In this document: positions 1 through 64,000 of the stretch, in pieces | Layout: each line of letters begins with the position of its first letter | Numbering within the stretch: the first letter of the stretch is position 1 | NCBI GenBank assembly: GCA_965215265.1 | Contig: OZ244048.1 | Location: 32,001-96,000 of the forward strand | Length of the DNA: 64,000 bases | DNA from: Candidatus Poribacteria bacterium | GTDB lineage: Bacteria > Poribacteria > WGA-4E > WGA-3G | Direction of reading: 5' to 3' | The notes under the pieces: generated by a model | Told to the model about the DNA's origin: nothing | What the model saw: the letters and a program-made list of their open reading frames with translations, nothing else | Databases searched by the model: none | Made by a program: the position numbers and the translations under genes

Positions 1-350
1 GCCAAGCGGTTTGGAAGGCTTTACAGAAAGCAGGCACTGGGTACACAATACAAGATGGAGATTGTGGAGAGCACTTGTTTGAAAATTTCGAGGCCACACC
101 GTCTGAAAGTTTGTCTGCTTGCTATCGATATCGCTTTTAAAATATGTTTTGCTCTTTTTTCTTCTAATTGGGGAAAATTGAATTTATATTCTTCAGAATC
201 AGCGAAAGTATCTGCTACGTGTTTAAATTCACTTTGACTAGAAGCAGGTTGCTTGCCCTGAAGACTTGATGCCTTCTGTCCGCCACAAGTGTATGTATAC
301 CTTTAACAATCGTTAATATCAATAATCGAAAAAGGAAGGAATTTCTAAAC

Positions 351-1082
351 ATGACAGGCGAAGAAAAATTTACTGTCGACCTAGAGGGTTATCTCGTGAT
401 AAAAGACGTTTTGACGGATGATGAAGTGGCTGAGATGAACGCTATCATTGACGCAGGTAACCTTCAGGGCCCACCGAGTCTCTGGGGTGAACCGTTCAAG
501 AGGCTTATTAACCATCCGAAAATTCTGCGTTATCTTATTGAGTTATTGGGCCCTCATGTCCGGCTGGACCACGATTATGCCATTTTCATGAACGCGGGCG
601 AAGGACGTGGTGGGTTGCACGGTGGTGAAGATGGAGGCCGCCCGGGCGGGCACGAGGGCGATCATTGGTACAAATATCGTGATGGTGTCATGCGGAACGG
701 CTTGTGCGTGATGACTTACAATTTGGTAGACGCACCTGAAGGTGCCGGTGGGTTTGCTTGTGTACCAGGTAGCCACAAGAGTAATTTCACTACCGATATT
801 CCGGCAGAGGTTCGCCGGTTTGAAAGGGCCGTCCACTATGTCGTGCAACCTGCACTTAAGGCGGGGGATGTCCTCTTTTTTACTGAGGCTGTTGTTCACG
901 GTACAATGCCGTGGCGTGCAGAACACCAGCGGCGCGCGTTGCTGTATAAATATAGTCCGGGACATTCCGCATGGTCAGGTAATTATTATGACATCAGCAA
1001 ATACGGTGAATTGACTGAACAACAGCACCGGATGCTTTTGCCCCCTTCTATTGGCGGTCGGCCTCGTGTGCTCGATGCCTAG
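351..1082 (+). CDS. Phytanoyl-CoA dioxygenase (PhyH) family Fe(II)/2OG dioxygenase
   Basis: Motifs 'GYLVIKDVLT', 'GGFACVPGSHKS', 'AGDVLFFTEAVVHGT' and 'RRALLYKY'; SD AAGGAAGG upstream. Confidence 0.85.
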   Translation: MTGEEKFTVDLEGYLVIKDVLTDDEVAEMNAIIDAGNLQGPPSLWGEPFKRLINHPKILRYLIELLGPHVRLDHDYAIFMNAGEGRGGLHGGEDGGRPGGHEGDHWYKYRDGVMRNGLCVMTYNLVDAPEGAGGFACVPGSHKSNFTTDIPAEVRRFERAVHYVVQPALKAGDVLFFTEAVVHGTMPWRAEHQRRALLYKYSPGHSAWSGNYYDISKYGELTEQQHRMLLPPSIGGRPRVLDA

Positions 1083-1105
1083 TTAAACAGAGCGAGGATA
1101 ACATA

Positions 1106-2272
1106 ATGTCAAGTATACAACTCACCGGAAACCAGAGTGACTTCCTGAAAATAGTTGCGGCAGCGGCGGGTAGAGGCGATCTTGAAACCGTTCGCCAATT
1201 GGTTGATGACAATCCGGGTTGGGTTCACACAGTCGGTTCGCACGGCCGTACAATGCTGTGGGAAGCGGCTTATCGCGGAAAATTGGAAGTCGTCCAATTT
1301 CTTCTTGGGCGCGGTGCAGATATAAATCTACCCGGTTGCTATCATATCCAACATCGCGTAGAAATAACGCCTTACTGCGTAGCGAGGTACGAAGGGCACG
1401 GCGAGGTGGCGGATTATCTACGGGCACACGGTGCGAAAATTGACATTCATACTGCCGCTTACCTCGGAGATTACGAAGTAGTTCGCTCGCTTCTCGACGA
1501 GGATAAACGTCTTGTCAATAGTGGATACCTTCAAGCAGTGATGCTTCCAGCGGGGGCACCTGTCACTTTTGAACATAGAGATGCAGCATGGGCAACCCCT
1601 CTCTGCTACGCAGTTGTAGGCGGACACAAAGCTATTGTTGAATTGCTCATCTTACGCGGTGCTGCGATCGCACTTCATAGCAAACGGCTGCTTGATTATG
1701 CTGTCGCGTTAAATCGGATAGACCTCGTTAAGTTGTTACTTGACAATGGCGCAGATTTGAGCAAAGCCCCTCGTATTTTGGACGATAATGGCGAAATGGT
1801 TAATCTCCTAAAGACTTACGGTGTCCTCCCTGCAGACATCAATGCTAAAAACCACATGGGGTGGCCCCCATTCGTTATTGCCTGCCGAGGCGACAACGGA
1901 GAGCATCCCGACGAAATTCAGAGGCTTTTAAAACTTGGTGCTGATATCGATGTTCGGAATTACAAAGGCAAAACGGCGTTGCATTGTGCCGCAAAAGCCG
2001 GTTTTCTCAAAGTCATCAATCTGCTCATCGAGCAAGGGGCTACAATTGATGCTCCCGATAAGAATGGAGAAACGCCGTTATTTGATGCAATCCGCTCAAC
2101 GATAAAGAACAGAGAAAAGCAACGTGCATCACTGGAAACGTTGCTCGTCAAAGGGGCAAACCCGAATGCCAAAAATCTGAAAGGATTGACACCGCTAAAG
2201 GTTACCCAGCGGATGCGAAGGGCAGAGGCAGGGAAAATTGTGACGTTGTTGCGAACCTACGGTGCTGTTTAG
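1106..2272 (+). CDS. Ankyrin repeat protein
   Basis: Multiple ankyrin repeats ('GRTMLWEAAYRGKLEVVQFLLGRGADIN', 'GKTALHCAAKAG', 'GETPLFDA'). Confidence 0.92.
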   Translation: MSSIQLTGNQSDFLKIVAAAAGRGDLETVRQLVDDNPGWVHTVGSHGRTMLWEAAYRGKLEVVQFLLGRGADINLPGCYHIQHRVEITPYCVARYEGHGEVADYLRAHGAKIDIHTAAYLGDYEVVRSLLDEDKRLVNSGYLQAVMLPAGAPVTFEHRDAAWATPLCYAVVGGHKAIVELLILRGAAIALHSKRLLDYAVALNRIDLVKLLLDNGADLSKAPRILDDNGEMVNLLKTYGVLPADINAKNHMGWPPFVIACRGDNGEHPDEIQRLLKLGADIDVRNYKGKTALHCAAKAGFLKVINLLIEQGATIDAPDKNGETPLFDAIRSTIKNREKQRASLETLLVKGANPNAKNLKGLTPLKVTQRMRRAEAGKIVTLLRTYGAV

Positions 2273-2305
2273 GTATCCTGTCTATCCAATTACAAAGGAG
2301 TGTGT

Positions 2306-3115
2306 ATGTTAACATCTGACGAAAAATGGTTTTTTGACCATCACGGATTCATTATTCTTCGTCAAGTTGTGCCAGTCGAGGATATCCGGTTAATGATTGA
2401 ATTGGGCGAGCTATGGCACGAGATGAGTTTAGAGGCCTTGCCGCCGCCACTTACTTCTACTTCCCGGACTGGTACCCATTCTCCGACGATTGCACATTGG
2501 ATTAATCATGTCCAGTACGGTCATCAGGTATTCCAGCGGCTAGTGCTTAATGTAGAGATTATGCGGGTGATCATCGCACTGACACGAAACACTCCGTGTC
2601 TTGTGGACTGTGCTTTGACTCAGAACCATAAAACCTCGGATGATATCGGTTTTCATGCTGCTGGACAGGATTACGGTGTAGAAAATGGCATGCCTTACGC
2701 AGGCTTTCTCAACGCAGCGACATCATTGGTTGATGTACCACCTGGAACCGGGTTCGTCTGTCTGCCTGGCAGTCATAAGCGTCACTTCGATCCTCCAGAT
2801 AACCTGTCAATTTACGGTGGTCCTCCAACGGTTATCAATGTTCCGCTCTGTGCAGGGGATTGCGTCATCTTTACTGAAGCACTCTACCACGGTGCGAGAC
2901 GTTGGACAGAAACATATCCACGTTATACCGTCTTCAATCGATACATTGCTGACGGATCGCACCGCGCACTGCCGATCGAATCCTATAAACATTTGATTTG
3001 CGAGGAAGTCTACGAATTGGAAAAGCCTGCGATTCGAGGACACCGGAAACAGGTAGTAGAACGTATCCTAAGTGGTATTTTCACCCGACAGCAAAACGCT
3101 TGCAAGTACTGCTAA
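2306..3115 (+). CDS. PhyH family dioxygenase; 3' end runs out of frame into a WD40 remnant
   Basis: 'FFDHHGFIILRQV', 'GFVCLPGSHK', 'AGDCVIFTEALYHG'; SD AAGGAG at 2295-2300 precedes ATG 2306. Confidence 0.8.
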   Translation: MLTSDEKWFFDHHGFIILRQVVPVEDIRLMIELGELWHEMSLEALPPPLTSTSRTGTHSPTIAHWINHVQYGHQVFQRLVLNVEIMRVIIALTRNTPCLVDCALTQNHKTSDDIGFHAAGQDYGVENGMPYAGFLNAATSLVDVPPGTGFVCLPGSHKRHFDPPDNLSIYGGPPTVINVPLCAGDCVIFTEALYHGARRWTETYPRYTVFNRYIADGSHRALPIESYKHLICEEVYELEKPAIRGHRKQVVERILSGIFTRQQNACKYC

Positions 3116-3556
3116 GGACGAGGCTGTTATTCACTTGTGGGATATTACCTCAGGCAGAAAAATTACCCTATCTACAGAGCATCTGGCTGGAACTGTTGGG
3201 GCATTGGCATTCTCTCCATATGGCAAAACACTTGCTTGTGGACGTAGAGACAGATTAATTCAGGTATGGGACGTTAGGACCCATGAATTGCTATCGAATT
3301 TCATGGGAAATGCAGGGCGTGCACTGCATTGGCGTTTTCTCCAGATAGCACAAGACTAGCCAATGGAAGCTCAGATGGACTGATTCGAGTATGGGATGTC
3401 GATACAAAACGACAAATATTGGATGCTCTCACCGGGCACGCTTCTACTGTCACACAGTTATTATTTTCACAAAATAGCCAGACACTTGTAAGCGGCAGTA
3501 GGGATAATACAATTCTTGTCTGGGAATTAGATAAAATTGGAAACGTAGATAAATAG
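3072..3556 (+). pseudogene. WD40-repeat protein C-terminal remnant, frameshifted near 3325
   Basis: 'VFSPDSKTLAS..IHLWD' and 'LAFSPYGKTLA' in one frame; 'AFSPDSTRLANGSSDGLIRVWD..GSRDNTILVWE' in another; no N-terminus. Confidence 0.8.
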
Positions 3557-3883
3557 TCGCTCCCCGTTATTGCTAAATGTGTCCCTAACTGAGATTGGAT
3601 TAGGATAGGGTGCTTTGGATAATTTCGCATCCTGTCTTAACCCAGACATCATTAAGCTGGGACGAGTCCCTTGGAGGTTTCCCATAATGAGATGATGAAT
3701 TAGGTCTGATCTTGTTTTTAAATTTCCTCAAAAAACGCCAAATATGATATAATGATACCATTGGACTGAAACAAAACACTCTGATTTAAACATCAAGACG
3801 TTGTCATCGTCTTAAAATAGTAAGCATACCGAGATTGCAAACCTGAACGATTTTATTAATTCTCATAAGAAAGGAATGGAAAT

Positions 3884-5239
3884 TTGAACCATAGAAAACG
3901 TATTCTAGGCACGCCGCACTGTTGCAAACGTCTATTGCAAAGTCGGTTCTTCATCTTATGTTTCATCGTTACCTTAGGAGTAAGTCCTGCTATGGCTGGC
4001 GAATGGCCGAGTTGGCGTGGCGCTCAACAGAACGGTACATCGGCTGAAACCAATTTGATTTCTAGCTGGTCGGTATCCGGAGATAACCTCCTCTGGCACG
4101 CAGAATTTATAGGCCGTTCTACACCTATCGTCTTAAATGAACGAGTGTACGTTATCGGGCGTACTGGTGAAGATATCACACAGCAAGAGCGTATTGCCTG
4201 TTTTGACGCAAAAACAGGTGAACTGCTTTGGAGCCACGAATTTAATGTCTTTCACACAACAATTTCCTTTAACCGCGTCGGTTGGGCGAGTCCTATAGGT
4301 GATTTGGAAACAGGAAACATCTACGTTCATGGGGTACAAGGGCTATTTTTCTGTTTTGATAAAGATGGTAATATTGTGTGGTCACGGTCGCTCACAGAAG
4401 AATATGGCAGGATTTCTGGTTACGGAGGTCGCATCCATACGCCGATTATCGCTGGAAATTTAGTCGTAATCAGTTACCTGAATTCAGGCTGGGGCGAGCA
4501 AACCGCTACACGGCACCGTTATTTTGCATTTGATAAACAGACTGGCGAATTAATATGGGTATCCACTCCGGGCGGTAGACCGCTCGACACGACCTATTCA
4601 ACACCGGTTGTTACGGAGATTGATGGACACCCTCTAATTATTGGTGGAAATGCCGATGGCAGCATTTATGCAATGAAGCAAGAGACCGGTGAAATGATAT
4701 GGGGCTTTAAGTTAAGTCAGCGCGGGATTAATACATCGGTTGTGGTTGAAGGTACTAAGGTCTACGCCTCACACGGTGAGGAGAACATAGATAGTACGAC
4801 AATGGGACGCGTTGTCTGCATTGATGCCACCGGCACAGGCGATGTTACCACTACGCATGAAGTCTGGCGATATGATGGGGTTAATTTTGGATACTCCTCT
4901 CCTACGATTCACGCGGGCCACGTCTACATTGTGGATAATTCGGCGAACGTTCACTGCCTCAACGCCGAGACCGGCGAATTACTTTGGGAACACAGCATTG
5001 GTACTGTCGGAAAGGGTTCGCCTGTCTGGGCAGACGGGAAATTGTACGTTACAGAGGTTAACGGCAAATTTCATATTCTGCAACCGACAGAAGAGGGGTG
5101 TGAATCCCTCGATGTAGAGCAGATTAACAGAAAAATTGACAGCCATTATGTAGAGATCTACGGATCGCCTGCAATTGCGGATGGGAAAATCTATTTTACC
5201 ACCGAAGAACACATCTATTGTATTGGGAGTATGAAATGA
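3884..5239 (+). CDS. Secreted PQQ-binding-like (BamB-type) beta-propeller protein
   Basis: Signal peptide, 'EWPSWRG', repeated 'FDAKTGELLW', 'SSP' and 'GSPAIADGKIY' blades. Confidence 0.88.
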   Translation: MNHRKRILGTPHCCKRLLQSRFFILCFIVTLGVSPAMAGEWPSWRGAQQNGTSAETNLISSWSVSGDNLLWHAEFIGRSTPIVLNERVYVIGRTGEDITQQERIACFDAKTGELLWSHEFNVFHTTISFNRVGWASPIGDLETGNIYVHGVQGLFFCFDKDGNIVWSRSLTEEYGRISGYGGRIHTPIIAGNLVVISYLNSGWGEQTATRHRYFAFDKQTGELIWVSTPGGRPLDTTYSTPVVTEIDGHPLIIGGNADGSIYAMKQETGEMIWGFKLSQRGINTSVVVEGTKVYASHGEENIDSTTMGRVVCIDATGTGDVTTTHEVWRYDGVNFGYSSPTIHAGHVYIVDNSANVHCLNAETGELLWEHSIGTVGKGSPVWADGKLYVTEVNGKFHILQPTEEGCESLDVEQINRKIDSHYVEIYGSPAIADGKIYFTTEEHIYCIGSMK

Positions 5240-6180
5240 TGAAAATTTCTTGTAGAAGCAATTTGCTGATCGCGAGTCTTTGTGTCATAGTTTGCTGCAT
5301 CGTGGCCGGATGCGCTAGTAAAGAGGTTGCTCTGGTACCCAGCGAACGGATGCAATCAAGAGAGCCTGCGGTGTCTATTTTGCTAACCCCCGCTGAAAGC
5401 TTAACCGATAGGCAACCTGTTCAATTCACACTTATAGCTTTTGATGTAAACGGGAAGCGTACGAACAAAATTGGCAACAGCGAATGGGGGCTCATAGGTT
5501 TAGCAGGAACTGTCCAAGATGGGTTATTCACACCTGATAAAAGTGCGGGAGCACAAGCCGGAACAGTCGTAGTCCGCTCGGGTGCCATGAAAGCGGCGGC
5601 CCGCATCCGGGTTATTCCGCCACTCCCATGGACAGAAGATTTTGAAGCAATGGAGCCGGAAAAAAGCCCATCCCACTGGATCGGTTCAACAAGGAAGTTT
5701 TTCATCCGAGAAAAAGATGGCAACAAAGTTCTCGTTAAAACACCTGTCCAGCGCGGGTTAAACCGTTCGAACGTCTACATCGGTCCGCCGAAGATGAAAG
5801 ATTACACTATCCAAATTGACCTTATGGGCACGAAAGATAAACGCAGGCTCCCCGATATGGGGCTAATTGCAAATCGGTATACGTTGGACATGCAAGGTAG
5901 ACATCAACGTTTACAAATCCGTTCATGGGCATCTGACCTTCGTATGGCAAAGACGATAGATTTCGCTTGGGAAACCGATGTCTGGTATACCATGAAAATG
6001 GGCGTAGAAATTATTGATGGCAAAGCGATTATCCGTGGTAAAGTATGGCGGACTAGTGAGCCTGAACCGGATGCGTGGACACTGACAGCCGAAGACCCGC
6101 TCCCGAACGTGGAAGGCAGCCCCGGCATTTACGGATACTCTGCAACTGAAATTTATTACGACAATTTAAAGGTATGGTGA
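5236..6180 (+). CDS. Lipoprotein with Ig-like and lectin-like (jelly-roll) region
   Basis: ATGA overlap with the upstream stop; lipobox 'IVAGC'; 'WTEDFE', 'WYTMKM', 'GKVW', 'YYDNLKV' jelly-roll pattern. Confidence 0.65.
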   Translation: MMKISCRSNLLIASLCVIVCCIVAGCASKEVALVPSERMQSREPAVSILLTPAESLTDRQPVQFTLIAFDVNGKRTNKIGNSEWGLIGLAGTVQDGLFTPDKSAGAQAGTVVVRSGAMKAAARIRVIPPLPWTEDFEAMEPEKSPSHWIGSTRKFFIREKDGNKVLVKTPVQRGLNRSNVYIGPPKMKDYTIQIDLMGTKDKRRLPDMGLIANRYTLDMQGRHQRLQIRSWASDLRMAKTIDFAWETDVWYTMKMGVEIIDGKAIIRGKVWRTSEPEPDAWTLTAEDPLPNVEGSPGIYGYSATEIYYDNLKVW

Positions 6181-6183
6181 TAT

Positions 6184-7719
6184 ATGCAAAAGAATTATAC
6201 GACGGCAACAAGTGCGTCGTCAATTATCAGAGGGCAAGGGCTTGTAACTTGCACAGATACCATTAAAATCATTAACGCAAATACGACATTATGGCGGTTT
6301 TCTGCCCTTATCGTTGGACTTCTCTTGAGTCTTGTAATTCCTTGCACCGCTGCCAAAAAGGAAATCGCGCTGTGGGGTGGCACGCTCAGTAGAAACATGG
6401 TCTCCGATGAAAAAAATATACCTGCAACATGGAATTATGAAACCGGCGAAAATATAAAATGGACAGCACAACTGGGCTCGCAAACGTACGCCGGGCCGCT
6501 TGTTATTGGAGGCAAGGTATTTGTTGGGACCAATAACCAAGCACTCCGAAATCCAAAGTTAACAGGTGACCGGGGTGTCATCATGGCGTTTCGTGAAGCA
6601 GATGGTAAATTTCTCTGGCAGTCAACGCACACCAAACTGCCCTCCGGGCGCGTTAACGACTGGCCGCAACAAGGTGTCTGCTCAACCCCGTTTATTGAGG
6701 GCGACCGGCTCTACTATATCTCCAACCGCTGTGAAGTTGTCTGTGTAGATACGGAAGGCTTCTTAGATGGCGAAAACGATGGTCTCGTTACAGACGAGGC
6801 AGAGACGAGTGAGATTGATGCAGATATCATCTGGAGTTATGATATGATGGATGAGTTGGATGTCTTTCCACACAACCTCGCCACCTGCTCTCCGCTCGCT
6901 GTAGGTGATTTGCTTTTCCTAGAGACAAGCAACGGTGTTGATGAGGGACACATCCACATTCCTTCTCCTGATGCCCCCAGTTTTATTGCGTTAAACAAAA
7001 ACACAGGGGAACTTGTCTGGGAAGATGCTTCCCCGGGCGAAAATATACTTCATGGCCAATGGGCAAATCCGGCTTACGGCGTTATAAAGGGTGTACCACA
7101 GGTTATTATTCCCGGTGGTGATGGTTGGATCTATGCGTTTGAGCCGGAAACCGGGAAGATTATCTGGAAGTTTGACTGCAACCCCAAAGACTCAGTGTGG
7201 GAACTCGGTGGGAGAGGGACCCGAAACAACATCATTTCAACCCCGGTTGTCTACGAAGATAGAGTCTACATTGCCGTCGGTCAGGATCCAGAGCATGGCG
7301 AAGGCGTAGGACACCTCTGGTGTATTGATGCATCTCAGACGGGTGATATAACGGAGACTGCCGCTGTGTGGCATTTCGGTGATGAACAATTTAACCGGAC
7401 TATGTCCACAGCTGCTATTAGCGAAGGGCTGCTCTACATATCTGATTTGAGTGGATTCCTCTATTGCTTAGATGCAAACACCGGAGACCTCTATTGGAAA
7501 CATGACACCTATGCTGCTATTTGGGGCTCGCCCTTTGTCGTAGATGGTAAGGTTTACCTCGGCGATGAAGATGGGGATGTCGTTATCTTAAAAACGGGTA
7601 AAACCGAGCAAGTCCTGTTTGAAACCAACATGGGAAGTGCTGTTTACACAACGCCGGTGGCGAAAGATGGCGTACTATACATCGTAACCCGTAACATGCT
7701 CTTTGCCATCTCAGAATAG
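6184..7719 (+). CDS. PQQ-binding-like beta-propeller protein
   Basis: 'WGGTLSRNM', 'LGSQTYAGP', 'LNKNTGELVW', 'WGSPFVVDGKVY'; the true start may be downstream. Confidence 0.88.
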   Translation: MQKNYTTATSASSIIRGQGLVTCTDTIKIINANTTLWRFSALIVGLLLSLVIPCTAAKKEIALWGGTLSRNMVSDEKNIPATWNYETGENIKWTAQLGSQTYAGPLVIGGKVFVGTNNQALRNPKLTGDRGVIMAFREADGKFLWQSTHTKLPSGRVNDWPQQGVCSTPFIEGDRLYYISNRCEVVCVDTEGFLDGENDGLVTDEAETSEIDADIIWSYDMMDELDVFPHNLATCSPLAVGDLLFLETSNGVDEGHIHIPSPDAPSFIALNKNTGELVWEDASPGENILHGQWANPAYGVIKGVPQVIIPGGDGWIYAFEPETGKIIWKFDCNPKDSVWELGGRGTRNNIISTPVVYEDRVYIAVGQDPEHGEGVGHLWCIDASQTGDITETAAVWHFGDEQFNRTMSTAAISEGLLYISDLSGFLYCLDANTGDLYWKHDTYAAIWGSPFVVDGKVYLGDEDGDVVILKTGKTEQVLFETNMGSAVYTTPVAKDGVLYIVTRNMLFAISE

Positions 7720-7820
7720 CGAAAAATCCTCTGTAGACAGGAGCGGCAAGGCTCATTTAGCACGCAAATTCTTGTTGCGTCCAGGCATTTGCTGCCAAAC
7801 TTGCAAGTCTGTATTACGTT

Positions 7821-8900
7821 ATGCAAATGAAACTCTCTCAAAAAATTACGAAAGCCCAAACCGAACTCGATGCCCACGTGAGGGACATTGTCAACTGGCA
7901 TTTTAGTCCGGAGACTGGCTGCCCTTTCTGGTTGGAGTTTGCTGAAACCCTTACTTTTGATCCAAAAAAAGAAATTGCTGGTTACGCAGACCTCAAACGC
8001 CTTGGGCATTTTCAAGATGAGTGGCTCCGGGGTGGCCCGGTGCGGCGATGGGTGCCAAAGGCATACGCGAATCAACCGATTTACGTGTTTGAGACCGGCG
8101 GTTCCACCGGCATCCCGAAGTGCCGGATTAGCGTCCAAGATTTCCATATCGATTATGAGCAATTTAGCACGACACTCTCTGATGAGGGATTCCCGCTCGG
8201 CAGCGATTGGCTCATGCTGGGACCGACAGGGCCCCGGCGTTTACGGCTTGCTGTTGAACACCTCGCCCAACATCGTGGCGGTATCTGTTTCCTTGTAGAT
8301 CTGGATCCACGCTGGGTGAACCAACTTGTGCGGTACGGCAAGCACCAAGAATTGGATGCTTACAAAAATCATGTCATCGCGCAAGCACTCAACGTCCTGA
8401 GGGCGCATGAAAACGTTCAGTGTCTTTTTACCACCCCTAAGCTGCTTGAAGCATTGTGTGAAAAAATTTCGTTGCAAAAAGCCGGCATTAAGGGTATCTT
8501 TTGTGGTGGAACGGAGATGGATGCACAGTTTCACCGATTTGCGCGTGAAGAGCTCGTTCAAGGCATCGATTTTGTCCCTACCTATGGCAATACGTTGATG
8601 GGGCTAGCTACTTGCAAACCATTTAATCCATCGGATAGCTATGCCATAATCTATTACCCGCCCCAACCACGTGCTGTGATTGAATTGGTAAATCCGGCGG
8701 ATCCGGAGGAACCGGTTGATTATGGCGAAACGGGGCGTGTCATGCTCACAACGTTGACAAAAGAATTTTTCATGCCGCGTTTTTTGGAGCGCGACGAAGC
8801 TGAACGTGCAAAACCGATTCCGGAGTACCCTTGGGACGGTGTTGAGAATCTACGCCTACTCACAGAGCTCCAAGAAAGCGTTGTCGTGGGTGTTTACTAA
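7821..8900 (+). CDS. EhpF/LuxE-like acyl-adenylating (ANL-fold) enzyme
   Basis: 'WHFSPETGCPFWL', P-loop-like 'ETGGSTGIPK', 'GPTGP', 'DLDPRWV', 'YGETGRV' and C-terminal 'VGVY' resemble the phenazine-modifying enzyme EhpF as I recall it. Confidence 0.75.
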   Translation: MQMKLSQKITKAQTELDAHVRDIVNWHFSPETGCPFWLEFAETLTFDPKKEIAGYADLKRLGHFQDEWLRGGPVRRWVPKAYANQPIYVFETGGSTGIPKCRISVQDFHIDYEQFSTTLSDEGFPLGSDWLMLGPTGPRRLRLAVEHLAQHRGGICFLVDLDPRWVNQLVRYGKHQELDAYKNHVIAQALNVLRAHENVQCLFTTPKLLEALCEKISLQKAGIKGIFCGGTEMDAQFHRFAREELVQGIDFVPTYGNTLMGLATCKPFNPSDSYAIIYYPPQPRAVIELVNPADPEEPVDYGETGRVMLTTLTKEFFMPRFLERDEAERAKPIPEYPWDGVENLRLLTELQESVVVGVY

Positions 8901-9012
8901 TCCACCGGACCGGATATTGTCCACGTGATCCGAAGAGGGGTTCAAAATATGCAATTGCACATAGATTTTCTTTTTTCCGACCGGTAGCTCTATAAGATAC
9001 AAAAGAAAAATT

Positions 9013-9827
9013 ATGAATATTGAAAACCGAACCGTTTTTTCTAACGACAACTTGTTTGTTCTTCGGGGCTTAGACAGCGAGTCTATAGACTTAATTTATT
9101 TGGATCCACCCTTCAATTAGGAATTATGCCGCTCCTATAGGGAGCCAGGCGGCAGGCGCAGCGTTTAAAGATACGTGGACGTTATCGGATGTTGATAATG
9201 CATGGCATGGCGAGATTGCCGACCGTGAACCTGCGTTGTATCAAGCGATCACGCCGCTGAGTTAACGCATGGCAAAAGCATGAAATCTGATCTGATTACT
9301 ATGGCGGTGCGCGTGATAGAGATGAAACGCGTTAAAAAAAACGGGAGTATCTATCTGCATTGCGATCCGACAGCCAGCCATTATCTGAAGGTGATGATGG
9401 ATAGCATCTTCGGAAAAAATAACTTCAGGTCTGAGATTACGTGGAAGCGTACAACCTCTACGCAAAAAGGATCTCAGCATCGTAGCACACGGTGGGGCAA
9501 CAACGCTGATATACTTCTGTATTATGCTGCATCGCCATCCACATGCTTGCGTCCAGAAAGAGAATTGTTTGTATACAGGTGCCCAACACCAATCTATGTT
9601 ATGATAACCCTTGCATAAATCTCGTCTGAGCCGTCCGGTGTTTTGACTTTAAAGACATAACCTAAGAAATCTCCGACGAGATCTACATCGGATTTAACAC
9701 AACATAACCCTTTATGGTACGGAGATAGACAAAAAAGTTTGTGAACCCGCATCCGTCTGTTGCAAAGGGACGAGGCATGTAGGAGGAATTGATCACTCGT
9801 TTAAAAGGACAAGGTGTTCTAAAATAA
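9013..9827 (+). pseudogene. Degraded site-specific DNA methyltransferase
   Basis: ATG 9013 gives 'MNIENRTVFSNDNLFVLRGLDSESIDLIYLDPPFN*'; frameshifted 'AAFKDTWT' and 'GSIYLHCDPTASHYLKVMMDSIFG..FRSEITWKR' follow; possible tail 'EELITRLKGQGVLK*' ends at 9827 (end less certain). Confidence 0.75.
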
Positions 9828-10012
9828 AGAAGTAGAGATTTGTAGAGCCTAAATACCTGTTTGGATGTCCACTAACAATATAAGAAGGGTTTGAAATCGT
9901 GCTGGGCCGGAAAGTAAGACTTGGTGGTATTTGCGAATTCGGATTTTGTTGGAGGCACTTTGTCCGCCTCCGTCCAATGAAAGTTCAATATAACTCAAAG
10001 AGGAGCCTGACT

Positions 10013-10717
10013 ATGCCAACGAAAATTGAAAAAATGTTCCGGTCACCCTATTCGGTACCGAACGGTTTGCAAGTTACAGACGATGGCTTATGGGTCGTCG
10101 ATCAGATTACTGACAGAGTCGCTTTAGTTGAAATCATAGCAGATCCGGACTATACCGTGCCGAAACTCATCCGCGACATCTCCAGTGAGTCTTCTAACAC
10201 CAGCGGTATGACGTATGGCGAAGGCGCGCTCTGGCTAGCAGCAAATGGCCCTGGAGAACGCTGGCGTCCGGTTAGAGACACAGATGCCAAACCCGGTGCG
10301 AGCGAGATTTTCAAAGTCGACCCTGATACCGGTGAAACCCTTGGACGCTATCCAATCCCTGATGGCGGGGGAACGCACGGTGTCGAATATGACAATTACG
10401 ATGAAGGACATCTCTGGGTTCAGACGCTGAAAAACCGTGAGATACACAAGATTAGCACTTCAGACTGGTCTATCCAGCACACGTTGCCCCTACCGTACGA
10501 CCGGGGACACGGCACTGTTCGTGTTCCAGACGGCCTCTGGGTAACACATACCTCCAACCGTGTTATTGCCAAGCTCGACCTGGCAGATGGCACTATCCTA
10601 GACGAGATCGAGGTAGATGAGGCGTACCCTGAACCGCATGGGCTTTCTATCTATGGAGAAGATTTTCTGTACTGCGATGCTGCCTCCGGCTGGATCGCAA
10701 AGATTACACACACATGA
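10013..10717 (+). CDS. Small cytoplasmic beta-propeller protein (Vgb/glutaminyl cyclase-like)
   Basis: SD GAGGAG before ATG 10013; repeats 'PNGLQ..DGLWVVD', 'SGMTYGEGALWLA', 'PHGLS'; ATGA overlap with the next gene. Confidence 0.65.
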   Translation: MPTKIEKMFRSPYSVPNGLQVTDDGLWVVDQITDRVALVEIIADPDYTVPKLIRDISSESSNTSGMTYGEGALWLAANGPGERWRPVRDTDAKPGASEIFKVDPDTGETLGRYPIPDGGGTHGVEYDNYDEGHLWVQTLKNREIHKISTSDWSIQHTLPLPYDRGHGTVRVPDGLWVTHTSNRVIAKLDLADGTILDEIEVDEAYPEPHGLSIYGEDFLYCDAASGWIAKITHT

Positions 10718-12123
10718 TGAGACACATTCCAATTTTGCGAGCGGGACGTTCCTACAGAAGTTTGAACACCGTTTGTCTTTACCATATTAAAACAGGTGAG
10801 CCCTTAGCCGAAGTCAGCCAAGCCAATCGTGGGCTCATTTCCAAAGACTTGGGCGACATGAGACTCCACAAGCAGGCACTTGGACAGCATTCTGTTGCCG
10901 AATTGCTTTCAATTTGCACAGAAGCTGCGAGGCTTTTCACAACGGCCGAACTTCCGCTTGACCAAGATGTTCAATCCCCCACGGATTATCTTCGACAGGT
11001 CTCGGGCACAACAGGGCTTCCGGAAACTCTCTGTCAACAGAATATGGATAAGATTCAGAGTGTGCTGGAGAAAATGCCAGAGGTCCTTGATGGGTTAACC
11101 CGTGGTTTAGATTTGTCTCTCCTTGATACTGGCTGGGGTGCCCAAAACGGCCGCACGCTGAGTTACGTTTGTGAAACGGATATGCTGTCAGCCGTGCTTC
11201 CGAGCAATTCTCCCGGTGTCCACTCGTTGTGGTTACCTGCCATCCCGCTAAAAGTCCCTCTCGTGCTAAAACCGGGGCGAGAGGAGCCCTGGACTCCGTA
11301 TCGGATTGCCCAAGCGTTTATCGCTGCAGGGTGTCCCGCCGCCGCATTTAGTTTCTACCCGACTGGTCACGCGGGTGTAAACGAGATCCTGTTCCGTTGT
11401 GGCAGATCTATGCTATTCGGTGGTGGTTCAACTGTTGCACCGTGGATGAACGATCCGTGCGTCGAAATCCACGGACCAGGTCGAAGCAAAATCATCATGG
11501 ATAAGGAGCAGAGTGCACACTGGAAAAACTATTTGGAACTGATTGTAGAATCAGTCGCCAAAAATGGTGGTAGATCCTGCATTAATGCCTCTGGCGTATG
11601 GGTAACGTCCCATGGGCACGACATTGCAATGGCGTTAGCAGAACGTTTAGCACAGATACAACCGAAACCGCTTGATCATCCTGAAGCACAACTCGCGGCA
11701 TGGGCGAATCCCAAAGCCGCCCACGGCATCTCATCCCTAATTGACCTGCACCTTAAAGAACCTGGGGCAACAGAATTGACAGCGAGTGACCGAGTCGTTG
11801 AGTTAGATGGCTGTACCTTCCTCAGGCCGACTGTGATATGGTGTGAGGATGCGGAGCATCCATTAGCAAATACAGAGTTTCCCTTTCCATTCGTCAGTGT
11901 TGTCGAAGTACCATCAGCGAAGTTAGTAGAATCCATTGGTGCGACACTGGTTGCCACGGCAATCACAGAAGACCCGGCACTTATTGGAGAATTGCTAGCA
12001 ACTCCGTTAATCGACCGGTTGAATCTCGGACCAATCCCGACAACACAAATTTCTTGGGATAGTCCGCACGAGGGAAATCTGTTTGCATTTCTCTATCGGC
12101 AACGGGCGTTTCAATTTGCGTAA
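10714..12123 (+). CDS. Aldehyde dehydrogenase superfamily, LuxC/EhpG-like acyl reductase
   Basis: 'VLPSNSPGVHSLW', 'LKPGREEP', catalytic Cys in 'GGRSCINAS', 'EFPFP'; 'IHGPGRSK' replaces the ALDH 'LELGGK' motif. Confidence 0.8.
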   Translation: MMRHIPILRAGRSYRSLNTVCLYHIKTGEPLAEVSQANRGLISKDLGDMRLHKQALGQHSVAELLSICTEAARLFTTAELPLDQDVQSPTDYLRQVSGTTGLPETLCQQNMDKIQSVLEKMPEVLDGLTRGLDLSLLDTGWGAQNGRTLSYVCETDMLSAVLPSNSPGVHSLWLPAIPLKVPLVLKPGREEPWTPYRIAQAFIAAGCPAAAFSFYPTGHAGVNEILFRCGRSMLFGGGSTVAPWMNDPCVEIHGPGRSKIIMDKEQSAHWKNYLELIVESVAKNGGRSCINASGVWVTSHGHDIAMALAERLAQIQPKPLDHPEAQLAAWANPKAAHGISSLIDLHLKEPGATELTASDRVVELDGCTFLRPTVIWCEDAEHPLANTEFPFPFVSVVEVPSAKLVESIGATLVATAITEDPALIGELLATPLIDRLNLGPIPTTQISWDSPHEGNLFAFLYRQRAFQFA

Positions 12124-12153
12124 TAACTTCAAAGAATCGGAAAGGAGCATTAT

Positions 12154-13218
12154 ATGAAAAAAATAGAAGAAAAAGAAAGTCGTTGGCACGGTCGAGACTC
12201 CACACTGTGGATAGGATCTATCGGCGAACTCCGTCAGTTAATTCCTTATTTTAAAATTTTGGATTTTCGTATAGGTCAAGGAATAAATAGATACTTAGAC
12301 CTCATAGTGAGGGAACCCCTAGGTGAAGCCGATCTTGGGAATGAAACTAATTCTATGAACAGCGTCCGCATACCAGTTGCTGCAGTTAGAAAGCCATATA
12401 AAGTTTCTCTACTCCGGAATTGGAAACACGAAGACGTTTCTCAAGGCTATAAACTCGTTCAACACCATGAGATTCTTGAGAGCGTATTGGGAACATTAAA
12501 GGTGTTCAGCCAACAAAGCAAAACGGATTCCAAAGTTCGTATCTTACCAATTACGGATCCCGATTCTCTTGAAGCAAGCCTTCGGATATCCGAATATGGT
12601 GCCCGCATGCGAATTGAGTTTCGCGTGCCCAACTACAAATTTTATCACAACGAAAATCCGTTTGTCCTCAAAGTGATTTGTCTCAATTCGGTAGATAAAA
12701 GCATAGCTTTGAGAATTGGTTTGTCTTTGGTTGGGAACAGCGAAATTTTTATGGCCGGATTCAGGCGCAACCACGATCAAGCACTTAAAGATGGGGCGAT
12801 CGAAGTGTTCTTGTCTAGAGAATTTAACCAATTCGTAAACGGGGCATGGATCAGGAAAACCGTTTCTGAGAAAGAGATTGAAGTTTTAATTAAGAAGGTT
12901 AATCTTGATCTTGATATCCAAGAAGTAAAAGATCTGTATAAAAAACTTTTGGAAGCACTTGATAAAGTAGAAACTCACGTCCAGCACGAGGCAGGCAAAC
13001 TCCGCGAGGCAGGCAAACTCCGCGAGGCAGGCAAACTCCGCGAGGCAGACAAATTTAATTTCCTTGTATTAATGCACATGTTAAGTAACCGCTTGGTTGC
13101 TGAGCAGGAAACACTACACTTGCAAGAGCAAAAGATGGCAAAGACGTTAGATTTGTTAGTGGAGTATCAGAAGCGAGCTGACAGAGGCAGGCAAACTGCA
13201 CGAGGCAGACGAATTTAA
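12154..13218 (+). CDS. DUF932-like hypothetical protein with (REAGKL)3 repeat
   Basis: 'YKLVQHHEIL', 'ISEYGARMRIEF', 'CLNSVDKSIAL' resemble DUF932; SD AAGGAG. Confidence 0.55.
   Translation: MKKIEEKESRWHGRDSTLWIGSIGELRQLIPYFKILDFRIGQGINRYLDLIVREPLGEADLGNETNSMNSVRIPVAAVRKPYKVSLLRNWKHEDVSQGYKLVQHHEILESVLGTLKVFSQQSKTDSKVRILPITDPDSLEASLRISEYGARMRIEFRVPNYKFYHNENPFVLKVICLNSVDKSIALRIGLSLVGNSEIFMAGFRRNHDQALKDGAIEVFLSREFNQFVNGAWIRKTVSEKEIEVLIKKVNLDLDIQEVKDLYKKLLEALDKVETHVQHEAGKLREAGKLREAGKLREADKFNFLVLMHMLSNRLVAEQETLHLQEQKMAKTLDLLVEYQKRADRGRQTARGRRI
12987..13053 (+). repeat. 18-bp tandem repeat CGAGGCAGGCAAACTCCG x3 plus a partial copy
   Basis: Read directly from the sequence. Confidence 0.95.
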
Positions 13219-13340
13219 TTTCCTTGTATTAAGGCGCATGTTAAGTAGCCTCGTTGCTGAGCAGGAAACACTACACTTGCAAGAGCAAGAGATGGCAAAG
13301 ACGTTAGATCTGTTAGTGGAGTGTCAGAAGCGAGCTGACA
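13024..13340 (+). repeat. ~160-bp imperfect tandem duplication (13024-13183 / 13184-13340)
   Basis: Manual alignment shows about 9 substitutions and one small indel. Confidence 0.93.
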
Positions 13341-13342
13341 AA

Positions 13343-13488
13343 CGAACTTCTGCTTGACCGGGACGTTCGATCCTCGGCGGATTATCTCCGACAGGTCTCG
13401 GGCACAACAGGGCTTCCGGAAACCCTCTGTCAACAGAACATGGATAAGATTCAGAGCCCGACCGGTCACGTAGGTGTAAACGAAATTC
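13343..13488 (+). pseudogene. Fragments of a second copy of the upstream ALDH-family gene
   Basis: 13343-13456 matches 10947-11060; 13457-13488 matches 11358-11389. Confidence 0.9.
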
Positions 13489-13499
13489 AGAATGGCAAA

Positions 13500-13535
13500 A
13501 GTGGCTGGGAAAAGTTTAGCTTTTTTTTCAAAAAG
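13500..13535 (-). repeat. Dispersed element AAAAAAAGCTAAACTTTTCCCAGCCACT
   Basis: Near-identical reverse complement of 48099-48136; partial copy at 48205-48229. Confidence 0.85.
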
Positions 13536-14040
13536 CGATTTTTTTAACGGCCTTTTTTAGCGTCTCCCGCCCCCTATATCCCTCTGCAAGCGAGGTCATA
13601 ATTCGGGTTCGGTTTATCCAATTATTTTTTCTTCATGAAGGAGCAAAATTTTTTATCTATACGTTTTGCCAAATCTGCTATAATAATGGCGTTTACCCTA
13701 TGAGATTGCGAACTTCAGAGAGGTTTTTGCTAATTTTCGCATCATTATTTCGTTAAAACCGTAAAAAAACAAAGAGTTGCATAATATTACAGAATCTGAT
13801 AAACTAAAAAAGTGTAGTACTTACACAGAGTCCATTGTTGTTGGCACAAAGCGTTTAAACAACAAACTATAGTTTCACCTGATTGGGATTTATGCAGCTT
13901 ACTTACGTAGTTTCCAAGATGGTGCAATAAATTGTGCGACGACGAAAAAGTAGGTTTGCAGTTGGGAAACCATTTATCGCCCTTGTACAAACCTTGAAAT
14001 GTTTATTTTAATTAAATTTCTGCTTAAAGGAGAGCAAAAT

Positions 14041-14820
14041 ATGATGAACTTAAAATTAGGAAGCTTGCTATTATTATTCCTTCTGGTCGCTTTGGTTGGC
14101 TGTGATTCAGCGCGAGACGCTGTATTGGACACGACACAGTCATCAAATCCGGTCATTGGGGATGCCACAGCTGACGTAGAAGCATCACCTATAAAACTTC
14201 TGTGGCTTATCAACTATCCGCGCGGCGGAAAAGATGCATACCTAGAATGGGTTGCATCCGTCTCCCCGACGCTTGCCGCACCCGCAGAGTTAAAACGCAT
14301 CGCCTCTTACGATAACTATTATGGCGAAAATCCGCATCGACTTGTTGAATTTGAATTTGGCAGTTTTGTTGATGCCATGACCTACTTAAATAGGCCCGAC
14401 ATTGCAGCGGTTCTTGAAGCACTACCTGACTACAGCAGTGAATCAAGAACATACACGTTCATTCAACGGTCAGATTACTCAAAAGTATTGGATACCAACC
14501 GAGCAATCAAATCGATTTACCTAATTGACTATCCCCTGGGAGGCAAAGACGAGTATTTGACGTGGGTTGAGACTAAGGCACTCGCACTTATAGCGCCCGA
14601 CGAACTCAAACGCATCGCCTCTTATGATAATTATTATGGCGAATCACCGCATAGGCTCGTTGAACTTGAGTTTGATAGCATGGAAGAAGCGAACCGTTAT
14701 CAAATTTTAGAGGGGCCACGGGGCGTTAGTGCAGAACTTCCAAATCAAGCAGGCAGAGTAACGATGCATGTATTTGAACTACGTGGAGATTACGTCAATT
14801 TGAATCAATCTGTTGAGTGA
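14041..14820 (+). CDS. Lipoprotein with two tandem EthD/dimeric alpha-beta-barrel-like domains
   Basis: SD AAGGAG; lipobox 'ALVGC'; duplicated 'YP.GGKD.YL.WV..ELKRIASYDNYYGE.PHRLVE.EF'. Confidence 0.7.
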   Translation: MMNLKLGSLLLLFLLVALVGCDSARDAVLDTTQSSNPVIGDATADVEASPIKLLWLINYPRGGKDAYLEWVASVSPTLAAPAELKRIASYDNYYGENPHRLVEFEFGSFVDAMTYLNRPDIAAVLEALPDYSSESRTYTFIQRSDYSKVLDTNRAIKSIYLIDYPLGGKDEYLTWVETKALALIAPDELKRIASYDNYYGESPHRLVELEFDSMEEANRYQILEGPRGVSAELPNQAGRVTMHVFELRGDYVNLNQSVE

Positions 14821-15344
14821 GAAACAGAAGGACGAATATCACTGTTAGTGATGTCGTACGGCACGGTTATTTCGCCGCTGCGTTCGGTGATTTAGCGTTG
14901 AACTCTATTGTTAAAGCCGGGGATGTGATTGAAATTCAGGTTGTGGATACAGCAGGGAATCTCATCACGAAGCCGTTAGCGTACACAGTAACATCCGATA
15001 TGCTCAAAACCGCGTTCATCTCTGTCGTGCTTGAAGCGAACCCGCTACCGAAGACGATTGTACTCCTCCAGAATTATCCGAATCCGTTCAATCCAGAGAC
15101 GTGGATTCCCTACCAACTCAGTGAAGCGGCCTCCGTTATGATCACTATCTATGATGTGACAGGCAAGCAGGTCCGCTCACTGGACCTCGGACATCAAGGT
15201 GCAGGATTCTATATGAGTCGTTCCCAAGCGGCCTATTGGGATGGACGAAACGCTGTGAATGAACCTGTCGCTTCCGGTATCTATTTCTATCAGATTGAAG
15301 CAGGGACGTTCTCGGCAACGCGCCGCATGTTGATTCTGAAGTAG
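14817..15344 (+). pseudogene. FlgD-Ig / T9SS-type-A-like C-terminal domain, probably the tail of a larger secreted protein
   Basis: 'LLQNYPNPFNPETWIPYQL..YWDGRN..ASGIYFY..RRMLILK'; no signal peptide. Confidence 0.65.
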
Positions 15345-15366
15345 TGCGCGAATCAAGAAAACCGAT

Positions 15367-15398
15367 GCAAAGACGCAGAAACAGGTCTGCGTCTTTGC
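15367..15398. terminator. Hairpin, probable terminator
   Basis: GCAAAGACGCAGA-aacagg-TCTGCGTCTTTGC, a 13-bp perfect stem just after a stop codon. Confidence 0.6.
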
Positions 15399-15554
15399 CT
15401 TATGTTATCCTTGAATTTAGAGAAAGGAGTGTAGTATACTAACGTCATGGTGATAAAGAGAGGAAGCAGTGTACGAACCGATAAACAGAAAAGGATTTTT
15501 GCCCGTGCTCTATGTGTTGAATGCCGTTTGATTATTCACAATAAGGAATAGACA

Positions 15555-16733
15555 GTGAATTCATATCTATCATACAAATTACAGTATAGACAAAACAGAA
15601 AGACCTTTTTTCTGCTGATAGGGTTGGTTTTAATTCTGTTTTCACAGTGTGTGAGCCTTTATTCAGCTTCAAGCGATTGGACAGGTTTTCGGGGTAACCC
15701 ACAGCTCACTGGTGCTGCAGCAACCGAACTCCCGGATGCATTAGAACTTCTCTGGACGTTTCAAGCTGCAGATATGATTGAGGGAACTGCAGCAGTCGTT
15801 AAGGGCATTGTGTACGTCGGGGCGTTAGACGGTTATCTCTATGCAATTGACGCGAGAAACGGCGAACTGCAATGGAAGTATCAAGCCGGTGAGAGCGATT
15901 CTCCAGTTTCAATAAAGGCATCCCCTGCTGTTTATAACGGAGTCATCTATGTCGGGGATGGCGAAGGAGTCTTTCATGCTATAGAGGTGAACGCCGGAAA
16001 ACAGAAGTGGAAGTTCCAATCGGACGGGGAAATTTTCTCCTCGGCAAACTTCGGTGGAGCTAACGTTCTATTCGGTTCCTACGACGGCTTCCTCTATTGT
16101 CTCAATAGAGAGAGTGGTGCCTTAGTTTGGAAATTTGAAACCGAAGGCTACATTCACGGTACACCGGCGATTTTCGGGAATTCTGTGGTTATCACAGGAT
16201 GCGATAGTTATCTCCGCGTCATCAATATTGGTGATGGCAGTCAGACACAACAGGTTTACCTCGGTGCGTATGTCGGGGCAAGTCCCGCGATTTTAGAAAA
16301 CCGGGCTTACGCAGGGACGTACGGTACCGAAGTGCTGGGTGTAGAATTAGGGACAGGCAATATTGCGTGGCGGTATCAACATCCGAAGCGCAGATTTCCG
16401 TTTTTTGCCTCTGCGGCTGTAACCGAAGACGTTGTTATCATTGGGGGGCGCGATAAGATGCTACATGCACTCTCGCCAGATACTGGGGCCCCGCAATGGA
16501 TTTACACCGCTAAATCGCGTATTGAGTCCTCCGCGGTCATTGTCGGCAAACGTGTCTTCTTTGGTACAACCCGTGGCGTTTTGATTGCCTTAGATATATC
16601 GAACGGAGAGCCGGTATGGGAATTCGAAACCGGTTCAGCGATTGTCGCCTCGCCGAGTGTCGCCGACGGTCAGCTGTATATCGGCACAGAGTCAGGTACC
16701 CTATACTGCTTTGGAGAAAAAAATAATCCGTGA
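15555..16733 (+). CDS. PQQ-binding-like (BamB-type) beta-propeller protein
   Basis: Signal peptide, 'DWTGFRGNPQLTG', repeated 'LYAIDARNGELQWKY' blades. Confidence 0.88.
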   Translation: MNSYLSYKLQYRQNRKTFFLLIGLVLILFSQCVSLYSASSDWTGFRGNPQLTGAAATELPDALELLWTFQAADMIEGTAAVVKGIVYVGALDGYLYAIDARNGELQWKYQAGESDSPVSIKASPAVYNGVIYVGDGEGVFHAIEVNAGKQKWKFQSDGEIFSSANFGGANVLFGSYDGFLYCLNRESGALVWKFETEGYIHGTPAIFGNSVVITGCDSYLRVINIGDGSQTQQVYLGAYVGASPAILENRAYAGTYGTEVLGVELGTGNIAWRYQHPKRRFPFFASAAVTEDVVIIGGRDKMLHALSPDTGAPQWIYTAKSRIESSAVIVGKRVFFGTTRGVLIALDISNGEPVWEFETGSAIVASPSVADGQLYIGTESGTLYCFGEKNNP

Positions 16734-16785
16734 TGCCGCGTACTACTCGGCACAGTAACAACGGTATAATGTTCCATGAGAGATT

Positions 16786-17052
16786 TTAATAGCTCTTAAT
16801 CACCGCCCAACTTGTGGCTAACTTCCCTTGCGGGTTGACCCCGAGTGCCGCTTGTAAGCCGTTTTCTCAAATGGCGTTAATCTGATCGCCACTCAAATCC
16901 ACATTAAAGATAGCGACTTCATCGAAAATACCGAACATAAATTCGTGGTCGTGGTGGGCCAGAAAGTCACCCATTGTAACCTCCTGCTCCTTCGGATTCG
17001 TGTCCATTGCTTGATCGGTGCCTTGCTTTGATCGAAGTTTACTATACAGCAT
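16786..17052 (-). pseudogene. LamG-like domain C-terminal remnant
   Basis: 'FGIFDEVAIFNVDLSGDQINAI*ENGLQAALGVNPQGKLATSWAVIKSY*' with an in-frame TGA at 16867-16869. Confidence 0.75.
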
Positions 17053-17274
17053 GCATTCAGGCGAAAAATCATATTTTAGAAGAACTTAAAGTCAAATTTA
17101 TTTTTAAGTTATGCCAATTTTACCTTGAAATCTTGATTCTCAGCGTGTATAATTTTGTAAGTGCGTGGTAACTCATGTCAAATAAATTAAATAGGATTGT
17201 TTTTCCACAAAGGTAGAAAAGGAATGTTCTTTAAGAAGATTGCCATGAATTTGAATTTTGTCAGGGAGGCATAG

Positions 17275-17460
17275 ATGCGAAAACATTCCTACCTATTTGG
17301 CTTAATTCTCACAATTTTCCTCACAATAGCAGGTATTCTTCCGATATTAGACGCGCAGCTGAAAATCTACCTTAGGAACCCTACAGACCAATTCGATAAG
17401 AGTCGCTTGATGGGAATTGAGTGTAAAAGAGCCTGCTGTTTCTCAGGATTACCATCTTAG
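17275..17460 (+). pseudogene. N-terminal signal-peptide remnant of a secreted protein
   Basis: SD GGGAGG; 'MRKHSYLFGLILTIFLTIAGILPILDAQ' then an early stop. Confidence 0.35.
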
Positions 17461-17649
17461 TTACAGTGTGATTCACAGTGAAAATGCGATTGAAATTACA
17501 GTTTTCTACTATTCGTGGTTCGACCATGCTAATCTGAACAAAGCGGTTGATCTTGCCCTGCAGCGAACTCACTGAATGCAAAATTATGGGGGTAGGGCAC
17601 GTGGTTGAAAAGCTAAGGAACATATTGAGTTGCTTGAATGGAGAGAGTG

Positions 17650-18984
17650 ATGTCTCAAACACAGCCTGAGCCTGCAACAGCAGGTATAGATTCAAAACAA
17701 ACAACCGTCGGGAGCGTTTTCGTTTCCAATTACCCGCCCTATTCTGTATGGGGTGAATCAGCTATTCCAGATGTGAGGCGCGCCTTGGCAGAACCGCCAC
17801 GGCTGGATACCCCCCTTGGACTGTATCTACATGTTCCGTTCTGTCGCAAACGGTGCAAGTTCTGCTATTTTCGTGTCTATACAGATAAGAACAGTTCGGA
17901 GATTGATACGTATCTGAACGCGCTCGCGAAAGAGATTGAGATTTACAGTGCCAAGCCAGCAATTGCAGGTAGAACGCTGAAATTCGTCTATTTCGGGGGT
18001 GGTACCCCATCTTATATTAGCGTTAACCACCTCAAGACGCTGGTAGAGCGAGTCAAACGCGCGATGCCGTGGGATGATGCGGAAGAGATCGCTTTTGAGT
18101 GTGAACCTGGCACATTGACAAAAAAGAAATTAGAGGCGATCAGAGCCATTGGCGTAACCCGATTAAGCCTGGGTGTTGAGAATTTGAACGACGACATCCT
18201 TGCCGAAAACGGTAGGGCGCACCTCTCCAAAGAGGTCTACCGTATCGCGCCGTGGATACAGGCGTTAGGGTTCGCGCAAGTCAATATAGATCTCATCGCC
18301 GGCATGGTAGGCGAAACCTGGGAGAGCTGGCGGGAAACGGTGGAAAAGACGATAGAACTCGACCCGGATAGCATTACTATCTATCAGATGGAACTCCCGT
18401 TTAATACCGTCTACTCCAAGGATATTCTGGGCGGAGACGCGCTACCGGTAGCAGATTGGAAGTTGAAGCGTGAATGGCACCAGTACGCGAATGAGCAGTT
18501 TGCAAAGATAGGATATCGCCGCTCTAGTGCATATACTATGGTTAAGAAGCAGAAGCCTGCACAATTTGTCTATCGCGATGCAGTGTGGCAAGGGAGTGAT
18601 ATGCTGGGCACCGGGGTTGCCTCATTCTCACATTTAAGCGGAATTCATTTCCAGAACGCGCCGTCATGGGGAGACTATCTCGGACAGCTGGAGCAAAATC
18701 AGTTACCCTTACACCGCGCACTAGCCCCAGCGAACACCGAACAGTTGACGCGCGAGATGATACTTCAACTCAAGCTAGGAGAAATTAAAACCTCCTATTT
18801 TAGAGAGAAATTTAACGCTGATATTCTCACGTTGTTCGCTGATGCATACGAGAAACTGCAGAATGACGGTATGCTGACGTTCACTGAAGATGAAATTCAA
18901 TTAAGCGAACGCGGCCTGCTCCAGGTCGATAGTTTACTCCCTGCCTTTTATGCCCCTGAGTATCAGAATAGACGCTATACTTAA
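17650..18984 (+). CDS. HemN-like radical SAM enzyme (class C methyltransferase-like)
   Basis: 'LYLHVPFCRKRCKFCYF', 'YFGGGTPS', 'RLSLGV', C-terminal HemN_C-like region; lacks HemN 'RNFQGY' and HemW 'HNxxYW'. Confidence 0.85.
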   Translation: MSQTQPEPATAGIDSKQTTVGSVFVSNYPPYSVWGESAIPDVRRALAEPPRLDTPLGLYLHVPFCRKRCKFCYFRVYTDKNSSEIDTYLNALAKEIEIYSAKPAIAGRTLKFVYFGGGTPSYISVNHLKTLVERVKRAMPWDDAEEIAFECEPGTLTKKKLEAIRAIGVTRLSLGVENLNDDILAENGRAHLSKEVYRIAPWIQALGFAQVNIDLIAGMVGETWESWRETVEKTIELDPDSITIYQMELPFNTVYSKDILGGDALPVADWKLKREWHQYANEQFAKIGYRRSSAYTMVKKQKPAQFVYRDAVWQGSDMLGTGVASFSHLSGIHFQNAPSWGDYLGQLEQNQLPLHRALAPANTEQLTREMILQLKLGEIKTSYFREKFNADILTLFADAYEKLQNDGMLTFTEDEIQLSERGLLQVDSLLPAFYAPEYQNRRYT

Positions 18985-19069
18985 GCCGAATCAGGATGCT
19001 GCTCTAGTGATAGAAGAGCGAGTAAATCGGACTATCAACCAGATATACCTTAAAAGCCTCATAATAAAA

Positions 19070-20314
19070 ATGGATACAAAAATACAGTTACGTCGCCTTC
19101 GCTGCATGCTCGCCCCGGTATTAGAGACGAATGCATTTTATAAACAGAAACTCATGGCATCCGGAGTTTCCCATCCAAACGATGTCCAAACATTAGAGGA
19201 TTACCAACGTTTACCCTTTACCACTAAGGAAGAGTTTAGTGCGGACCAGGTGGCACATCCCCCTTACGGCACCAACCTCACCTATCCATTGGAGAAGTAT
19301 ACGTGCCTTCATCAAACTTCTGGCACAACGGGAGAACCGATGCGGTGGTTAGATACAGCAGAGTCGTGGTATTGGTGGGGGAAATGTTGGCGGGAAATCT
19401 ACCGGGATGCAGGCGTGACAGCCGTTGACCGGCTGATGATCGCTTTTACGTTCGGTCCGTTTATCGGTTTCTGGAGTGCTTATCATGGTGCCCAACAGCT
19501 AGGTGCGTTGACAATTCCGAATGGCGGAATGACTTCTGATCAGCGTATACGTGCTATCCTCTACAACGATGTCACTGTGCTGCTTTCCACGCCGACATAC
19601 GCGCTGCGGCTCGCCGAAGCTGCCGAAAAAGCGGGGATTAACCTAGCACGTGAGGCGAGTGTTAACGTTACCATTCACGCTGGCGAACCGGGTGCGAGTT
19701 TATCTTCTACAAAACAGCGCATCGAAAGGCTGTGGGGTGCACGCACTTACGACCATGCCGGGGCGACAGAGGTCGGTGCATGGGGAATTATGTGCCTCCG
19801 ACAGGCAGGAATGCATCTCAATGAAGAGGAGTTCATCTGTGAAATCATTGACCCGGCCACTGGCAAACCTGCTGACGAAGGTGAACTTGTCATCACGAAT
19901 CTTGGGCGCGTCGGTATGCCGGTCATACGATACCGCACGGGTGATTACGTCAAACTAAAAGCGTCGCCATGCGAATGTGGTAAGCAGAGCCGGGTGCTTG
20001 ATGGCGGTGTCAAAGGTAGAATAGACTCCCTCCTCATCATTCGCGGTCTGAACCTTTATCCTACCACGATTGAAAACATCATTTTCCAATTCCCTGACGT
20101 GCTTGAATTTTCCGTGCAGGTTTATCGTGCCGGCACGCTTGATGAACTTGAAATTCAGATTGAATCTAAAAGTCATACGCCTGAACACACGGCAACGGCA
20201 GTAGCCGCTAAGATTCGAGACGTTTTAGGACTGCGCACCATTGTAAAAGCTGTACCAGTCGGTACATTTCCACGAGCGAGTCTCAAAGCGAATAGATTTT
20301 CAGATACACGTTAG
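19070..20314 (+). CDS. Phenylacetate-CoA ligase (PaaK)-like ligase
   Basis: 'LPFTTK', 'HQTSGTTGEP', 'STPTYAL', 'AGEPG', 'YDHAGATE', 'RYRTGD', 'GRID'. Confidence 0.85.
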   Translation: MDTKIQLRRLRCMLAPVLETNAFYKQKLMASGVSHPNDVQTLEDYQRLPFTTKEEFSADQVAHPPYGTNLTYPLEKYTCLHQTSGTTGEPMRWLDTAESWYWWGKCWREIYRDAGVTAVDRLMIAFTFGPFIGFWSAYHGAQQLGALTIPNGGMTSDQRIRAILYNDVTVLLSTPTYALRLAEAAEKAGINLAREASVNVTIHAGEPGASLSSTKQRIERLWGARTYDHAGATEVGAWGIMCLRQAGMHLNEEEFICEIIDPATGKPADEGELVITNLGRVGMPVIRYRTGDYVKLKASPCECGKQSRVLDGGVKGRIDSLLIIRGLNLYPTTIENIIFQFPDVLEFSVQVYRAGTLDELEIQIESKSHTPEHTATAVAAKIRDVLGLRTIVKAVPVGTFPRASLKANRFSDTR

Positions 20315-20328
20315 GTCCCTGATTTTGC

Positions 20329-20357
20329 TTGACGTTTAACACTCTGGTAGTTATAAT
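20329..20357 (+). promoter_or_regulatory. Sigma70 promoter
   Basis: TTGACG-17 nt-TATAAT, 9 nt before ATG 20367. Confidence 0.75.
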
Positions 20358-20366
20358 TTTAAATAA

Positions 20367-21638
20367 ATGAAAAAAGATCAAAACTATGACATCACTGTTA
20401 TAGGCGGCGGCCCCGCCGGAAGCACCGTTGCAGCCCTTGTTGCAGAGCAAGGGTATCGTGTCTTGCTGCTCGAACGTGAACCACAACCGAGTTTCAAAAT
20501 AGGCGAATCGCTCATCCCGGCAACATACTGGACGTTTAAACGGCTTGGGGTTCTTGACAAACTGCGAACGAGCCACTTTCCCAAAAAGTACAGTGTGCAA
20601 TTCTACTCACGCAACGGAAAAGCCTCTACACCGTTCTACTTCTTTGAAACGAACCCGCATGAAAGTGCTGTGACTTGGCAAGTTTTGCGGAGTGAATTCG
20701 ATCAGATGCTTCTTGAGAATGCTGAAGAAAAAGGAGCGGAAATTCGACGAGGCATGAGAGTAAACGACGTGCTCTTTGAGGGTAACAAGGCGGTCGGCGT
20801 TGTTATCTCGCCCGCACGGCGAGATGCGCGGTGCGAAATCATTCACGCCTCTGTCATCGTTGATTCCACGGGGCAGCGTTCTCTCCTCGGAAGGCAGTTA
20901 AACCTAAACGCGACGGAACCGAACTTAAAAATGGCATCCCTCTTTACCCATTTTGAAGGGGCACACCGCGATACGGGAATTGACGAGGGTGCGACGCTTA
21001 TCCTGCACACCAAGGCGAAGGAATCTTGGTTCTGGTCGATTCCGCTTCCTTACAACTGCACAAGCATTGGCGTTGTCGGGGAATTAGGATATCTGCTTCA
21101 GAATCGCAGGGATTCTAATGGAAAACTGGATGCACAGAAAATATTCGACGAAGAGTTGGAGAAGTGTCCAGCATTGAAGCAACGCCTTAACGGTGCAAAG
21201 CAGCTTTTTGGGATAAAGACGACCAAGGATTTCTCCTATCGCGCCAAACGTATTGCAGGCAATGGGTGGGTTTTGGTAGGAGATGCATTCGGATTTCTAG
21301 ATCCGGTTTATTCAACGGGGCTGTTTTTGGCCCTGAAATCCGGCGAGATGGCAGCTGATGCAATTATGGAAGCGTTTAAAAAGAACGACTTTTCTGAGGC
21401 GCGGTTGGGAAATTTCGGACCGACATTTGTTAAGGGCATGGAAGCGTTCCGGAAATTAGTTTACGCCTTCTATACAAAGGAATTTAGTTTCGCCCGGTTC
21501 CTCGCACAACATCCGGAGCAGCAGGATAATATCATTGATATTCTCAGTGGAGATGTCTTTAGAAAAGACGTAACTTCCCTTTTTCCGGCGATGGCAGAGA
21601 TGTGCCAACTTCCGCCGGACATCCAGTTAATACCGTAG
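20367..21638 (+). CDS. Flavin-dependent halogenase-like oxidoreductase
   Basis: GxGxxG 'IGGGPAG', 'KIGESLIP', Lys in 'FPKKYS', WxWxIP 'WFWSIP', 'GDAFGFLDPVYSTG'. Confidence 0.8.
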   Translation: MKKDQNYDITVIGGGPAGSTVAALVAEQGYRVLLLEREPQPSFKIGESLIPATYWTFKRLGVLDKLRTSHFPKKYSVQFYSRNGKASTPFYFFETNPHESAVTWQVLRSEFDQMLLENAEEKGAEIRRGMRVNDVLFEGNKAVGVVISPARRDARCEIIHASVIVDSTGQRSLLGRQLNLNATEPNLKMASLFTHFEGAHRDTGIDEGATLILHTKAKESWFWSIPLPYNCTSIGVVGELGYLLQNRRDSNGKLDAQKIFDEELEKCPALKQRLNGAKQLFGIKTTKDFSYRAKRIAGNGWVLVGDAFGFLDPVYSTGLFLALKSGEMAADAIMEAFKKNDFSEARLGNFGPTFVKGMEAFRKLVYAFYTKEFSFARFLAQHPEQQDNIIDILSGDVFRKDVTSLFPAMAEMCQLPPDIQLIP

Positions 21639-21740
21639 ACGATTTCTTAGCAGAACTTCTTTTTCAGTCCCAGTGGAGTGGCATGTGACGCGTCAACCGA
21701 AACTTATGGGTAATAGTAAACTAATTTGTAAGGAGAGCAC

Positions 21741-22712
21741 ATGAAAATAATTACAAACGTTATAACCGTAATCTGTCTCATCTCAGCGTTATCCATTAAC
21801 ATGGGGTGCGACAACAGTGCTAAGCGCCGCTATATCAGCATCGGGACTGCTCCTGCCGGAGGCGCGTTTTTTCCCGTGGGTGGTGCAATTGCAGAGGTTG
21901 TTGGTAGTAACCCTCCGGAGAAAAATTGGGAAGTTACTGCTGAAGCGACGAAAGGGACGCAGGAAAATATCCGACATCTTGTGAATGGTGATTTAGAATT
22001 CGCACTTGCGAACGCGGCAATTTCTTATTTTGCTGTGCGCGGTGAAGGTGTGTGGGGAGAACCACACAATATCCGCGTAGTCATGACACTTGCTCCGAAT
22101 GTTGCACTGTTTGTCACACCAAAATCCTCGGGCATCCAAACAATTGCCGATTTGAAAGGCAAACGTGTCGTTGTAGGTCCCGCCGGGGCAGGTTTTGAAC
22201 ATTTCCTTCAGCCTCTACTCGCTGAGCACGGTGTTACATATAAGGATTTTACCGACATTAACAGTACTTACATCGGTGCCGTGGATCTGCTTGCTGACGG
22301 TTCAGCCGCTGCAGCGTTCATGGGTGGGGCAATTCCGACCCCTGCTGTTATCCAAGCCTCTACATCTCAAGACATATTTTTGATTCCGTTTGATGACTCG
22401 GCAACACGGTCACTGTTTAAAAAGTATCCCTTCTTTAATGCAATTACCCTTCCCGCTAATACTTATAAGGGTCAGACCGAACCGTTTGCAACCATGAATG
22501 TAGGCGCGATGCACCTTATCACTTCCGAGAAGGTCGATGAATCCCTCGTCTATCAATTTACCAAGGTTCTGTACACAAATCGTGCGGAAGTTGTCAAACG
22601 TCATGGAGCCGGCAAGGCAATTAATCCGAAAAATGTTGTGAAAAATACCGGCACGCCTTTTCATCCGGGGGCTATCCGTTTTTATCGTGAAATTGGTATT
22701 TGGACCGAATGA
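21741..22712 (+). CDS. TAXI family TRAP transporter solute receptor (lipoprotein)
   Basis: '[20 protein letters not shown]', 'ATKGTQENI', 'DLKGKRV', '[12 protein letters not shown]'. Confidence 0.9.
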
Positions 22713-23208
22713 ACCAGATCTGCGTAAACAAAGGAACCTTCCGGACCTTTCAGCTTGACGTGCGCGGTGGGATAAAAGAGTTGTCAAAAATCAGTACAAT
22801 TATTAAAATCGCATTGGGCAGTATCGCCGGTTTCTCTCTGCTTGTGGGTGGTATTGGCATTATGAACATGATGTTGGTGGCTGTCGGGGAATGGACCCGT
22901 GAGTTCGGGTTGCGCAGGGCACTCGGCGCGAAACGCTTGGATATTCTCTTACAGTTTTTGAGCGAAGCTATGATGATGTGTAGTATTGGCGGCGTGCTTG
23001 GAGTGGGGTGAGGCGTTGTCTTCAGCAAAGGGCTGGCGTATCTGGCGGTGCGAATTGCGAAGATAGTACCCAATGGCCCGCGGTTCTCTCGCTGGAGTGG
23101 GTGCTGATTTCGGTCTCTTTTTCCGCGTTCCTTGGCATTTGCTTCGGCTTGTATCCTGCAATAAAAGCGACGCGACTGTCACCTATTGAAGCATTGCGCG
23201 CTGAGTAA
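22700..23208 (+). pseudogene. MacB/FtsX ABC permease C-terminal remnant, frameshifted
   Basis: '[32 protein letters not shown]' and 'FGLYPAIKATRLSPIEALRAE' lie in different frames. Confidence 0.85.
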
Positions 23209-23237
23209 TCAGAATCAGAAAAAAATTAGTAAAAAAC

Positions 23238-23266
23238 TTGACAATCCTTCTATTTTGTGGTATTAT
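23238..23266 (+). promoter_or_regulatory. Sigma70 promoter of the tRNA pair
   Basis: TTGACA-17 nt-TATTAT with an A-rich UP region. Confidence 0.75.
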
Positions 23267-23290
23267 TATATAGTCTAATATAATTCTGAT

Positions 23291-23363
23291 GCCGAGATAG
23301 CTCAGTCGGTAGAGCAGTAGACTGAAAATCTATGTGTCGGCAGTTCGATTCTGCCTCTCGGCA
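23291..23363 (+). tRNA. tRNA-Phe (GAA)
   Basis: GCCGAGA/TCTCGGC acceptor stem, anticodon loop CTGAAAA, GTTCGA T-loop; CCA not encoded. Confidence 0.96.
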
Positions 23364-23371
23364 TTTCCGCA

Positions 23372-23443
23372 GCCGGTGTAGCTCAGTGGAAGAGCAACTG
23401 ATTCGTAATCAGTAGGTCGGAGGTTCAAATCCTCTCATCGGCT
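23372..23443 (+). tRNA. tRNA-Thr (CGT)
   Basis: GCCGGTG/CATCGGC acceptor stem, anticodon loop TTCGTAA, GGTTCAAAT T-arm; CCA not encoded. Confidence 0.96.
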
Positions 23444-23608
23444 TTTCTTTATTTTTGAGGTTTTTTTGTTAAAAAATGATACAATTCTTGTCCGTCCGAC
23501 CACTGATGTATTGCATGTGATTACTTTTGCGACTTATATTGCGCCTTTCCTTGTGGCTTACTCGTACGCAGAAGTTCCTGCATCGCCATGACAGTTCTGT
23601 TGCCAGCC

Positions 23609-24709
23609 TTATTCTGCTTCATACGCCAGATCTTCTTCAAGAGATTTGATATTCGCCAGGACTGTGGGATGTGGTTCTAGTTCATAGACTTTTCGATACA
23701 TTTCTAGAGCGGCTGCTTTGTCGTCGAGGAAGCCGGCATAAATTTCGCCCATCCGTTCCCATGCGCGAACTTCTTCCGGATCAAGTTGTACAATCCGTTC
23801 ATAAACTTCGAGAGCGTCTGCGTATGGACGCGTTTCTGCTTCGCGCTCAAGTGCCGTGGCACGAGCAAAGAGGAGAGCGATGAGGGCATCTTTGGCTTCT
23901 ATCATATCCTGTTGTTTTGTAACCGCCTCTTCTAACAACAGGATTGCCTGAGTTTCCAGCATCGTTATCTGTTCCATATCCTTTTCCGTGAATTCCCTAT
24001 CCAAGAATCGATAATTTTGAAGCATTCTGCTGTATGTTCGTGAGAGTTGAAGGCGGGCCAACACGCCGATCGGTGCTTTTTCAGACGAAATATCTTGTAG
24101 ATGCGGGTCGTTTTCGATGGCTTGTTTATAGTGTGACGCTGCCTCTGCAAATTGTTTGTTTCCTTGGTACAGAACACCGAGGAGATAATGTGCTTCTGCA
24201 TTACCGGGATTTTTTTGTATGACTGCTAAGAATTGTTCTGCAGCTTCAGCAAGTAGGCCTTCATCGCGAAACAGTTTGCCGCGTAAGAGGCGAACATCTT
24301 GATGTTGAGGTTGGATACGTTCTGCATATTCCAAACGTGCCTTGGCATCTTCCAGCCAGCTGCTCTGTGAATAAATTTCAGCGAGACGTAGATTGGCATG
24401 CAGGCGTGCGGTATCGTTATTAGGAAATTTGGCTGACAGTAAATCGTTGATAGGTTCTGAGTCGAGTGCCTGCAGTGCCTGCCAATAGAGAAATACTGCG
24501 CTGGCAAGGTCTTGATTCTCAAAGTCAGCATCAGCTTTTTCTATGAAGGTTACTACTTGAGACAACGGTGGCGGTTCAGGTTCTGCCCCGCCTCTGCGTA
24601 TGAGGAAAGCTGCTAATACGACAAAACTAATAATTGCAACCGTTTCAGCGTAAAAAAGCCAATGCTGTAGTGACGGTCGCAAGCTGCGTGCTAAAAATGA
24701 TTTGAACAT
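23609..24709 (-). CDS. Membrane-anchored tetratricopeptide repeat protein
   Basis: N-terminal TM helix; TPRs such as 'NPGNAEAHYLLGVLY'; alternative start at 24772. Confidence 0.85.
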   Translation of the reverse strand: MFKSFLARSLRPSLQHWLFYAETVAIISFVVLAAFLIRRGGAEPEPPPLSQVVTFIEKADADFENQDLASAVFLYWQALQALDSEPINDLLSAKFPNNDTARLHANLRLAEIYSQSSWLEDAKARLEYAERIQPQHQDVRLLRGKLFRDEGLLAEAAEQFLAVIQKNPGNAEAHYLLGVLYQGNKQFAEAASHYKQAIENDPHLQDISSEKAPIGVLARLQLSRTYSRMLQNYRFLDREFTEKDMEQITMLETQAILLLEEAVTKQQDMIEAKDALIALLFARATALEREAETRPYADALEVYERIVQLDPEEVRAWERMGEIYAGFLDDKAAALEMYRKVYELEPHPTVLANIKSLEEDLAYEAE

Positions 24710-24777
24710 GTGAGTGCCTCTATTTCTTTGCCAGATGTGGAGGGGTATAACTTCGGAGATACCCGGCCGCATGTGAC

Positions 24778-26619
24778 TTATTGCTGCTCAATCTCCTCAA
24801 GCAGTTCGAGCATTTTTTCAGCATTGATAAATCCGGAGACGCGCTTGCGAATATTTTCCTGTGCGTCCATGAAAATGATGACAGGTAATCCGGGTATTTG
24901 ATACTTCTGTGTCAGGGCCTGTGTCGTCTTAGAGCTTCGAGTGAAGTCGAGTTTGATATTAACATAGTTCTCAAGTTTTGCAGCGACAGCTGGATCTGAG
25001 TAGGTTTCGTGGTCAAGTTCTTTGCAAGCGGCACACCAAGAAGCATAAAAGTCAAGCATCACCAATTTGTTTTCGCGTTTAGCTATCTCCAATCCTTCTG
25101 TTTCATCGTAAACCCAGTTAAGTTCGGGCCCGGCAGGTTGTTGAATTCCACCAATAAGCATATAACTGCCGAGTACAGCTAACAGAATACCGCAGGCTTT
25201 GCGGAGCTGCGTGCGGTGCGGAATGTCACTAAAACGTTGTGTCAACTTGCCAAGTAATAGCCCACTGACAATGAGCAACAAGGCGATTCCAAAAAATACG
25301 AGGGAATTCTGCAGGAAACTCTGCAACGGTTCAAATACATCTTTGAGGAAATAGAGTGCCATTGTTATGATAGCAATGCCGAAAAGATTTTCTAAGACAT
25401 ACATCCATCCGCCGGAACGAGGCAACGCAGAGAGCAGACCGGAGAAGGTCCCTATGCCGATAAATAGCAACCCCATGCCGAGTGCGTAGGTAAACATGAG
25501 CCAGAATCCGAGAAAAAGGCTGCCCGTTGTGGCTATGTAGGTTAAAACGACGGCTAAGGCAGGTCCAGTGCAAGGTGCAGCGATAACCCCGGCGACGGTG
25601 CCCATGGCGAATGCCCCGGCGAATCCGGTCCCGCCCACCGTGTTAAGACGACTCTGGATGGCGTACGGCAAGCGGAGCTCAAACACGCCTAGCATTGACA
25701 GCCCAAGTGATACGAGAATCACGCTAATAAAGCCGACAACCCACGGGTTTGCCATAATCTGGCCGAAGACTGCCCCGGTGGAGGCAACTGCTACGCCTAA
25801 AATGGCATAGGTAACGACGATGCCAAGCACATAGATAACAGAGAGTAAAAAGGACTTGAGAAGCCCTGTTGACTCATTTGCCCCGAAAATGGAGACGGTT
25901 ATCGGAATGAGTGGATACACACACGGTGTCAGACTAGTCAGGATGCCCCCTGCGAACACGAGTAGGAAGGCGAGCCAGACCTGTCCACCGGACAAGGCGC
26001 GTGCAAGGCTCCCTTTTTCTTCGCCTGGACTTGCACCCATCTCTGGAAGACTGCCGAATTTGAGAGTGGCGAAAATTGCATCATTTTCACGCCGGATAGG
26101 TTGATCGAGCCCTACCACTTCAATCGGAATCGGGATAGCAACCGTTTCCGGGAATAGACAGGCTTCATCACTACAAGCTTGGTAGCGCAGCTGCAGTGCC
26201 AAAGTTGTTGCTTCAAGGGGTGCAGTCTCACGCAATTCGGTTTGAATCCCGATAACCACCTCATCATGATACACAGGGGCTTTTCCGATTGATGCAATCT
26301 CAAGTATTTCCCCGGGTGGGTATACGACTTCTCCGAAGGTGAAATTGGAGGCCTCGGGTAAAAGCACCTCTGTCGGAATTAGATTCTGACCGGCAGGATT
26401 GGCATTCGCATGCCACCCCTCTGCAAACTGTATGACAATCGCAATTTGGAATTGACTACTGGGTTGTACTTTGTTAACTGAGAGGTACCCATTTGCGCTG
26501 AGTTTCTCAACTGCTGCATTCTCGGAAATCCCAAAATCAGTTAATTGTCCCCATGCGTTCATAGAGCTCGCTGTGTTCAGCACAAAGAACAAAATCCAAA
26601 GCAAATTTATCTTAGTCAT
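24778..26619 (-). CDS. dsbD: Thiol:disulfide interchange protein DsbD
   Basis: N-domain 'YQACSDEACL', TM 'LTPCVYPLIP' and 'AAPCTGP', thioredoxin 'FYASWCAACK'. Confidence 0.92.
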   Translation of the reverse strand: MTKINLLWILFFVLNTASSMNAWGQLTDFGISENAAVEKLSANGYLSVNKVQPSSQFQIAIVIQFAEGWHANANPAGQNLIPTEVLLPEASNFTFGEVVYPPGEILEIASIGKAPVYHDEVVIGIQTELRETAPLEATTLALQLRYQACSDEACLFPETVAIPIPIEVVGLDQPIRRENDAIFATLKFGSLPEMGASPGEEKGSLARALSGGQVWLAFLLVFAGGILTSLTPCVYPLIPITVSIFGANESTGLLKSFLLSVIYVLGIVVTYAILGVAVASTGAVFGQIMANPWVVGFISVILVSLGLSMLGVFELRLPYAIQSRLNTVGGTGFAGAFAMGTVAGVIAAPCTGPALAVVLTYIATTGSLFLGFWLMFTYALGMGLLFIGIGTFSGLLSALPRSGGWMYVLENLFGIAIITMALYFLKDVFEPLQSFLQNSLVFFGIALLLIVSGLLLGKLTQRFSDIPHRTQLRKACGILLAVLGSYMLIGGIQQPAGPELNWVYDETEGLEIAKRENKLVMLDFYASWCAACKELDHETYSDPAVAAKLENYVNIKLDFTRSSKTTQALTQKYQIPGLPVIIFMDAQENIRKRVSGFINAEKMLELLEEIEQQ

Positions 26620-26644
26620 AATTCAGTTTCCTCATTTATCATAG

Positions 26645-28198
26645 TTACTTCGGTTCAAGTACAACACAAGGCAAGATCATCTCTTCTAGCGAAATGCCGC
26701 CGTGCTGGAAGCTGCCATCAAAGAGTTCTTTGTAGATATTAAACTGCGGCTCATAAACAAAATAGTAGTTCTCTTTCGCGAGGAGGTAGTGTGATGCTTC
26801 TTTGCTGCCGGGTAACCGATAGGCTTCGGGTTTTTTTATCATCAGGCCGGCTTCTGGATTGCAGAGAATATTCTTTCCCTCTTTAAACCTGAGTCCGGTG
26901 GAGAACTTGGAACGACTAGAAACTTTTACAGCATTTTGACAAAGCACAGAACCGTGGTCGGAGGTTAAGACGACAGTGATGCCGCGCTCAGCAGCGATTC
27001 TCAACATTTTATACAGAGCTGAATGTTGAAACCATGCTGGTATGAGCGTTCTAAACGCTTCCTCGTTGGGAATAAGTTGTTGAAGCAAAGGCACCTCACA
27101 CCGAGTATGCGTCAGCATATCCAGGAAGTCAATAACCAGTGCTGCTAAACTGACCTGTTCTACGGTGTTTAACCATTGAAGGTATTGTGCTTCTCCGCGA
27201 GCATCAAAAATTTTAAAGTAATGCGGAGGGGGTTTGAGAAGTATGCCATGCCGTTCGAGTTGTAAACGCATGAATTCCTTCTCATAACGGTTACCACTCG
27301 TAGGGGATTCATCTGTTCCGGCGTATAAATCGGGGTGTCTTTGTGCGAATTCACGTGGGAAAAGTCCACTAAAAATAGCATTGCGTGCATAACGAGTCGC
27401 TGTCGGGACAATAGAGTAGTAATAGTCTTTGGTGATGTAGAAGATCGGATAGAGGAGCGGTTCAATTTTTAACCAGTGGTCAAGGCGCATACAGTCGATG
27501 GTGACAAACAGTACTTTTTTTCCTGCTTGTATTTCCGGAATGACATACTTGTAAAAGATATCCACGGAGAAGGTCGGTGAATCTGCGCTCTCGATCCAAT
27601 GGCAGTAATTTTCCTCTATAGCCTTAGAGAAAGCGGCATTAGCTTCCTGTTTTTCCATGGTGTGGATATTTTTCAGTTCATCCGCGTTTTGAAGTACGTC
27701 AAGTTTGAGGTCCCACTCAACAAGATGTACGTATGTATCTACCCAGGCTTGCCAATCGTTTAAGTTGTGTTGTCCTAACGCGTGCTGTGTATTAAAGTTG
27801 TGTACGTATGCTTGCGGTGTGTGTGCTTCTCGCATTGCATTCTTTTTAAGGAAAAAAGTGAGACCCGCTGCCAACTGCTGTGGGCTTGTAGGCATGATTA
27901 AAACATCGTCGGCTTCATGCAGGTGAGCCTGAAGTTTCCCGTCCTTTATCAATAGGATGACCGGGATGTGGGCATCTTCTTTGCGGATGTGTGAAAGCAG
28001 ATGGTACCCGTTTAGTTTGGGTACATCCTGATTCAGAAGTACTGCGTTGTAGCTCCAGTCTCTGAGTAGCCCGATGCCCTCTTCAACGTTTGCTGTAAAT
28101 GACACGTCGTATCCTTGGTACTCTAAAAATCGAACGTACGGTTTCAACTCAGAAATCGTATTATCAATCCACAAAATCCTCCCTTTTTTCTCTTTCAT
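26645..28198 (-). CDS. PorX-like receiver-PglZ (alkaline phosphatase superfamily) protein
   Basis: N-terminal REC-like domain; 'IDCMRLD', 'PTATRYARNAIFSG', 'TSDHG', 'FQHGGISLEEMILP'. Confidence 0.88.
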   Translation of the reverse strand: MKEKKGRILWIDNTISELKPYVRFLEYQGYDVSFTANVEEGIGLLRDWSYNAVLLNQDVPKLNGYHLLSHIRKEDAHIPVILLIKDGKLQAHLHEADDVLIMPTSPQQLAAGLTFFLKKNAMREAHTPQAYVHNFNTQHALGQHNLNDWQAWVDTYVHLVEWDLKLDVLQNADELKNIHTMEKQEANAAFSKAIEENYCHWIESADSPTFSVDIFYKYVIPEIQAGKKVLFVTIDCMRLDHWLKIEPLLYPIFYITKDYYYSIVPTATRYARNAIFSGLFPREFAQRHPDLYAGTDESPTSGNRYEKEFMRLQLERHGILLKPPPHYFKIFDARGEAQYLQWLNTVEQVSLAALVIDFLDMLTHTRCEVPLLQQLIPNEEAFRTLIPAWFQHSALYKMLRIAAERGITVVLTSDHGSVLCQNAVKVSSRSKFSTGLRFKEGKNILCNPEAGLMIKKPEAYRLPGSKEASHYLLAKENYYFVYEPQFNIYKELFDGSFQHGGISLEEMILPCVVLEPK

Positions 28199-28299
28199 TT
28201 AATTTCCCCTTTGGCTGAGTGCCTTAACCATGCATTTATTTTTGCTTCTGCTTCTGATGAGGCGTTTATGATATCCTCATAAAATTCTCCTCCGTCCAT

Positions 28300-29634
28300 T
28301 TAGATACCTGATACAAAACGCCCTGGATTCAACAAGCCCGCTGCATCAAACTTCGCTTTTACCTGCTTCATCAAGCGGAGTTTGTTGCCAACCGTTCCCC
28401 ACACGTCAATGAGCGCTTTAAATTCGTGCGGTGCTGACACTATAGTAAGGCTACCTTGTTTCATTATAACCTGTTGACGAAGCTGCGCTAATTTATCAGC
28501 TAGCGACTGCGGCGTTGTTCCGGAATGATCTGTCGGAATTCTGAGGTATAGCACGCCATTTCCGAGTAACGCCATCATCTCTCCGGCTTCTTTCTGTATC
28601 TGTTCAGCACATTCAGCAATATCCGTCCGTTTTAGGTGAATTTGGACAGATATGTGCTTGGCGATGCTGCTGCGTTGTGAAGCCTTCTGCGCGGGAAATT
28701 CATGAATAGCCTCCTGAAGCCGTTGGTACGATTCTTGTTCTTCTTCTATAATTGTCACACCTATCGCGCCATTTTGTTCCAGAATTCTGTCCGTTTCATT
28801 CAGCTGCCACGTGACCGTTTCAGAATCCCCTCCGAATCCGACTATCACCGTTGGATGCTTCTGTGAGAATTGATTGAACGCAGTATTCACAAATAGGTTG
28901 ACAAAAGTCGGTAGGGCCTGCGATTGCAAAATATTTAAGCCTGCGTTAGCTGCTTCCTTAACGTTTTTAAATTGGGCAATCAGTACTGCTTGTCGTGCCG
29001 GCAGCGGGGCTAACTTAAGCGTTAGTTCGGAAATGATACCGAGTGTTCCAAAGGAGCCGATGTACAGTTTATTAAGATCGTAGCCTGCAACATTTTTCAC
29101 GACTCTGCCGCCGCTTCTGACAACGGTGCCGTCTGCTAGAACCACTTGTAGGCCGAGGACTTGATTTCGAGCAGTGCCGTATCGTAGACGGAGCGAGCCG
29201 TTAGCATTTGCTGCGACGATGCCGCCGATGGTGCATTGTTCTGCATAAGGGGGATGCAGTGGCAGAAACTGTCCGTTTTGTGCTAGTTTTTTTTGCAGGG
29301 CAGCCAGCCGGATTCCTGCTTCCACGGTAACGGTTAAATCTGCGGGTTCATATTCTACCACGTCGTTGAGGCGCGTTGTCGAGAGCATGATATCTACTTT
29401 TGGTGGCAGGTTCCCGATGCCGAGTTTGGTACCGCTGCCTGTTGGAATAACAGAGAGGTGCCGGTTTGTCGCGTAACGCAGAACGTCTTGTATCTCCGGA
29501 ACAGATGCCGGTAAAACAACAGCCTTCGGGAGGAGGCCGTCAACCGTATAAGATGGTAGCTGCGCCTCCGGTAAGATGCCTACTTCCCCAACAATTGGCT
29601 TAAGCTCATTGTGCAATGCACCTGAAGTTTCCAT
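28300..29634 (-). CDS. glcE: Glycolate oxidase FAD-binding subunit GlcE-like
   Basis: 'EYEPADLTVTVEAG', 'GGRVVKNVAGYDLNKL', 'FDAAGLLNPG'; adjacent to glcD. Confidence 0.8.
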   Translation of the reverse strand: METSGALHNELKPIVGEVGILPEAQLPSYTVDGLLPKAVVLPASVPEIQDVLRYATNRHLSVIPTGSGTKLGIGNLPPKVDIMLSTTRLNDVVEYEPADLTVTVEAGIRLAALQKKLAQNGQFLPLHPPYAEQCTIGGIVAANANGSLRLRYGTARNQVLGLQVVLADGTVVRSGGRVVKNVAGYDLNKLYIGSFGTLGIISELTLKLAPLPARQAVLIAQFKNVKEAANAGLNILQSQALPTFVNLFVNTAFNQFSQKHPTVIVGFGGDSETVTWQLNETDRILEQNGAIGVTIIEEEQESYQRLQEAIHEFPAQKASQRSSIAKHISVQIHLKRTDIAECAEQIQKEAGEMMALLGNGVLYLRIPTDHSGTTPQSLADKLAQLRQQVIMKQGSLTIVSAPHEFKALIDVWGTVGNKLRLMKQVKAKFDAAGLLNPGRFVSGI

Positions 29635-29703
29635 GTGCTATCTCATTCTCCGTCCAAATTATCGTTGTCAACAGAAAAGCGAAAAATGCAGTTGAGACAT
29701 CAG

Positions 29704-31137
29704 TTAGAAGTTGCTGGCTACGTCCGGTTGCAAACCGAGTTTCTCATAAGATTCTGCTGTCGGAAAAATCTTGCCCGGGTTGCATAGCCCTGTGGGATTA
29801 AAAATGTCCTTCACTGCTGCCATTATCTGCAAATCAGCGGGGCTAAAAATCAAGGGCATATAGTCCATCTTCTCGATGCCGATGCCGTGTTCACCGGTAA
29901 TTGTCCCGCCGACTTCAGCACAGACAGTGAGAATCTCCCTATTGACATGCTCTACGCGCTCACACTGTTCTGCTTCGCGTTCGTTAAAGAGGACGATAGG
30001 GTGGATATTGCCGTCGCCGGCGTGGAAAACGTTTGCAATAGGTATCTGATATTTTTCAGAAATTTCAGCGATCCGTCGAAGGACTTTGGGTAGGCGCGTG
30101 CGTGGTACAACGCCATCTTGGGTTATATAATTGGGTGCGAGCCGTCCGAAGGACCCGAACGCGCTTTTACGTGCCTTCCAGAGTTGTTGTCGTTCGGCTT
30201 CATCTTTGGCATAACTCACATCCCGTGCGTTATGTTGGGTGAAGATCTCAAGGATGCAGTCGGTCTGTTTCTGCATACCTGCTTTTATGCCGTCAAGTTC
30301 AACGATTAGGATAGCTTGTGCATCAAGCGGGAAGCCGAAATGGAATGCTTCCTCTAAGGCACGAATGACGAGGCTATCCATCATTTCTAGTGCTGCGGGT
30401 ATGATACCTGCGCCAATAATAGTTGAAACGGCGTTGGAGGCATCATCCATTGTTTCAAAAACCGCCAAGGCGGTTTGGTAGGCTTGTGGGTTGCGCGTCA
30501 GACGGACGACAGCCTTTGTCACTATCCCGAAGGTGCCTTCTGAACCTATCATTACGCCGCGCAAATCGTAACCGGGTGTCTCCTCAACGACACTGCCAAA
30601 TTCGATAATCTCCGCATCCGGCAGTACAACTTCTAATCCGAGTACATGGTCAGAAGTAACCCCATATTTAAGCGTGTGCGGTCCGCCAGAGTTTTCTGCG
30701 ATATTGCCGCCTATGGTACACGCTTTCTGACTTGACGGGTCCGGAGCATAGTGGTAACCTTGATGTTGGACTGCTTGGCTAAGCAATAGGTTGACGACAC
30801 CTGGTTCAACGACGGCATATTCGTTTTCATAATCAATTTCAAGGATGCGATCCATTCGATTAAGTGCAATGATGATACCGCCTTGAACTGAGAGCATACC
30901 GCCACTCAAGCCGGTCCCGCCGCCACGTGCAATAAATGGGACCTCATATTTATTCGCCAATTTCACAATGTCCGATACCTGCTGCGTGGTATCGGCAAAC
31001 ACAACAACATCGGGCAATGCTTTAAACGTCGGTGCTGCATCGCATTCGTAGACGGACAGAGCAGTTGCATCGGTTAAAACGTTTCTGGTACCGAGGAGCT
31101 CGGAGAGTTCTGCAGTGAGTGCTTTTTTTGAATGCAT
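29704..31137 (-). CDS. glcD: Glycolate oxidase subunit GlcD-like FAD-linked oxidase
   Basis: 'ARGGGTGLSGG', 'APDPSSQKACTIGGN', 'HAGDGNIHP', 'GEHGIG', 'NPGK'. Confidence 0.88.
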   Translation of the reverse strand: MHSKKALTAELSELLGTRNVLTDATALSVYECDAAPTFKALPDVVVFADTTQQVSDIVKLANKYEVPFIARGGGTGLSGGMLSVQGGIIIALNRMDRILEIDYENEYAVVEPGVVNLLLSQAVQHQGYHYAPDPSSQKACTIGGNIAENSGGPHTLKYGVTSDHVLGLEVVLPDAEIIEFGSVVEETPGYDLRGVMIGSEGTFGIVTKAVVRLTRNPQAYQTALAVFETMDDASNAVSTIIGAGIIPAALEMMDSLVIRALEEAFHFGFPLDAQAILIVELDGIKAGMQKQTDCILEIFTQHNARDVSYAKDEAERQQLWKARKSAFGSFGRLAPNYITQDGVVPRTRLPKVLRRIAEISEKYQIPIANVFHAGDGNIHPIVLFNEREAEQCERVEHVNREILTVCAEVGGTITGEHGIGIEKMDYMPLIFSPADLQIMAAVKDIFNPTGLCNPGKIFPTAESYEKLGLQPDVASNF

Positions 31138-31356
31138 AATCTATTTTCCTTCACACAGCGTAATACGATATCTGTTAGCTGCTTTTCGCTATCCGGATTT
31201 CATCATAGGTTACCACATTTTCAATTTAATGTCTACTTAAGAAATAGGGAGTGCAGCTGGTACATTTCTCACTTACACGCCGTTTTTTGTAGCAGGTTTG
31301 TGAGAAAGTGTTTGAGTCGGTGTCTGAATCAGGATTTATAGGAGTAGCGGCCACCA

Positions 31357-31371
31357 AAAAAATGGGGGTAA
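31357..31371 (+). repeat. Left 15-bp direct repeat AAAAAATGGGGGTAA
   Basis: Identical copy at 40200-40214; the pair brackets res-mod-rpn. Confidence 0.6.
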
Positions 31372-31381
31372 ATGATTTTTT

Positions 31382-34300
31382 TTACGTCTGTTTGAAAATT
31401 GGTGCGAGGTATGTGGTATCGGTAGGGTTTGGGAAAAGGATATGCCACTGCTCGAAAGTCAGTTTGTCGAGTCCGCATTTTTTCTGCATCTGTGTGAAAT
31501 CGGTGTGGGAGATGATATAGGCATCCATTTCGACGGGCTGCCTGCGGAACCGTGTATCGCTGATGTGGCGGAGTGTTTTGAATAGCGTGATTTTGTGGTT
31601 GTGTGGGTTGATGGCTTCATGCATCAGGCCGTGCGGTTCAATGAAGACGATGCGTTGTTTGCCGTCGTGAAGCATCCAGAGGATGAAGTCGGGGTAGAAT
31701 CCGTGGTTTTGATAGAATCCGATGCCTTTGCCTCGGCTGTGGTTGCGTAAGAGGACAATCTGTTTTCTGTTGTGATGTTTTCGGATGTAGCGGTGCATAT
31801 CTTCGACAAACGCTTTTTCGCTTGCGTTCAAAGGGGGTGGGGTGGTGCGTTCTATGGTGCGGTTGTCCTCGGCGAGGAGGGGTTGGTAGAGGTGGCATTC
31901 GTTATAGGCGGTGGGTAGCGCGGTGAAGTCGGGGCCGTAGATGGTGCCAGCCTCTATGAGGGCTGTGAGGTGCGGCACCAGTTCCTGTGCGTTGTTTTGG
32001 GAGATGGCGACGCGCCAGTTGGTGAAGTTCGTGTCTTTTTCGTCTAAGATGCGGAGGCGGATGCGATGCTCACTCCACCGTTTCTGGATGGTGCCGTAGA
32101 ATTTGGTGAGATACTTGCGGAGCAGTGTGAGGACGAGTTGCTCTACCCGGGCGAGTTCTGTGAGAGACGTGGGTATGATGTCAGTTTCGTCTCTGATGGC
32201 GAGTTGATAGGTGCCAGCGTCTGGGGCGATGATGCGTTTGAGGGTGGGGGTATCGAAGATGAGATTGTGATACTGCTTTTGCTGTTTGTATTCGATGAGT
32301 TGGAGGTAGATTGCTTCCCAGTTGAGGAGGTTGAGGCTGTCGTGTGGGATGTGTGCGTGGGTTATGGCGGGTTGTGCGGTGCTGTCTTGTATGCTTTCGG
32401 TGTTGCGACTTTGTAGGATTTCAACGGTTTGGGTGCGATGGGTGATATAGATGCCTGGGTTGACGGCTAAGGGCACGCAGGTGTCTTTCGCGTCGTCGCG
32501 GTAGGCTGGGACTTCTGGGACAAACAGCGGTGCCTGTAGCCAATCTTTGTTGGGTTTGATGGGGATTTCTATGTGGACAGGTTCTTCTGCAGGGATACCT
32601 TCACGGGTGAGGTATTCTCGGAATTGTGCCATGAAGTTTGCCCGGACGGCGAAGATGTTGAGGGTTTCCAATAGCCGGAGATGGGGTGGATGTTCGCCGT
32701 CGAGGGCGCTGCTGCGTTTTAGGCTCATCTGTTTGCCGCGCAGGCGCACTCCGCGCCCGAAGAGTTGTATGATTTGTGCGCCTTCTTGCCTGCCGATGTT
32801 GAGCAGTCCCATGGCGGTGACACGCCAGCTGTCCCAGCCCTCTATGAACTTTTTGGCGCCGATGAGGAGATTGATGGGGCTCGTGGGCGTGTTGATGTGG
32901 GTGAAAAGGCTCTCCGTGATGAGATTATCGGTGTCGAAGACGATGGCGGCATCATCGGTTTCAACGAGTTTTTTGAAGGAAGCGGTATCGCCGATGTAGA
33001 GCAGTCCGAAGTTCTGGCGGCCGTGTGTGGCTTTGAGTGCGATTTCGCCGGGTGCGTTTCGGATGTGAGAGAGATGCAGTGCGCCATGGGTATCGGTATG
33101 GAAGACTTCTGTGAGGATGGCGGTGTATATGTCGGCTGGGGTTTTGTGAAGTTGAGAGAGCAGAGGGAATTGGTTGGCGAAGACATCGGTGCCGTTTTCA
33201 TCGGTGAGCCCGCTCTCTCCATTCAGGATTTTGGCGAGGGTGCGGATGGCCCAGTTGTGCGGGTTTTTTAGGAATCGGTGGAGGAATCGGAGGACGGTGA
33301 GGACATCGGAGCGTTTTGTGTGCTTTTCGGTATAGACGGCGTTGACTTTGCTGCCGACGAACGCCCAGAGGGGTGCGTCTAATCCATAGGTGTGTGCGAT
33401 GTCTCGGTTGTGTGTGAAGTAGTGGTGCTGTTGGTAGAAAGCGAGGAGATTGGCGAGGAGGAGCGTCTCGGTTTGGGTGTGTTCGTCGTGTTTGAGGTTG
33501 AGGATGCGGAAGTCTTTTCCGTAGCCGTCTGCGTAAAAGTGGCGGTATGAATAGTCGAAGACGATGGCTTTGCCGTATTCCTCAACGCGTTCTCGGTTTT
33601 TTGCGGCGGCGAGCGCTTGTCCGAAGGTGGCGCTGTATTCAAAGGTGAAGCCTGTCTGGGCGAGTTGTTGGCGAAGGTGGCGCCAGACATCTCCGCCGGT
33701 GCCTTTGTGTCCCTCATCAACGAAAATAAGGTTGTTGCCCTCAAACGCCTCAACGGGTATGGTGTCGCCTTCTCCTGTTTTTTGGATGACGAGTTTTGTG
33801 ATTTCGAGTATCTGTATGGCGTTGTGTGTGTGTGCGATGCGGTTTCGGTGCATTTGGAAGCGTTCTGCGGGGATGTCAGAGTTTGCGAGTTCGCGCCGGT
33901 GTTGTTCGCTCAAAGCCTCGTTGGGCGTGATGAGCAGAATGTCATCCAACGGGGTTTGGCAGTAGTGTCGGAACTGGTGGTAGTTGATGTGGAGAATGAG
34001 GGTTTTGCCTGCCCCTGTCGCCATCCAGAAGGCGAGTTTATCGAGTTCTGCGTCGGTGAAGCGGGCGTGTTGGGGTTCGCCGGGGGCTTTGTCGGCGTTG
34101 CGTTGTTGGACGAAGGCGTTGAGGTGGTGCAAGAAGGCGGTGCGTTTATTCAATGTCCAATCGAGGCAGATTTCGGTGTAGAGGAGTGCGAGGTATTGGA
34201 AATAGCGGAGGCGGATGGGTTGGATTCGGGTGCGGTTGATGGCATTGAGGTGGCGTTGGATGTTGGCATCGTAGGTTGGGAGTGCGTCTGCGATTGGCGG

Positions 34301-34471
34301 TGTGGCGCGTGCGCGGAGCGCTTCAGTGAGGGCGGCGTGTCCGTCTTGGCTGAGGCGTTCCGCTTCGTTTTTCATGGCGTGGAGCAGCTCGCCGGTGGTG
34401 TTGTAGCCGAAGTTGTGATTGAGCCAGGCGTGGCGGAGGAGCTCGGTTTCTAGGCTGCGAGGTTTGGACAT
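31382..34471 (-). CDS. res: Type III restriction enzyme Res subunit
   Basis: 'MATGAGKT', 'VDEGH', 'EYSATF', 'QLFGRGVR', C-terminal 'FYPDFILW..IEPHG' nuclease. Confidence 0.92.
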   Translation of the reverse strand: MSKPRSLETELLRHAWLNHNFGYNTTGELLHAMKNEAERLSQDGHAALTEALRARATPPIADALPTYDANIQRHLNAINRTRIQPIRLRYFQYLALLYTEICLDWTLNKRTAFLHHLNAFVQQRNADKAPGEPQHARFTDAELDKLAFWMATGAGKTLILHINYHQFRHYCQTPLDDILLITPNEALSEQHRRELANSDIPAERFQMHRNRIAHTHNAIQILEITKLVIQKTGEGDTIPVEAFEGNNLIFVDEGHKGTGGDVWRHLRQQLAQTGFTFEYSATFGQALAAAKNRERVEEYGKAIVFDYSYRHFYADGYGKDFRILNLKHDEHTQTETLLLANLLAFYQQHHYFTHNRDIAHTYGLDAPLWAFVGSKVNAVYTEKHTKRSDVLTVLRFLHRFLKNPHNWAIRTLAKILNGESGLTDENGTDVFANQFPLLSQLHKTPADIYTAILTEVFHTDTHGALHLSHIRNAPGEIALKATHGRQNFGLLYIGDTASFKKLVETDDAAIVFDTDNLITESLFTHINTPTSPINLLIGAKKFIEGWDSWRVTAMGLLNIGRQEGAQIIQLFGRGVRLRGKQMSLKRSSALDGEHPPHLRLLETLNIFAVRANFMAQFREYLTREGIPAEEPVHIEIPIKPNKDWLQAPLFVPEVPAYRDDAKDTCVPLAVNPGIYITHRTQTVEILQSRNTESIQDSTAQPAITHAHIPHDSLNLLNWEAIYLQLIEYKQQKQYHNLIFDTPTLKRIIAPDAGTYQLAIRDETDIIPTSLTELARVEQLVLTLLRKYLTKFYGTIQKRWSEHRIRLRILDEKDTNFTNWRVAISQNNAQELVPHLTALIEAGTIYGPDFTALPTAYNECHLYQPLLAEDNRTIERTTPPPLNASEKAFVEDMHRYIRKHHNRKQIVLLRNHSRGKGIGFYQNHGFYPDFILWMLHDGKQRIVFIEPHGLMHEAINPHNHKITLFKTLRHISDTRFRRQPVEMDAYIISHTDFTQMQKKCGLDKLTFEQWHILFPNPTDTTYLAPIFKQT

Positions 34472-34535
34472 AGTGCGAATTCCTTGAAAAGTAGACATTT
34501 GCTTTAGCGAAAGACAATAGGGGCTGTTCGGACAC

Positions 34536-35273
34536 TCATGACGGTTGTTTCCCGTTTGTTGTTTCTGCGTTCTTCTCTAATTGTTGCGTTAAATGTTTCG
34601 GAGCTCCTATCATGTCTTTTGCGGTTCCGGGGGTGACATCTACGAGGTTTTGCTCTGCGTTGAGTGCTTTGTAGGTAATCAGGGTTTTGAGGAGTTGGTG
34701 TGCGAGGTTCACGTGTTTTATGGCCTTTTCCGGTTCTTCTTCTTGAAAGGCGAGTTGTTTGGTGTAGCCGTAGAGGTTGTTCAATTCCGTAGCGATGTTA
34801 TCTGCGTTTTGCAGGTTGGCATCGTTGTAGCTGGCACAAAAGTCTCTGCGGGTTTCGTAAAACAGTGTCTCGTATTTTTTAGGAAATTGGCGATGGGTAA
34901 TGTCGAACCTGCGAAGTTGCTCTGAGAGTTTTTTGGTGACTGTGATCATAAATTCCTTAGGCAGTCCTGGGTTTCCAAAATAGGATGCCAAGCTGGTGAT
35001 TACGTCGGCGCTGGTGATATCCGACTCTGGGGGGAGATTCCACGACTCCATTCTTTTCTCCGTGGCTTCTATTCGCATGTTTAATGCCTTGAATAAATCG
35101 GCCGCTTTTTCTATAAGCTCCACCGAGGCGTTCTCTTCAAGGCTTTCTTCGAGGTGTGGCTGCAATACATCGTGAAAAAATTCTGACATGAATGCCGCAA
35201 GGACATCAGAGCGTTTCATAAATCGCGCGTAGCATTTGACGGCGAATTGCTTGTGTTTTTCTTTGAATTTCAT
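34536..35273 (-). CDS. Hypothetical protein, DUF2280-like (tentative)
   Basis: SD AGGAG; 'KQFAVKCYARF', 'KKYETLFYETRRDF', 'VNLAHQLLKT' resemble DUF2280 as recalled. Confidence 0.5.
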   Translation of the reverse strand: MKFKEKHKQFAVKCYARFMKRSDVLAAFMSEFFHDVLQPHLEESLEENASVELIEKAADLFKALNMRIEATEKRMESWNLPPESDITSADVITSLASYFGNPGLPKEFMITVTKKLSEQLRRFDITHRQFPKKYETLFYETRRDFCASYNDANLQNADNIATELNNLYGYTKQLAFQEEEPEKAIKHVNLAHQLLKTLITYKALNAEQNLVDVTPGTAKDMIGAPKHLTQQLEKNAETTNGKQPS

Positions 35274-35289
35274 CTTTTTATTTCTCCTT

Positions 35290-35315
35290 AAAACGTTACC
35301 GTTTGGTAACGTTTT
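35290..35315. promoter_or_regulatory. 11-bp perfect inverted repeat (operator or hairpin) abutting an RBS
   Basis: AAAACGTTACC-gttt-GGTAACGTTTT; extra GGTAAC copies at 35325 and 35418. Confidence 0.55.
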
Positions 35316-35441
35316 TCTGTTTTTGGTAACATGTTGCATCTAGTTGATAACGCACGCCCTGTATAGGTGCAGAGGCGTTTTCTCTCATATTTCCCCCCCC
35401 CAAAAAAAGGCGGAACCGGTAACATTTTCGCGCCCGCCGGT

Positions 35442-38400
35442 TCACGGTTCGGTGAACATTAACTGTTTGAAGAGCACGTCCAACGCTTTTGCCTCGGGGA
35501 CGATGCTGTCGGTGTTCACATAGAGCGTGTCTGCGTGTTCCGTGAGTTTATGGTGTTGAATAAAACGAGAGTCTCTTTCCCAATCTTCCGGTTGCCAGCC
35601 GTGCGTCTCTCGCCAGATAATCGTGACGCTCTTCGCCTGGAGAGTGCCACGGTAGACGAGGTAGCGTCTGGCTTTATCGTAGAAGACGCGCCGGGTTTTG
35701 ACGGTGAGCCCAAGCAGGTAGTTGAAGGTTTCCGGAATGTCTATGGTTTGTGTTTGTGTGTTTAGCCCGGTGACGATGTTGAGTTGATAGTGAAATGGGG
35801 TTTGGAGCTTCTCAATGTTGAGCAGCGTTGGGCTCTCATGGGTTTCGTTTCCTAACAGATAGCGTAGCATCGGTTCTTGAAAGAGCGGATTTTGGTGTGT
35901 TTTGAACTGGATGTTGTTGAGTGTATCTTCGTAGGATTCTATGCGTTGGTATTTGAAGAGGTGTGAGAGTTTGCTTTGGCGTGATGTGGGTTTTGCGTGT
36001 TTCCAGTTTTGTGCGTATATGGCTTTGAGGAGCCGGGGTTTGAGAGCGGTGTTGAAGTGGTGTCCCATTTCTACGAGAATATATTTTCGGTTGCCGTTGT
36101 CTTGGCGGTTCAGGTTGATGGTGGCGTGGGCGGTGGTGCCAGAACCTGCGAAGTAGTCTAAGACAGTATCGTTTTTACCCAGCGAAGAGACGCGGAGGCA
36201 ATCCTCTACGAGATAGATGGACTTCGGATATGGAAATGCAAAATTGTCGCTGAACATATCTGTGAGAAAAGTCGTTCCATATCTACCAGCAGCGTATACA
36301 TTTTTATCCCACCATGTTTTTGGCAATATACCCTCCTCTTTTAGGAACCACTTTAAGCGGATTCGGATATTCCCATTTTTATCTTTTCTCGCATACAGTT
36401 CGGATGATGATAACATCGCCTCCACCCGTTCTATCGAGTATTGCCATGTCACTTCATTTCCATTTGGCTGAATCGGTAATACTTCTGTTTCATTCGGGGT
36501 AGGGGATTCTAATAGTTGCCACTGCCTAGCTTCTTCATCCCACTCAATTTTCGGAATGCGTATGTTCTGATCGCTCACGAAAAGCGGGTAGAACATACGC
36601 GGGCTGTTTTCCCGCAGTTTATTAGGGCCTCCGGCATCATTCCTGAGATTTACCCATCTGAAACGGCGGCCTTGATTGTCAATATCTTTATAGTTTTTGA
36701 GTTGTTTTTCCGTCCATTTAACATGTCCGACCTTTACGTCAGGTTTCTTGCCGAAGAACATGGCATATTCGTGACATGCAGCGAGTCTCTTAGGTGTTGT
36801 GACCCCGGATATGTTTGTACAGACCACTGCAACCCCAAGTTCATTTTCTTTGCCAAATAGCTGTTGGAGAAGCTGCCAAAGGTTAGGAGCTTCCACTTCA
36901 TCAATGGCGGCACAGAAGGTACCGTTGTTTGTTAATAACTCCCGGGAAATAGCAATTCGGTCAGCCATGAGAGACATCCATGATGAATCTTTATAGTCAT
37001 TCTTATACAAAATTGGGGAGCCTTTGGTGTTATAGGGCGGATCTATGTAGATGGCTTTCACGGTGTCTCGGTATTTCGCGGTGAGGAGGTTTAACGCTTG
37101 GAAATTCTCTCCATGAATGAGCAGTCCATCGGTTTGGGCATCCAGTTCGTCGAAGTGTGCCAGCAGCCGGTCTTTGAAGTCTGCGTCGAAGTGACAGGTA
37201 TCCAGAACGAGGTTCGGGTTTTGCTGGAGGAATGCCACCGTGAGCGGCTCAGAATAGTCGGTGTTGATGAGGTGGCCTGCGATATCCTCAATGGCGAAGA
37301 GGTGCTGCCACGCCTCGCGTTGTGCGCGGTTGTGAGCGATTTCGGGGTAGAACGCTTCCGGGACCCGGTCGAGCGTGAGGCAGTAGTCGGTAGAGAGGAC
37401 GAATTTCTTTTTGAGCCAGAGGCGTTTCTGAAAGTCTTCTATGTCAGCGAGGAAGTGGATGAGTTGTGTGGCGATGCGGTGAACGAGTTGTGCGGTTTCA
37501 AGCCAAGGTGGCGGCGTGGGGCCGTTTCCATTTGCCCGTACCGCCCCCCCCCTTGATATGTGTTAAGTATAAAGCCAGACAGAGGGATAACCTCGTTTTT
37601 TAGATATACATCTAACTCACGCGTCAGGAATCGCTTCAGCGCCTTGTGGATGAAGAAGTCCGACGTGTTGCGGCGCGTGTAGGTGCGCAGGTGTTTCTTC
37701 AGCGTGCTTAGTTCATCCGTGCGGCGCTCTAGGGCAGACAGCACTTCATAGTGAGCGCTCAGGTTTGCTAGGATTTCAGGTTCAGCGGCATCCAGGATTT
37801 TCTCTTGTTGTTTCTGCTTGCCGTAGCGCTTCTTTTCCGCATCAGTGAGCGGACGATGTTCAAACGGGAGCTCCAGCTGCTTGGTTTCCGGGCGATACTG
37901 CGTTTCGGCAGAGAGCGGAATGAAGAAGCGTTTCGCGCCTTTGACGTTGTCCTTTTCTATGTCTATGGTGCGGAGCGAGAAGGTGACAGTAATCGCTTCG
38001 GCTTTGAACGTGTAACCGGTGAAATGCTCTCCGCTTTTGACGTAGTATTGTTCTCGGTTTGCCCAGTGGAGGTAGACTTCTTCGCCGTTATACGGGATGG
38101 CGTATCGTTGGGTTTGCGTGTAGCGTCTGCGTGGGAGGAAGTCGCCATTTTCGTAGTAGCGTGAGAAAAAGGTGTAGAGGTGATTGAAAACGGCATCGGC
38201 GCGCTCGGTTTGGGTTCTGGGGGTGCCGAGTTGTTGTTTTGCGGTGAGGTATTGCTGGACAAGTGGGGCTTGTCTGAAGTTCTCGTTGAGCAGGTTTCCG
38301 TCTGCGTCTAAGACGGTGTCGCCGAGGGTTTGTTGTATCTGTTTTGCGAGGGTTTCTATCTGTTGGTGTGCATTTTCTGCGTGTGTGTCTGCGTGGAGCG

Positions 38401-38557
38401 CGTCGTTGATGAGGGTGGGGAGCTCGGTATCTATAAAGTTTTGGATTTGGTTGCGGCGGTAGTTAATGATGCGGTAGATGCCGAAGTCGAGTTCGGCGGC
38501 ATCGGTACGGAAGAGTTGTTGGAGAAGCGTTTGGAGTTTCTGTTTTGGTGTTCGCAT
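35442..38557 (-). CDS. mod: Type III R-M methyltransferase Mod, frameshifted at a G9 tract (37544-37552)
   Basis: N-part 'LDFGIYRI', 'LHWANREQYYVK', 'DFFIHK'; the other frame reads 'FLADIEDFQKRLWLKKKFV' into 'IYIDPPYN' and 'LDYFAGSGTT'; G10 would give 1038 aa. Confidence 0.92.
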
Positions 38558-38594
38558 GAGTGTTGTTTTCAGGTTATTGGTTTGTTTTGTTTTA

Positions 38595-38623
38595 ATTATA
38601 CATTATTTTTGAGGTATTGTCAA
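38595..38623 (-). promoter_or_regulatory. Consensus sigma70 promoter of mod
   Basis: Minus strand TTGACA-17 nt-TATAAT. Confidence 0.8.
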
Positions 38624-38806
38624 GGAAAAGTGAGCGGTTTTTGCTTTTTTTAGTCCACAACCTCCGCTGTCAGAAGCGAAAACGAAATCGCCAGAAAAAA
38701 AAGGGTGGCATCTTTACTGCCAAAAGTAGTATAATTTGAGTTAAGTCTTCACCGCTTTTTACCGGCGGGCTGCCCGAATGGCAGGCCCCCGGCACTGAGG
38801 AGAGAA

Positions 38807-39952
38807 ATGACGCAAGAAACCAAAGCCGTGGATACGCAGATGCAGCATATCCGCGCGCTGCTTGATGGACGCGTTGAACACTTCGCCGACAGAAGTGTGC
38901 GGCGCTTGCTACAAAACGGCGAAAACGTCCGGGGTGTGCTAGAAATCGTCGCCGCTGACATCGCAGAACGCATAGATTTTAGCCAACTCGTTCCACTCCC
39001 GAGAAGCCTGCTGCCGGAAGTGCTGCGGGAGCAGGAAGCGGATAGCGTGTTCCGCGTCCCGTTTAGAACCGAGACAGCCACCGAGGCGCTGCTCATCTAT
39101 CTGCTCGTCGAACATCAATCGACGGTGGATGCGACGATGGGGTTTCGGGTGCTGTTTTATATGATGCTGATTTGGGACGCACATCGCAGGCAATGGGAAC
39201 ACGACAAGGTGCCCAAACCGGCGCGGCGGTTGCCCCCGATACTGCCGATTGTGTTTTATACCGGCGAGCAGCAGTGGAAAACCCCGCTGACACTTGAGGC
39301 ACTGATGGACATCCCTGCTGAACTCGCCCGGTTCGTTCCTGCCTTTGAGACGCTGTTTTTGAGCGTGAAGCAAACCGATGTCGCCACACTGACTCAAACG
39401 CATCATCCGTTCGGGTGGCTTTTGACGGTGCTGCAAAAAGAGAGAGCAGACGAGGCGGAGATACGGGATGCGTTACGCACGGCGATAGCGCACCTTGATG
39501 AGTTTGATACGGTTGGTGCCGAACAGCGGCGTGAGGCGATAGTCTATTTCCTGCTACTCATCTTGCATCGTCGGCCGCTATCAGAACAAAGTGGCTTAGT
39601 AACATTAGTGGAACAACTCGCAGAAGATAAGATGGAGGTAAAACAGATGGCAGAAACCATGGCAGAAGTCCTGGTGCAACAAGGACTCAAACAAGGCATT
39701 GAGCAAGGCATTGAACAAGGCATTGAGCAAGGCATTGAGCAAGGCATTGAACAAGGCATTGAACAAGGTGCACGCCGGACGGCGATAGAAAACGTCATCA
39801 CGGTGCTCACCGCACGGTTCCCGCAGAGCGACGTGCAGACGACTCAACCGCACCTTGAAGCGATACCAGACCTGGCGCGGCTCAAGCAGCTACATCTCAT
39901 CGCCGTTGAGACACCCTGTTTTGAAGCGTTCATACAAGCCTTGCACACTTAG
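38807..39952 (+). CDS. Rpn (YhgA-like/Transposase_31) PD-(D/E)XK nuclease
   Basis: 'EQEADSVFRV', 'IYLLVEHQS', 'MGFRVLFYM', 'LPIVFYTG'; (GIEQ)6 tail. Confidence 0.9.
   Translation: MTQETKAVDTQMQHIRALLDGRVEHFADRSVRRLLQNGENVRGVLEIVAADIAERIDFSQLVPLPRSLLPEVLREQEADSVFRVPFRTETATEALLIYLLVEHQSTVDATMGFRVLFYMMLIWDAHRRQWEHDKVPKPARRLPPILPIVFYTGEQQWKTPLTLEALMDIPAELARFVPAFETLFLSVKQTDVATLTQTHHPFGWLLTVLQKERADEAEIRDALRTAIAHLDEFDTVGAEQRREAIVYFLLLILHRRPLSEQSGLVTLVEQLAEDKMEVKQMAETMAEVLVQQGLKQGIEQGIEQGIEQGIEQGIEQGIEQGARRTAIENVITVLTARFPQSDVQTTQPHLEAIPDLARLKQLHLIAVETPCFEAFIQALHT
39647..39952 (+). CDS. Putative intragenic small protein (RpnS-like antitoxin, 101 aa)
   Basis: SD GGAGGT at 39634-39639, 7 nt before in-frame ATG 39647. 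Confidence 0.65.
   Translation: MAETMAEVLVQQGLKQGIEQGIEQGIEQGIEQGIEQGIEQGARRTAIENVITVLTARFPQSDVQTTQPHLEAIPDLARLKQLHLIAVETPCFEAFIQALHT
39692..39768 (+). repeat. 12-bp tandem repeat CAAGGCATTGAR x6
   Basis: Read directly; encodes GIEQ repeats. Confidence 0.95.
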
Positions 39953-40199
39953 AGAGACATGAGAGTTTTGAGGGGTTCGCCTGTGTTGACATCCCAGAGC
40001 CGAATGGTAGTGAAATTCTTTTTCATCGTTTTTTACCTGCCTGCCGCAAGCTGCATTTTTCGGGTTTGCCACTTGGCTCGCTAAGAAGTATAACACAGCG
40101 TCATAAAAAAGTCACTCTTTTTTTAGATTAGAGTTTTTTGAAATGTGTTATCATCTGCTTCGGAGTTCTCTGTTTTGCATAAAATACCTGCTTATTCGT

Positions 40200-40214
40200 A
40201 AAAAATGGGGGTAA
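40200..40214 (+). repeat. Right 15-bp direct repeat AAAAAATGGGGGTAA
   Basis: Matches 31357-31371. Confidence 0.6.
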
Positions 40215-40367
40215 GTGGGGATGGTACATTTTCCTTGTCATAGTGTGCAGCATAATGCTATAATAGTCTATGTTAGAATTTGACCTTGAGAGTTACACCT
40301 TAAATTAAGCAAGATTTATCCAACTTATATTTTGTGTAAATCGTAGTTATTATAAGGAAGGTTGAAC

Positions 40368-41111
40368 ATGAAAAAGTCTATTATGCTGATAAGCGGTGTC
40401 CTAATAGTTGGATGGGTTGGGATAATATCCGCTGGTGTCTGGACAGATCCGTTTGATGGTGCCGAACTTGTTGAGGAATGGAAATTTCGTGACTATCGGG
40501 ATAAGGTAACGACGTTTGAGGTGAAGGACGGTTTTTTACAGATGACAAATCCGGACGGCGGTTGGGGCCATACGACACCTGATAAGCCGATGCTGGAGCG
40601 TGAGATCCCCAAAAGTGCGGCGAAAAACCTAACCGTGAGCGGTATTTTTTCGACCGAGCCCGATAAACCGGCTGATTCTTGGATTGGCATTTTTATCTAT
40701 AGCGATGACGATTTGAATTATGCGTGTTTACTCTTTGGCGGTGAGGCAAATCAACCGCAGAAGACGCTCATCGGTAGTATGGTAGAAGCGAATTGGCAAG
40801 ATAAAGGGCATTTCCAAACCGGGTTTGATGTTCCAATTCATTTGAAAATCGTCAAAGAGGATGATCTTTTTTCCGGTTACTATCGTGAAAGTGAGAAAGA
40901 TGAGTGGACGTTGTCAGGTAGTAAAACGTGGAACCATAAGTTTGATGTAGAGCGTGTTGGGCTCGGATTCATGAACAGTTGGGGTGGCCAAACGGTTACA
41001 TTTCTTGTCGATACAGTCTCTATTGAAGGTGAAGGAATTAAACCTTTAGCGGTCGTTCCTCAGGATAAATTAACGACAACGTGGGGGACTTTGAAAGTGG
41101 CACGCGAATGA
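40368..41111 (+). CDS. Secreted concanavalin-like jelly-roll protein with a KLTTTWGTLK tail
   Basis: Signal peptide, 'WTDPFDG', beta-rich body, 'AVVPQDKLTTTWGTLK'. Confidence 0.75.
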   Translation: MKKSIMLISGVLIVGWVGIISAGVWTDPFDGAELVEEWKFRDYRDKVTTFEVKDGFLQMTNPDGGWGHTTPDKPMLEREIPKSAAKNLTVSGIFSTEPDKPADSWIGIFIYSDDDLNYACLLFGGEANQPQKTLIGSMVEANWQDKGHFQTGFDVPIHLKIVKEDDLFSGYYRESEKDEWTLSGSKTWNHKFDVERVGLGFMNSWGGQTVTFLVDTVSIEGEGIKPLAVVPQDKLTTTWGTLKVARE

Positions 41112-41388
41112 ATATAAATAGCGTGACTTTTCGAGAAAAGAGAGGTTCGCTGTCCCGGCAAATCTCTCTTTTCTGAGTCATCTTAATCTGCAAGGTAAGC
41201 GGAAATGGCAACGGCATCGGGACGGACGCTCCAAGCATTACAAGTAAGTTAGTTCATAAACTAAATGACTCTGGGGATGCCCAGGATGCGTTTTTCTCAT
41301 CTGCAATACTAATCAGGAGTATGAAGACCGATTAATAAAAATTTTGTAATACGAAAAAGATAAAAACATAAAGGAGAATGCTACTGCG

Positions 41389-44300
41389 ATGTCTTTCCCA
41401 AAAATGTCTGTAAACAACCCCGTGCTTGCTAACCTGTTGATGATTCTTATCATTGCTTTCGGAGTGTATGCCTGGGTAACCTTGCCACGGGAATTGACTC
41501 CGGAGATTGCGTTACAGACTGCTACTGTGACAACACTCTACCCTGGTGCCTCGCCTGAGGAGGTTGAAAAGCTTGTAACCGCGCCTATTGAAGACGTAAT
41601 AGAAGAGAATGTCAGCAAAATCAATCTCATGCTATCCACGTCGTCAGAGGGCCGTTCATTTATTTCGGTTGATTTTGAAGAAATGAGCGATCGGGATTTT
41701 GACAAGCAGCTTCAGAATCTCCGTTCTGCTGTGGAACAACTCAACGAATTGCCAGATGAGATTTTAGATGAGCCCAAAGTCCAAGAGCTTGATGTTTCGA
41801 GTGGTTTTCCAATGTTGACGGTTGTTGTCGGGGGTAGCATCGCAGAGTCGCAGATGCGGAGCATCGCAGAAAATCTCAAGGATGAGATTTTAGATATCAA
41901 AAATATCGCTGCAGTTCAACTCGCTGGGTACCGGGAGCGTGAGATTTGGATTGAAGTGGATCCGGATAAGCTCCGGGCCTATCGGTTACCTATTGCCGCT
42001 GTCAGCAATGCTTTGCGTGCGAGCAATTTGAATCTGCCAGCAGGTACGATGGAAATTGGAAACACAGAGTTTCGGGTTAGAACAATGGGCGAGTTTATAA
42101 ACCCGGATACGATTAACGAAACTATTGTGAGTGTCCAACCTACAGGTACACCTTTGCGGCTACGCGATATCGCCACCGTTTCGGACACCTACGAGGAAAT
42201 GCGAACGCTTTCACGCATCAATGGGCAGCCTTCAATCAGTTTAAGTGTTCAAAAAAAGAGTGAGGGCAATACCATCAGATTGGTTGAAAAACTGCGGGAA
42301 TTAGTTGCTAGCCGAAGAGGTGAGCTTCCACAAGGTGCTGAATTGGAAGCTGTCAACGACTATTCGGTTATCCTGAAGGAGCGTCTCGGCATTCTTCAAA
42401 CCAATGCAGGCTTTGGGTTAGTGTTAGTTGTGTTAATGCTGCTGGTTTTCATTGGCTGGAGGAACGCGCTATTTGCTGCTTTGGGCATCCCCGTGGCCTT
42501 CATGGCGACATTCTGGTTTATGTCTATGACAGATTACACGATTAGTAGTGTGTCTTTATTCGGGCTGATTTTAGTTGTTGGCATTGTGGTTGATGATGCG
42601 ATCGTTGTGATAGAAAACATCTACCGCCATATTCAGGCTGGTGAATCCCCGAAGGTGGCAGCTATTCGCGGTGCTGAGGAGGTCAGCTGGCCTGTATTAG
42701 CGGCGAGTTTAACAACCATCGGTGCGTTTGGCCCCTTGATGTTTATGTCGGGCGTTTCGGGGCAGTTCATGCGTGTTGTTCCGATCATGGCAATTCTGGT
42801 TTTGGCGGCTTCCTTATTTGAGGTTTTTGTGATTTTACCTGCCCACGTCTCAGAATGGGGAAAAGCAGAAAGTAGTGCGAAGCGAGGCAGCAAATGGTTT
42901 GCCGGTCTCCGAAGTCGCTATGTCCGCATCCTGAAAATAATACTTCGATGGCGTTACGCGTTCGTCGGGTTGGTGCTCGTTGCCGGTTCCGTTGCTTGTG
43001 TGGGTGCTTTCTTTACTCTTGACAAAGAGCTCTTCCCTGGTGAGGAGTTCCCACAATTCTATATCAAAGCCGAAATGCCCCCGGCTTATGGCATTCAAGA
43101 AACCGCGGCGGTTATCACGCAAATTGAAACCGTTACAAAAACGATTCCGGAGCATGAACGCGCCGCGATTGTAAGCAATATTGGTATTCATACGCCGACC
43201 GGAGGAGCTATTGAGGCAGTCACTTACGGTTCTAATTTCGGAGAAGTGTTAGTGGAATTGACCTCAAAGCGTGAACGGAGCCGTGGTGTGGATGAAATTA
43301 TCGCATCCCTGCGAAGCGACATTTCGAAAATTAGTGGCATTGAAAAACTCACGTTTGACAAGCTGCAAGGCGGTCCACCGCAAGGCGGCGACGTTGAAGT
43401 TAAGATTAAGGGACCACGCTTTGAACAACTCACCGAAATCTCCGGTATTCTCAAAGCAGAGTTGAATCAAATGGCCGGTGTCTACGATGTTCGCGACGAC
43501 TTCCGCGTCGGTAAATCGGAACTCCGAATTTATCTGAAGGAAGAGAAAGCCCATCAATACGGATTAAATACCCTCCAGATTGCCCAAACCGTCAGGACAG
43601 CTATTGAGGGTGCGAAAGCGACAACCTATCGCGAGGCCGATGAGGCGATTGATGTCATCGTCAAGTACCGAGAAGATGCCCTGCAAACCGTTACTGAGCT
43701 CAATAACCTTTTAATTTCAACGCCGACTGGTGCCATCGTACCGTTGAAGGATGTTGCTCGTATTGAAGAGGAAAAGGGATATAGCGATATCCGCCGCTTT
43801 GAAGGCGAACGCGCAATCACTGTTTTTGCCGCGGTTGATTCCGAAAAAAATAACCCTATCAATGTAAATGAGGCCTTAATCGGGGCTTTCGGAGATATTG
43901 AATCCTTGTATCCCGGCTATAGATTGGATTTCCGTGGGGTCTTTGACGAGATTATTGAATCCTTTTCAGAATTGTGGAAACTGTTCATCGTTGCAATTCT
44001 GATGATGTATATGGTATTAGGGGCACAATTTAAATCGTTTATTCAACCGCTTATCATTCTCTGCGCGGTTCCATTTGGCATGATAGGTGCGATGGTGGGA
44101 TTACTGCTGGGTGGTGCAACGCTCAGTATAGTTGCTATGTTCGGCATAGTTGCGTTATCCGGTATCGTTGTCAATGATTCAATTGTACTGATTGATTTTA
44201 TTAACAAGTACCGCGTGCGCGGTTACGACAAATGGCGAGCTATTCTGAAAGGTGGTTACGTCCGTTTACGTCCGATTATTTTAACGTCGATTACAACAAT

Positions 44301-44538
44301 TTTTGGGTTAATTCCGATGGCACTCGGATTAGGGGGAAAATCACCCATCTGGATGCCGATGGCGAATACGATTATATTCGGGCTTTCGGTTGCGACGTTG
44401 ATGACACTGTTTGTCATGCCTGCATTGTATGCGATTACCGTTGACCTGCGTGGCATTTTCATTAAACATGAAGAACGCGTCGCTGCACCTGTTGAGCGTG
44501 AGCAACCCGTGGGTGAGGCGGTTCTTGCCGGCGATTAG
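41389..44538 (+). CDS. RND efflux transporter permease (AcrB/AcrD/AcrF family)
   Basis: 'YPGASPEEVE', 'VGIVVDDAIVVIENI', 'GIVVNDSIVLIDF', 'RLRPIILTSITT'. Confidence 0.95.
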   Translation: MSFPKMSVNNPVLANLLMILIIAFGVYAWVTLPRELTPEIALQTATVTTLYPGASPEEVEKLVTAPIEDVIEENVSKINLMLSTSSEGRSFISVDFEEMSDRDFDKQLQNLRSAVEQLNELPDEILDEPKVQELDVSSGFPMLTVVVGGSIAESQMRSIAENLKDEILDIKNIAAVQLAGYREREIWIEVDPDKLRAYRLPIAAVSNALRASNLNLPAGTMEIGNTEFRVRTMGEFINPDTINETIVSVQPTGTPLRLRDIATVSDTYEEMRTLSRINGQPSISLSVQKKSEGNTIRLVEKLRELVASRRGELPQGAELEAVNDYSVILKERLGILQTNAGFGLVLVVLMLLVFIGWRNALFAALGIPVAFMATFWFMSMTDYTISSVSLFGLILVVGIVVDDAIVVIENIYRHIQAGESPKVAAIRGAEEVSWPVLAASLTTIGAFGPLMFMSGVSGQFMRVVPIMAILVLAASLFEVFVILPAHVSEWGKAESSAKRGSKWFAGLRSRYVRILKIILRWRYAFVGLVLVAGSVACVGAFFTLDKELFPGEEFPQFYIKAEMPPAYGIQETAAVITQIETVTKTIPEHERAAIVSNIGIHTPTGGAIEAVTYGSNFGEVLVELTSKRERSRGVDEIIASLRSDISKISGIEKLTFDKLQGGPPQGGDVEVKIKGPRFEQLTEISGILKAELNQMAGVYDVRDDFRVGKSELRIYLKEEKAHQYGLNTLQIAQTVRTAIEGAKATTYREADEAIDVIVKYREDALQTVTELNNLLISTPTGAIVPLKDVARIEEEKGYSDIRRFEGERAITVFAAVDSEKNNPINVNEALIGAFGDIESLYPGYRLDFRGVFDEIIESFSELWKLFIVAILMMYMVLGAQFKSFIQPLIILCAVPFGMIGAMVGLLLGGATLSIVAMFGIVALSGIVVNDSIVLIDFINKYRVRGYDKWRAILKGGYVRLRPIILTSITTIFGLIPMALGLGGKSPIWMPMANTIIFGLSVATLMTLFVMPALYAITVDLRGIFIKHEERVAAPVEREQPVGEAVLAGD

Positions 44539-44831
44539 GCGTTCTGTTTGATGCGTCTAAAACGATATTCATGAATAATGAACCTGCCCTTCTAGCTCTG
44601 CAAGTAGTATGAAATGCCCGAGGATGGCATTCGGTAAATCAAGGTGAATACGTCTATCTGAAGTGGGATTTTTCAGGATAAGAGGGGTGAGGAGCCAACT
44701 TCCTCGCTCTGGTAGCAGAGTAAAGTTGAATAACTCGCCTAATCCCTCTTATCCAAATCGATGGCGGATGCACGGCTAGGATGCAACGGTGGGAGAACGC
44801 CATCCGTTACCCTGCGGCAGGTAGCCCTAAA

Positions 44832-46868
<2,037 letters not shown>

Positions 46869-46877
46869 TCAACTTTC

Positions 46878-46964
46878 CTCAGGGTTTCCTACGCTGGCAT
46901 TACCCAGATCAGGTTCAAAGGGTGTATTCTCAGCTCTAGAATTGTTCCAAGAGCACCCCTGATG
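46878..46964 (-). promoter_or_regulatory. TPP riboswitch
   Basis: Minus strand AGGGGTGC..GCTGAGA..ACCCTTTGAACCTGATCTGGGTAATGCCAGCGTAGGAA, upstream of thiC. Confidence 0.95.
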
Positions 46965-47140
46965 TTGCATAAATAATATTACCACAGTTTGAAAAAGAAA
47001 GTCAAGGCCTTTTTTCAGCCCATCGAGAAAGGCTTGCAAATGCTATCACCATGTAGTATGATAAAATCATTTAGTCATCCGATGATTTTGCCGGATCGCT
47101 CAGTCTAAATTGGTGTCTTTTCAAATGGAGGAGGAACTAC

Positions 47141-48106
47141 ATGATGAAAATTGGATTTATCGGTGTTGGTGGTATTGCTGGCAATTATCGCCGAAGTCTG
47201 AAAAAACTTCAGCATCCCATAGCGGCAGTCTGTGATATAAACGTGGAACGTGCAGCGGCTGTCGCTGTAGAAGAAAATGCAACCGCATACACCGACCACG
47301 GTGAAATGCTACGTAAAGAGGGTCCGGATGTGGTTTTTACCTGCATCCCCCCCGGGGCCCACACGACGCAAGTTGCGGATGCGGCGGCATCAGGCATAGC
47401 ACTTTTTGTCGCCAAACCGGTAGCGCAGGATTTAGAAACTGCTCAACGCGCCCGTGATGCCATTAACTCCGCTGGTGTTATCAATCAGGTCGGTTATATG
47501 GCGCGTTATAGTGACATCACTGAGAAAGCAAAAGAGTTGATAGGAGATAAGAAACTCGCCATGGGGTTCGGACGGTTTCTAGCCCGGATGGGGAGCAACC
47601 ACCCGTGGTGGGGAAGGTACTCGGTCTCGTGCGGACAGATGGTAGAGCAGTCTACCCATGTTTTTGATTTGCTGCGCTACTTCCTTGGCGATATTGTCAG
47701 TGTTCACGCGTACGGTATTAAGGGCGTTTCCGAGGGCATCGCCGATTTTGAGGAGTGCACGGTGTGTAATCTGCAGTTCGAGAGCGGTGCGGTAGGCAAC
47801 ATCACCAGCACTTGTGTTGCCAGGGCCCACGAAAACTTCGCAACCGAATTGGTAGGCGACAATCTCTATCTTAAACTCATGCACGACTTGCAATTGCGTG
47901 GACAGGTTAGTGATGGAACCGTTGACTATACCGGTGCTGAGGCCGGGTACTACCGACAAGTTGAGCAGTTCATTAATGCAGTTGATGAGAATGAGCAGGG
48001 ATTAGTCCGCTCTTCTTATGCTGATGCTGTAGAGACGTTGGCTGTCACACTTGCGGCGAACAGGTCGCTTGAGACGGGCCAGGTTGAACAAATTGCGGTT
48101 TTTTGA
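47141..48106 (+). CDS. Gfo/Idh/MocA family oxidoreductase
   Basis: 'KIGFIGVGGIA', 'FVAKPVA', 'EQSTHVFDL'. Confidence 0.9.
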   Translation: MMKIGFIGVGGIAGNYRRSLKKLQHPIAAVCDINVERAAAVAVEENATAYTDHGEMLRKEGPDVVFTCIPPGAHTTQVADAAASGIALFVAKPVAQDLETAQRARDAINSAGVINQVGYMARYSDITEKAKELIGDKKLAMGFGRFLARMGSNHPWWGRYSVSCGQMVEQSTHVFDLLRYFLGDIVSVHAYGIKGVSEGIADFEECTVCNLQFESGAVGNITSTCVARAHENFATELVGDNLYLKLMHDLQLRGQVSDGTVDYTGAEAGYYRQVEQFINAVDENEQGLVRSSYADAVETLAVTLAANRSLETGQVEQIAVF

Positions 48107-48229
48107 GAAAAAAAGCTAAACTTTTCCCAGCCACTTGTATATATATATAATAGAGAGATGGAAACCATGTGACGAAAGACAGGCAGGTTTGGAAAAACAA
48201 GCACTTTTTGAGAAAAAAAGCTAAACTTT
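48099..48229 (+). repeat. Direct repeats TTTTTGAGAAAAAAAGCTAAACTTT (48099 and 48205)
   Basis: Read directly; inverted copy at 13500-13535. Confidence 0.85.
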
Positions 48230-48549
48230 GTGGTTCGAAAAAGTGAGGTTGAGTCCTTCCTTGAACACCTGCCCCGGCGGCTGCCCCGGCTCACCGAGAC
48301 AGAAAACATTGACTTCAATTATCATCGTGCCTTAACGCTTCAGCGAGCCATTGAAAAAGTACAAGGATAGTCTGAAAACTCTTATTCTGACCTGATTTGA
48401 TAAAACTTAGGGAAATCCTTAACTGTTTATCACTAGTTCACCCGCGGCAGTTAGCAAATGCCGTAGAGGCGCATAACCATAACTCTCTGTCTCATATCCT
48501 TTGATGGTATCCTCTTTCTTCACCTTGCTATATTCCGCATATTTTTAAT

Positions 48550-48578
48550 TTGACAAACACTTCTTCTTGAGGTATACT
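48550..48578 (+). promoter_or_regulatory. Sigma70 promoter
   Basis: TTGACA-17 nt-TATACT. Confidence 0.7.
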
Positions 48579-48840
48579 TAAAATTAACCTTTTGCGAAGA
48601 GAGCAAAAGTGTTCTTTAAAAGTGAAAGAATGAGTTGACGTGCCCGTTGAGAGTTTGTGAATGCACTTCATTTTTTGGAAAGTGCCTCACAAACACGATT
48701 TCCTTTTCTTGAGCACCTGTGTGCACGTCTGACGAATTGGCAAAAACGGTTGAAAACGTAGTCTGTTCGGAAACGTAGTCCGAACTATAAAGTCAAGTTT
48801 ATTCCCGAACGGGATAAAGAATAACAAGGAGTTAGATAAG

Positions 48841-50545
48841 ATGAAAAGAAGAATGCACCCCCCCCCTATGTATGTTAAGTGTTTTGGTTTGCGTGTTGAG
48901 TGTCGGATTTATCTCCTCGGTAATTTCGACATCTGCTCACGCTCAAAATAACGCAGCTATATTACAGAACGTTATACTGAATAATCCCTCGCATACTGGT
49001 ACATCTATGTATGCTACGTTTCGCAAAGCAGCCGAAGATGCAGGTTGGGCTGATTTTAGAGGACGAACGGGCTGGGGTTCACAGGATTTAGCAAGAGCTG
49101 GGAACCATCTAGTGACTGAGGGTCTCGTGGATGCGGAGACAGGTTATTCTACTGATAAGGCTCATGCGAGTCCTATAACGGCTGGCTTCTATAACGCCGG
49201 TGATACGATTCAAATTCAGCTCGTTTTCGATGTTGACGTGTTTGTCAATAAGGATCTTCGTCTCCAATTGCGCTTCGATGGTGCAAGTAGATGGGCCTCT
49301 CTTGACTTGGATTCCCTCACAGGGATAGCAGCTGGCACTTTCAGCGATTCCCATTATACAGCGCAACCTAATAATACGTATTACCAGACCACCAGTGGTG
49401 GTGATAAAACCTTAACCTTTGAGTATGAGGTCAGTTCAGCTGATAACGATAACGCTTTCAGTGGGATAGCTACTGCTATTGATAGGCGGGGTTTCTTTGC
49501 TATAGCCGAGGAAGACCTAACGCAGGGCGCAGGATGGTCGAGACAAGCAGGGCCGAATCAGATAAAATCAGAGCAGGAGGCTGCTATTGTTTCTGTCGCC
49601 CTGCTTAACGATAATCCTGTTCCATGGAACGCCAATAGGTGGAAAGATCATCCGACCACTCCATTCTGGAGTACGGAAGCCAGATACCTAGAAAATATTT
49701 ATCAAGTGTATGCTCTCGGTTATTCAGACGGGGCAAATACCTATTCACACGGGGTAGATACCTTCCGTGCAAGGACGTTCGTGTACAAATTTCCGTCGAC
49801 TGAAACCATTGAAACAGGTGACTTTGAGATAGAGATCAAGTTTTCTAATTGGGGAACTGGTTCCGGAGGGACAGATACCATTGCGGAAACCACGAGAGAC
49901 GATAGCTTCACAGCAGAAGATTTCGTGTTTACGGATTCTGAAGGTATGGAACTCAACGGTTGGACCGTTTCCGAGCCGATGTTTCATGCCCTCGATACGT
50001 TAGACCGAGGTGATCTGCCAGGTGCTTCCATCGCTGATAGGGTGAGAGACGCTGCAGGCTTCAAAGTCTACAGAGCGACTATCACGCCGCCGTTGAATTT
50101 TGACGGAGATGTGAAAATAACGGTGCCTGAGTATGCCACAATGGACATAGCGTTCAACCTGAGCCAGGCCTCGAATGTCCTGACGGTGTCTGTAAATACG
50201 GTTCGGGATGCGGCGCTCCTTGCGGGAATCAGGGAGGAACTCAACATCCCCGCGGGGACGGATGTCACCACGGCAGATCTGCTCCGCTTGACAAGCCTCG
50301 ATCTAAGTGGCTCAGACGTTAGCGATCTGACTTTCCTTCAATCCGCAACCAACTTGGAAGAGTTGGATCTCAGTGATACAGAAGTGTCGGAGATCTCAGC
50401 GCTGTCAACCCTCACCAGCTTGGTAGAGCTGTCTCTCTCGGGTACGCCAGTGTCGGATATCTCGCCGCTGTCAAACCTCACCAACTTGAAAAAGCTGGAT
50501 CTCAGTGATACGCCAGTGTCGAATATCTTGCCTCTGTCACAATAA
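48841..50545 (+). CDS. Secreted Ig-like + internalin-type LRR protein; frameshift at C9 in the signal peptide; C-terminus truncated
   Basis: SD AGGAG at 48827 and ATG 48841 'MKRRMH' are out of frame with ORF 48872; LRRs 'LTSLDLSGSDVSDL..LEELDLSDTEVSEISAL'. Confidence 0.8.
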
Positions 50546-50550
50546 TTAAC

Positions 50551-50675
50551 AACGGTGGGCGACGCTTAAGGCACAAGAGTCACCTCAGTGAGATGTAAAC
50601 TAACCTAACCTAACCTAACCAGGGGCAGCCACCCTCACAAGTGGTTGCCCCTATTTTTTTTGCTTTGGATAGATG
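50551..50675 (+). repeat. Direct repeat copy 1: WATLK tail + (TAACC)4 + terminator
   Basis: Matches 51865-51979. Confidence 0.95.
50621..50661 (+). terminator. Rho-independent terminator
   Basis: AGGGGCAGCCAC-loop-GTGGTTGCCCCT followed by a T-tract. Confidence 0.85.
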
Positions 50676-50759
50676 GCTCTGCTTTTGTGCCGGAAAATCC
50701 GATGCCCTAGTACGAGTCAAAACAGGCTCGATTTTCGCACCGGGGCTCCAAAAAAAGGG

Positions 50760-50789
50760 TTGACAACATAAAAGCGAGGCTGCTATACT
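50760..50789 (+). promoter_or_regulatory. Sigma70 promoter with extended -10
   Basis: TTGACA-18 nt-TATACT, TG immediately upstream of the -10. Confidence 0.7.
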
Positions 50790-50822
50790 TTATTATGAGA
50801 AGTGGAGCGTCTAAGCAGATAG

Positions 50823-51815
50823 ATGAGGCAAACTACCGCACCAGAGACATCCAAAGAAACACAAAGCAAACGCAAACTCTGGGACCCTTTCTTCAAAGAG
50901 TTCCTCGCGCTGCTATTCTCTGGGCTGGGTGCCTCTATAGAGACAGAGATAGAAGTCAACCGGTTGCCGCAGCGTATAGATGCACTCGCTCTCCTCGAAA
51001 GTGCCGCAGCCCGCGCGAGAGTGCATGCGAATCCGCTGCTCTCTTACTTACGCACGTATAATCTGTTCGAGTTCAAAGGGCAAAACGACCCGTTGAATGA
51101 ATCGGCGTATTACCGGATTTTTATGCGTGCGTGCGGCTATCTCGCAGCGCATAAGGTTCCAGACACGGAAGTTACTTTGACGATAGTGTCGTCTCGGAAG
51201 CCGCGGGCGCTGCTGACACATCCGCCTTTCGGGTTGCCGTGGGAGCCGCTAGCCCGGGGACATTATAGCCAGGCAGGTCTACCGGTGCATCTATTGGTTT
51301 GTAATGAAGTGGAATTGGTTGAGCCGAATTATTGGTTGCTGCTGTTTGCGTCGTCGCAGAAACAGTTTCGTGCGTTCCTGCGGCGGGTGATAACGGAAGA
51401 GAATACGTTATATTTTGACTCCGCGTTGTATTTGCAGCCGGAAGTCACGGAGGAGGTTTGTGAAATGGAAGGACATCAAGATTTCTTTCAGAGTCGTCTT
51501 CGCGAAGTTGCGACGACTTTGGGTCCGAAGCTGCTGTCGGCGCTGACTACGTCGGATAGATTGGCTCTGTTGAATGCGATGCCCGCGGCAGAACGTGCGG
51601 ATATGTTGGCGAGTCTACCCGCGGCAGAACGTGCGGATATGTTGGCGAGTCTACCCGCGGCAGAACGGGCGGATATGTTGGCACGCCTGAGTCCCGATGA
51701 GCGCGTCAAAGGACTCACTCCCGATGAGCGGTTAGCCGGACTTCATTTATCTCCGGCGGTGCGTGCAGAACTCGTGCGGCAGCTGGAGACAGCTGACAAT
51801 GACACCGACATGTAG
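50823..51815 (+). CDS. PD-(D/E)XK-like nuclease-fold protein with repetitive helical C-terminus
   Basis: 'WDPFFK', 'ETEIEV..PQRIDAL', 'NLFEFKG'; tail (PAAERADMLASL)3 and 'LSPDERVKGLTPDERLAGL'. Confidence 0.65.
   Translation: MRQTTAPETSKETQSKRKLWDPFFKEFLALLFSGLGASIETEIEVNRLPQRIDALALLESAAARARVHANPLLSYLRTYNLFEFKGQNDPLNESAYYRIFMRACGYLAAHKVPDTEVTLTIVSSRKPRALLTHPPFGLPWEPLARGHYSQAGLPVHLLVCNEVELVEPNYWLLLFASSQKQFRAFLRRVITEENTLYFDSALYLQPEVTEEVCEMEGHQDFFQSRLREVATTLGPKLLSALTTSDRLALLNAMPAAERADMLASLPAAERADMLASLPAAERADMLARLSPDERVKGLTPDERLAGLHLSPAVRAELVRQLETADNDTDM
51465..51815 (+). CDS. Putative intragenic small protein (116 aa)
   Basis: SD GGAGGAGGT at 51449-51457, 7 nt before in-frame ATG 51465. Confidence 0.55.
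   Translation: MEGHQDFFQSRLREVATTLGPKLLSALTTSDRLALLNAMPAAERADMLASLPAAERADMLASLPAAERADMLARLSPDERVKGLTPDERLAGLHLSPAVRAELVRQLETADNDTDM
51582..51682 (+). repeat. 36-bp tandem repeat, about 2.8 copies
   Basis: CCCGCGGCAGAACGTGCGGATATGTTGGCGAGTCTA. Confidence 0.95.
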
Positions 51816-51864
51816 CAGACAACCCGCTTGAAAGGGCATCTGAGTGCAGACGGAAAACTTACCG

Positions 51865-51979
51865 AACGGTGGGCGACGCTTAAGGCACAAGAGTCACCTC
51901 AGTGAGATGTAAACTAACCTAACCAGGGGCAGCCACCCTCACAAGTGGTTGCCCCTGGTTTTTTTGTTTTGGATAGATG
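51865..51979 (+). repeat. Direct repeat copy 2: WATLK tail + (TAACC)2 + terminator
   Basis: Matches 50551-50675; preceded in frame by 'LSADGKLTER'. Confidence 0.95.
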
Positions 51980-51995
51980 AAAAAATTGCTCTGAC

Positions 51996-53366
51996 TTAGA
52001 AAAACGTCAGGTACGGCTTATCCATTATCTCTCGCCAGAGTAGAACTGCCAGTTCCCGTGCGTGATAATCGCCCCACATTGATGCTTCGCCACACGGAAT
52101 TTTCCGATTTTCAGGCACATAATCCCATCCATTGGGGCGATGATACACCGAGTGCAGCAGTAAGCCTTGGTGTGCATCTGATTGAGAGAGGTACGGTTCA
52201 GAGAACAACGTTTTGGCTACTGTCAGCCCGGCCTGATAGTAGGTGCACCCGGCTTCAGATTCTCTATGCTTTTTGAGATAGTTGCCGAGACGGATTAATC
52301 CTTGTGCGGCGATCGCCGCGGCAGAACTGTCCACTGGTTCAAAGTCGTTAAATGGGTCTGCGGGTGCCGCTAAATAATCTCCTAGTTTGGATAAGCGAGG
52401 TGCCCCGGTATCCCAGTACGGAATTCCATTTTGTGCTGTGTTCTGTATATAAAAATTGGCTGTGGCTTCTGCTGCTTTACGCATATGTGCTGTTGCTTGG
52501 GGATATTCGCCGTAAGGTTGGAGTACCTTTTCTGACAAGGTATCAAAAAATTCAAGCTGCTCTGCGTAGCCGGTGATAATCCAGGCCAATCCACGCGTCC
52601 ACGTGGTAAACGGTGAATAGCCTTGTTGTGTGCTGGGGCATCGGTAGTTTCCATCGTTAGTGTTGAAGATAGATTCGTGTGCAACACGGCCGGGTAAGTC
52701 AAACGCATCGCGTCCGTCGCCGTAGTAGACATTATAGGCTGCTGTGGTTTCGGAATGGTGAAGGAGCCTGGTTAAGAGTGAAATAGGGGTGTCGCCTTCA
52801 CCCATCAGTACTGCCCCCAGCGTATGCCCTACTGCCAAGACACGCAGTGAGCGTATAGTATCTGAAAAGAGCGAATGCGGTCCGTTGAAGGAGTAGATAT
52901 ATCCCTTTCCATCTTTAATTGCTGTCCAGCGGTTTGCTTGGACGGCGGCAGAGGCTTTCAAGGCGAGTTGATAAAAATGCATCTCCGCCTCGTTCCACGG
53001 AATGAGTTTTTCTTGCATCAAGCGGCGGAGATTACCGTACGTGGAGACGTTGTTAAAACCGTGGTCATGTACTCCCACATGTGTGACATGCGGTGCCATC
53101 TTTTGAATTGTATTCTGCCTTCCAATCTCGAGAAACTGTTCGTCACCGGTCGCGTCAAATTGGAGGATGGCAGAGCCGAATTGAAACCCTTGCGTCCATT
53201 CAGTCCAGCCGCGTGTTGTATAGGTTCCTGCAACTGTAAAGACGGGTGTACCTTTGTCAGCGGGCCACGTTTCCTCAATCGCTAAAATCTTTTGACCCGA
53301 AAGTTCGAATAGCCGCTCGATATGAGGCTTGAGTTCATTCACAGTCAATGAATTATTTATTTGCAT
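51996..53366 (-). CDS. Glycoside hydrolase family 88-like (unsaturated glucuronyl hydrolase)
   Basis: 'WTEWTQGF', 'HDHGF', 'TWTRGLAW', 'PYWD', 'DSSAAAIAA', 'WGDY'. Confidence 0.82.
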   Translation of the reverse strand: MQINNSLTVNELKPHIERLFELSGQKILAIEETWPADKGTPVFTVAGTYTTRGWTEWTQGFQFGSAILQFDATGDEQFLEIGRQNTIQKMAPHVTHVGVHDHGFNNVSTYGNLRRLMQEKLIPWNEAEMHFYQLALKASAAVQANRWTAIKDGKGYIYSFNGPHSLFSDTIRSLRVLAVGHTLGAVLMGEGDTPISLLTRLLHHSETTAAYNVYYGDGRDAFDLPGRVAHESIFNTNDGNYRCPSTQQGYSPFTTWTRGLAWIITGYAEQLEFFDTLSEKVLQPYGEYPQATAHMRKAAEATANFYIQNTAQNGIPYWDTGAPRLSKLGDYLAAPADPFNDFEPVDSSAAAIAAQGLIRLGNYLKKHRESEAGCTYYQAGLTVAKTLFSEPYLSQSDAHQGLLLHSVYHRPNGWDYVPENRKIPCGEASMWGDYHARELAVLLWREIMDKPYLTFF

Positions 53367-53445
53367 TTTTTCTCTGTGGGTGCGATTTCCCAATCGCGAT
53401 AGAGTGGAGTTCTGGAAGCGATTGCTCAATCGCGATAGTATGCTC

Positions 53446-53940
53446 TTAGTTTCCGTCGAAACGATATCGTTCGCATATCACTTCAATTAAGTTAGTTGTG
53501 GATTTGCCAGGGACATTGAGTCCGACGACAACCTTACCGCCATTTGCCTCAACGGTTTCCTTTTCTACGAGTTGCTCTAATTTGTAATCGCCGCCTTTGA
53601 CGTGGATGTTTGGCTTAATCTCGGAGAGCAGTGCAATCGGTGTTAACTCCGGGAAGACGACGACATAATCGACGCATTCCAAGCCGGCGAGCATCTCTGC
53701 ACGTTCTGCCTCCGGCACAAGCGGGCGGGTTTCGCCTTTAAGTTGACGGACCGAACTATCACTGTTCACTGCCACCACGAGCATATCGCCAACCTGGCGG
53801 GCCGCTTGCAAGTATCGGAGGTGCCCCAAGTGAAGTACATCAAAACAACCGTTGGTTGTGACGACTACGTTGCCATCTGCTTTCGCTCGTGCGAGGAGTT
53901 CGGTCAGTTCGTTGCGTTCGTAAATTTTTTTGCGTAACAT
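53446..53940 (-). CDS. rfaE2: D-glycero-beta-D-manno-heptose 1-phosphate adenylyltransferase
   Basis: 'TNGCFDVLHLGH', 'NSDSSVRQLKG..RP', 'VKGGDY', 'STT'. Confidence 0.92.
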   Translation of the reverse strand: MLRKKIYERNELTELLARAKADGNVVVTTNGCFDVLHLGHLRYLQAARQVGDMLVVAVNSDSSVRQLKGETRPLVPEAERAEMLAGLECVDYVVVFPELTPIALLSEIKPNIHVKGGDYKLEQLVEKETVEANGGKVVVGLNVPGKSTTNLIEVICERYRFDGN

Positions 53941-54316
53941 GATGGTATGATACCAACAATCTGTTCTATGGGAGCAATCTGTGCACTTATCGCTTCCATA
54001 GATAGAAAATGTATTCTGGTATTAGTTTAGCATGCTTTGAATTGTTTAGCAAGTTGAAGCGAAAATTGCTTCATAAGGATAGTGCTGCTCTAATCCTAAA
54101 TCTCCAGAATCACCTGATTGCACAAATCCTGTTTTTCTGCTATAATCAACTTGATTAATTGCTAGAAAACCTCAAGTGAGATTGAAAATCCAACACACAC
54201 CAAGCTAAACGGGTTGGCGCATGGAATTGCATCTACGGGAAAATGTTCCCTAAGTCGTTCGGACAAACCCCCTTCACAATCGCTTGCCCGAATTGGAGAA
54301 AATCAAGGAGAAATCA

Positions 54317-55495
54317 ATGAAGAAAAATAGGGCATCTTCGCATCGTGTGCTACCTATTTGCAACCTTGGTGCCCCGGGACACGGTAAAACAACGTTGACT
54401 GCGGCAATTGCGAAAGTGGTTGCACGAATTGGGGCGATTCAGACAGAAATAGATGGCAGCTTTGCGACGCAGCCCCCGGTGCACCAGCCGATTCGTGAAG
54501 GCGTTGGCATAACTTACCGCGCCATCGACTATGAAACGAGTGGTAAATTTTATAAGCAGATTGATTGTGAAAAGCCCCTGGATGTTGTAAAAATGTTAAT
54601 TAGTGGTTCTCCAAGGATCCAGGGTGCGATTTGGGTGGTAAACGCCGTTGATGGAGTCACCCCGGATTCCGCGGCGCATCTTCGCCTTGCAAGTGACATC
54701 CGTCTACCTACAGTGATCCCGTTTCTCAATACTGGTGGCATTCCTCAAGAGGATGAGCTGTTAAACATATGCGAATTGGAGATGTGCGAGCTGCTCAATG
54801 AGTCGGGATGGATAGAATATGCAGCGGGAGCTGAGCAGACAGCAGCCGTGATTATCGGTGATGCACAGAGCGCGTTAACCTATAAAGGTGAGAAGCTTAA
54901 TTCTGTCCAATGGAAACCGATTGTTGACCTGGTCTTTGCGCTGAATCGGTGGATGCCTGAACCTGTGAACGTTACGCAATTGCCCCTGATAATGCCGATT
55001 TATGGGATTATAGAAGAGACGCGCGATAGCGTAACGGTGCACGGTGAAATTGTTCAGGGGCATCTTGCTGTCGGACAAGCGGTTGATATTGTCGGAAAAG
55101 GCGATCGAATCAAGACACGGTGCCTCGGCATAACAGACAACGAAGTCCACGTTGAGGCTGAACCGGGTTGGCTGTCTGTCGGGCAGGTGCTTTGCACGCC
55201 TAAGACTGTCAAATCGCATGCTGCTTTCTCTGCGATTATCTATCTGCTGACCCAAGAAGAGAGCGGCACCCATATTCCATTAATCGATAAGGACAGGCCG
55301 GATATTCATTTGTGGGGTGTTGATATGCCAACCCATCTACAGCTGCCAGCGGACCTCTCAATTATGACACCGGGAACTTATGCAAGCGTCACCATGAGAC
55401 TTGATTTACCTTTAGTGATCGAAGTCGGGACGCGGTTTGAGGTAAAAAAGATGGGGGCTAGAGTCGGTATCGGTATTGTGACGGGGTTGGATTGA
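54317..55495 (+). CDS. Highly divergent EF-Tu paralogue
   Basis: 'GHGKTTLTAAI', 'GAIWVVNAVDG', 'AIIYLLTQEESGTH', 'GTRFEVKKMGARVGIGIV'; DCPGH replaced by DCEKP and NKxD by NTGG; SD AAGGAG. Confidence 0.8.
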   Translation: MKKNRASSHRVLPICNLGAPGHGKTTLTAAIAKVVARIGAIQTEIDGSFATQPPVHQPIREGVGITYRAIDYETSGKFYKQIDCEKPLDVVKMLISGSPRIQGAIWVVNAVDGVTPDSAAHLRLASDIRLPTVIPFLNTGGIPQEDELLNICELEMCELLNESGWIEYAAGAEQTAAVIIGDAQSALTYKGEKLNSVQWKPIVDLVFALNRWMPEPVNVTQLPLIMPIYGIIEETRDSVTVHGEIVQGHLAVGQAVDIVGKGDRIKTRCLGITDNEVHVEAEPGWLSVGQVLCTPKTVKSHAAFSAIIYLLTQEESGTHIPLIDKDRPDIHLWGVDMPTHLQLPADLSIMTPGTYASVTMRLDLPLVIEVGTRFEVKKMGARVGIGIVTGLD

Positions 55496-55551
55496 TTTGC
55501 TGCATTTATCTATCAGACTATGCAGACATCTGAAGTAGATGCTAACGGATG

Positions 55552-56259
55552 CTATTTGGCGGTAGCTATAGCATCCTCAAGGAAGAGCGCACCTGTGTAT
55601 AGCGCGCGTCCTATAATTGCTCCACTGGTCCTGATACTCTTGAGTGCGGCTATGTCCTCGATAGTCGTGATACCCCCGGAAGCAATGACATCGGCTGGGA
55701 TAGTGTTAACGATGTCCGCTGTTGCCTCTACATTCGGCCCCTTCAGCATCCCGTCACTCTTAATGTCTGTATAGATAACCGTCTGAACATCTTCCATCTG
55801 TTTTGCGAATTCGACAGCGGATTTTTGAGAGACTTCCAACCAACCGTGTGTTGCAACCATGCCGTCTTTCGCATCAATGCCGACGGCGATGCTTTGGCCG
55901 TAAAGGTCGCAAGCCTGTTTTACCAATTCTGGTTGCTTGAGTGCCGCTGTCCCTAAAATTGTTCGGTGAACGCCGAGTCCTAAAACGGCTTCTACCTGTT
56001 CTAAAGTTCGAATGCCGCCCCCAAGTTGTACGGGTATGTCTAGTACAGAGACAATCTCTCTGACAATATCAAGATTAGCCGATACGCCTCGAAACGCGCC
56101 GTCGAGGTCAACAAGATGGAGATATTCTGCGCCTTCCGACTGCCACTTTTCTGCCATTTCCACAGGTGCGTCTGAGAAGATTGTCTCGTGTTCTGCTATG
56201 CCTTGCACCAAGTTAACACACTTTCCGTCTCGTAGATCGATGGCTGGTAAAATTAACAT
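55552..56259 (-). CDS. hisA: ProFAR isomerase HisA
   Basis: 'LPAIDLRDGKCVNLVQG', 'HLVDLDGA', 'QLGGGIR', 'YTDIKSDG', 'IASGG'. Confidence 0.96.
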   Translation of the reverse strand: MLILPAIDLRDGKCVNLVQGIAEHETIFSDAPVEMAEKWQSEGAEYLHLVDLDGAFRGVSANLDIVREIVSVLDIPVQLGGGIRTLEQVEAVLGLGVHRTILGTAALKQPELVKQACDLYGQSIAVGIDAKDGMVATHGWLEVSQKSAVEFAKQMEDVQTVIYTDIKSDGMLKGPNVEATADIVNTIPADVIASGGITTIEDIAALKSIRTSGAIIGRALYTGALFLEDAIATAK

Positions 56260-56269
56260 TATATTCCCT

Positions 56270-57166
56270 TTATTCGTCCCGAAAGATACCGAGTAGTTTC
56301 AATTGGACAATAGAGATGATGGCAATGATGAAAAACAGTACCCATCCGATTGTCGCGGCGTAGCCGAGACGCATGAATTGGAACCCGTTTTTATAGAGAT
56401 ACATCACGATAGTTGAACCTGCATCGGCAGGTTCGCCGCCGTTTGTTAGAATGTACGGCAAGTCAAAGAGTTGGAGGGAACCTATCATTGACACGACGAA
56501 TACGAAAGCGATAACCGGCCGCAAGGAGGGCAGCGTGATGTGCAGGAATGCCTGCCACCAATTTGCGCCGTCTACTGCTGCCGCTTCATAAAGTTCTTGG
56601 CGAATTCCTTGTAAACCGGCCAAAAAATAGATCATGTTGAATCCTGCCCATTGCCAAACGCCTGTTAGAATAACTGCGGGCATCACGTAGTTTTCCTCGT
56701 TCAGCCAGCCGATCTCACGTCCAAAGAGGATTAATTCCTTGTTCACTAGTCCGGCGCGCTGATCGTAGACAAGGTTGAAGATAATCGCCACGAACACCCC
56801 TGCGACCAGCACTGGTGCGAAAAAGGCTAGGCGTAGGAAATTCTTACCTTTGACGAATTTTGCGTTGAGCAAAATTGCGAGTAAGAGGGCGATCGGCAGC
56901 TGGAGTGTGAGTGTACCGAGTGCGAAATAAGCAGTATTCCTGAGGGATTTCCAGAAAATCGGGTCGCGGAAGAGATCTGTAAAGTTTCCGATTCCGACAA
57001 AGATGCGGCTTTGGAAACCGCGCATCTCATAAAGGCTCATCACAAGTGACGAAATGAGGGGGTAGCCCATAAATAGCAAGAAGAGCAGATAAAATGGGGC
57101 AATAAAAAGATAGGGTGCGATTTTCTGTTGTTGTTGCCAGAACCGGTATGAACGCGTTGTTTTCAT
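56270..57166 (-). CDS. Carbohydrate ABC transporter permease
   Basis: EAA motif 'ELYEAAAVDGANWWQAFLHITLP'. Confidence 0.93.
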   Translation of the reverse strand: MKTTRSYRFWQQQQKIAPYLFIAPFYLLFLLFMGYPLISSLVMSLYEMRGFQSRIFVGIGNFTDLFRDPIFWKSLRNTAYFALGTLTLQLPIALLLAILLNAKFVKGKNFLRLAFFAPVLVAGVFVAIIFNLVYDQRAGLVNKELILFGREIGWLNEENYVMPAVILTGVWQWAGFNMIYFLAGLQGIRQELYEAAAVDGANWWQAFLHITLPSLRPVIAFVFVVSMIGSLQLFDLPYILTNGGEPADAGSTIVMYLYKNGFQFMRLGYAATIGWVLFFIIAIISIVQLKLLGIFRDE

Positions 57167-57172
57167 GGGCTG

Positions 57173-58534
57173 CTACATCTCCCCCCAACGCCCAAGGTCT
57201 TTAGCGATCAGTTCACGCACCTTGTGGGCGAGTTCTGTCAGTGCTTGGCGTGGTGTCTGTTTTTGGGTAACTGCTGCAAAAATTGCGTCGTTGAGAAAGT
57301 CTGCGCCTTCTGCCCAGTATGGGTTCTGATAGCGCTTGGGTAAATCGGGTGCCAATTGGATAAACAGTTCGCCAAGCGGTTGTCCGCCTAAGTAAGGGTC
57401 TGGTTCCTTGAAAATAGGTGCGTCCCATGCTGCTTTGAGCGGTGGAATAATCCGCGTTGTCTCGTATCGGTTGATTAAGCCGGCCCGGTCAAAATAGGTA
57501 AATTTGAGAAGTTCCCATGCCCGGTCCGGATTTTTGCACTGTGTCGTGATGCCGATCATGGTTCCCCCGCGCGTCGTTGTCCGTCTACTCCCCGGTTCCC
57601 ATGCAGGGATTCCTATTGCTTTCCATTTACCTTCCATTTGTGGAACCTGGCTTTTTAGAATCCCCACGTACCAGTCAGGGGCTAGAATAGAGAGTATCTC
57701 CCCGTCCTGCATTGCGGCGAAGTTGCTCGGATCGCCGTGCCAGGTGCCGTAAACGGATGTAGCGATTTTATGCTCATTAAACAGTGAGACAAAAAATTCT
57801 AGCGTCTCAATTGCTAATTCGCTGTCAATGATGACATTACCTTCTTGATCAAAAAATCCGCCTCCCTGTTGGAGCAAGAGTGAAAAATAGTCACTTTCCG
57901 TGCGTCTATCCAACACAATAGCGTACTGATCGATCGTACCATCGCCATCTAAATCGCGTGTGGCTTTTTTGCCTGCTTCAATAAAGTCAGCCCAGGTTTC
58001 TATTTCAGCCATCTCAACGCCAGCTGCTTTAAAGAGGTCATCACGGTAGAGGAGTACGACAGGATGCAAGTCGTGTGGGATACCGAAGATGCGTCCGCGG
58101 TATGACCAAGGGGTAAACCGAGTGACGACTAATTTTTCCATCCAGTCTTCGTTTTCTAGGCGTGGTCGAAGGTCAACAAATCCGACTTCGTCTATAGCGC
58201 CCTTAAGAAACCTTCCGATAGAGGTAATCTCTACCTCAACGAGATCTGGTGCGCCGAAATTAGACAACATGGCGGTGAGTAGTTTGTCGTGCATAGTGCC
58301 GCCGAAATTGATGAGTTGTACGTTAACCCCGGGGTTCTGTGCCTCAAAAATTGGCACGCGCGCCTGATATTCTTCATAATGGGTATTGGCGAAAATCCAA
58401 AATTCCAGATTTTCGCCTTGCTCTTCGGAACGGGCAAAAATGAAAATCGTAGAGATCAGGAACAGGATTAGCATCACCATCGGTCCTTTACCGAGTGGAA
58501 AACTTTCCCCATCAACACCAAAGATTTGCTTCAC
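57173..58534 (-). CDS. Sugar ABC transporter substrate-binding protein
   Basis: 'APDLV', 'FGIPHD', 'LYRDDLF..AGV', 'TWADF', 'AWELLKF'. Confidence 0.9.
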   Translation of the reverse strand: MKQIFGVDGESFPLGKGPMVMLILFLISTIFIFARSEEQGENLEFWIFANTHYEEYQARVPIFEAQNPGVNVQLINFGGTMHDKLLTAMLSNFGAPDLVEVEITSIGRFLKGAIDEVGFVDLRPRLENEDWMEKLVVTRFTPWSYRGRIFGIPHDLHPVVLLYRDDLFKAAGVEMAEIETWADFIEAGKKATRDLDGDGTIDQYAIVLDRRTESDYFSLLLQQGGGFFDQEGNVIIDSELAIETLEFFVSLFNEHKIATSVYGTWHGDPSNFAAMQDGEILSILAPDWYVGILKSQVPQMEGKWKAIGIPAWEPGSRRTTTRGGTMIGITTQCKNPDRAWELLKFTYFDRAGLINRYETTRIIPPLKAAWDAPIFKEPDPYLGGQPLGELFIQLAPDLPKRYQNPYWAEGADFLNDAIFAAVTQKQTPRQALTELAHKVRELIAKDLGRWGEM

Positions 58535-58634
58535 TAGAAACCTCCAGAAATTTGGTGCATTAGCAAAAACTGCTAGGACTAAGCAAACGAAAGAATTGAA
58601 ACACAGCCGCAGCCCAGAGAAAATAGAATTTTAC

Positions 58635-58663
58635 TTGACATTTACTCTTAGAACAGTTACAAT
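58635..58663 (+). promoter_or_regulatory. Sigma70 promoter
   Basis: TTGACA-17 nt-TACAAT. Confidence 0.65.
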
Positions 58664-58739
58664 TTATCAGAAAGAATCATTTTTAGCAACAAATACTTTG
58701 GCTTTTGCCTAATTTGTTGTAAATGGAGGATGATGCTAT

Positions 58740-59039
58740 ATGCCAACCTATGACTACAAATGTCTGACATGTGATGTCCAATTTGAGCGATTTCAAGGCA
58801 TAACTGAACCCGCAATTGAAGAATGCCCTGAGTGTAGTGGGCAAGTGAAACGCTTAATCGGTGCCGGAGCAGGTCTTATCTTCAAAGGTTCCGGGTTTTA
58901 TATTACTGACTACCGGAGTGAGGGGTATAAAGAATCCGCGAAAAAGGATAAAGATACGTCGAGCGCTAAGCGCAAAACGGACAAAAAAGCCAAGAAAACA
59001 GATAGCAGTAGTACTACAACAAGCAAAGCGGCAGACTAA
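58740..59039 (+). CDS. FmdB family zinc-ribbon protein
   Basis: 'MPTYDYKCLTC..CPEC..FKGSGFYITDY'. Confidence 0.93.
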   Translation: MPTYDYKCLTCDVQFERFQGITEPAIEECPECSGQVKRLIGAGAGLIFKGSGFYITDYRSEGYKESAKKDKDTSSAKRKTDKKAKKTDSSSTTTSKAAD

Positions 59040-59063
59040 CCGCTTGGAAACCGTGGGGGAGCG

Positions 59064-60005
59064 GTGCACAGCCATAATCACGAACACCATCAGGGCAAAA
59101 CGTACGGACATAGTCACCAAACGCATCTTCAAAAGAAGTTTAAAATTGCGGTGCTTGTTACGTTTTGTGTCTTTATTGGAGAAGTTGTTGGCGGCATCTG
59201 GTCAGGGAGTTTAGCGTTATTAAGTGATGCAGCGCACGTTATGTCAGATGTTGCATCGCTTCTTATCAGTTGGCTAGCAATCTATTTATCAACTCGTCCT
59301 GCGACTCCGTCTAGAACCTACGGTTATCATCGTGCAGAAGTCTTGGCGGCACTTATCAACGGTGTATCGCTCATCGGAATTTCGGGTTGGATTTTTTACG
59401 AGGCATACCAAAGGTACCTATTCCCTGGGACTATTAAAGTTAATGGTATGCTGATTGTTGCATGCCTCGGTTTTGTTGCAAACCTCATTATTTTGTGGCA
59501 ATTGCACGGTGAGAGTCCGGGCAATCTTAATGTCCGGAGTGCTGTGCTTCACGTGATAGGTGATGCGCTTTCTTCTGTTGCGGTTGTCATAGGTGGCGTG
59601 GTTATCTATTGGACAGGGTGGTCCCTGGTTGATGTGATACTCAGCTGCCTGATTGGCGGGATTATTTTGATCAGTGCGGTAAACGTCACGAAAGAAGCAG
59701 TGCATATTTTGCTTGAAAATTCGCCACGGAATGTGGATGCACAGATTGTCGCCGAGCAGATCTGTCGTCTGGAGCCAGTTGAAGCGATTCATGACATCCA
59801 CATCTGGTCTTTGTGTTCTAACTATTGCGCACTGAGTGCTCATGTTGTCGTTGACGAGAACAGTCCGTTATCCTCGCACGAAATTCTTGGACAGATTAAT
59901 TCTGTATTGCAGACGCATTTCGGCATCAACCATACAACCCTTCAGCTGGAGCATGTCGCGTGTAAACAAGGCGGCAATCTGCTTTGCAACGCACAGCATC
60001 ATTGA
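59064..60005 (+). CDS. Cation diffusion facilitator (CzcD/ZitB-like)
   Basis: 'SLALLSDAAHVMSD', 'TYGYHRAEVLAAL', 'LHVIGD', 'HDIHIW', 'HTTLQLE'. Confidence 0.93.
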   Translation: MHSHNHEHHQGKTYGHSHQTHLQKKFKIAVLVTFCVFIGEVVGGIWSGSLALLSDAAHVMSDVASLLISWLAIYLSTRPATPSRTYGYHRAEVLAALINGVSLIGISGWIFYEAYQRYLFPGTIKVNGMLIVACLGFVANLIILWQLHGESPGNLNVRSAVLHVIGDALSSVAVVIGGVVIYWTGWSLVDVILSCLIGGIILISAVNVTKEAVHILLENSPRNVDAQIVAEQICRLEPVEAIHDIHIWSLCSNYCALSAHVVVDENSPLSSHEILGQINSVLQTHFGINHTTLQLEHVACKQGGNLLCNAQHH

Positions 60006-60043
60006 GGCTCGGAATTAAAAAGCGTGCTGCCCGCAGAAACGGC

Positions 60044-60586
60044 CTAACTATGATATACTTTCAAGCGGTGCACTTTACGAATTAGATCTGCGTCCTTCGC
60101 GAACCTTTGAGTCGCCTTCACAAGTCCTTCTATGTGCGATGCGATATCCTTTTCAACCTGAACAATGCGTGCCATTAAGTACGGCTGATCGCTCTGCTGA
60201 ATCGCTTTTCGTATTATGGAGAGCAGGTACATATAAAGGGTATCTGCTTCGCTGCCTTCAATCGCAATGGCGATAGCGAATGCATCATCTAGTGAAAGCT
60301 GCCCGCTATTCACTATCTGTTCATGTCTATTCAGTGCATCCGTAATTTGTTGAATTGGGATATCTTGTAATTCTGTTACTTGCGAATTGAGCCCACAGGT
60401 TTGAGCGCATAAAGAACGTCCGAAATCTACGAGCATGTAGTGCTGCCACTCTTCTGTGCTCATCCGTTCCCAAAACCGTGCGATGCGTTCATCAATGTTC
60501 CCTAAAAGTAATGAGAAGGATGCGTATATTTTCGCGTGACGTAGCTCAATGTCTTGGCAAATATTAAAGAGTTCTCCTAATGTCAA
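60044..60586 (-). CDS. Ferritin/rubrerythrin-like protein
   Basis: 'IELRHAKIY', 'MSTEEWQH', 'AIAIEGSE' ExxH-type pattern. Confidence 0.6.
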   Translation of the reverse strand: MTLGELFNICQDIELRHAKIYASFSLLLGNIDERIARFWERMSTEEWQHYMLVDFGRSLCAQTCGLNSQVTELQDIPIQQITDALNRHEQIVNSGQLSLDDAFAIAIAIEGSEADTLYMYLLSIIRKAIQQSDQPYLMARIVQVEKDIASHIEGLVKATQRFAKDADLIRKVHRLKVYHS

Positions 60587-60700
60587 TGTTTCACCTTCTA
60601 TTTTTTCTTACTTCTTACATGGTAGCGATAAGGCTTTCTTCTAGTGACCCTCCGCGTATCCAATAAGTGGAATACTTTTTTAATTCTTATATTGTAATGT

Positions 60701-61732
60701 CTATAGTGGCAAGGCAATTGCTCTACCGGCTAGCATGCTGCGTGTCACAGCTTCCGTAAATTCCATATATTTCACGCCGGTCTCAAAATCGGTATGCGTA
60801 ATAATTTCTATGCCGCGGATAGCGTTTACAAATTCCGCTTCTACACGCCACGCCCCTGCCTCTGCGTCGGGAATTTCAATTTCGCAGAGTCTTTCATCGC
60901 CTTTTTGCCCACCGAAGAGCCGATTAGCTGAAAAACGGAGGGTTCCTTCGCTACCGAAGATAAACACCTCGGGTGTGCCGGCTAGTCCTGTAACATTAGA
61001 AACCTGCATGTGGAGTTGCGCGCCGCATGCCAAGTCTCCGACCACATCAATATGTTCTGGAATCCGGACTGCGTGCATAATTCCATCAGCGTCAGGACGC
61101 ATTTTGACAAAGGTTTTGCCGATTGCGCTGATACGCGTGGCTTCGCCTAACCAACGCATGAGTGCCTCGTACCAGATGCCCATGCTCATGATATTCAATC
61201 CGCTCAGGTCAAAATCTTGTCGCCATTGGAGGGGTGCCTCCCTGTCGAGAAAAGCGCCGCCGGCGCGTACGTCAACGACAAGCATCTCGCCGACATAGCC
61301 TTCAGCGATAAGCCGTTTTATCGTATTGTCGACGCGTAACGTCATAGGCGAGGGTACGATCTGTGCGACGAGGTCCGTTTTCTGACGTGCCGCGTTCCGC
61401 ATGGTATGCGCCTCTCTTGCATTCATCGCCATGCGTGCTTCACACATGACGTGCTTATCCGCTGCGAGTGCCGCGACGGTTGCGCGGCAGTGGATGTAGG
61501 GCCATGTTCCGATAACAATTGCATTCGTATCGGTATCGGCGATAGCATTTTGCCAATTGCCGTAGGTTTTAGGAATTCCGAATTCATCTGCGACGCGTCG
61601 TGAGGATTCCTCACTGCGATTGCATACGCCGATAATCTCAACGCCATTGATTGCTTGTAGTCCAGGGATGTGCCGCGAGCGGGTATTATTCCCTGCCCCG
61701 ATAACTCCAACTCGGATTGTTTCTTGTACCAT
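60701..61732 (-). CDS. Gfo/Idh/MocA family oxidoreductase
   Basis: 'VGVIGAG', 'IGTWPYIH', 'KHVMCEARMA'. Confidence 0.9.
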   Translation of the reverse strand: MVQETIRVGVIGAGNNTRSRHIPGLQAINGVEIIGVCNRSEESSRRVADEFGIPKTYGNWQNAIADTDTNAIVIGTWPYIHCRATVAALAADKHVMCEARMAMNAREAHTMRNAARQKTDLVAQIVPSPMTLRVDNTIKRLIAEGYVGEMLVVDVRAGGAFLDREAPLQWRQDFDLSGLNIMSMGIWYEALMRWLGEATRISAIGKTFVKMRPDADGIMHAVRIPEHIDVVGDLACGAQLHMQVSNVTGLAGTPEVFIFGSEGTLRFSANRLFGGQKGDERLCEIEIPDAEAGAWRVEAEFVNAIRGIEIITHTDFETGVKYMEFTEAVTRSMLAGRAIALPL

Positions 61733-61922
61733 ATTCTCTGCTGCCTCCGTTTTTTGTGTATCAATAATCATTTTAACAGAAACGTAGGGAAGGTGTCAAG
61801 GTGTAATTTGATGTGCGAATTTATGGAAGGGCAATTCGTTGCTTGTTCAGCAAATTTGACTGATAATAAACATAATTATATGGTTGAATGATGGAGAAAA
61901 TTTAGTATGTCTACCGGAAAAT

Positions 61923-62753
61923 TTACCACATCACCGTGCCATCGCAATTGATGTCTTGACCGGTCATGTTAGCGGCATCGTCCGATGCAAGAAAGGATGC
62001 GAGGGCAGCAGCATCCTCGCATCCGGCACCTTTATCACTATACCCTTCATCAGTGCACCACCTGCCAGCGAGAACGCGTTTCGGATTTGACTGTGTAAGG
62101 CGTGTCCGAACTACTTCCTCATCAAAAGGCTTGTTCATGTATTCAGCTCTTCCGCGTGCGAGTTCGACGCTTCTCTCTTCATGCCAGCCCGGGCAGATAG
62201 CATTCACGGTAATGTTGTAACGTCCTACGTCGGCAGCAAGTGTTCTTGTGAAACCGATAACTCCCATTTTGGAAGTGGCATAAGGTGCTCTGTGGGAAAG
62301 CGGTTGCTTTCCTGTGCCGGAGCTAAAATTTATGATTCTCCCGTAACGCTTGCGTATCATTTCAGGCAAAACTGCCTTAGAGCAGAGAAAGAGGGAATCG
62401 AGGTTTACCTCAAGGGTACGCCTCCATTCTGACAACGTCATGTCCCAAATGTCTTTAGTCGGTCCGGCGATTCCGACAACGTTGGCAAGTATATCGACAG
62501 TGCCAAAATTTTCGATCGTTGCTGCAACCATTTCGTTGACAGATTCCTCTTGCGAAACATCGGTCTCAAAACAGTGCACATTTCCGCCGGCTGCCCTAAT
62601 TGTGGTTCCGACTTTCGCTTCTAATTCCTGCACGGAGATAATATCACAGAGTGCGACGGCTGCGCCTTCTTTGGCGAATCGTCGTGCCACGGCTTCGGCA
62701 TGTCCTCTACCCGCCCCGGTTATAATTGCGACTTTATGCTCTAACTGTCCCAT
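61923..62753 (-). CDS. SDR family oxidoreductase
   Basis: 'AIITGAGRG', 'YATSK', 'VNAICPG', 'TGQDINCDG'. Confidence 0.92.
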   Translation of the reverse strand: MGQLEHKVAIITGAGRGHAEAVARRFAKEGAAVALCDIISVQELEAKVGTTIRAAGGNVHCFETDVSQEESVNEMVAATIENFGTVDILANVVGIAGPTKDIWDMTLSEWRRTLEVNLDSLFLCSKAVLPEMIRKRYGRIINFSSGTGKQPLSHRAPYATSKMGVIGFTRTLAADVGRYNITVNAICPGWHEERSVELARGRAEYMNKPFDEEVVRTRLTQSNPKRVLAGRWCTDEGYSDKGAGCEDAAALASFLASDDAANMTGQDINCDGTVMW

Positions 62754-62756
62754 TTT

Positions 62757-64000
62757 CTAGTCCTTTGTTGTCTCGGTTTCTGGTTTGTCTCTGAAATCTT
62801 GGCTCTGGATGCCATATTTTTGCATCCGATGCTGAAGTTTCCGTCGCGAAATTCCTAATAATTGTGCTGCTTTGATTTGCTGCCCACCAGTTTTTGTCAA
62901 GGCACTACAGACGTATTCTTTGATAATTTCCTCTAATGAAACGCCGTCCTCGGGTATATCAAATTCAACGTCTGTTGATGGAAGAGAGGCATCTAAAATT
63001 TCAGGTGGCAATTCTTCTTTGTCAATGACTTCGTTTTCTGAAAGTACGAAGATGCGTCGAAGATAGTTTTCCAACTGACGTATATTGCCGGGCCATTGGT
63101 ATCGTCTGAGAGCTGACATAGCTTGTGATGTCAATTGTTTAGATGGTGCTCCGGCGTACTCGCTAGTGAATTTCTGAATTAGGAAATTCACAAGTTTTGG
63201 GATGTCTTGTGCTCGTTCCCGCAGTGGCGGTACGTGAAGTGGAATGACGTTCAATCGAAAATAGAGATCTTCCCGGAATGTGCCGTTTCGGACGGCTTCA
63301 ATCAAGTTTTTATTTGTAGCGGCAATGACACAGACATCGACTTTAATGTTCTTGGTTCCACCGACTCGACGTATTTCTCGCTCCTCTAGTATATGTAGGA
63401 GTTTGCTCTGTGTCTGTATGGGCAGGTCAGCGATTTCATCTAGGAAGAGTATACCTTGGTTGGCAACTTCAAACATGCCTTGCTTCTGTCGGACTGCATC
63501 TGTAAAGGCCCCGCGTTCGTGTCCAAAGAGTTCGCTTTCAATTAAGGTCTCTGGGATGGCCCCACAGTTAATTGCGACGAACGGTTTGCTTTTTCGAGGT
63601 CCATGTTTGTGGATTTGTCGTGCGATAAGGCTTTTTCCTGCGCCAGTCTCGCCTGTAATGAGAACCTGCATGACGCTGCGGTGGATAATTCGGGTCATGT
63701 TTTTAAAAAGCGCCTGCATTTTCTGACTCTCCCCAACGATGTCGTTAAAAGGAATTGTTGGCGTGGCATCATCGCTGTCGGTTCCGCTTTGTGAAACCAG
63801 TGCTCCGCGGGTTTGCAGGGCGTGCTTTACCTCACGTTTGAGGACATCAATTTGGATCGGTTTTTCAAGGTAGTAGAACGCGCCTTCATGTGCAACCAGA
63901 TTTACGGCATCATTGAGTTCTGCAAACGCTGTCATGATGAGTACCGGCAGTCCGGGGTCGTTGCGTTTGATTTCTCGAAGTAGGTCTCGACCTGCAAAGC
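62757..64000 (-). CDS. Sigma-54-dependent NtrC-family response regulator (5' end outside the window)
   Basis: 'GETGAGKS', 'ESELFGHERGAFTDA', 'LFLDEI', 'WPGNIRQL', HTH; partial receiver domain. Confidence 0.95.
   Translation of the reverse strand, partial: FAGRDLLREIKRNDPGLPVLIMTAFAELNDAVNLVAHEGAFYYLEKPIQIDVLKREVKHALQTRGALVSQSGTDSDDATPTIPFNDIVGESQKMQALFKNMTRIIHRSVMQVLITGETGAGKSLIARQIHKHGPRKSKPFVAINCGAIPETLIESELFGHERGAFTDAVRQKQGMFEVANQGILFLDEIADLPIQTQSKLLHILEEREIRRVGGTKNIKVDVCVIAATNKNLIEAVRNGTFREDLYFRLNVIPLHVPPLRERAQDIPKLVNFLIQKFTSEYAGAPSKQLTSQAMSALRRYQWPGNIRQLENYLRRIFVLSENEVIDKEELPPEILDASLPSTDVEFDIPEDGVSLEEIIKEYVCSALTKTGGQQIKAAQLLGISRRKLQHRMQKYGIQSQDFRDKPETETTKD

Follow-up and report, generated by a model that had tools for sequence, protein, structure and literature searches.

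About 10 adjacent genes in a stretch of 64,000 nucleotides from a Candidatus Poribacteria bacterium (GCA_965215265.1 OZ244048.1:32001-96000; the window) very likely constitute an orphan cluster acting on one small molecule, as judged by sequence comparison. A shared small molecule is very likely because the gene set is kept together in several bacterial phyla. The host is probably sponge-associated. The enzyme families, the cluster membership and lasting linkage of the genes, and the integrity of their catalytic motifs are established. The features, with positions counted from the first nucleotide of the window, are the following.

3884..5239, + strand: propeller 1, exported PQQ_2-type β-propeller, 451 residues (Pfam PQQ_2, 3.4e-29)
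5218..6180, + strand: lipoprotein-like ORF without known family, likely start ATG 5236
6184..7719, + strand: propeller 2, exported PQQ_2-type β-propeller, 511 residues (Pfam PQQ_2, 2.4e-27)
7821..8900, + strand: EhpF-type adenylate-forming enzyme, N-terminal ANL domain only, 359 residues (PDB EhpF)
9280..9618, + strand: scar, N6/N4 DNA methylase fragment (positions 38-106 of 221 of Pfam N6_N4_Mtase)
9899..10717, + strand: small, cytoplasmic Vgb-lyase-like propeller (Vgb_lyase, 9.7e-8); orthologues have ~233 residues
10714..12123, + strand: EhpG-type aldehyde-dehydrogenase-superfamily reductase, 469 residues (Pfam Aldedh, 1.5e-12)
12154..13218, + strand: inserted ORF of no known family, 354 residues with LREAGK repeats
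13343..13456, + strand: scar, out-of-context copy of EhpG codons, 114 nt with a 90% match to 10947-11060
13999..15344, + strand: two unrelated ORFs, a repeat lipoprotein and a protein with a T9SS sorting tail (Pfam Por_Secre_tail)
15555..16733, + strand: propeller 3, exported PQQ-like β-propeller, 392 residues (Beta-prop_ACSF4, 222.9 bits)
17638..18984, + strand: HemN-like (class C type) radical SAM enzyme, 448 residues (Radical_SAM and HemN_C)
18950..20314, + strand: PaaK-like aryl/acyl-CoA ligase, 454 residues (NCBIfam PaaK; PDB 4r1l)
20367..21638, + strand: flavin-dependent halogenase of the PltA/Bmp2/CndH kind, 423 residues (Trp_halogenase, 2.8e-27)
21741..22712, + strand: TAXI TRAP solute-binding protein (TIGR02122, 254.9 bits versus a cut-off of 84.35)

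Conservation and Linkage of the Gene Set

The comparison set comprised 80 loci from other genomes, selected solely for an EhpG-like gene and representing the best 80 of 596 confirmed EhpG-like loci; every one comes from a metagenome-assembled genome, and relatives of the window are overrepresented. In 47 of them at least 8 kb is available on either side (full-flank loci). The EhpF-like, EhpG-like, propeller, HemN-like, PaaK-like, and halogenase genes are recurrent same-strand neighbors in this comparison and co-occur in Poribacteria, Latescibacterota, Gemmatimonadota, Acidobacteriota, Planctomycetota, and Omnitrophota. The EhpF-like gene is found in 58 of the 80 loci (37 of the full-flank loci), the HemN-like gene in 29 (23), and the halogenase and the PaaK-like ligase in 16 each (13 and 11, respectively), in every case on the EhpG strand (58/58, 29/29, 16/16, and 16/16). 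Propeller 1 lies upstream of EhpG, invariably on the same strand, in 40/80 loci (26/47 full-flank); propeller 2, with 40-88% identity, is on the same strand in 41/80 (27/47), and propeller 3 is on the EhpG strand in 29/80 (24/47). Wherever a halogenase is present in a full-flank locus, it is accompanied by the HemN-like gene (13/13). The flank controls from the window (ankyrin, TAXI, TPR, DsbD, PglZ, and the ORFs at 13999 and 14817) were found in 0/80 loci, and the grouping of the genes in this comparison is far beyond chance.

The set persists although gene order varies. Planctomycetota have PaaK ahead of propeller 1 and carry HemN and the halogenase behind a gene for an iron-dependent alcohol dehydrogenase (Fe-ADH), and Omnitrophota have the same set in a different order again. 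The median intergenic gaps are operon-like: 0 nt from propeller 1 to propeller 2, 13 nt from EhpG to Fe-ADH (22 loci), -4 nt from Fe-ADH to propeller 3, -8 nt from propeller 3 to HemN (15 loci), 3 nt from the TonB receptor to PaaK, and 7 nt from PaaK to the halogenase. The usual cluster has three additional members on the EhpG strand: the Fe-ADH (30/47 full-flank loci), a fourth propeller (14/47), and a siderophore-type TonB receptor (11/47) that scores 238-249 bits, above the siderophore-receptor cut-off of 223.5. None of the three is in the window, and the copy here is therefore eroded and compacted; it may be partly disabled.

The composition of the cluster also varies. The 12 closest relatives of the window in the EhpG tree keep the propellers, EhpF, and EhpG, with HemN, PaaK, and the halogenase absent within 10 kb, and a halogenase was found inside the examined flank in 0/19 poribacterial loci. 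Modules that are unlinked still share a genome: halogenase orthologues with 79-80% identity are on contigs whose lengths are exactly those of the L007 and L008 chromosomes. HemN is present and the halogenase absent inside the examined flank in 10/47 full-flank loci, and some loci (L030 and L033) have EhpG, HemN, and the halogenase with no EhpF within reach. The Pyrinomonadaceae loci lack a halogenase and have EhpF and EhpG alongside genes for a MacB-type ABC exporter and a glycosyltransferase. A GT4 glycosyltransferase is encoded 3' of EhpG in 9 loci (median gap 18 nt), and variant clusters carry this enzyme, a thioesterase, and MacB/DevA-like exporters. The interval from propeller 2 to EhpF contains genes for an SSF symporter and a DUF3311 protein in Armatimonadota, Lentisphaerota, and some Planctomycetota; in Halalkalicoccus such genes immediately precede the EhpF homologue.

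An earlier note on this DNA had proposed a single uncharacterized cluster interrupted by scars and unrelated genes, and the co-occurrence in the 80 loci bears this out. All of the ORFs that it listed are present, intact, and on the + strand, with Pfam or NCBIfam family matches. The scars are also real, namely the DNA-methylase fragment, the copy of EhpG codons, and an FtsX fragment at 22700-23011. The methylase fragment (1/80 loci), the ORF at 12154-13218 (2/80), and the two ORFs at 13999-15344 (0/80 each) are not members of the set. The 12154-13218 ORF occupies the position of the Fe-ADH gene in other genomes; it has no Pfam or NCBIfam family and no similarity to Fe-ADH. The TAXI receptor, which the note had included, is rejected as a member (0/80 loci); its gene has no TRAP membrane gene on its 3' side, where the FtsX fragment is followed or accompanied by two tRNA genes. 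As the note had stated, phz, lux, NRPS, and PKS genes are missing: the window ORFs scanned gave no match to any of these families. None of the cluster enzymes reached an NCBIfam housekeeping equivalog cut-off.

The EhpF/EhpG Carboxylate Reductase Pair

Residues 16-359 of the 7821-8900 protein align with the EhpF structures 3hgu and 3l2k (E 2.5e-43), and the sequence ETGGSTGIPK is found at residues 91-100. There are 113 invariant columns in the alignment of EhpF-like proteins (n=29 sequences), and the poribacterial EhpF proteins are highly conserved (76-99% identity in the top 120 clusters). Streptomyces homologues with 33% identity to the window protein carry the NCBI label "arylcarboxylate reductase." The protein is predicted to serve as the activating component of a carboxylate reductase made of two parts. 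The EhpG-like protein has 26-27% identity, over nearly the full length, to the aldehyde-dehydrogenase-family proteins encoded directly 3' of EhpF homologues, and it matches the proteins in the EhpG position of Pantoea, Streptomyces, and Halalkalicoccus with E values of 1e-37, 1e-37, and 2e-32, respectively. The two genes are adjacent in Pantoea (among phenazine genes), Streptomyces, and a haloarchaeon; in the window they are split by 1.8 kb that holds the methylase scar and the Vgb-like gene. Cys289 of the EhpG-like protein is invariant, and GGRSC is invariant in A1 and A4 (EhpG-like sequences). A library search with this protein gave 1668 matches at E<=1e-3, of which 308 reached E<=1e-30. Two independent library representatives, P0121 and P0134, are fusions of an EhpG-like domain with a complete Fe-ADH, and a shorter one, P0122, has part of an Fe-ADH. 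The EhpF/EhpG assignment made in the earlier note stands. The LuxC/LuxE label that it also gave is rejected, since Pfam LuxC or LuxE was unmatched even at E 10.

Exported Propellers and the Vgb-like Propeller

Propellers 1-3 and the 5218-6180 ORF have apolar N termini that resemble signal sequences, and the ORF has a lipobox-like sequence ending in AGC. In most other phyla, propeller 1 is the N-terminal part of a protein of ~750 residues, and the 5218-6180 ORF is the counterpart of the C-terminal ~300 residues. This counterpart is found in 39/80 loci, as a separate ORF in 12 poribacterial loci and fused in 24; it has no Pfam or NCBIfam match, and its profile gave no match below E 0.27 to PDB sequences. 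Propeller 3 exceeds the Beta-prop_ACSF4 cut-off of 133 bits and also matches Pfam PQQ_2 (1.6e-50). The propeller encoded at 9899-10717, between the EhpF and EhpG genes and with a 4-nt overlap with the EhpG start, matches Pfam Vgb_lyase under the family cut-off and Vgb in the PDB at 1.1e-7. It is a lineage-specific cluster member, found in 16/80 loci (15 poribacterial and 1 unclassified).

The HemN-like Enzyme, PaaK-like Ligase, and Halogenase

The CxxxCxxC motif of the HemN-like enzyme (residues 69-76) is present in 28/28 full-length rows. The enzyme scores 195.9, 180, and 167.7 bits against the NCBIfam cut-offs of 324.95, 400, and 205.4 for HemN, HutW, and HemW, respectively, and is therefore an orthologue of none of the three. 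The ligase scores 226.7-233.9 bits with NCBIfam PaaK (cut-offs 646-700) and matches PDB 4r1l at 1.8e-56; because the PaaK family alignments begin at about residue 43, a start at ATG 19070 is plausible. The best solved relatives of the halogenase are 5buk (5e-57) and PltA (8e-57). Its GGGPAG motif and Lys74, together with W221xW223xI225P226 and F310xD312P313xxS316xG318, are invariant among 13 sequences, and the poribacterial halogenases are highly conserved (72-99% identity in the top 120 clusters). Halogenases of the PltA/Bmp2/CndH clade often require carrier-bound substrates; the window showed neither a carrier protein nor a flavin reductase.

Comparison with Known Systems

The ehp phenazine cluster of Pantoea agglomerans (EhpF: PDB 3HGU, 3HGV, and 3L2K) encodes, as here, a truncated adenylate-forming enzyme of ~360 residues followed by an aldehyde-dehydrogenase-superfamily protein of ~470 residues. 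The window proteins have about 31% identity to Pantoea EhpF and 26% to EhpG (E 1e-37), but the window has no phz genes, and its pair lies among exported propellers and the HemN-like, PaaK-like, and halogenase genes. The GriC/GriD pair is presumably homologous to the EhpF/EhpG-like pair. In the grixazone pathway of Streptomyces griseus, GriC and GriD are described as an AMP-binding protein and a reductase that together form an aldehyde from an aryl acid (PMC10179220). Clusters of this type also encode acid-making enzymes, which the window cluster lacks.

Another similar system is the "Halo_AMP" type of gene cluster of sponge microbiomes, which, according to the available sections of an August 2026 preprint (Loureiro et al., bioRxiv 10.64898/2026.08.03.742642), combines a Bmp2-like flavin-dependent halogenase with a BagE/YtkN-like AMP-binding ligase in Latescibacterota, Poribacteria, and Acidobacteriota, frequently with PQQ-like domains, radical SAM enzymes, TonB transporters, glycosyltransferases, and thioesterases. 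In sponge symbionts these clusters are described there as orphans without an assigned product. The same text sections contain no mention of an EhpF/EhpG/Fe-ADH module, of four orthologous propellers, or of occurrence outside sponges.

The window halogenase aligns over nearly its full length with PltA, Bmp2, Mpy16-type, CndH, and ChlB4 enzymes (E 5e-57 to 2e-47) and keeps all four of their sequence motifs, but genes for a carrier protein, a pyrrole-forming enzyme, or a flavin reductase are absent nearby. The HemN-like enzyme shares Radical_SAM, HemN_C, and CxxxCxxC with HemN and the class C radical SAM methyltransferases NocN and ChuW/HutW (PDB HemN, 2.8e-38; NocN, 3e-27). The fusions P0121 and P0134 resemble AdhE-type aldehyde/alcohol dehydrogenases, but their aldehyde-forming half is EhpG-like rather than a CoA-acylating AdhE domain, and the window itself has no Fe-ADH. 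By analogy, a locus that encodes a TonB receptor and exported propellers of eight blades along with cytoplasmic enzymes, a radical SAM enzyme among them, may recall PQQ, its quinoprotein dehydrogenases, and PqqU. However, the propellers score 45-98 bits against a PQQ-dehydrogenase cut-off of 480, the TonB receptor of the usual cluster matches PqqU weakly (29-34 bits versus 1200), and no pqq genes were seen.

Alternative Interpretations and Proposed Pathway

The genes could belong to two or more independent systems that are co-located by tendency and have no common substrate, with EhpF/EhpG/Fe-ADH and propellers 1 and 2 in one and propeller 3, HemN, PaaK, the halogenase, and the TonB receptor in another. 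The 12 poribacterial loci without HemN within 10 kb, the 10 full-flank loci with HemN and no halogenase inside the examined flank, and the other settings of EhpF/EhpG (beside an ABC exporter and a glycosyltransferase in Pyrinomonadaceae, or in phenazine and other clusters on plasmids) favor such a division. We consider it unlikely, however, as the modules are interleaved rather than abutting (the PaaK and halogenase genes of Planctomycetota flank the other module, upstream of propeller 1 and downstream of Fe-ADH), propeller 3 is joined to Fe-ADH and HemN by gaps of -4 and -8 nt, six named phyla share the set in differing orders, and the halogenase, where unlinked, is kept on the same chromosome. 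The pseudogene fragments and unrelated ORFs between the genes might suggest that the symbiont genome is decaying and that the genes share a strand by chance; this reading is scarcely credible and is refuted by the 80-locus comparison with its flank-gene controls.

It is quite unlikely that the locus serves uptake and salvage or catabolism, in which an external aromatic acid or cofactor would be bound by the propellers, imported through the TonB receptor and a sodium:solute symporter, and then activated and transformed in the cytoplasm. The TonB receptor in 11/47 full-flank loci, the SSF symporter and DUF3311 genes near EhpF (Armatimonadota, Lentisphaerota, some Planctomycetota, and Halalkalicoccus), and the lack of a scaffold-building enzyme in the cluster are consistent with this role, but reduction of an acid to an alcohol at the cost of ATP and NAD(P)H, a halogenase with full catalytic motifs, and the GT4 glycosyltransferase, thioesterase, and MacB/DevA-like exporters of variant clusters are typical of synthesis and export rather than degradation. 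An envelope lipid or glycolipid pathway is improbable. Here EhpF/EhpG/Fe-ADH would be a LuxE/LuxC-type fatty-acid reductase, yielding a fatty alcohol to be glycosylated and exported to the outer membrane, the site of the propellers and barrel. The glycosyltransferase that follows EhpG in 9 loci, a LolD/DevA-like ATPase with a 1100-residue FtsX-type permease, and the conservation of poribacterial EhpF and halogenase, which looks more core-like than sporadic, would fit. Against it, Pfam LuxE and LuxC are unmatched even at E 10, the solved and annotated relatives use aryl acids, and halogenases of the PltA type, like ligases of the PaaK type, have aromatic substrates.

We regard it as roughly an even proposition that the window holds an eroded, compacted copy of a conserved multi-phylum cluster that processes one small carboxylic acid, most likely aromatic. 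Points against this reading are the lack of a scaffold-building enzyme in the cluster, the separation of the modules in the closest poribacterial relatives, the different partners in Pyrinomonadaceae, the loci with no EhpF within reach, and the absence from the window of the three further members of the usual cluster and of any carrier protein or flavin reductase seen there. We infer the chemistry of this cluster; the product may be aromatic, halogenated, methylated, or redox-active, and may be a ligand of the propellers. The acid would be activated with ATP by the PaaK-like ligase, the EhpF-like enzyme, or both; the halogenase would halogenate an electron-rich ring, and the HemN-like enzyme would alter a carbon, most likely by methylation. 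The activated acyl group would be transferred to Cys289 of the EhpG-like protein and reduced to the aldehyde. In the usual cluster, the aldehyde would be converted to the alcohol by the Fe-ADH, whose gene is directly 3' of EhpG or fused to it; because this gene is missing here, the window pathway may end with aldehyde formation or depend on an enzyme whose gene lies elsewhere. The product would function beyond the cytoplasm, together with the exported propellers of the cluster (three to four), and, in the usual cluster, would be re-imported via the siderophore-type TonB receptor, so that it may be metallophore-like or resemble a diffusible cofactor.

Gene Content of the Region

The genes between 3884 and 22712, which the earlier note had proposed as one biosynthetic or modification cluster, very probably form a single real conserved cluster. 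All of the ORFs named there are present on the + strand in our ORF calls, and the set is interrupted, as had been described, by scars and unrelated genes, namely a methylase fragment, duplicated EhpG codons, and unrelated ORFs.

Genes of the region (window coordinates, strand, length, Pfam/NCBIfam assignment), with the number of the 80 compared loci of other genomes that contain a match for the recurring genes
3884-5239, +, 451 aa, PQQ_2 propeller (propeller 1); 40/80
5218-6180, +, 320 aa, ORF without known family (5218-6180 domain); 39/80
6184-7719, +, 511 aa, PQQ_2 propeller (propeller 2); 41/80
7821-8900, +, 359 aa, EhpF-like, weak AMP-binding match; 58/80
9280-9618, +, 112 aa, DNA-methylase fragment
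9899-10717, +, 272 aa, weak Vgb-lyase-like match; 16/80
10714-12123, +, 469 aa, EhpG-like, weak aldehyde-dehydrogenase match
12154-13218, +, 354 aa, ORF without family
13999-14820, +, 273 aa, ORF without family
14817-15344, +, 175 aa, ORF with T9SS sorting tail
15555-16733, +, 392 aa, PQQ_2 propeller (propeller 3); 29/80
17638-18984, +, 448 aa, Radical_SAM and HemN_C (HemN-like); 29/80
18950-20314, +, 454 aa, PaaK-like ligase; 16/80
20367-21638, +, 423 aa, Trp_halogenase-family flavoprotein; 16/80
21741-22712, +, 323 aa, TAXI solute-binding protein
22700-23011, +, 103 aa, FtsX fragment

The three propellers and the 5218-6180 ORF have apolar, signal-like N-terminal segments. By a crude count, an apolar N-terminal run is present in 30 of 34 orthologues of propeller 2, in none of 45 EhpF and none of 13 halogenase orthologues, and more weakly in propeller 3 (6/18) and in propeller 4 (7/16), a further propeller found only in the clusters of relatives. 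No family could be assigned to the 5218-6180 domain: Pfam had no match for the window ORF and two split orthologues, the corresponding part of nine fused orthologues gave weak stray Pfam matches only (E 0.03-0.07), and a profile search of the PDB gave no match below E 0.27. No riboswitch was found in window positions 1-30000 or in 7 of the 80 loci, two tRNAs alone being returned, and the promoter-like and terminator-like sites (22 and 13) were not above the numbers in shuffles (27.3 and 19.2).

Recurrence of the Genes in Other Genomes

A library-wide search with the EhpG-like protein gave 1668 relatives at E ≤ 1e-3 and 308 at E ≤ 1e-30. One genome per species was scanned with a five-sequence EhpG alignment, which matched at least 600 stretches, and at least 596 were confirmed. 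The loci compared are the best 80 of these at least 596, that is, those most like the window, all from metagenome-assembled genomes, with flanks of up to 10 kb on each side. By record title, the source of all taxon labels, they comprise Poribacteria (19), Planctomycetota (18), Acidobacteriota (13, and one Multivoradales), Latescibacterota (9), Armatimonadota (6), Gemmatimonadota (3), Heliomicrobium-labelled genomes (3), Omnitrophota (1), Lentisphaerales (1), and unclassified (6). Every window protein was searched against the 80 loci with at least half of the query covered, and propellers were assigned by best score. ORF calls in the loci, which were then clustered, are crude and fail at high GC, and the counts therefore rest on translated searches.

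All matches to cluster genes share their strand with EhpG, the single exception being a weak and distant propeller-3-like match (23% identity, locus L061), and the flank controls (ankyrin, TAXI, TPR, DsbD, PglZ, and the ORFs at 13999 and 14817) were found in 0 of the 80 loci. The set thus recurs elsewhere on one strand, and the failure to co-occur that had been named as refuting the proposal was not observed. The TAXI receptor had been counted as a member and has to be removed; the 21741-22712 protein is itself a TAXI protein (254.9 bits against a cut-off of 84.35). The ORF at 12154 recurs in two loci. Upstream of propeller 1 the window also has two genes for PhyH-family dioxygenases (351-1082 and 2300-3115), with similar genes in L015 (2883-3644) and L023; they match in 4/80 and 2/80 loci, a weak association that is possibly due to chance.

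Many contigs are short, and 47 loci have at least 8 kb on both sides. Among these, EhpF is found in 37, propeller 2 in 27, propeller 1 in 26, propeller 3 in 24, HemN in 23, the halogenase in 13, and PaaK in 11; the halogenase always occurs with the HemN-like gene (13/13). In a quick tree of EhpG, built from 66 of 69 family members picked by a length filter, the window nests in the poribacterial clade; together with the identities of the 7821 protein given below, this makes a poribacterium the most likely source of the DNA. Three contigs labelled Heliomicrobium or Heliobacteriaceae (L037, L041, L045) have EhpG-like genes that fall inside Blastocatellia with branches of ~0.03, which suggests mis-binning or very recent transfer.

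Gene Order in the Usual Cluster

In Latescibacterota, Gemmatimonadota, and Thermoanaerobaculia the order is propeller 1, propeller 2, EhpF, EhpG, and an iron alcohol dehydrogenase (Fe-ADH), followed by propeller 3, HemN, propeller 4, a TonB receptor, PaaK, and the halogenase; propeller 1 of these lineages (~750 aa) corresponds to the window ORFs at 3884 and 5218 fused. In Planctomycetota the order is PaaK, propeller 1, propeller 2, EhpF, EhpG, Fe-ADH, HemN, halogenase, and thioesterase. Complete clusters are found in L015 and L034 (Latescibacterota) and in L076 (Tepidisphaeraceae). The Fe-ADH gene directly follows EhpG in 43 of the 80 loci, with a median gap of 13 nt in 22, and median intergenic gaps in the cluster are operon-like. 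The fourth PQQ_2 propeller occurs in 18 loci and the TonB-dependent receptor in 11; the receptor scores 238-249 bits against a siderophore-receptor cut-off of 223.5, and its nearest equivalog is Fiu. In some lineages propeller 2 and EhpF are separated by genes for a sodium:solute symporter and DUF3311, and the set is joined by a 4HBT thioesterase, a GT4 glycosyltransferase, an ABC system made up of a LolD/DevA-like ATPase and an FtsX-type permease of 1100 aa, and a small membrane protein with four helices.

The Pyrinomonadaceae have only EhpF, a secreted hydrolase-like protein, EhpG, the glycosyltransferase, and the ABC exporter. This variant context, running from EhpF through the hydrolase-like protein, EhpG, the GT4 glycosyltransferase, the LolD/DevA-like ATPase, and the 1100-aa FtsX-type permease to the four-helix membrane protein, was seen in L032, L035, L040, L054, and L080, and also in L081 and L033. 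In L080 the hydrolase-like protein has TPR-like repeats, and a large CarboxypepD_reg outer-membrane barrel is encoded nearby. Some Poribacteria (L012, L020, L026, L038) have a creatininase-family gene between EhpG and Fe-ADH, the nearest NCBIfam model being the mycofactocin peptidase MftE (126.8 bits against a cut-off of 172).

The Putative Carboxylate Reductase Pair

The 7821 protein matches EhpF in the PDB over nearly its full length (E 2.5e-43; residues 16-359 against 23-369 of 369) and, as expected for the EhpF/EhpG type, is an adenylate-forming enzyme with the N-terminal ANL domain only. Its ETGGSTGIPK sequence, which we take to be a nucleotide-loop-like motif, is invariant in 29 sequences. 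The nearest named relatives are proteins of Candidatus Poribacteria metagenome-assembled genomes (81-88% identity); identity is 76-99% among the best 120 clusters listed, and between phyla the EhpF-like proteins are 53-89% identical. A plasmid collection contains 29 homologues (31-38% identity), which go by the names AMP-binding protein, phenazine biosynthesis protein, or arylcarboxylate reductase. Three neighbourhoods of EhpF homologues were compared, from Pantoea agglomerans (within phz-type genes), a Streptomyces plasmid, and a Halalkalicoccus plasmid, and in all three an aldehyde-dehydrogenase-family gene of ~465 aa comes next. The 10714 protein aligns with these three EhpG-position proteins over nearly the whole length (E 1e-37, 1e-37, and 2e-32) and shares the invariant cysteine, Cys289, of the GGRSC motif, and the EhpF/EhpG reading made from sequence is therefore right. 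A pair of this type would reduce an aryl acid to the aldehyde at the expense of ATP and NAD(P)H. The EhpF-like gene lies upstream of the EhpG-like gene on the same strand in 58 of the 80 loci; in the window the two are 1.8 kb apart. The parallel label LuxE/LuxC survives as an analogy only, since a search of both proteins at E up to 10 returned AMP-binding and Aldedh alone, with no Pfam LuxE or LuxC match. Unlike the Pantoea locus, which has the phz core genes, the window has no phenazine core, in agreement with the earlier note: the phzA/B, D, E, F, and G families were found in no scanned window ORF.

GriC and GriD presumably belong to the same family as the window pair. As described in PMC10179220, the two form a carboxylic acid reductase with 3-amino-4-hydroxybenzoate as substrate, in which GriC is the component that binds AMP and GriD the one that carries out the reduction.

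Two library representatives, P0121 and P0134 (40-49% identity to the window EhpG-like protein), have an EhpG-like domain fused to a complete Fe-ADH, and the shorter P0122 has an EhpG-like domain with part of an Fe-ADH. The layout of P0121 and P0134 is AdhE-like, but the aldehyde-forming half differs from that of AdhE. Longer forms that include EhpF were considered as fusions and rejected: 16 of the 17 are singletons and P0276 (EhpF, EhpG, and Fe-ADH) has a frameshift-like tail past residue ~793, and they are therefore taken as a sign of adjacency.

Halogenase, HemN-like Enzyme, Ligase, and Propellers

Flavin-dependent halogenases have the motifs GxGxxG, a catalytic lysine, WxWxIP, and FxxPxxSxG. 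The 20367-21638 protein contains GGGPAG (13-18), Lys74 in FPKK, WFWSIP (221-226), and FLDPVYSTG (310-318), all four invariant in 13 sequences from six groups (the window and 12 of the 16 loci with a match), and is by these sequence motifs assigned as a flavin-dependent halogenase. Its best solved relatives are 5buk, PltA, 8zop, CndH, ChlB4, and Bmp2, and the best 120 clusters listed are 72-99% identical to it. The HemN-like protein has a radical SAM core (2.8e-20) and a HemN_C domain (3e-9) in Pfam, and its CxxxCxxC motif is present in 28 of 28 full-length rows, one truncated row lacking the region. It scores 195.9 bits against the HemN equivalog TIGR00538 (cut-off 324.95) and is likewise below the curated NCBIfam cut-offs of HutW/ChuW, the STM4012 family, and HemW; among proteins of solved structure it is related to HemN and to NocN, a methyltransferase.

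The 18950-20314 ligase is below the PaaK cut-offs (TIGR02155, 226.7 against 646.3; NF041878, 233.9 against 700), yet its PaaK-type C-terminal domain is present (59.1 against 25), and it is therefore classed by sequence as PaaK-like only. Against the PQQ-dependent dehydrogenase models TIGR03075 and TIGR03074, the three propellers score 45, 48, and 98.4 bits where the cut-off is 480. Among solved structures they come closest to designed propellers, to BamB, and to a PQQ-like repeat protein, and from sequence they are classed as generic eight-bladed PQQ-like repeats. Because all of these proteins fall below the curated cut-offs, none is a housekeeping orthologue by NCBI criteria.

Divergence of the Window Copy

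The window copy of the cluster is compacted and eroded. No remnant of Fe-ADH, the TonB receptor, or propeller 4 was found at E 1e-3 in the 64-kb window when family representatives were compared with the entire window and every locus ORF with the four gap regions. The HemN-like gene runs nearly straight into the PaaK-like gene, propeller 4 and the TonB receptor being absent, and the Fe-ADH position is occupied by the ORF 12154-13218. This ORF was considered as a diverged Fe-ADH and rejected for lack of similarity. It contains three copies of an 18-nt unit (LREAGK repeats), and its 3' end is duplicated in tandem over ~160 nt (13024-13183 and 13184-13340). EhpG codons 79-116 (10947-11060) recur as a 114-nt, 90% copy at 13343-13456, beyond which lie two unrelated ORFs. 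The region 12987-13456 looks like a scar left by rearrangement, at the position that Fe-ADH occupies in relatives.

Propeller 1 is split into two ORFs in the window and in 12 poribacterial loci, and sequencing error is therefore not the cause of the split. In the 12 loci that stand closest to the window in the EhpG tree, the propellers, EhpF, the Vgb-like gene, and EhpG are retained, and no HemN, PaaK, or halogenase gene occurs within 10 kb. A halogenase was found within the fetched flank in 0 of 19 poribacterial loci; L026 has PaaK at +9.5 kb, and its halogenase may therefore lie just beyond the flank. The halogenase is nevertheless kept: two orthologues (79-80% identity) apparently lie, unlinked, on the chromosomes of L007 and L008.

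Several other features were observed. A lipoprotein-like ORF in 13999-15344 contains an 82-nt repeat in two copies, at 14278 and 14593, with 80% identity, and overlaps the T9SS sorting-tail ORF by 4 nt; neither recurs in the 80 loci, and a strong 13-bp hairpin (15367-15398) follows the latter. In the 900 nt that separate propeller 3 from the HemN-like gene there is a short fragment on the - strand (16792-16956) resembling the C-termini of a ~300-aa protein family with several copies in L011 and L036. The FtsX fragment is immediately followed by genes for tRNA-Phe(gaa) and tRNA-Thr(cgt) at 23290-23444, where the + strand run of genes ends; the site is plausibly a hotspot behind the observed insertions and deletions. 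Besides the methylase fragment at 9280-9618, the window encodes an N6/N4 DNA methylase of full length at 35442-37238 and a ResIII helicase at 31382-34498, and its strongest GC skew (0.24-0.32) is at 32-36 kb.

Proposed Pathway and Alternatives

A carboxylic acid would be activated, most likely an aromatic one to judge from the structures and annotations of proteins related to EhpF, PaaK, and the halogenase. The activated acid may be halogenated and modified by the radical SAM enzyme, and its carboxylate would be reduced to the aldehyde through an acyl-Cys289 intermediate; in the usual cluster a further reduction of aldehyde to alcohol may follow. The product is proposed to act outside the cytoplasm and then to be taken up again, because exported propellers are interleaved with cytoplasmic enzymes, the receptor is of the siderophore type, and the variants have a MacB-type exporter and a glycosyltransferase. 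We regard this whole picture, one pathway on one acid with a product acting outside the cytoplasm, as having an even chance of being correct.

The main argument that the genes work together is that the same genes stay linked while their order changes, and a chance run of genes is hardly credible beside the empty flank controls. Two independent neighbouring systems are rather unlikely: the closest relatives do keep EhpF, EhpG, and the propellers without HemN, PaaK, or the halogenase nearby, but in Planctomycetota genes of the two groups interleave. An uptake or salvage locus, for which the siderophore-type receptor and the symporter speak, is less probable again. Lower still stands an undescribed self-contained cofactor system, in which the cytoplasmic enzymes (ligase, halogenase, HemN-like enzyme, and carboxylate reductase) would make or remodel a small redox-active aromatic ligand of the four exported PQQ-like propellers and a dedicated TonB receptor would scavenge the molecule, in parallel to PQQ and the quinoproteins. 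If true, such a system would extend over six or more bacterial phyla and be carried by nearly all Poribacteria. An envelope glycolipid pathway, for which the glycosyltransferase and LolD/DevA-like exporter of some lineages might speak, ranks just behind it as improbable.

Relation to Reported Clusters and Significance

The Halo_AMP pseudoclass rule, a flavin-dependent halogenase with an AMP-binding enzyme, was set out by Loureiro et al. in a bioRxiv preprint of August 2026 (10.64898/2026.08.03.742642). Since the PaaK-like gene (18950-20314) adjoins the halogenase gene (20367-21638), the window falls under this rule, and the kind of cluster has already been noticed. In the accessible text of that paper such clusters are reported from Proteobacteria, Acidobacteriota, Latescibacterota, and Poribacteria, with frequent PQQ-like domains, rSAM, TonB transporters, glycosyltransferases, thioesterases, and toxin-antitoxin genes, and their products are given as unknown. 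The literature found names no product or function for this cluster, and neither that accessible text nor the other literature found mentions a core of EhpF, EhpG, and Fe-ADH, a set of four orthologous propellers, the regular presence of a siderophore-type receptor, or an occurrence in lineages from soil, peat, and groundwater.

It is rare for four distinct exported propellers and a siderophore-type receptor to be inherited along with a halogenase, a two-part carboxylate reductase, and a radical SAM enzyme, and here the co-inheritance spans phyla as distant as Planctomycetota, Acidobacteriota, and Poribacteria. The degree of conservation between phyla points to one defined molecule with a general role (metal capture, cofactor, or envelope function), and the product does not look like a strain-specific antibiotic. 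For the chemistry of sponge symbionts, in which brominated compounds are still without producers, a concrete and testable gene set is gained. The same set occurs in soil, peat, and groundwater lineages, some of them in families with cultured members (the families seen include Tepidisphaeraceae, Chthonomonadaceae, Armatimonadaceae, and Pyrinomonadaceae), and the question can therefore be taken to the bench.

Follow-up and report, generated by a model that had tools for sequence, protein, structure and literature searches.

What does a bacterium do with a second, full-length elongation factor Tu (EF-Tu) whose GTPase motifs are altered? The question is raised by a gene on the forward strand of the window, by which we mean the whole 64,000-nucleotide stretch of Poribacteria DNA that was analysed. 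The original prediction, made from the letters alone, described an intact EF-Tu paralogue with a degenerate GTPase centre and a good Shine-Dalgarno sequence. It proposed a pseudo-GTPase repurposed as a regulator, a binder of EF-Ts or the ribosome, a chaperone, or a decoy for toxins or antibiotics that target EF-Tu.

Reading of the locus revealed an open frame whose product is a three-domain EF-Tu homologue (Table 1). The ATG start fits the N-termini of relatives, which an upstream TTG at position 54284 does not. The ribosome-binding sequence AAGGAGAAA lies 6 nt before this ATG, so that the intact frame and good Shine-Dalgarno sequence originally reported are both real, and AGGAGAAA is kept upstream of the paralogue in 10 of 11 regions from the same family, f1. 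The putative promoter has 10 of 12 consensus matches, with the TG of an extended -10 element present. A near-consensus motif, TTGC..-N17-TG(C/T)TA(T/C)AAT, occurs 73-199 nt before the paralogue start in 10 of the 11 f1 genomes examined. The predicted 5′ leader of approximately 165 nt is longer than in eight of the nine other f1 genomes that bear the motif (L032 is similarly long) and is single-copy within the genome. In an Rfam search of the leader RNA (E ≤ 1), the sole match was to CncR1, on the opposite strand and sub-threshold (21.9 bits vs 76). The gene stands away from ribosomal genes, as had been claimed: its two neighbours, hisA and a gene resembling a cytidylyltransferase gene, are each encoded on the opposite strand. 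In a search of sequencing runs, 23 were listed, of which 19 contain the stretch or part of it; no RNA run is among these, and they are silent on expression.

Table 1. Features of the EF-Tu-like paralogue and its upstream region, in window coordinates.
Feature	Position	Strand	Basis
EF-Tu-like paralogue, coding sequence (392 aa + stop)	54317..55495	+	ORF reading, profiles, AlphaFold2, dN/dS
Putative promoter: TTGCAC, 17-nt spacer, extended -10 TGCTATAAT	54119..54146	+	consensus scan
Shine-Dalgarno sequence AAGGAGAAA, 6 nt upstream of the ATG	54305..54313	+	sequence reading
Domain I, G-domain fold (residues 1-205)	54317..54931	+	Pfam GTP_EFTU, alignment to own tuf
Walker A / G1 GAPGHGKT, retained (GHVDHGKT in tuf)	54368..54391	+	alignments
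G3 remnant DCEKP for DCPGH; glycine and catalytic His gone	54563..54577	+	alignments
G4 remnant NTGG for NKxD (NKAD in tuf)	54728..54739	+	alignments
G5 remnant GDAQ for GSAL	54857..54868	+	alignments
Domain II, a shortened beta-barrel; its hairpin GKGDRIKTRC ... EPGW is conserved and specific to the family	54932..55204	+	alignments
Junction of 14-residue deletion, Ile272/Thr273; hairpin with FRK...GDNxG removed	55130..55135	+	alignments
Domain III (residues 297-392) and stop codon, without C-terminal extension	55205..55495	+	Pfam GTP_EFTU_D3

The protein belongs to the translational-GTPase superfamily. Specifically, it scored above the gathering thresholds of Pfam GTP_EFTU (52.0 bits vs 26.5, residues 12-159) and GTP_EFTU_D3 (43.8 bits vs 27, residues 297-390), and its predicted fold matches EF-Tu structures. 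GTP_EFTU_D2 gave no match in the paralogue at E ≤ 1. The sequence is approximately 30% identical to solved EF-Tus and to the product of the genome's own tuf. NCBIfam models of EF-Tu gave it approximately 200 bits, far under their cut-offs; for the equivalog TIGR00485, the score was 196.1 against 522.4. Among the features of that model, the paralogue has G1 and lacks G3 (DxxGH), G4 (NKxD), G5 (SAL), and the domain-II hairpin. With the SelB model TIGR00475 it reached 20.9 bits, where the cut-off is 242.25, and its sequence stops after domain III and therefore carries no C-terminal winged-helix extension of the SelB type. Thus, the three recognisable EF-Tu domains, the shortened domain II, and the missing SelB extension of the original prediction were all borne out, the first by the two Pfam domains, the alignment to tuf, and the fold match.

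In the Protein Atlas, the nearest clusters were only atypical members of the EF-Tu family, from giant viruses and Myxococcota. A search for fused forms among longer proteins (687-2000 aa), for which an empty result is weak evidence, gave a single sequence at E ≤ 1e-60, P0310 (1400 aa), which is only 31% identical and is not a family member. The paralogues are acidic (median pI 5.42 vs 4.76 for tuf) and thus show no sign of a general nucleic-acid-binding surface. Elsewhere in the genome, we found the canonical tuf whose presence was to be checked: one copy, adjoining fusA and scoring 724.9 bits with TIGR00485. The genome further contains a genuine SelB (650 aa, 337.1 bits with a cut-off of 242.25) and a single EF-Ts, so the roles of these factors in translation are already covered.

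The states of the GTPase motifs were read by alignment to the genome's own tuf. The letters of G1 are as originally reported, but the loop is not degenerate as it still fits the Walker A pattern GxxxxGK[ST]. Indeed, GxxxxGKT was found in 121 of 121 close relatives and, among 22 distinct genomic paralogue sequences compared across lineages, the P-loop is absent only in G058, a lineage that retains the family's other conserved blocks. The reported alteration of switch I corresponds to REGVGITY for the RGITI of tuf, and no conserved Thr is kept in the family. In G3, the Walker-B Asp is invariant in the family. The DxxG glycine is replaced by S, T, K, E, or N in 23 of 25 sequences of the paralogue clade, the exceptions being G058 (DAHGY) and the metagenomic P0122 (DGLGH). 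The reported loss of the catalytic His is correct for this genome but not for at least 76 of the 121 close relatives, which retain it, as do families f2-f4. The reported change of G4 to NTGG was likewise seen in the alignment; the 121 close relatives have NT.., with no Lys at position 2, and across lineages G4 forms a gradient from NKAD/NEVD in f4 through NKxE in f3 and NQxD/E in f2 to NT.. in f1. Overall, the losses in G3, G4, and G5 agree with a degenerate GTPase centre. The description should nevertheless be qualified: all close relatives conserve the P-loop, which lies in the most constrained part of the protein.

The shortening of domain II amounts to 14 residues missing relative to the genome's own tuf (the stretch FRKFLDEGRAGDN). 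The hairpin so removed, FRK...GDNxG, is presumably the A76/aminoacyl pocket of EF-Tu, judging by ternary-complex structures. Variable low-complexity inserts occupy the deletion site in the sister type described below (P0123/G007) and in the majority of f3 relatives.

We evaluated the distribution of the paralogue from a match table read at best E ≤ 1e-64, well above the level of canonical EF-Tu. The gene was found in 152 of the 159 genomes of one Poribacteria order, this genome included; by family, the counts were 110 of 111 others in f1, 11 of 11 in f2, 27 of 29 in f3, and 3 of 7 in f4. Among 17 genomes outside the order, G007 alone gave multiple matches; it belongs to a different order within the class, and its extra copy is a less degenerate sister type. 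Of these 17, the sister query covered G007. With either query, no paralogue was detectable in genus g17 (three genomes, 91% complete). The gene is thus dispensable in at least one lineage. The reading frame was intact in all 20 loci fetched over four families, and all 39 tblastn matches span at least 90% of the protein. In a quick LG+G4 tree, the paralogues form one clade (SH-aLRT 100) that branches like the tuf tree, and a long stem separates it from every other EF-Tu row. This position fits descent of the clade either from a Poribacteria tuf or from outside.

Across the order, paralogues are 43-79% identical and tuf products 81-94%, and the paralogue evolves three to four times faster than tuf. 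Its median dN/dS was 0.090 (91 usable of 561 pairs, 34 genomes), compared with 0.072 for hisA and 0.077 for the cytidylyltransferase gene. In a run that still included six duplicated genomes, the values for domains I, II, and III were 0.091, 0.101, and 0.086, respectively, and residues 14-100, at 0.064, are the most constrained stretch. A dN/dS near 1 or absence from relatives had been named as signs of a decaying copy. The ratio is instead like that of housekeeping neighbours, and the gene is present nearly throughout the order. The arrangement of cytidylyltransferase gene, paralogue, and hisA, with both neighbours on the other strand, is restricted to f1. Outside f1, the neighbours are M20 peptidase and isochorismatase genes, NamZ and DUF3500, PhyH, hisD, accA, trpE, or an enolase-superfamily gene. 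No conserved operon partner was found across families and, accordingly, genomic context gives no functional hint.

The AlphaFold2 model of the paralogue (pLDDT 91.3, pTM 0.88) has switch I as a beta-hairpin and matches mainly open, GDP-form EF-Tu, with TM scores of 0.80-0.87 (1tui, 6mij, 1efc, 1d8t, and others). The genome's own tuf product, modelled likewise, gave a pTM of 0.64 and matched closed structures with a GTP analogue or locked by an antibiotic (1exm, 2c77, 1ttt, 1eft, 1ha3; TM 0.76-0.81), and open EF-Tu structures with TM scores of only 0.53-0.65. The conformation is a prediction, and the alignment behind the paralogue model (A1) included 17 canonical or other EF-Tu-like rows. Among segments of the G domain, helix D is one of those most often equal to the canonical consensus (0.60 of positions). 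One Glu of helix D that never varies among the canonical sequences stands as the consensus in just 36% of diverse paralogues, and the positions of His84 and His118, which we take to be the insertion site of EF-Ts Phe81, vary within the family.

A complex prediction of EF-Ts with the paralogue gave an ipSAE of 0.37 vs 0.00 for the best control, with a verdict of 'weak support'. The runs share at least 38% of contacts, and the partner pLDDT was at least 83. In the calibration of this test, 58 of 80 solved complexes attained the mark, as did 2 of 110 mismatched pairs; scores of 0.60 or less comprised only 7 of the 80 solved complexes plus both passing mismatches. The pass may reflect memory of solved EF-Tu:EF-Ts complexes. 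The proposal that the protein binds EF-Ts has a weak pass in its favour, and against it the possible origin of that pass.

A GTPase fold, loss of switch and hydrolysis motifs, and purifying selection (dN/dS ~0.09) together mark the paralogue as a putative pseudo-GTPase. The reading that we favour, and hold to be somewhat more probable than all others together, is that it is a functional, vertically inherited pseudo-GTPase derived from EF-Tu that has an off-state shape and serves as a binding module without GTPase activity or tRNA delivery. According to this reading, tuf would have been duplicated or acquired long ago in the ancestor of one Poribacteria order. In the first steps, common to nearly all members, the switch-II glycine (DxxG) would have disappeared and the domain-II aminoacyl/A76 hairpin would have been replaced. 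Constraint would then have relaxed on the catalytic His and on guanine recognition (NKxD to NKxE to NQxD to NT..), and one lineage, that of G058, would have lost the P-loop itself. Given the losses in the switches, the pocket, and the motifs, the protein should be able neither to deliver aminoacyl-tRNA nor to cycle between GTP and GDP shapes. It would instead be held in an open arrangement like that of EF-Tu-GDP, in which the family-specific residues W199, W285, and W333 might fasten the domains to one another. In f1, the intact P-loop probably still binds nucleotide or phosphate, as a structural ligand.

With the parts for the GTP switch and for charged tRNA lost, the paralogue probably has a new job in binding, and would work by binding rather than by catalysis. 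In order of likelihood, we rank as its partner something new, then one of the EF-Ts/bL12 type, and then others. We give a little less than an even chance to a new partner that reads the family-specific surface (the GKGDRIKTRC/EPGW hairpin, WKPIVDL, THIPL..ND.P.I.LW, and FE.KKMG). That the partner is one that recognises helix D or the GDP form of EF-Tu (EF-Ts, bL12), with the paralogue damping or tuning translation, is possible but doubtful. Of the original inference, a selected EF-Tu paralogue, apparently without a working GTPase switch, beside a canonical tuf has held up; the particular roles listed for it are conjectural or weakly backed.

The conservation of the P-loop and the low dN/dS of residues 14-100 could equally allow a working switch with altered base specificity. 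In this rather unlikely alternative, the protein is driven by ATP or any NTP, has a non-canonical switch II, and acts on a new effector. The invariant Walker-B Asp, the Walker A motif in all 121 close relatives, and residues 14-100 as the most constrained stretch (dN/dS 0.064) are all consistent with it, as is the passage of G4 via NKxE and NQxD forms, NxxE being the G4 that accompanies ATP use in YchF/Ola1. However, 23 of 25 sequences carry another residue in place of the gamma-phosphate-sensing glycine, and the two that keep it are G058, which has no P-loop, and the metagenomic P0122. Switch I has no conserved Thr, the G058 lineage has lost GKT and retains the other conserved blocks, and a single open shape was modelled with confidence (pTM 0.88 vs 0.64 for tuf). 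We consider it less likely still that the paralogue is a sink for EF-Ts and a brake on translation, that is, a mimic of EF-Tu-GDP or of nucleotide-free EF-Tu that occupies EF-Ts or the bL12 stalk and so, when expressed, lowers the recycling or recruitment of the real EF-Tu. The predicted GDP-like shape, the relatively well-kept helix D, and the weak pass of the complex prediction all point this way, as does EF-Ts being single-copy in 41 of the 41 genomes searched. By the calibration, most weak passes are wrong unless the proposed pair was probable to begin with, and this one may come from remembered complexes. Moreover, the canonical helix-D Glu and the His84 and His118 positions are not conserved in the family, and a putative promoter that looks strong and constitutive suits a brake poorly.

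That the paralogue confers immunity to toxins or antibiotics which exploit or target EF-Tu, or acts as a decoy for them, is improbable. Several inter-bacterial toxins bind EF-Tu-GDP in solved structures, such as those with Tse6 (4zv4) and CdiA (7vmc), which are among the structural matches of the paralogue, and Poribacteria inhabit dense microbial communities. Nevertheless, the purifying selection is strong and even, giving no hint of an arms race, which fits poorly with the toxin decoy first suggested; no toxin, immunity, or defence genes adjoin the paralogue; and the PADLOC models of anti-phage defence gave matches to 0 families at E ≤ 0.01. The domain-II pocket that is deleted is presumably the site used by GE2270A-type antibiotics, so the suggested sink for antibiotics of this pocket is unlikely. 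The complete three-domain architecture, with domain III well kept, might be thought to suit an elongation factor specialised for an unusual tRNA or amino acid, by analogy with SelB, nematode mitochondrial EF-Tu1/2, or the archaeal SelB-like proteins. This is more improbable again: the aminoacyl-pocket hairpin of domain II is deleted or swapped for variable low-complexity loops, residues in MPIEDIF and GRGTV, assumed to belong to the same pocket, are changed, and G3 and G4 are degenerate. In addition, REGG and PQF, taken here to be T-stem contacts, have become KKMG and PDI, and a genuine SelB exists elsewhere in the genome. Finally, a decaying duplicate, a pseudogene in the making, or an artefact of annotation or assembly might be suspected from the loss of several catalytic motifs and a rate three to four times that of tuf. 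This explanation was refuted by a dN/dS of ~0.09 across all three domains, intact frames (20/20 loci; at least 90% coverage in 39/39 tblastn matches), retention across the order, a gene tree that tracks the species tree, and a conserved putative promoter and Shine-Dalgarno sequence.

Compared with canonical EF-Tu (TIGR00485), the paralogue has the same three-domain fold and length and retains, besides the P-loop and the Walker-B Asp, the domain III core and much of helix D. Absent from it are NKxD, SAL, 14 residues of domain II, the DxxG glycine and, in this genome, the catalytic His. It also lies outside the str/fusA-tuf context, evolves faster, and is modelled open rather than closed. The available part of a 2015 census of translational GTPases notes the actEF-Tu/Streptomyces Tuf3-type proteins as the sole clearly distinct EF-Tu-like subfamily of bacteria and describes them as condition-specific, antibiotic-resistant translation factors (PMC4342817). 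As portrayed there, these resemble the paralogue in being a lineage-restricted, clearly distinct second EF-Tu-like gene, but they are still working EF-Tus, whereas the paralogue has lost elements of the switch and the tRNA pocket. In the accessible text on the hibernation factor Balon, EF-Tu(GDP) is held on hibernating ribosomes by Balon, bL12's C-terminal domain, and 16S helix h5, so that EF-Tu, when open and GDP-bound, plays a distinct part on the ribosome (PMC10901736). The paralogue is modelled in the same open form as the EF-Tu of that account. Unlike in that system, no Balon/aeRF1-like gene was found: searches of this 95%-complete genome with PF18854 (baeRF_family10) and PF03465 (eRF1_3) gave nothing, and PF18854 matched the Bacillus subtilis and Thermus thermophilus genomes as a control. 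A partnership with Balon was dropped on this basis.

Similar uncharacterised proteins occur in Myxococcus (the cluster of P0143) and Pseudoalteromonas rubra (the cluster of P0147), with annotations that go no further than 'GTP-binding protein' or 'elongation factor Tu'. They are of ~395 aa, with an altered G3 (DPPSH and DCPNY) and a partly altered G1 or G4. In contrast to the paralogue, they keep the domain-II hairpin (GDKVD and GDSAA at the GDNxG site), and the tree places them apart from the Poribacteria clade. They probably degenerated independently and suggest that the phenomenon is wider than Poribacteria. Among eukaryotes, pseudo-GTPases that keep the GTPase fold as a binding scaffold after losing catalytic or switch residues, some binding nucleotide and some not, include Ski7 of the EF1A/eRF3 branch and, with a non-canonical G3, the small RGK proteins, Rnd, and CENP-M. 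They belong to other lineages and have other partners, and their sequence kinship with the paralogue is only at the level of the superfamily.

We found no description of the paralogue family in the literature on Poribacteria, EF-Tu paralogues, and pseudo-GTPases, including the available portion of a sponge-proteome preprint (10.64898/2026.10.20.760564), nor an example in print of a bacterial pseudo-GTPase derived from EF-Tu. We tentatively suggest, as a minority view of the data, that this is the first such bacterial family, frozen in the EF-Tu-GDP shape and kept by a whole order as a regulator or adaptor dedicated to the translation apparatus. If so, the paralogue might occupy EF-Ts, the bL12 stalk, or idle ribosomes, and bacteria, like eukaryotes, would reuse translational GTPases as non-catalytic scaffolds. 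EF-Tu is among the most conserved and most abundant of bacterial proteins, and a stepwise decay, of the glycine, then of base recognition and the His, and once of the P-loop, would record a core enzyme becoming a pseudoenzyme. Because the hosts are an uncultured lineage, the practical value is to be sought in recombinant work and the mining of meta-omic data. As a defined protein that can be expressed, the paralogue could also be used to look for other factors that recognise EF-Tu in its off-state shape. The family also forms a natural series of intermediates usable for studying the evolution of pseudoenzymes, from NKAD with the His, through NTGG without it, to one lineage without a P-loop.

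The EF-Tu-like paralogue starts at an ATG with which the N-termini of its relatives line up; a TTG at 54284 is a possible alternative start. Against Pfam, the protein passed the cut-offs for the EF-Tu G domain (52.0 against 26.5 bits) and for EF-Tu domain 3 (43.8 against 27 bits); domain 2 was not recognized. NCBIfam EF-Tu models scored approximately 200 bits, below their cut-offs of 449-522, and the SelB model scored 20.9 bits against a cut-off of 242. The closest solved structures were EF-Tus, aligned end to end (best, 6gfu, E = 3e-54). The flanking genes, encoding a cytidylyltransferase-like protein and HisA, each lie on the opposite strand.

The genome, a single contig of 4.83 Mb that is 95% complete, bears out the description of this gene as a second EF-Tu: one canonical tuf (724.9 bits, 399 aa) occurs elsewhere, immediately downstream of EF-G. 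In an alignment to this tuf, every motif change listed in the original prediction was recovered: GHVDHGKT to GAPGHGKT (G1), RGITI to REGVGITY (switch), DCPGH to DCEKP (G3), NKAD to NTGG (G4), and a domain II lacking 14 residues. G5 was changed as well, from GSAL to GDAQ. The proposed degeneracy of the GTPase centre thus held for G3 and G4, but G1 still matches the Walker A pattern. EF-Ts was present in one copy, as in all 41 genomes searched, and tuf was single-copy in 59 of 61 sampled genomes (E <= 1e-100). A genuine SelB (337 bits) and LepA are encoded approximately 4 kb apart; given this SelB, the organism appears to use selenocysteine.

Coordinates of the paralogue and associated features (window positions unless a fetched locus, L, is named)
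Feature	Position	Strand	Description
Paralogue ORF	54317-55495	+	open frame, 392 residues
Shine-Dalgarno	6 nt ahead of paralogue ATG	+	AAGGAGAAA, read from sequence
Promoter-like site	54119-54146	+	TTGCAC-N17-TGCTATAAT, sequence scan
Predicted 5' leader	54147-54316		
hisA	55552-56259	-	beside paralogue
557-aa protein	48872-50545	+	signal-peptide-like N-terminus, C-terminal leucine-rich repeats (LRR_4)
330-aa ORF	50823-51815	+	three tandem LASLPAAERADM copies near C-terminus; weak MgtE_N match
477-aa ORF	51996-53429	-	80-85% identical in seven related genomes
hisD	L043:6613-7917		beside paralogue
trpE	L066:2845-4185		beside paralogue
M20 peptidase	L044:6702-7949		beside paralogue
G058 paralogue	L070:1489-2646	+	20 nt after enolase-superfamily (MR_MLE_C) gene
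L048 paralogue	L048:7992-9317	+	longest domain-II insert
SelB	L003:1489-3438		own genome, contig C1, ~2.075-2.081 Mb (with LepA)
LepA	L004:1474-3276		

Searching approximately 5.8 billion proteins with the paralogue yielded 359 matches. Identity was 67-99% for each of the best 120, and most of these had a length of 386 aa. Among 1.84 billion cluster representatives, only P0122 (51% identity, 421 bits) and P0123 (37%, 244 bits) exceeded the ordinary EF-Tu-like level; the next scored 174 bits. We then scanned 176 genomes of the phylum, calling presence at a best E <= 1e-64 by our reading of the match table. The paralogue was found in the window genome and in 151 of 158 other genomes of the same order. 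At this threshold it was missing from seven (G115, G030, G037, G063 and three of genus g17); in g17, a second query, P0123, recovered canonical tuf alone. Outside the order, the paralogue query gave a second match in only 1 of 17 genomes, G007, which belongs to another order of the same class. Its second copy is of the P0123 type (86% identity with the P0123 query) and is referred to here as the sister form.

The paralogue is genuine, not a pseudogene. The ORF was intact in all 20 fetched loci, which span families f1-f4. Pairwise Nei-Gojobori estimates from 34 distinct genomes (91 of 561 pairs usable, 0.05 < dS < 1.5) gave a median dN/dS of 0.090 (range, 0.058-0.161); the medians for hisA and the cytidylyltransferase neighbour were 0.072 and 0.077, respectively. 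Together with the wide retention, this purifying selection disposes of the decaying copy that the original prediction had named as its alternative. Constraint was roughly equal across the three domains (0.091, 0.101 and 0.086, with six genomes counted twice). Over the order, identity to the window's copy was 43-79% for the paralogue and 81-94% for tuf (same span). A rapid maximum-likelihood analysis of 78 rows placed the paralogues and P0123 in a single clade with a long stem (SH-aLRT, 100). Its branching order, f4, then f2/f3, then f1, mirrors that of tuf, which points to vertical inheritance from an ancestor of the order.

Paralogue occurrence and GTPase motifs by lineage (occurrence excludes the window genome; f1 motifs are from 121 close relatives)
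Lineage	Genomes with paralogue	G1	G3	G4	G5
Sister form (G007/P0123)		GH.GHGKT	DCVNH	NKID	GSA
f4, all	3/7				
f4, genus g18		Walker A kept	D(S/G)ESH	NKAD or NEVD	
f4, genus g16 (G058)		GKT gone (..GEKSNDLCTA.. for G....GKT)	DAHGY	DQPD	
f3	27/29	Walker A kept	D.xSH	NK(S/A)E	
f2	11/11	Walker A kept	D(C/G)xSH	NQ(T/S)(D/E)	
f1	110/111	Walker A 121/121	DCE(T/K/M/..)x	NT..	GD(A/V)x

The GTPase motifs differed between lineages in a graded manner. In the sister form, the switch-II glycine alone was lost from these motifs. The catalytic histidine, which the original prediction gave as lost, is indeed absent from the window genome and a few near relatives, but not from the family overall: at least 76 of the 121 f1 relatives have it. 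Lysine never occurred at the second position of G4 in these 121. The G058 paralogue, despite its destroyed Walker A, retains the family blocks DYETSGK, WQPIVDL, DAEPGWISPG and FEVKKME. Families f1, f2 and f4 have lost the domain-II hairpin; most f3 proteins and the sister form carry low-complexity inserts of variable length at this site. Four f3 inserts (L042, L043, L045 and L048) contain many S, P, G and A residues and differ greatly in length. In the EF-Tu ternary complex, the hairpin forms the aminoacyl/A76 pocket with the MPIEDxF and GRGT residues, which are likewise altered in the paralogue. Because the motif states are graded, an order of events can be inferred: it looks as though the gamma-phosphate-sensing glycine and the tRNA-end pocket were lost first, and constraint on base recognition and the catalytic histidine would have eased next.

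An AlphaFold2 model of the paralogue (61-row alignment) had a pLDDT of 91.3 and a pTM of 0.88, with switch I a confident beta-hairpin. Foldseek matched it over its full length to EF-Tu structures, nearly all of the open GDP type (TM 0.80-0.87, rmsd 2.8-4.3 Å; 1tui, 6mij, 1efc and 1d8t, for example); two EF-Tu:EF-Ts-type complexes scored lower (TM 0.73-0.74), and no closed GTP-analogue structure was among the matches listed. As a control, the genome's own tuf was folded identically (44-row alignment; pLDDT 86.1, pTM 0.64), and both switches were of low confidence. This model matched closed GTP-type structures (1exm, 2c77, 2c78, 1ttt, 1eft and 1ha3) at TM 0.76-0.81 and open structures at only 0.53-0.65. 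Under this shared procedure, the paralogue is predicted to adopt a single rigid, open, off-state shape.

With moderate confidence, we interpret the paralogue as a lineage-restricted, vertically inherited and strongly constrained pseudo-GTPase derived from EF-Tu, probably fixed in an off-state shape and putatively unable to carry aminoacyl-tRNA. In the window genome's family, it likely still binds nucleotide or phosphate. The main rival, a still-working nucleotide switch of changed base specificity, is in our judgment improbable. Residues 14-100, from the P-loop to switch II, were the most constrained (dN/dS 0.064, six genomes counted twice), which speaks for this rival; the single open shape of the model speaks against it.

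If the paralogue is a pseudo-GTPase, a partner shared with EF-Tu-GDP, such as EF-Ts or bL12, seems rather doubtful, and a new partner has a chance somewhat short of even. Complex prediction for EF-Ts and the paralogue, with both chains entered as alignments and three controls, scored 0.37 versus 0.00 for the best control, graded as 'weak support'; runs shared at least 38% of contacts, and the partner had a pLDDT of 83 or more. Of 80 solved complexes, 58 passed the mark, as did 2 of 110 mismatched pairs, and scores <=0.60 comprised only 7 of those 80 complexes plus both passing mismatches. Such a pass may arise because the predictor has memorized solved EF-Tu:EF-Ts complexes. Helix D, the docking site of EF-Ts and bL12, is among the better-conserved segments (consensus equal to canonical at 0.60 of positions); its one glutamate that never varies among canonical sequences is the consensus residue in only 36% of diverse paralogues. 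Several invariant or near-invariant stretches have no canonical counterpart (YKG, WKPIVDL, GKGDRIKTRC, EPGW, THIPL, ND.P.I.LW and FE.KKMG) and include three new tryptophans. These residues suggest either a novel surface for binding or novel packing between domains.

Synteny of the fetched loci revealed no conserved neighbour beyond f1, PADLOC returned no defence-system match for the paralogue, and no Balon/aeRF1-like gene (PF18854, PF03465) was found in the window's genome. No fused forms were found among longer proteins (687-2000 aa). The metagenomic protein P0310 (1400 aa), which combines EF-Tu-type domains with MMR_HSR1 and RsgA-type GTPase Pfam matches, was rejected as one: it is 31% identical to the query and is an unusual multi-GTPase fusion outside the family.

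Judging from their motifs, degenerate proteins of the EF-Tu type also occur outside Poribacteria. Of the 150 best cluster representatives, 130 were alignable at all three motifs, and in 81 of these one or more of G1, G3 and G4 departed from the canonical form (altered G3: DCPSH, DCPNY and DPPSH, for example). Among the 81 are proteins from Myxococcus spp. and Pseudoalteromonas rubra (P0143, P0147) that are named 'GTP-binding protein'; unlike the paralogue, they retain the domain-II hairpin, and they fall outside the Poribacteria clade. A 2015 census of translational GTPases recognized actEF-Tu as the only clearly distinct bacterial EF-Tu-like subfamily (PMC4342817). Our literature search turned up no published account of the paralogue family, nor of an EF-Tu pseudo-GTPase in any bacterium. 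Paralogues of EF-Tu that have degenerated may form a broader phenomenon that has gone unstudied.

In 10 of 11 f1 genomes from five genera, the extended -10 promoter motif of the window's promoter-like site precedes the start by 73-199 nt, and AGGAGAAA was equally well conserved (10/11); the promoter motif was not retained in such form beyond f1. The leader had no Rfam match over threshold. It is approximately 165 nt long here versus 40-60 nt in most relatives, and the additional stretch is single-copy in the genome.

An amino-acid biosynthesis gene or an M20 peptidase gene lies beside the paralogue in several otherwise unrelated contexts. These neighbours are mostly convergent with it, not co-transcribed, and the adjacency, noticed post hoc, may be chance. 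The 330-aa ORF had no homologue in 20 related loci, which extend only 8 kb from the paralogue in either direction. The 477-aa ORF encodes a conserved protein matching no Pfam family at E <= 1e-5. Finally, the 557-aa protein is a eukaryotic-like repeat protein of a type reported from sponge symbionts.
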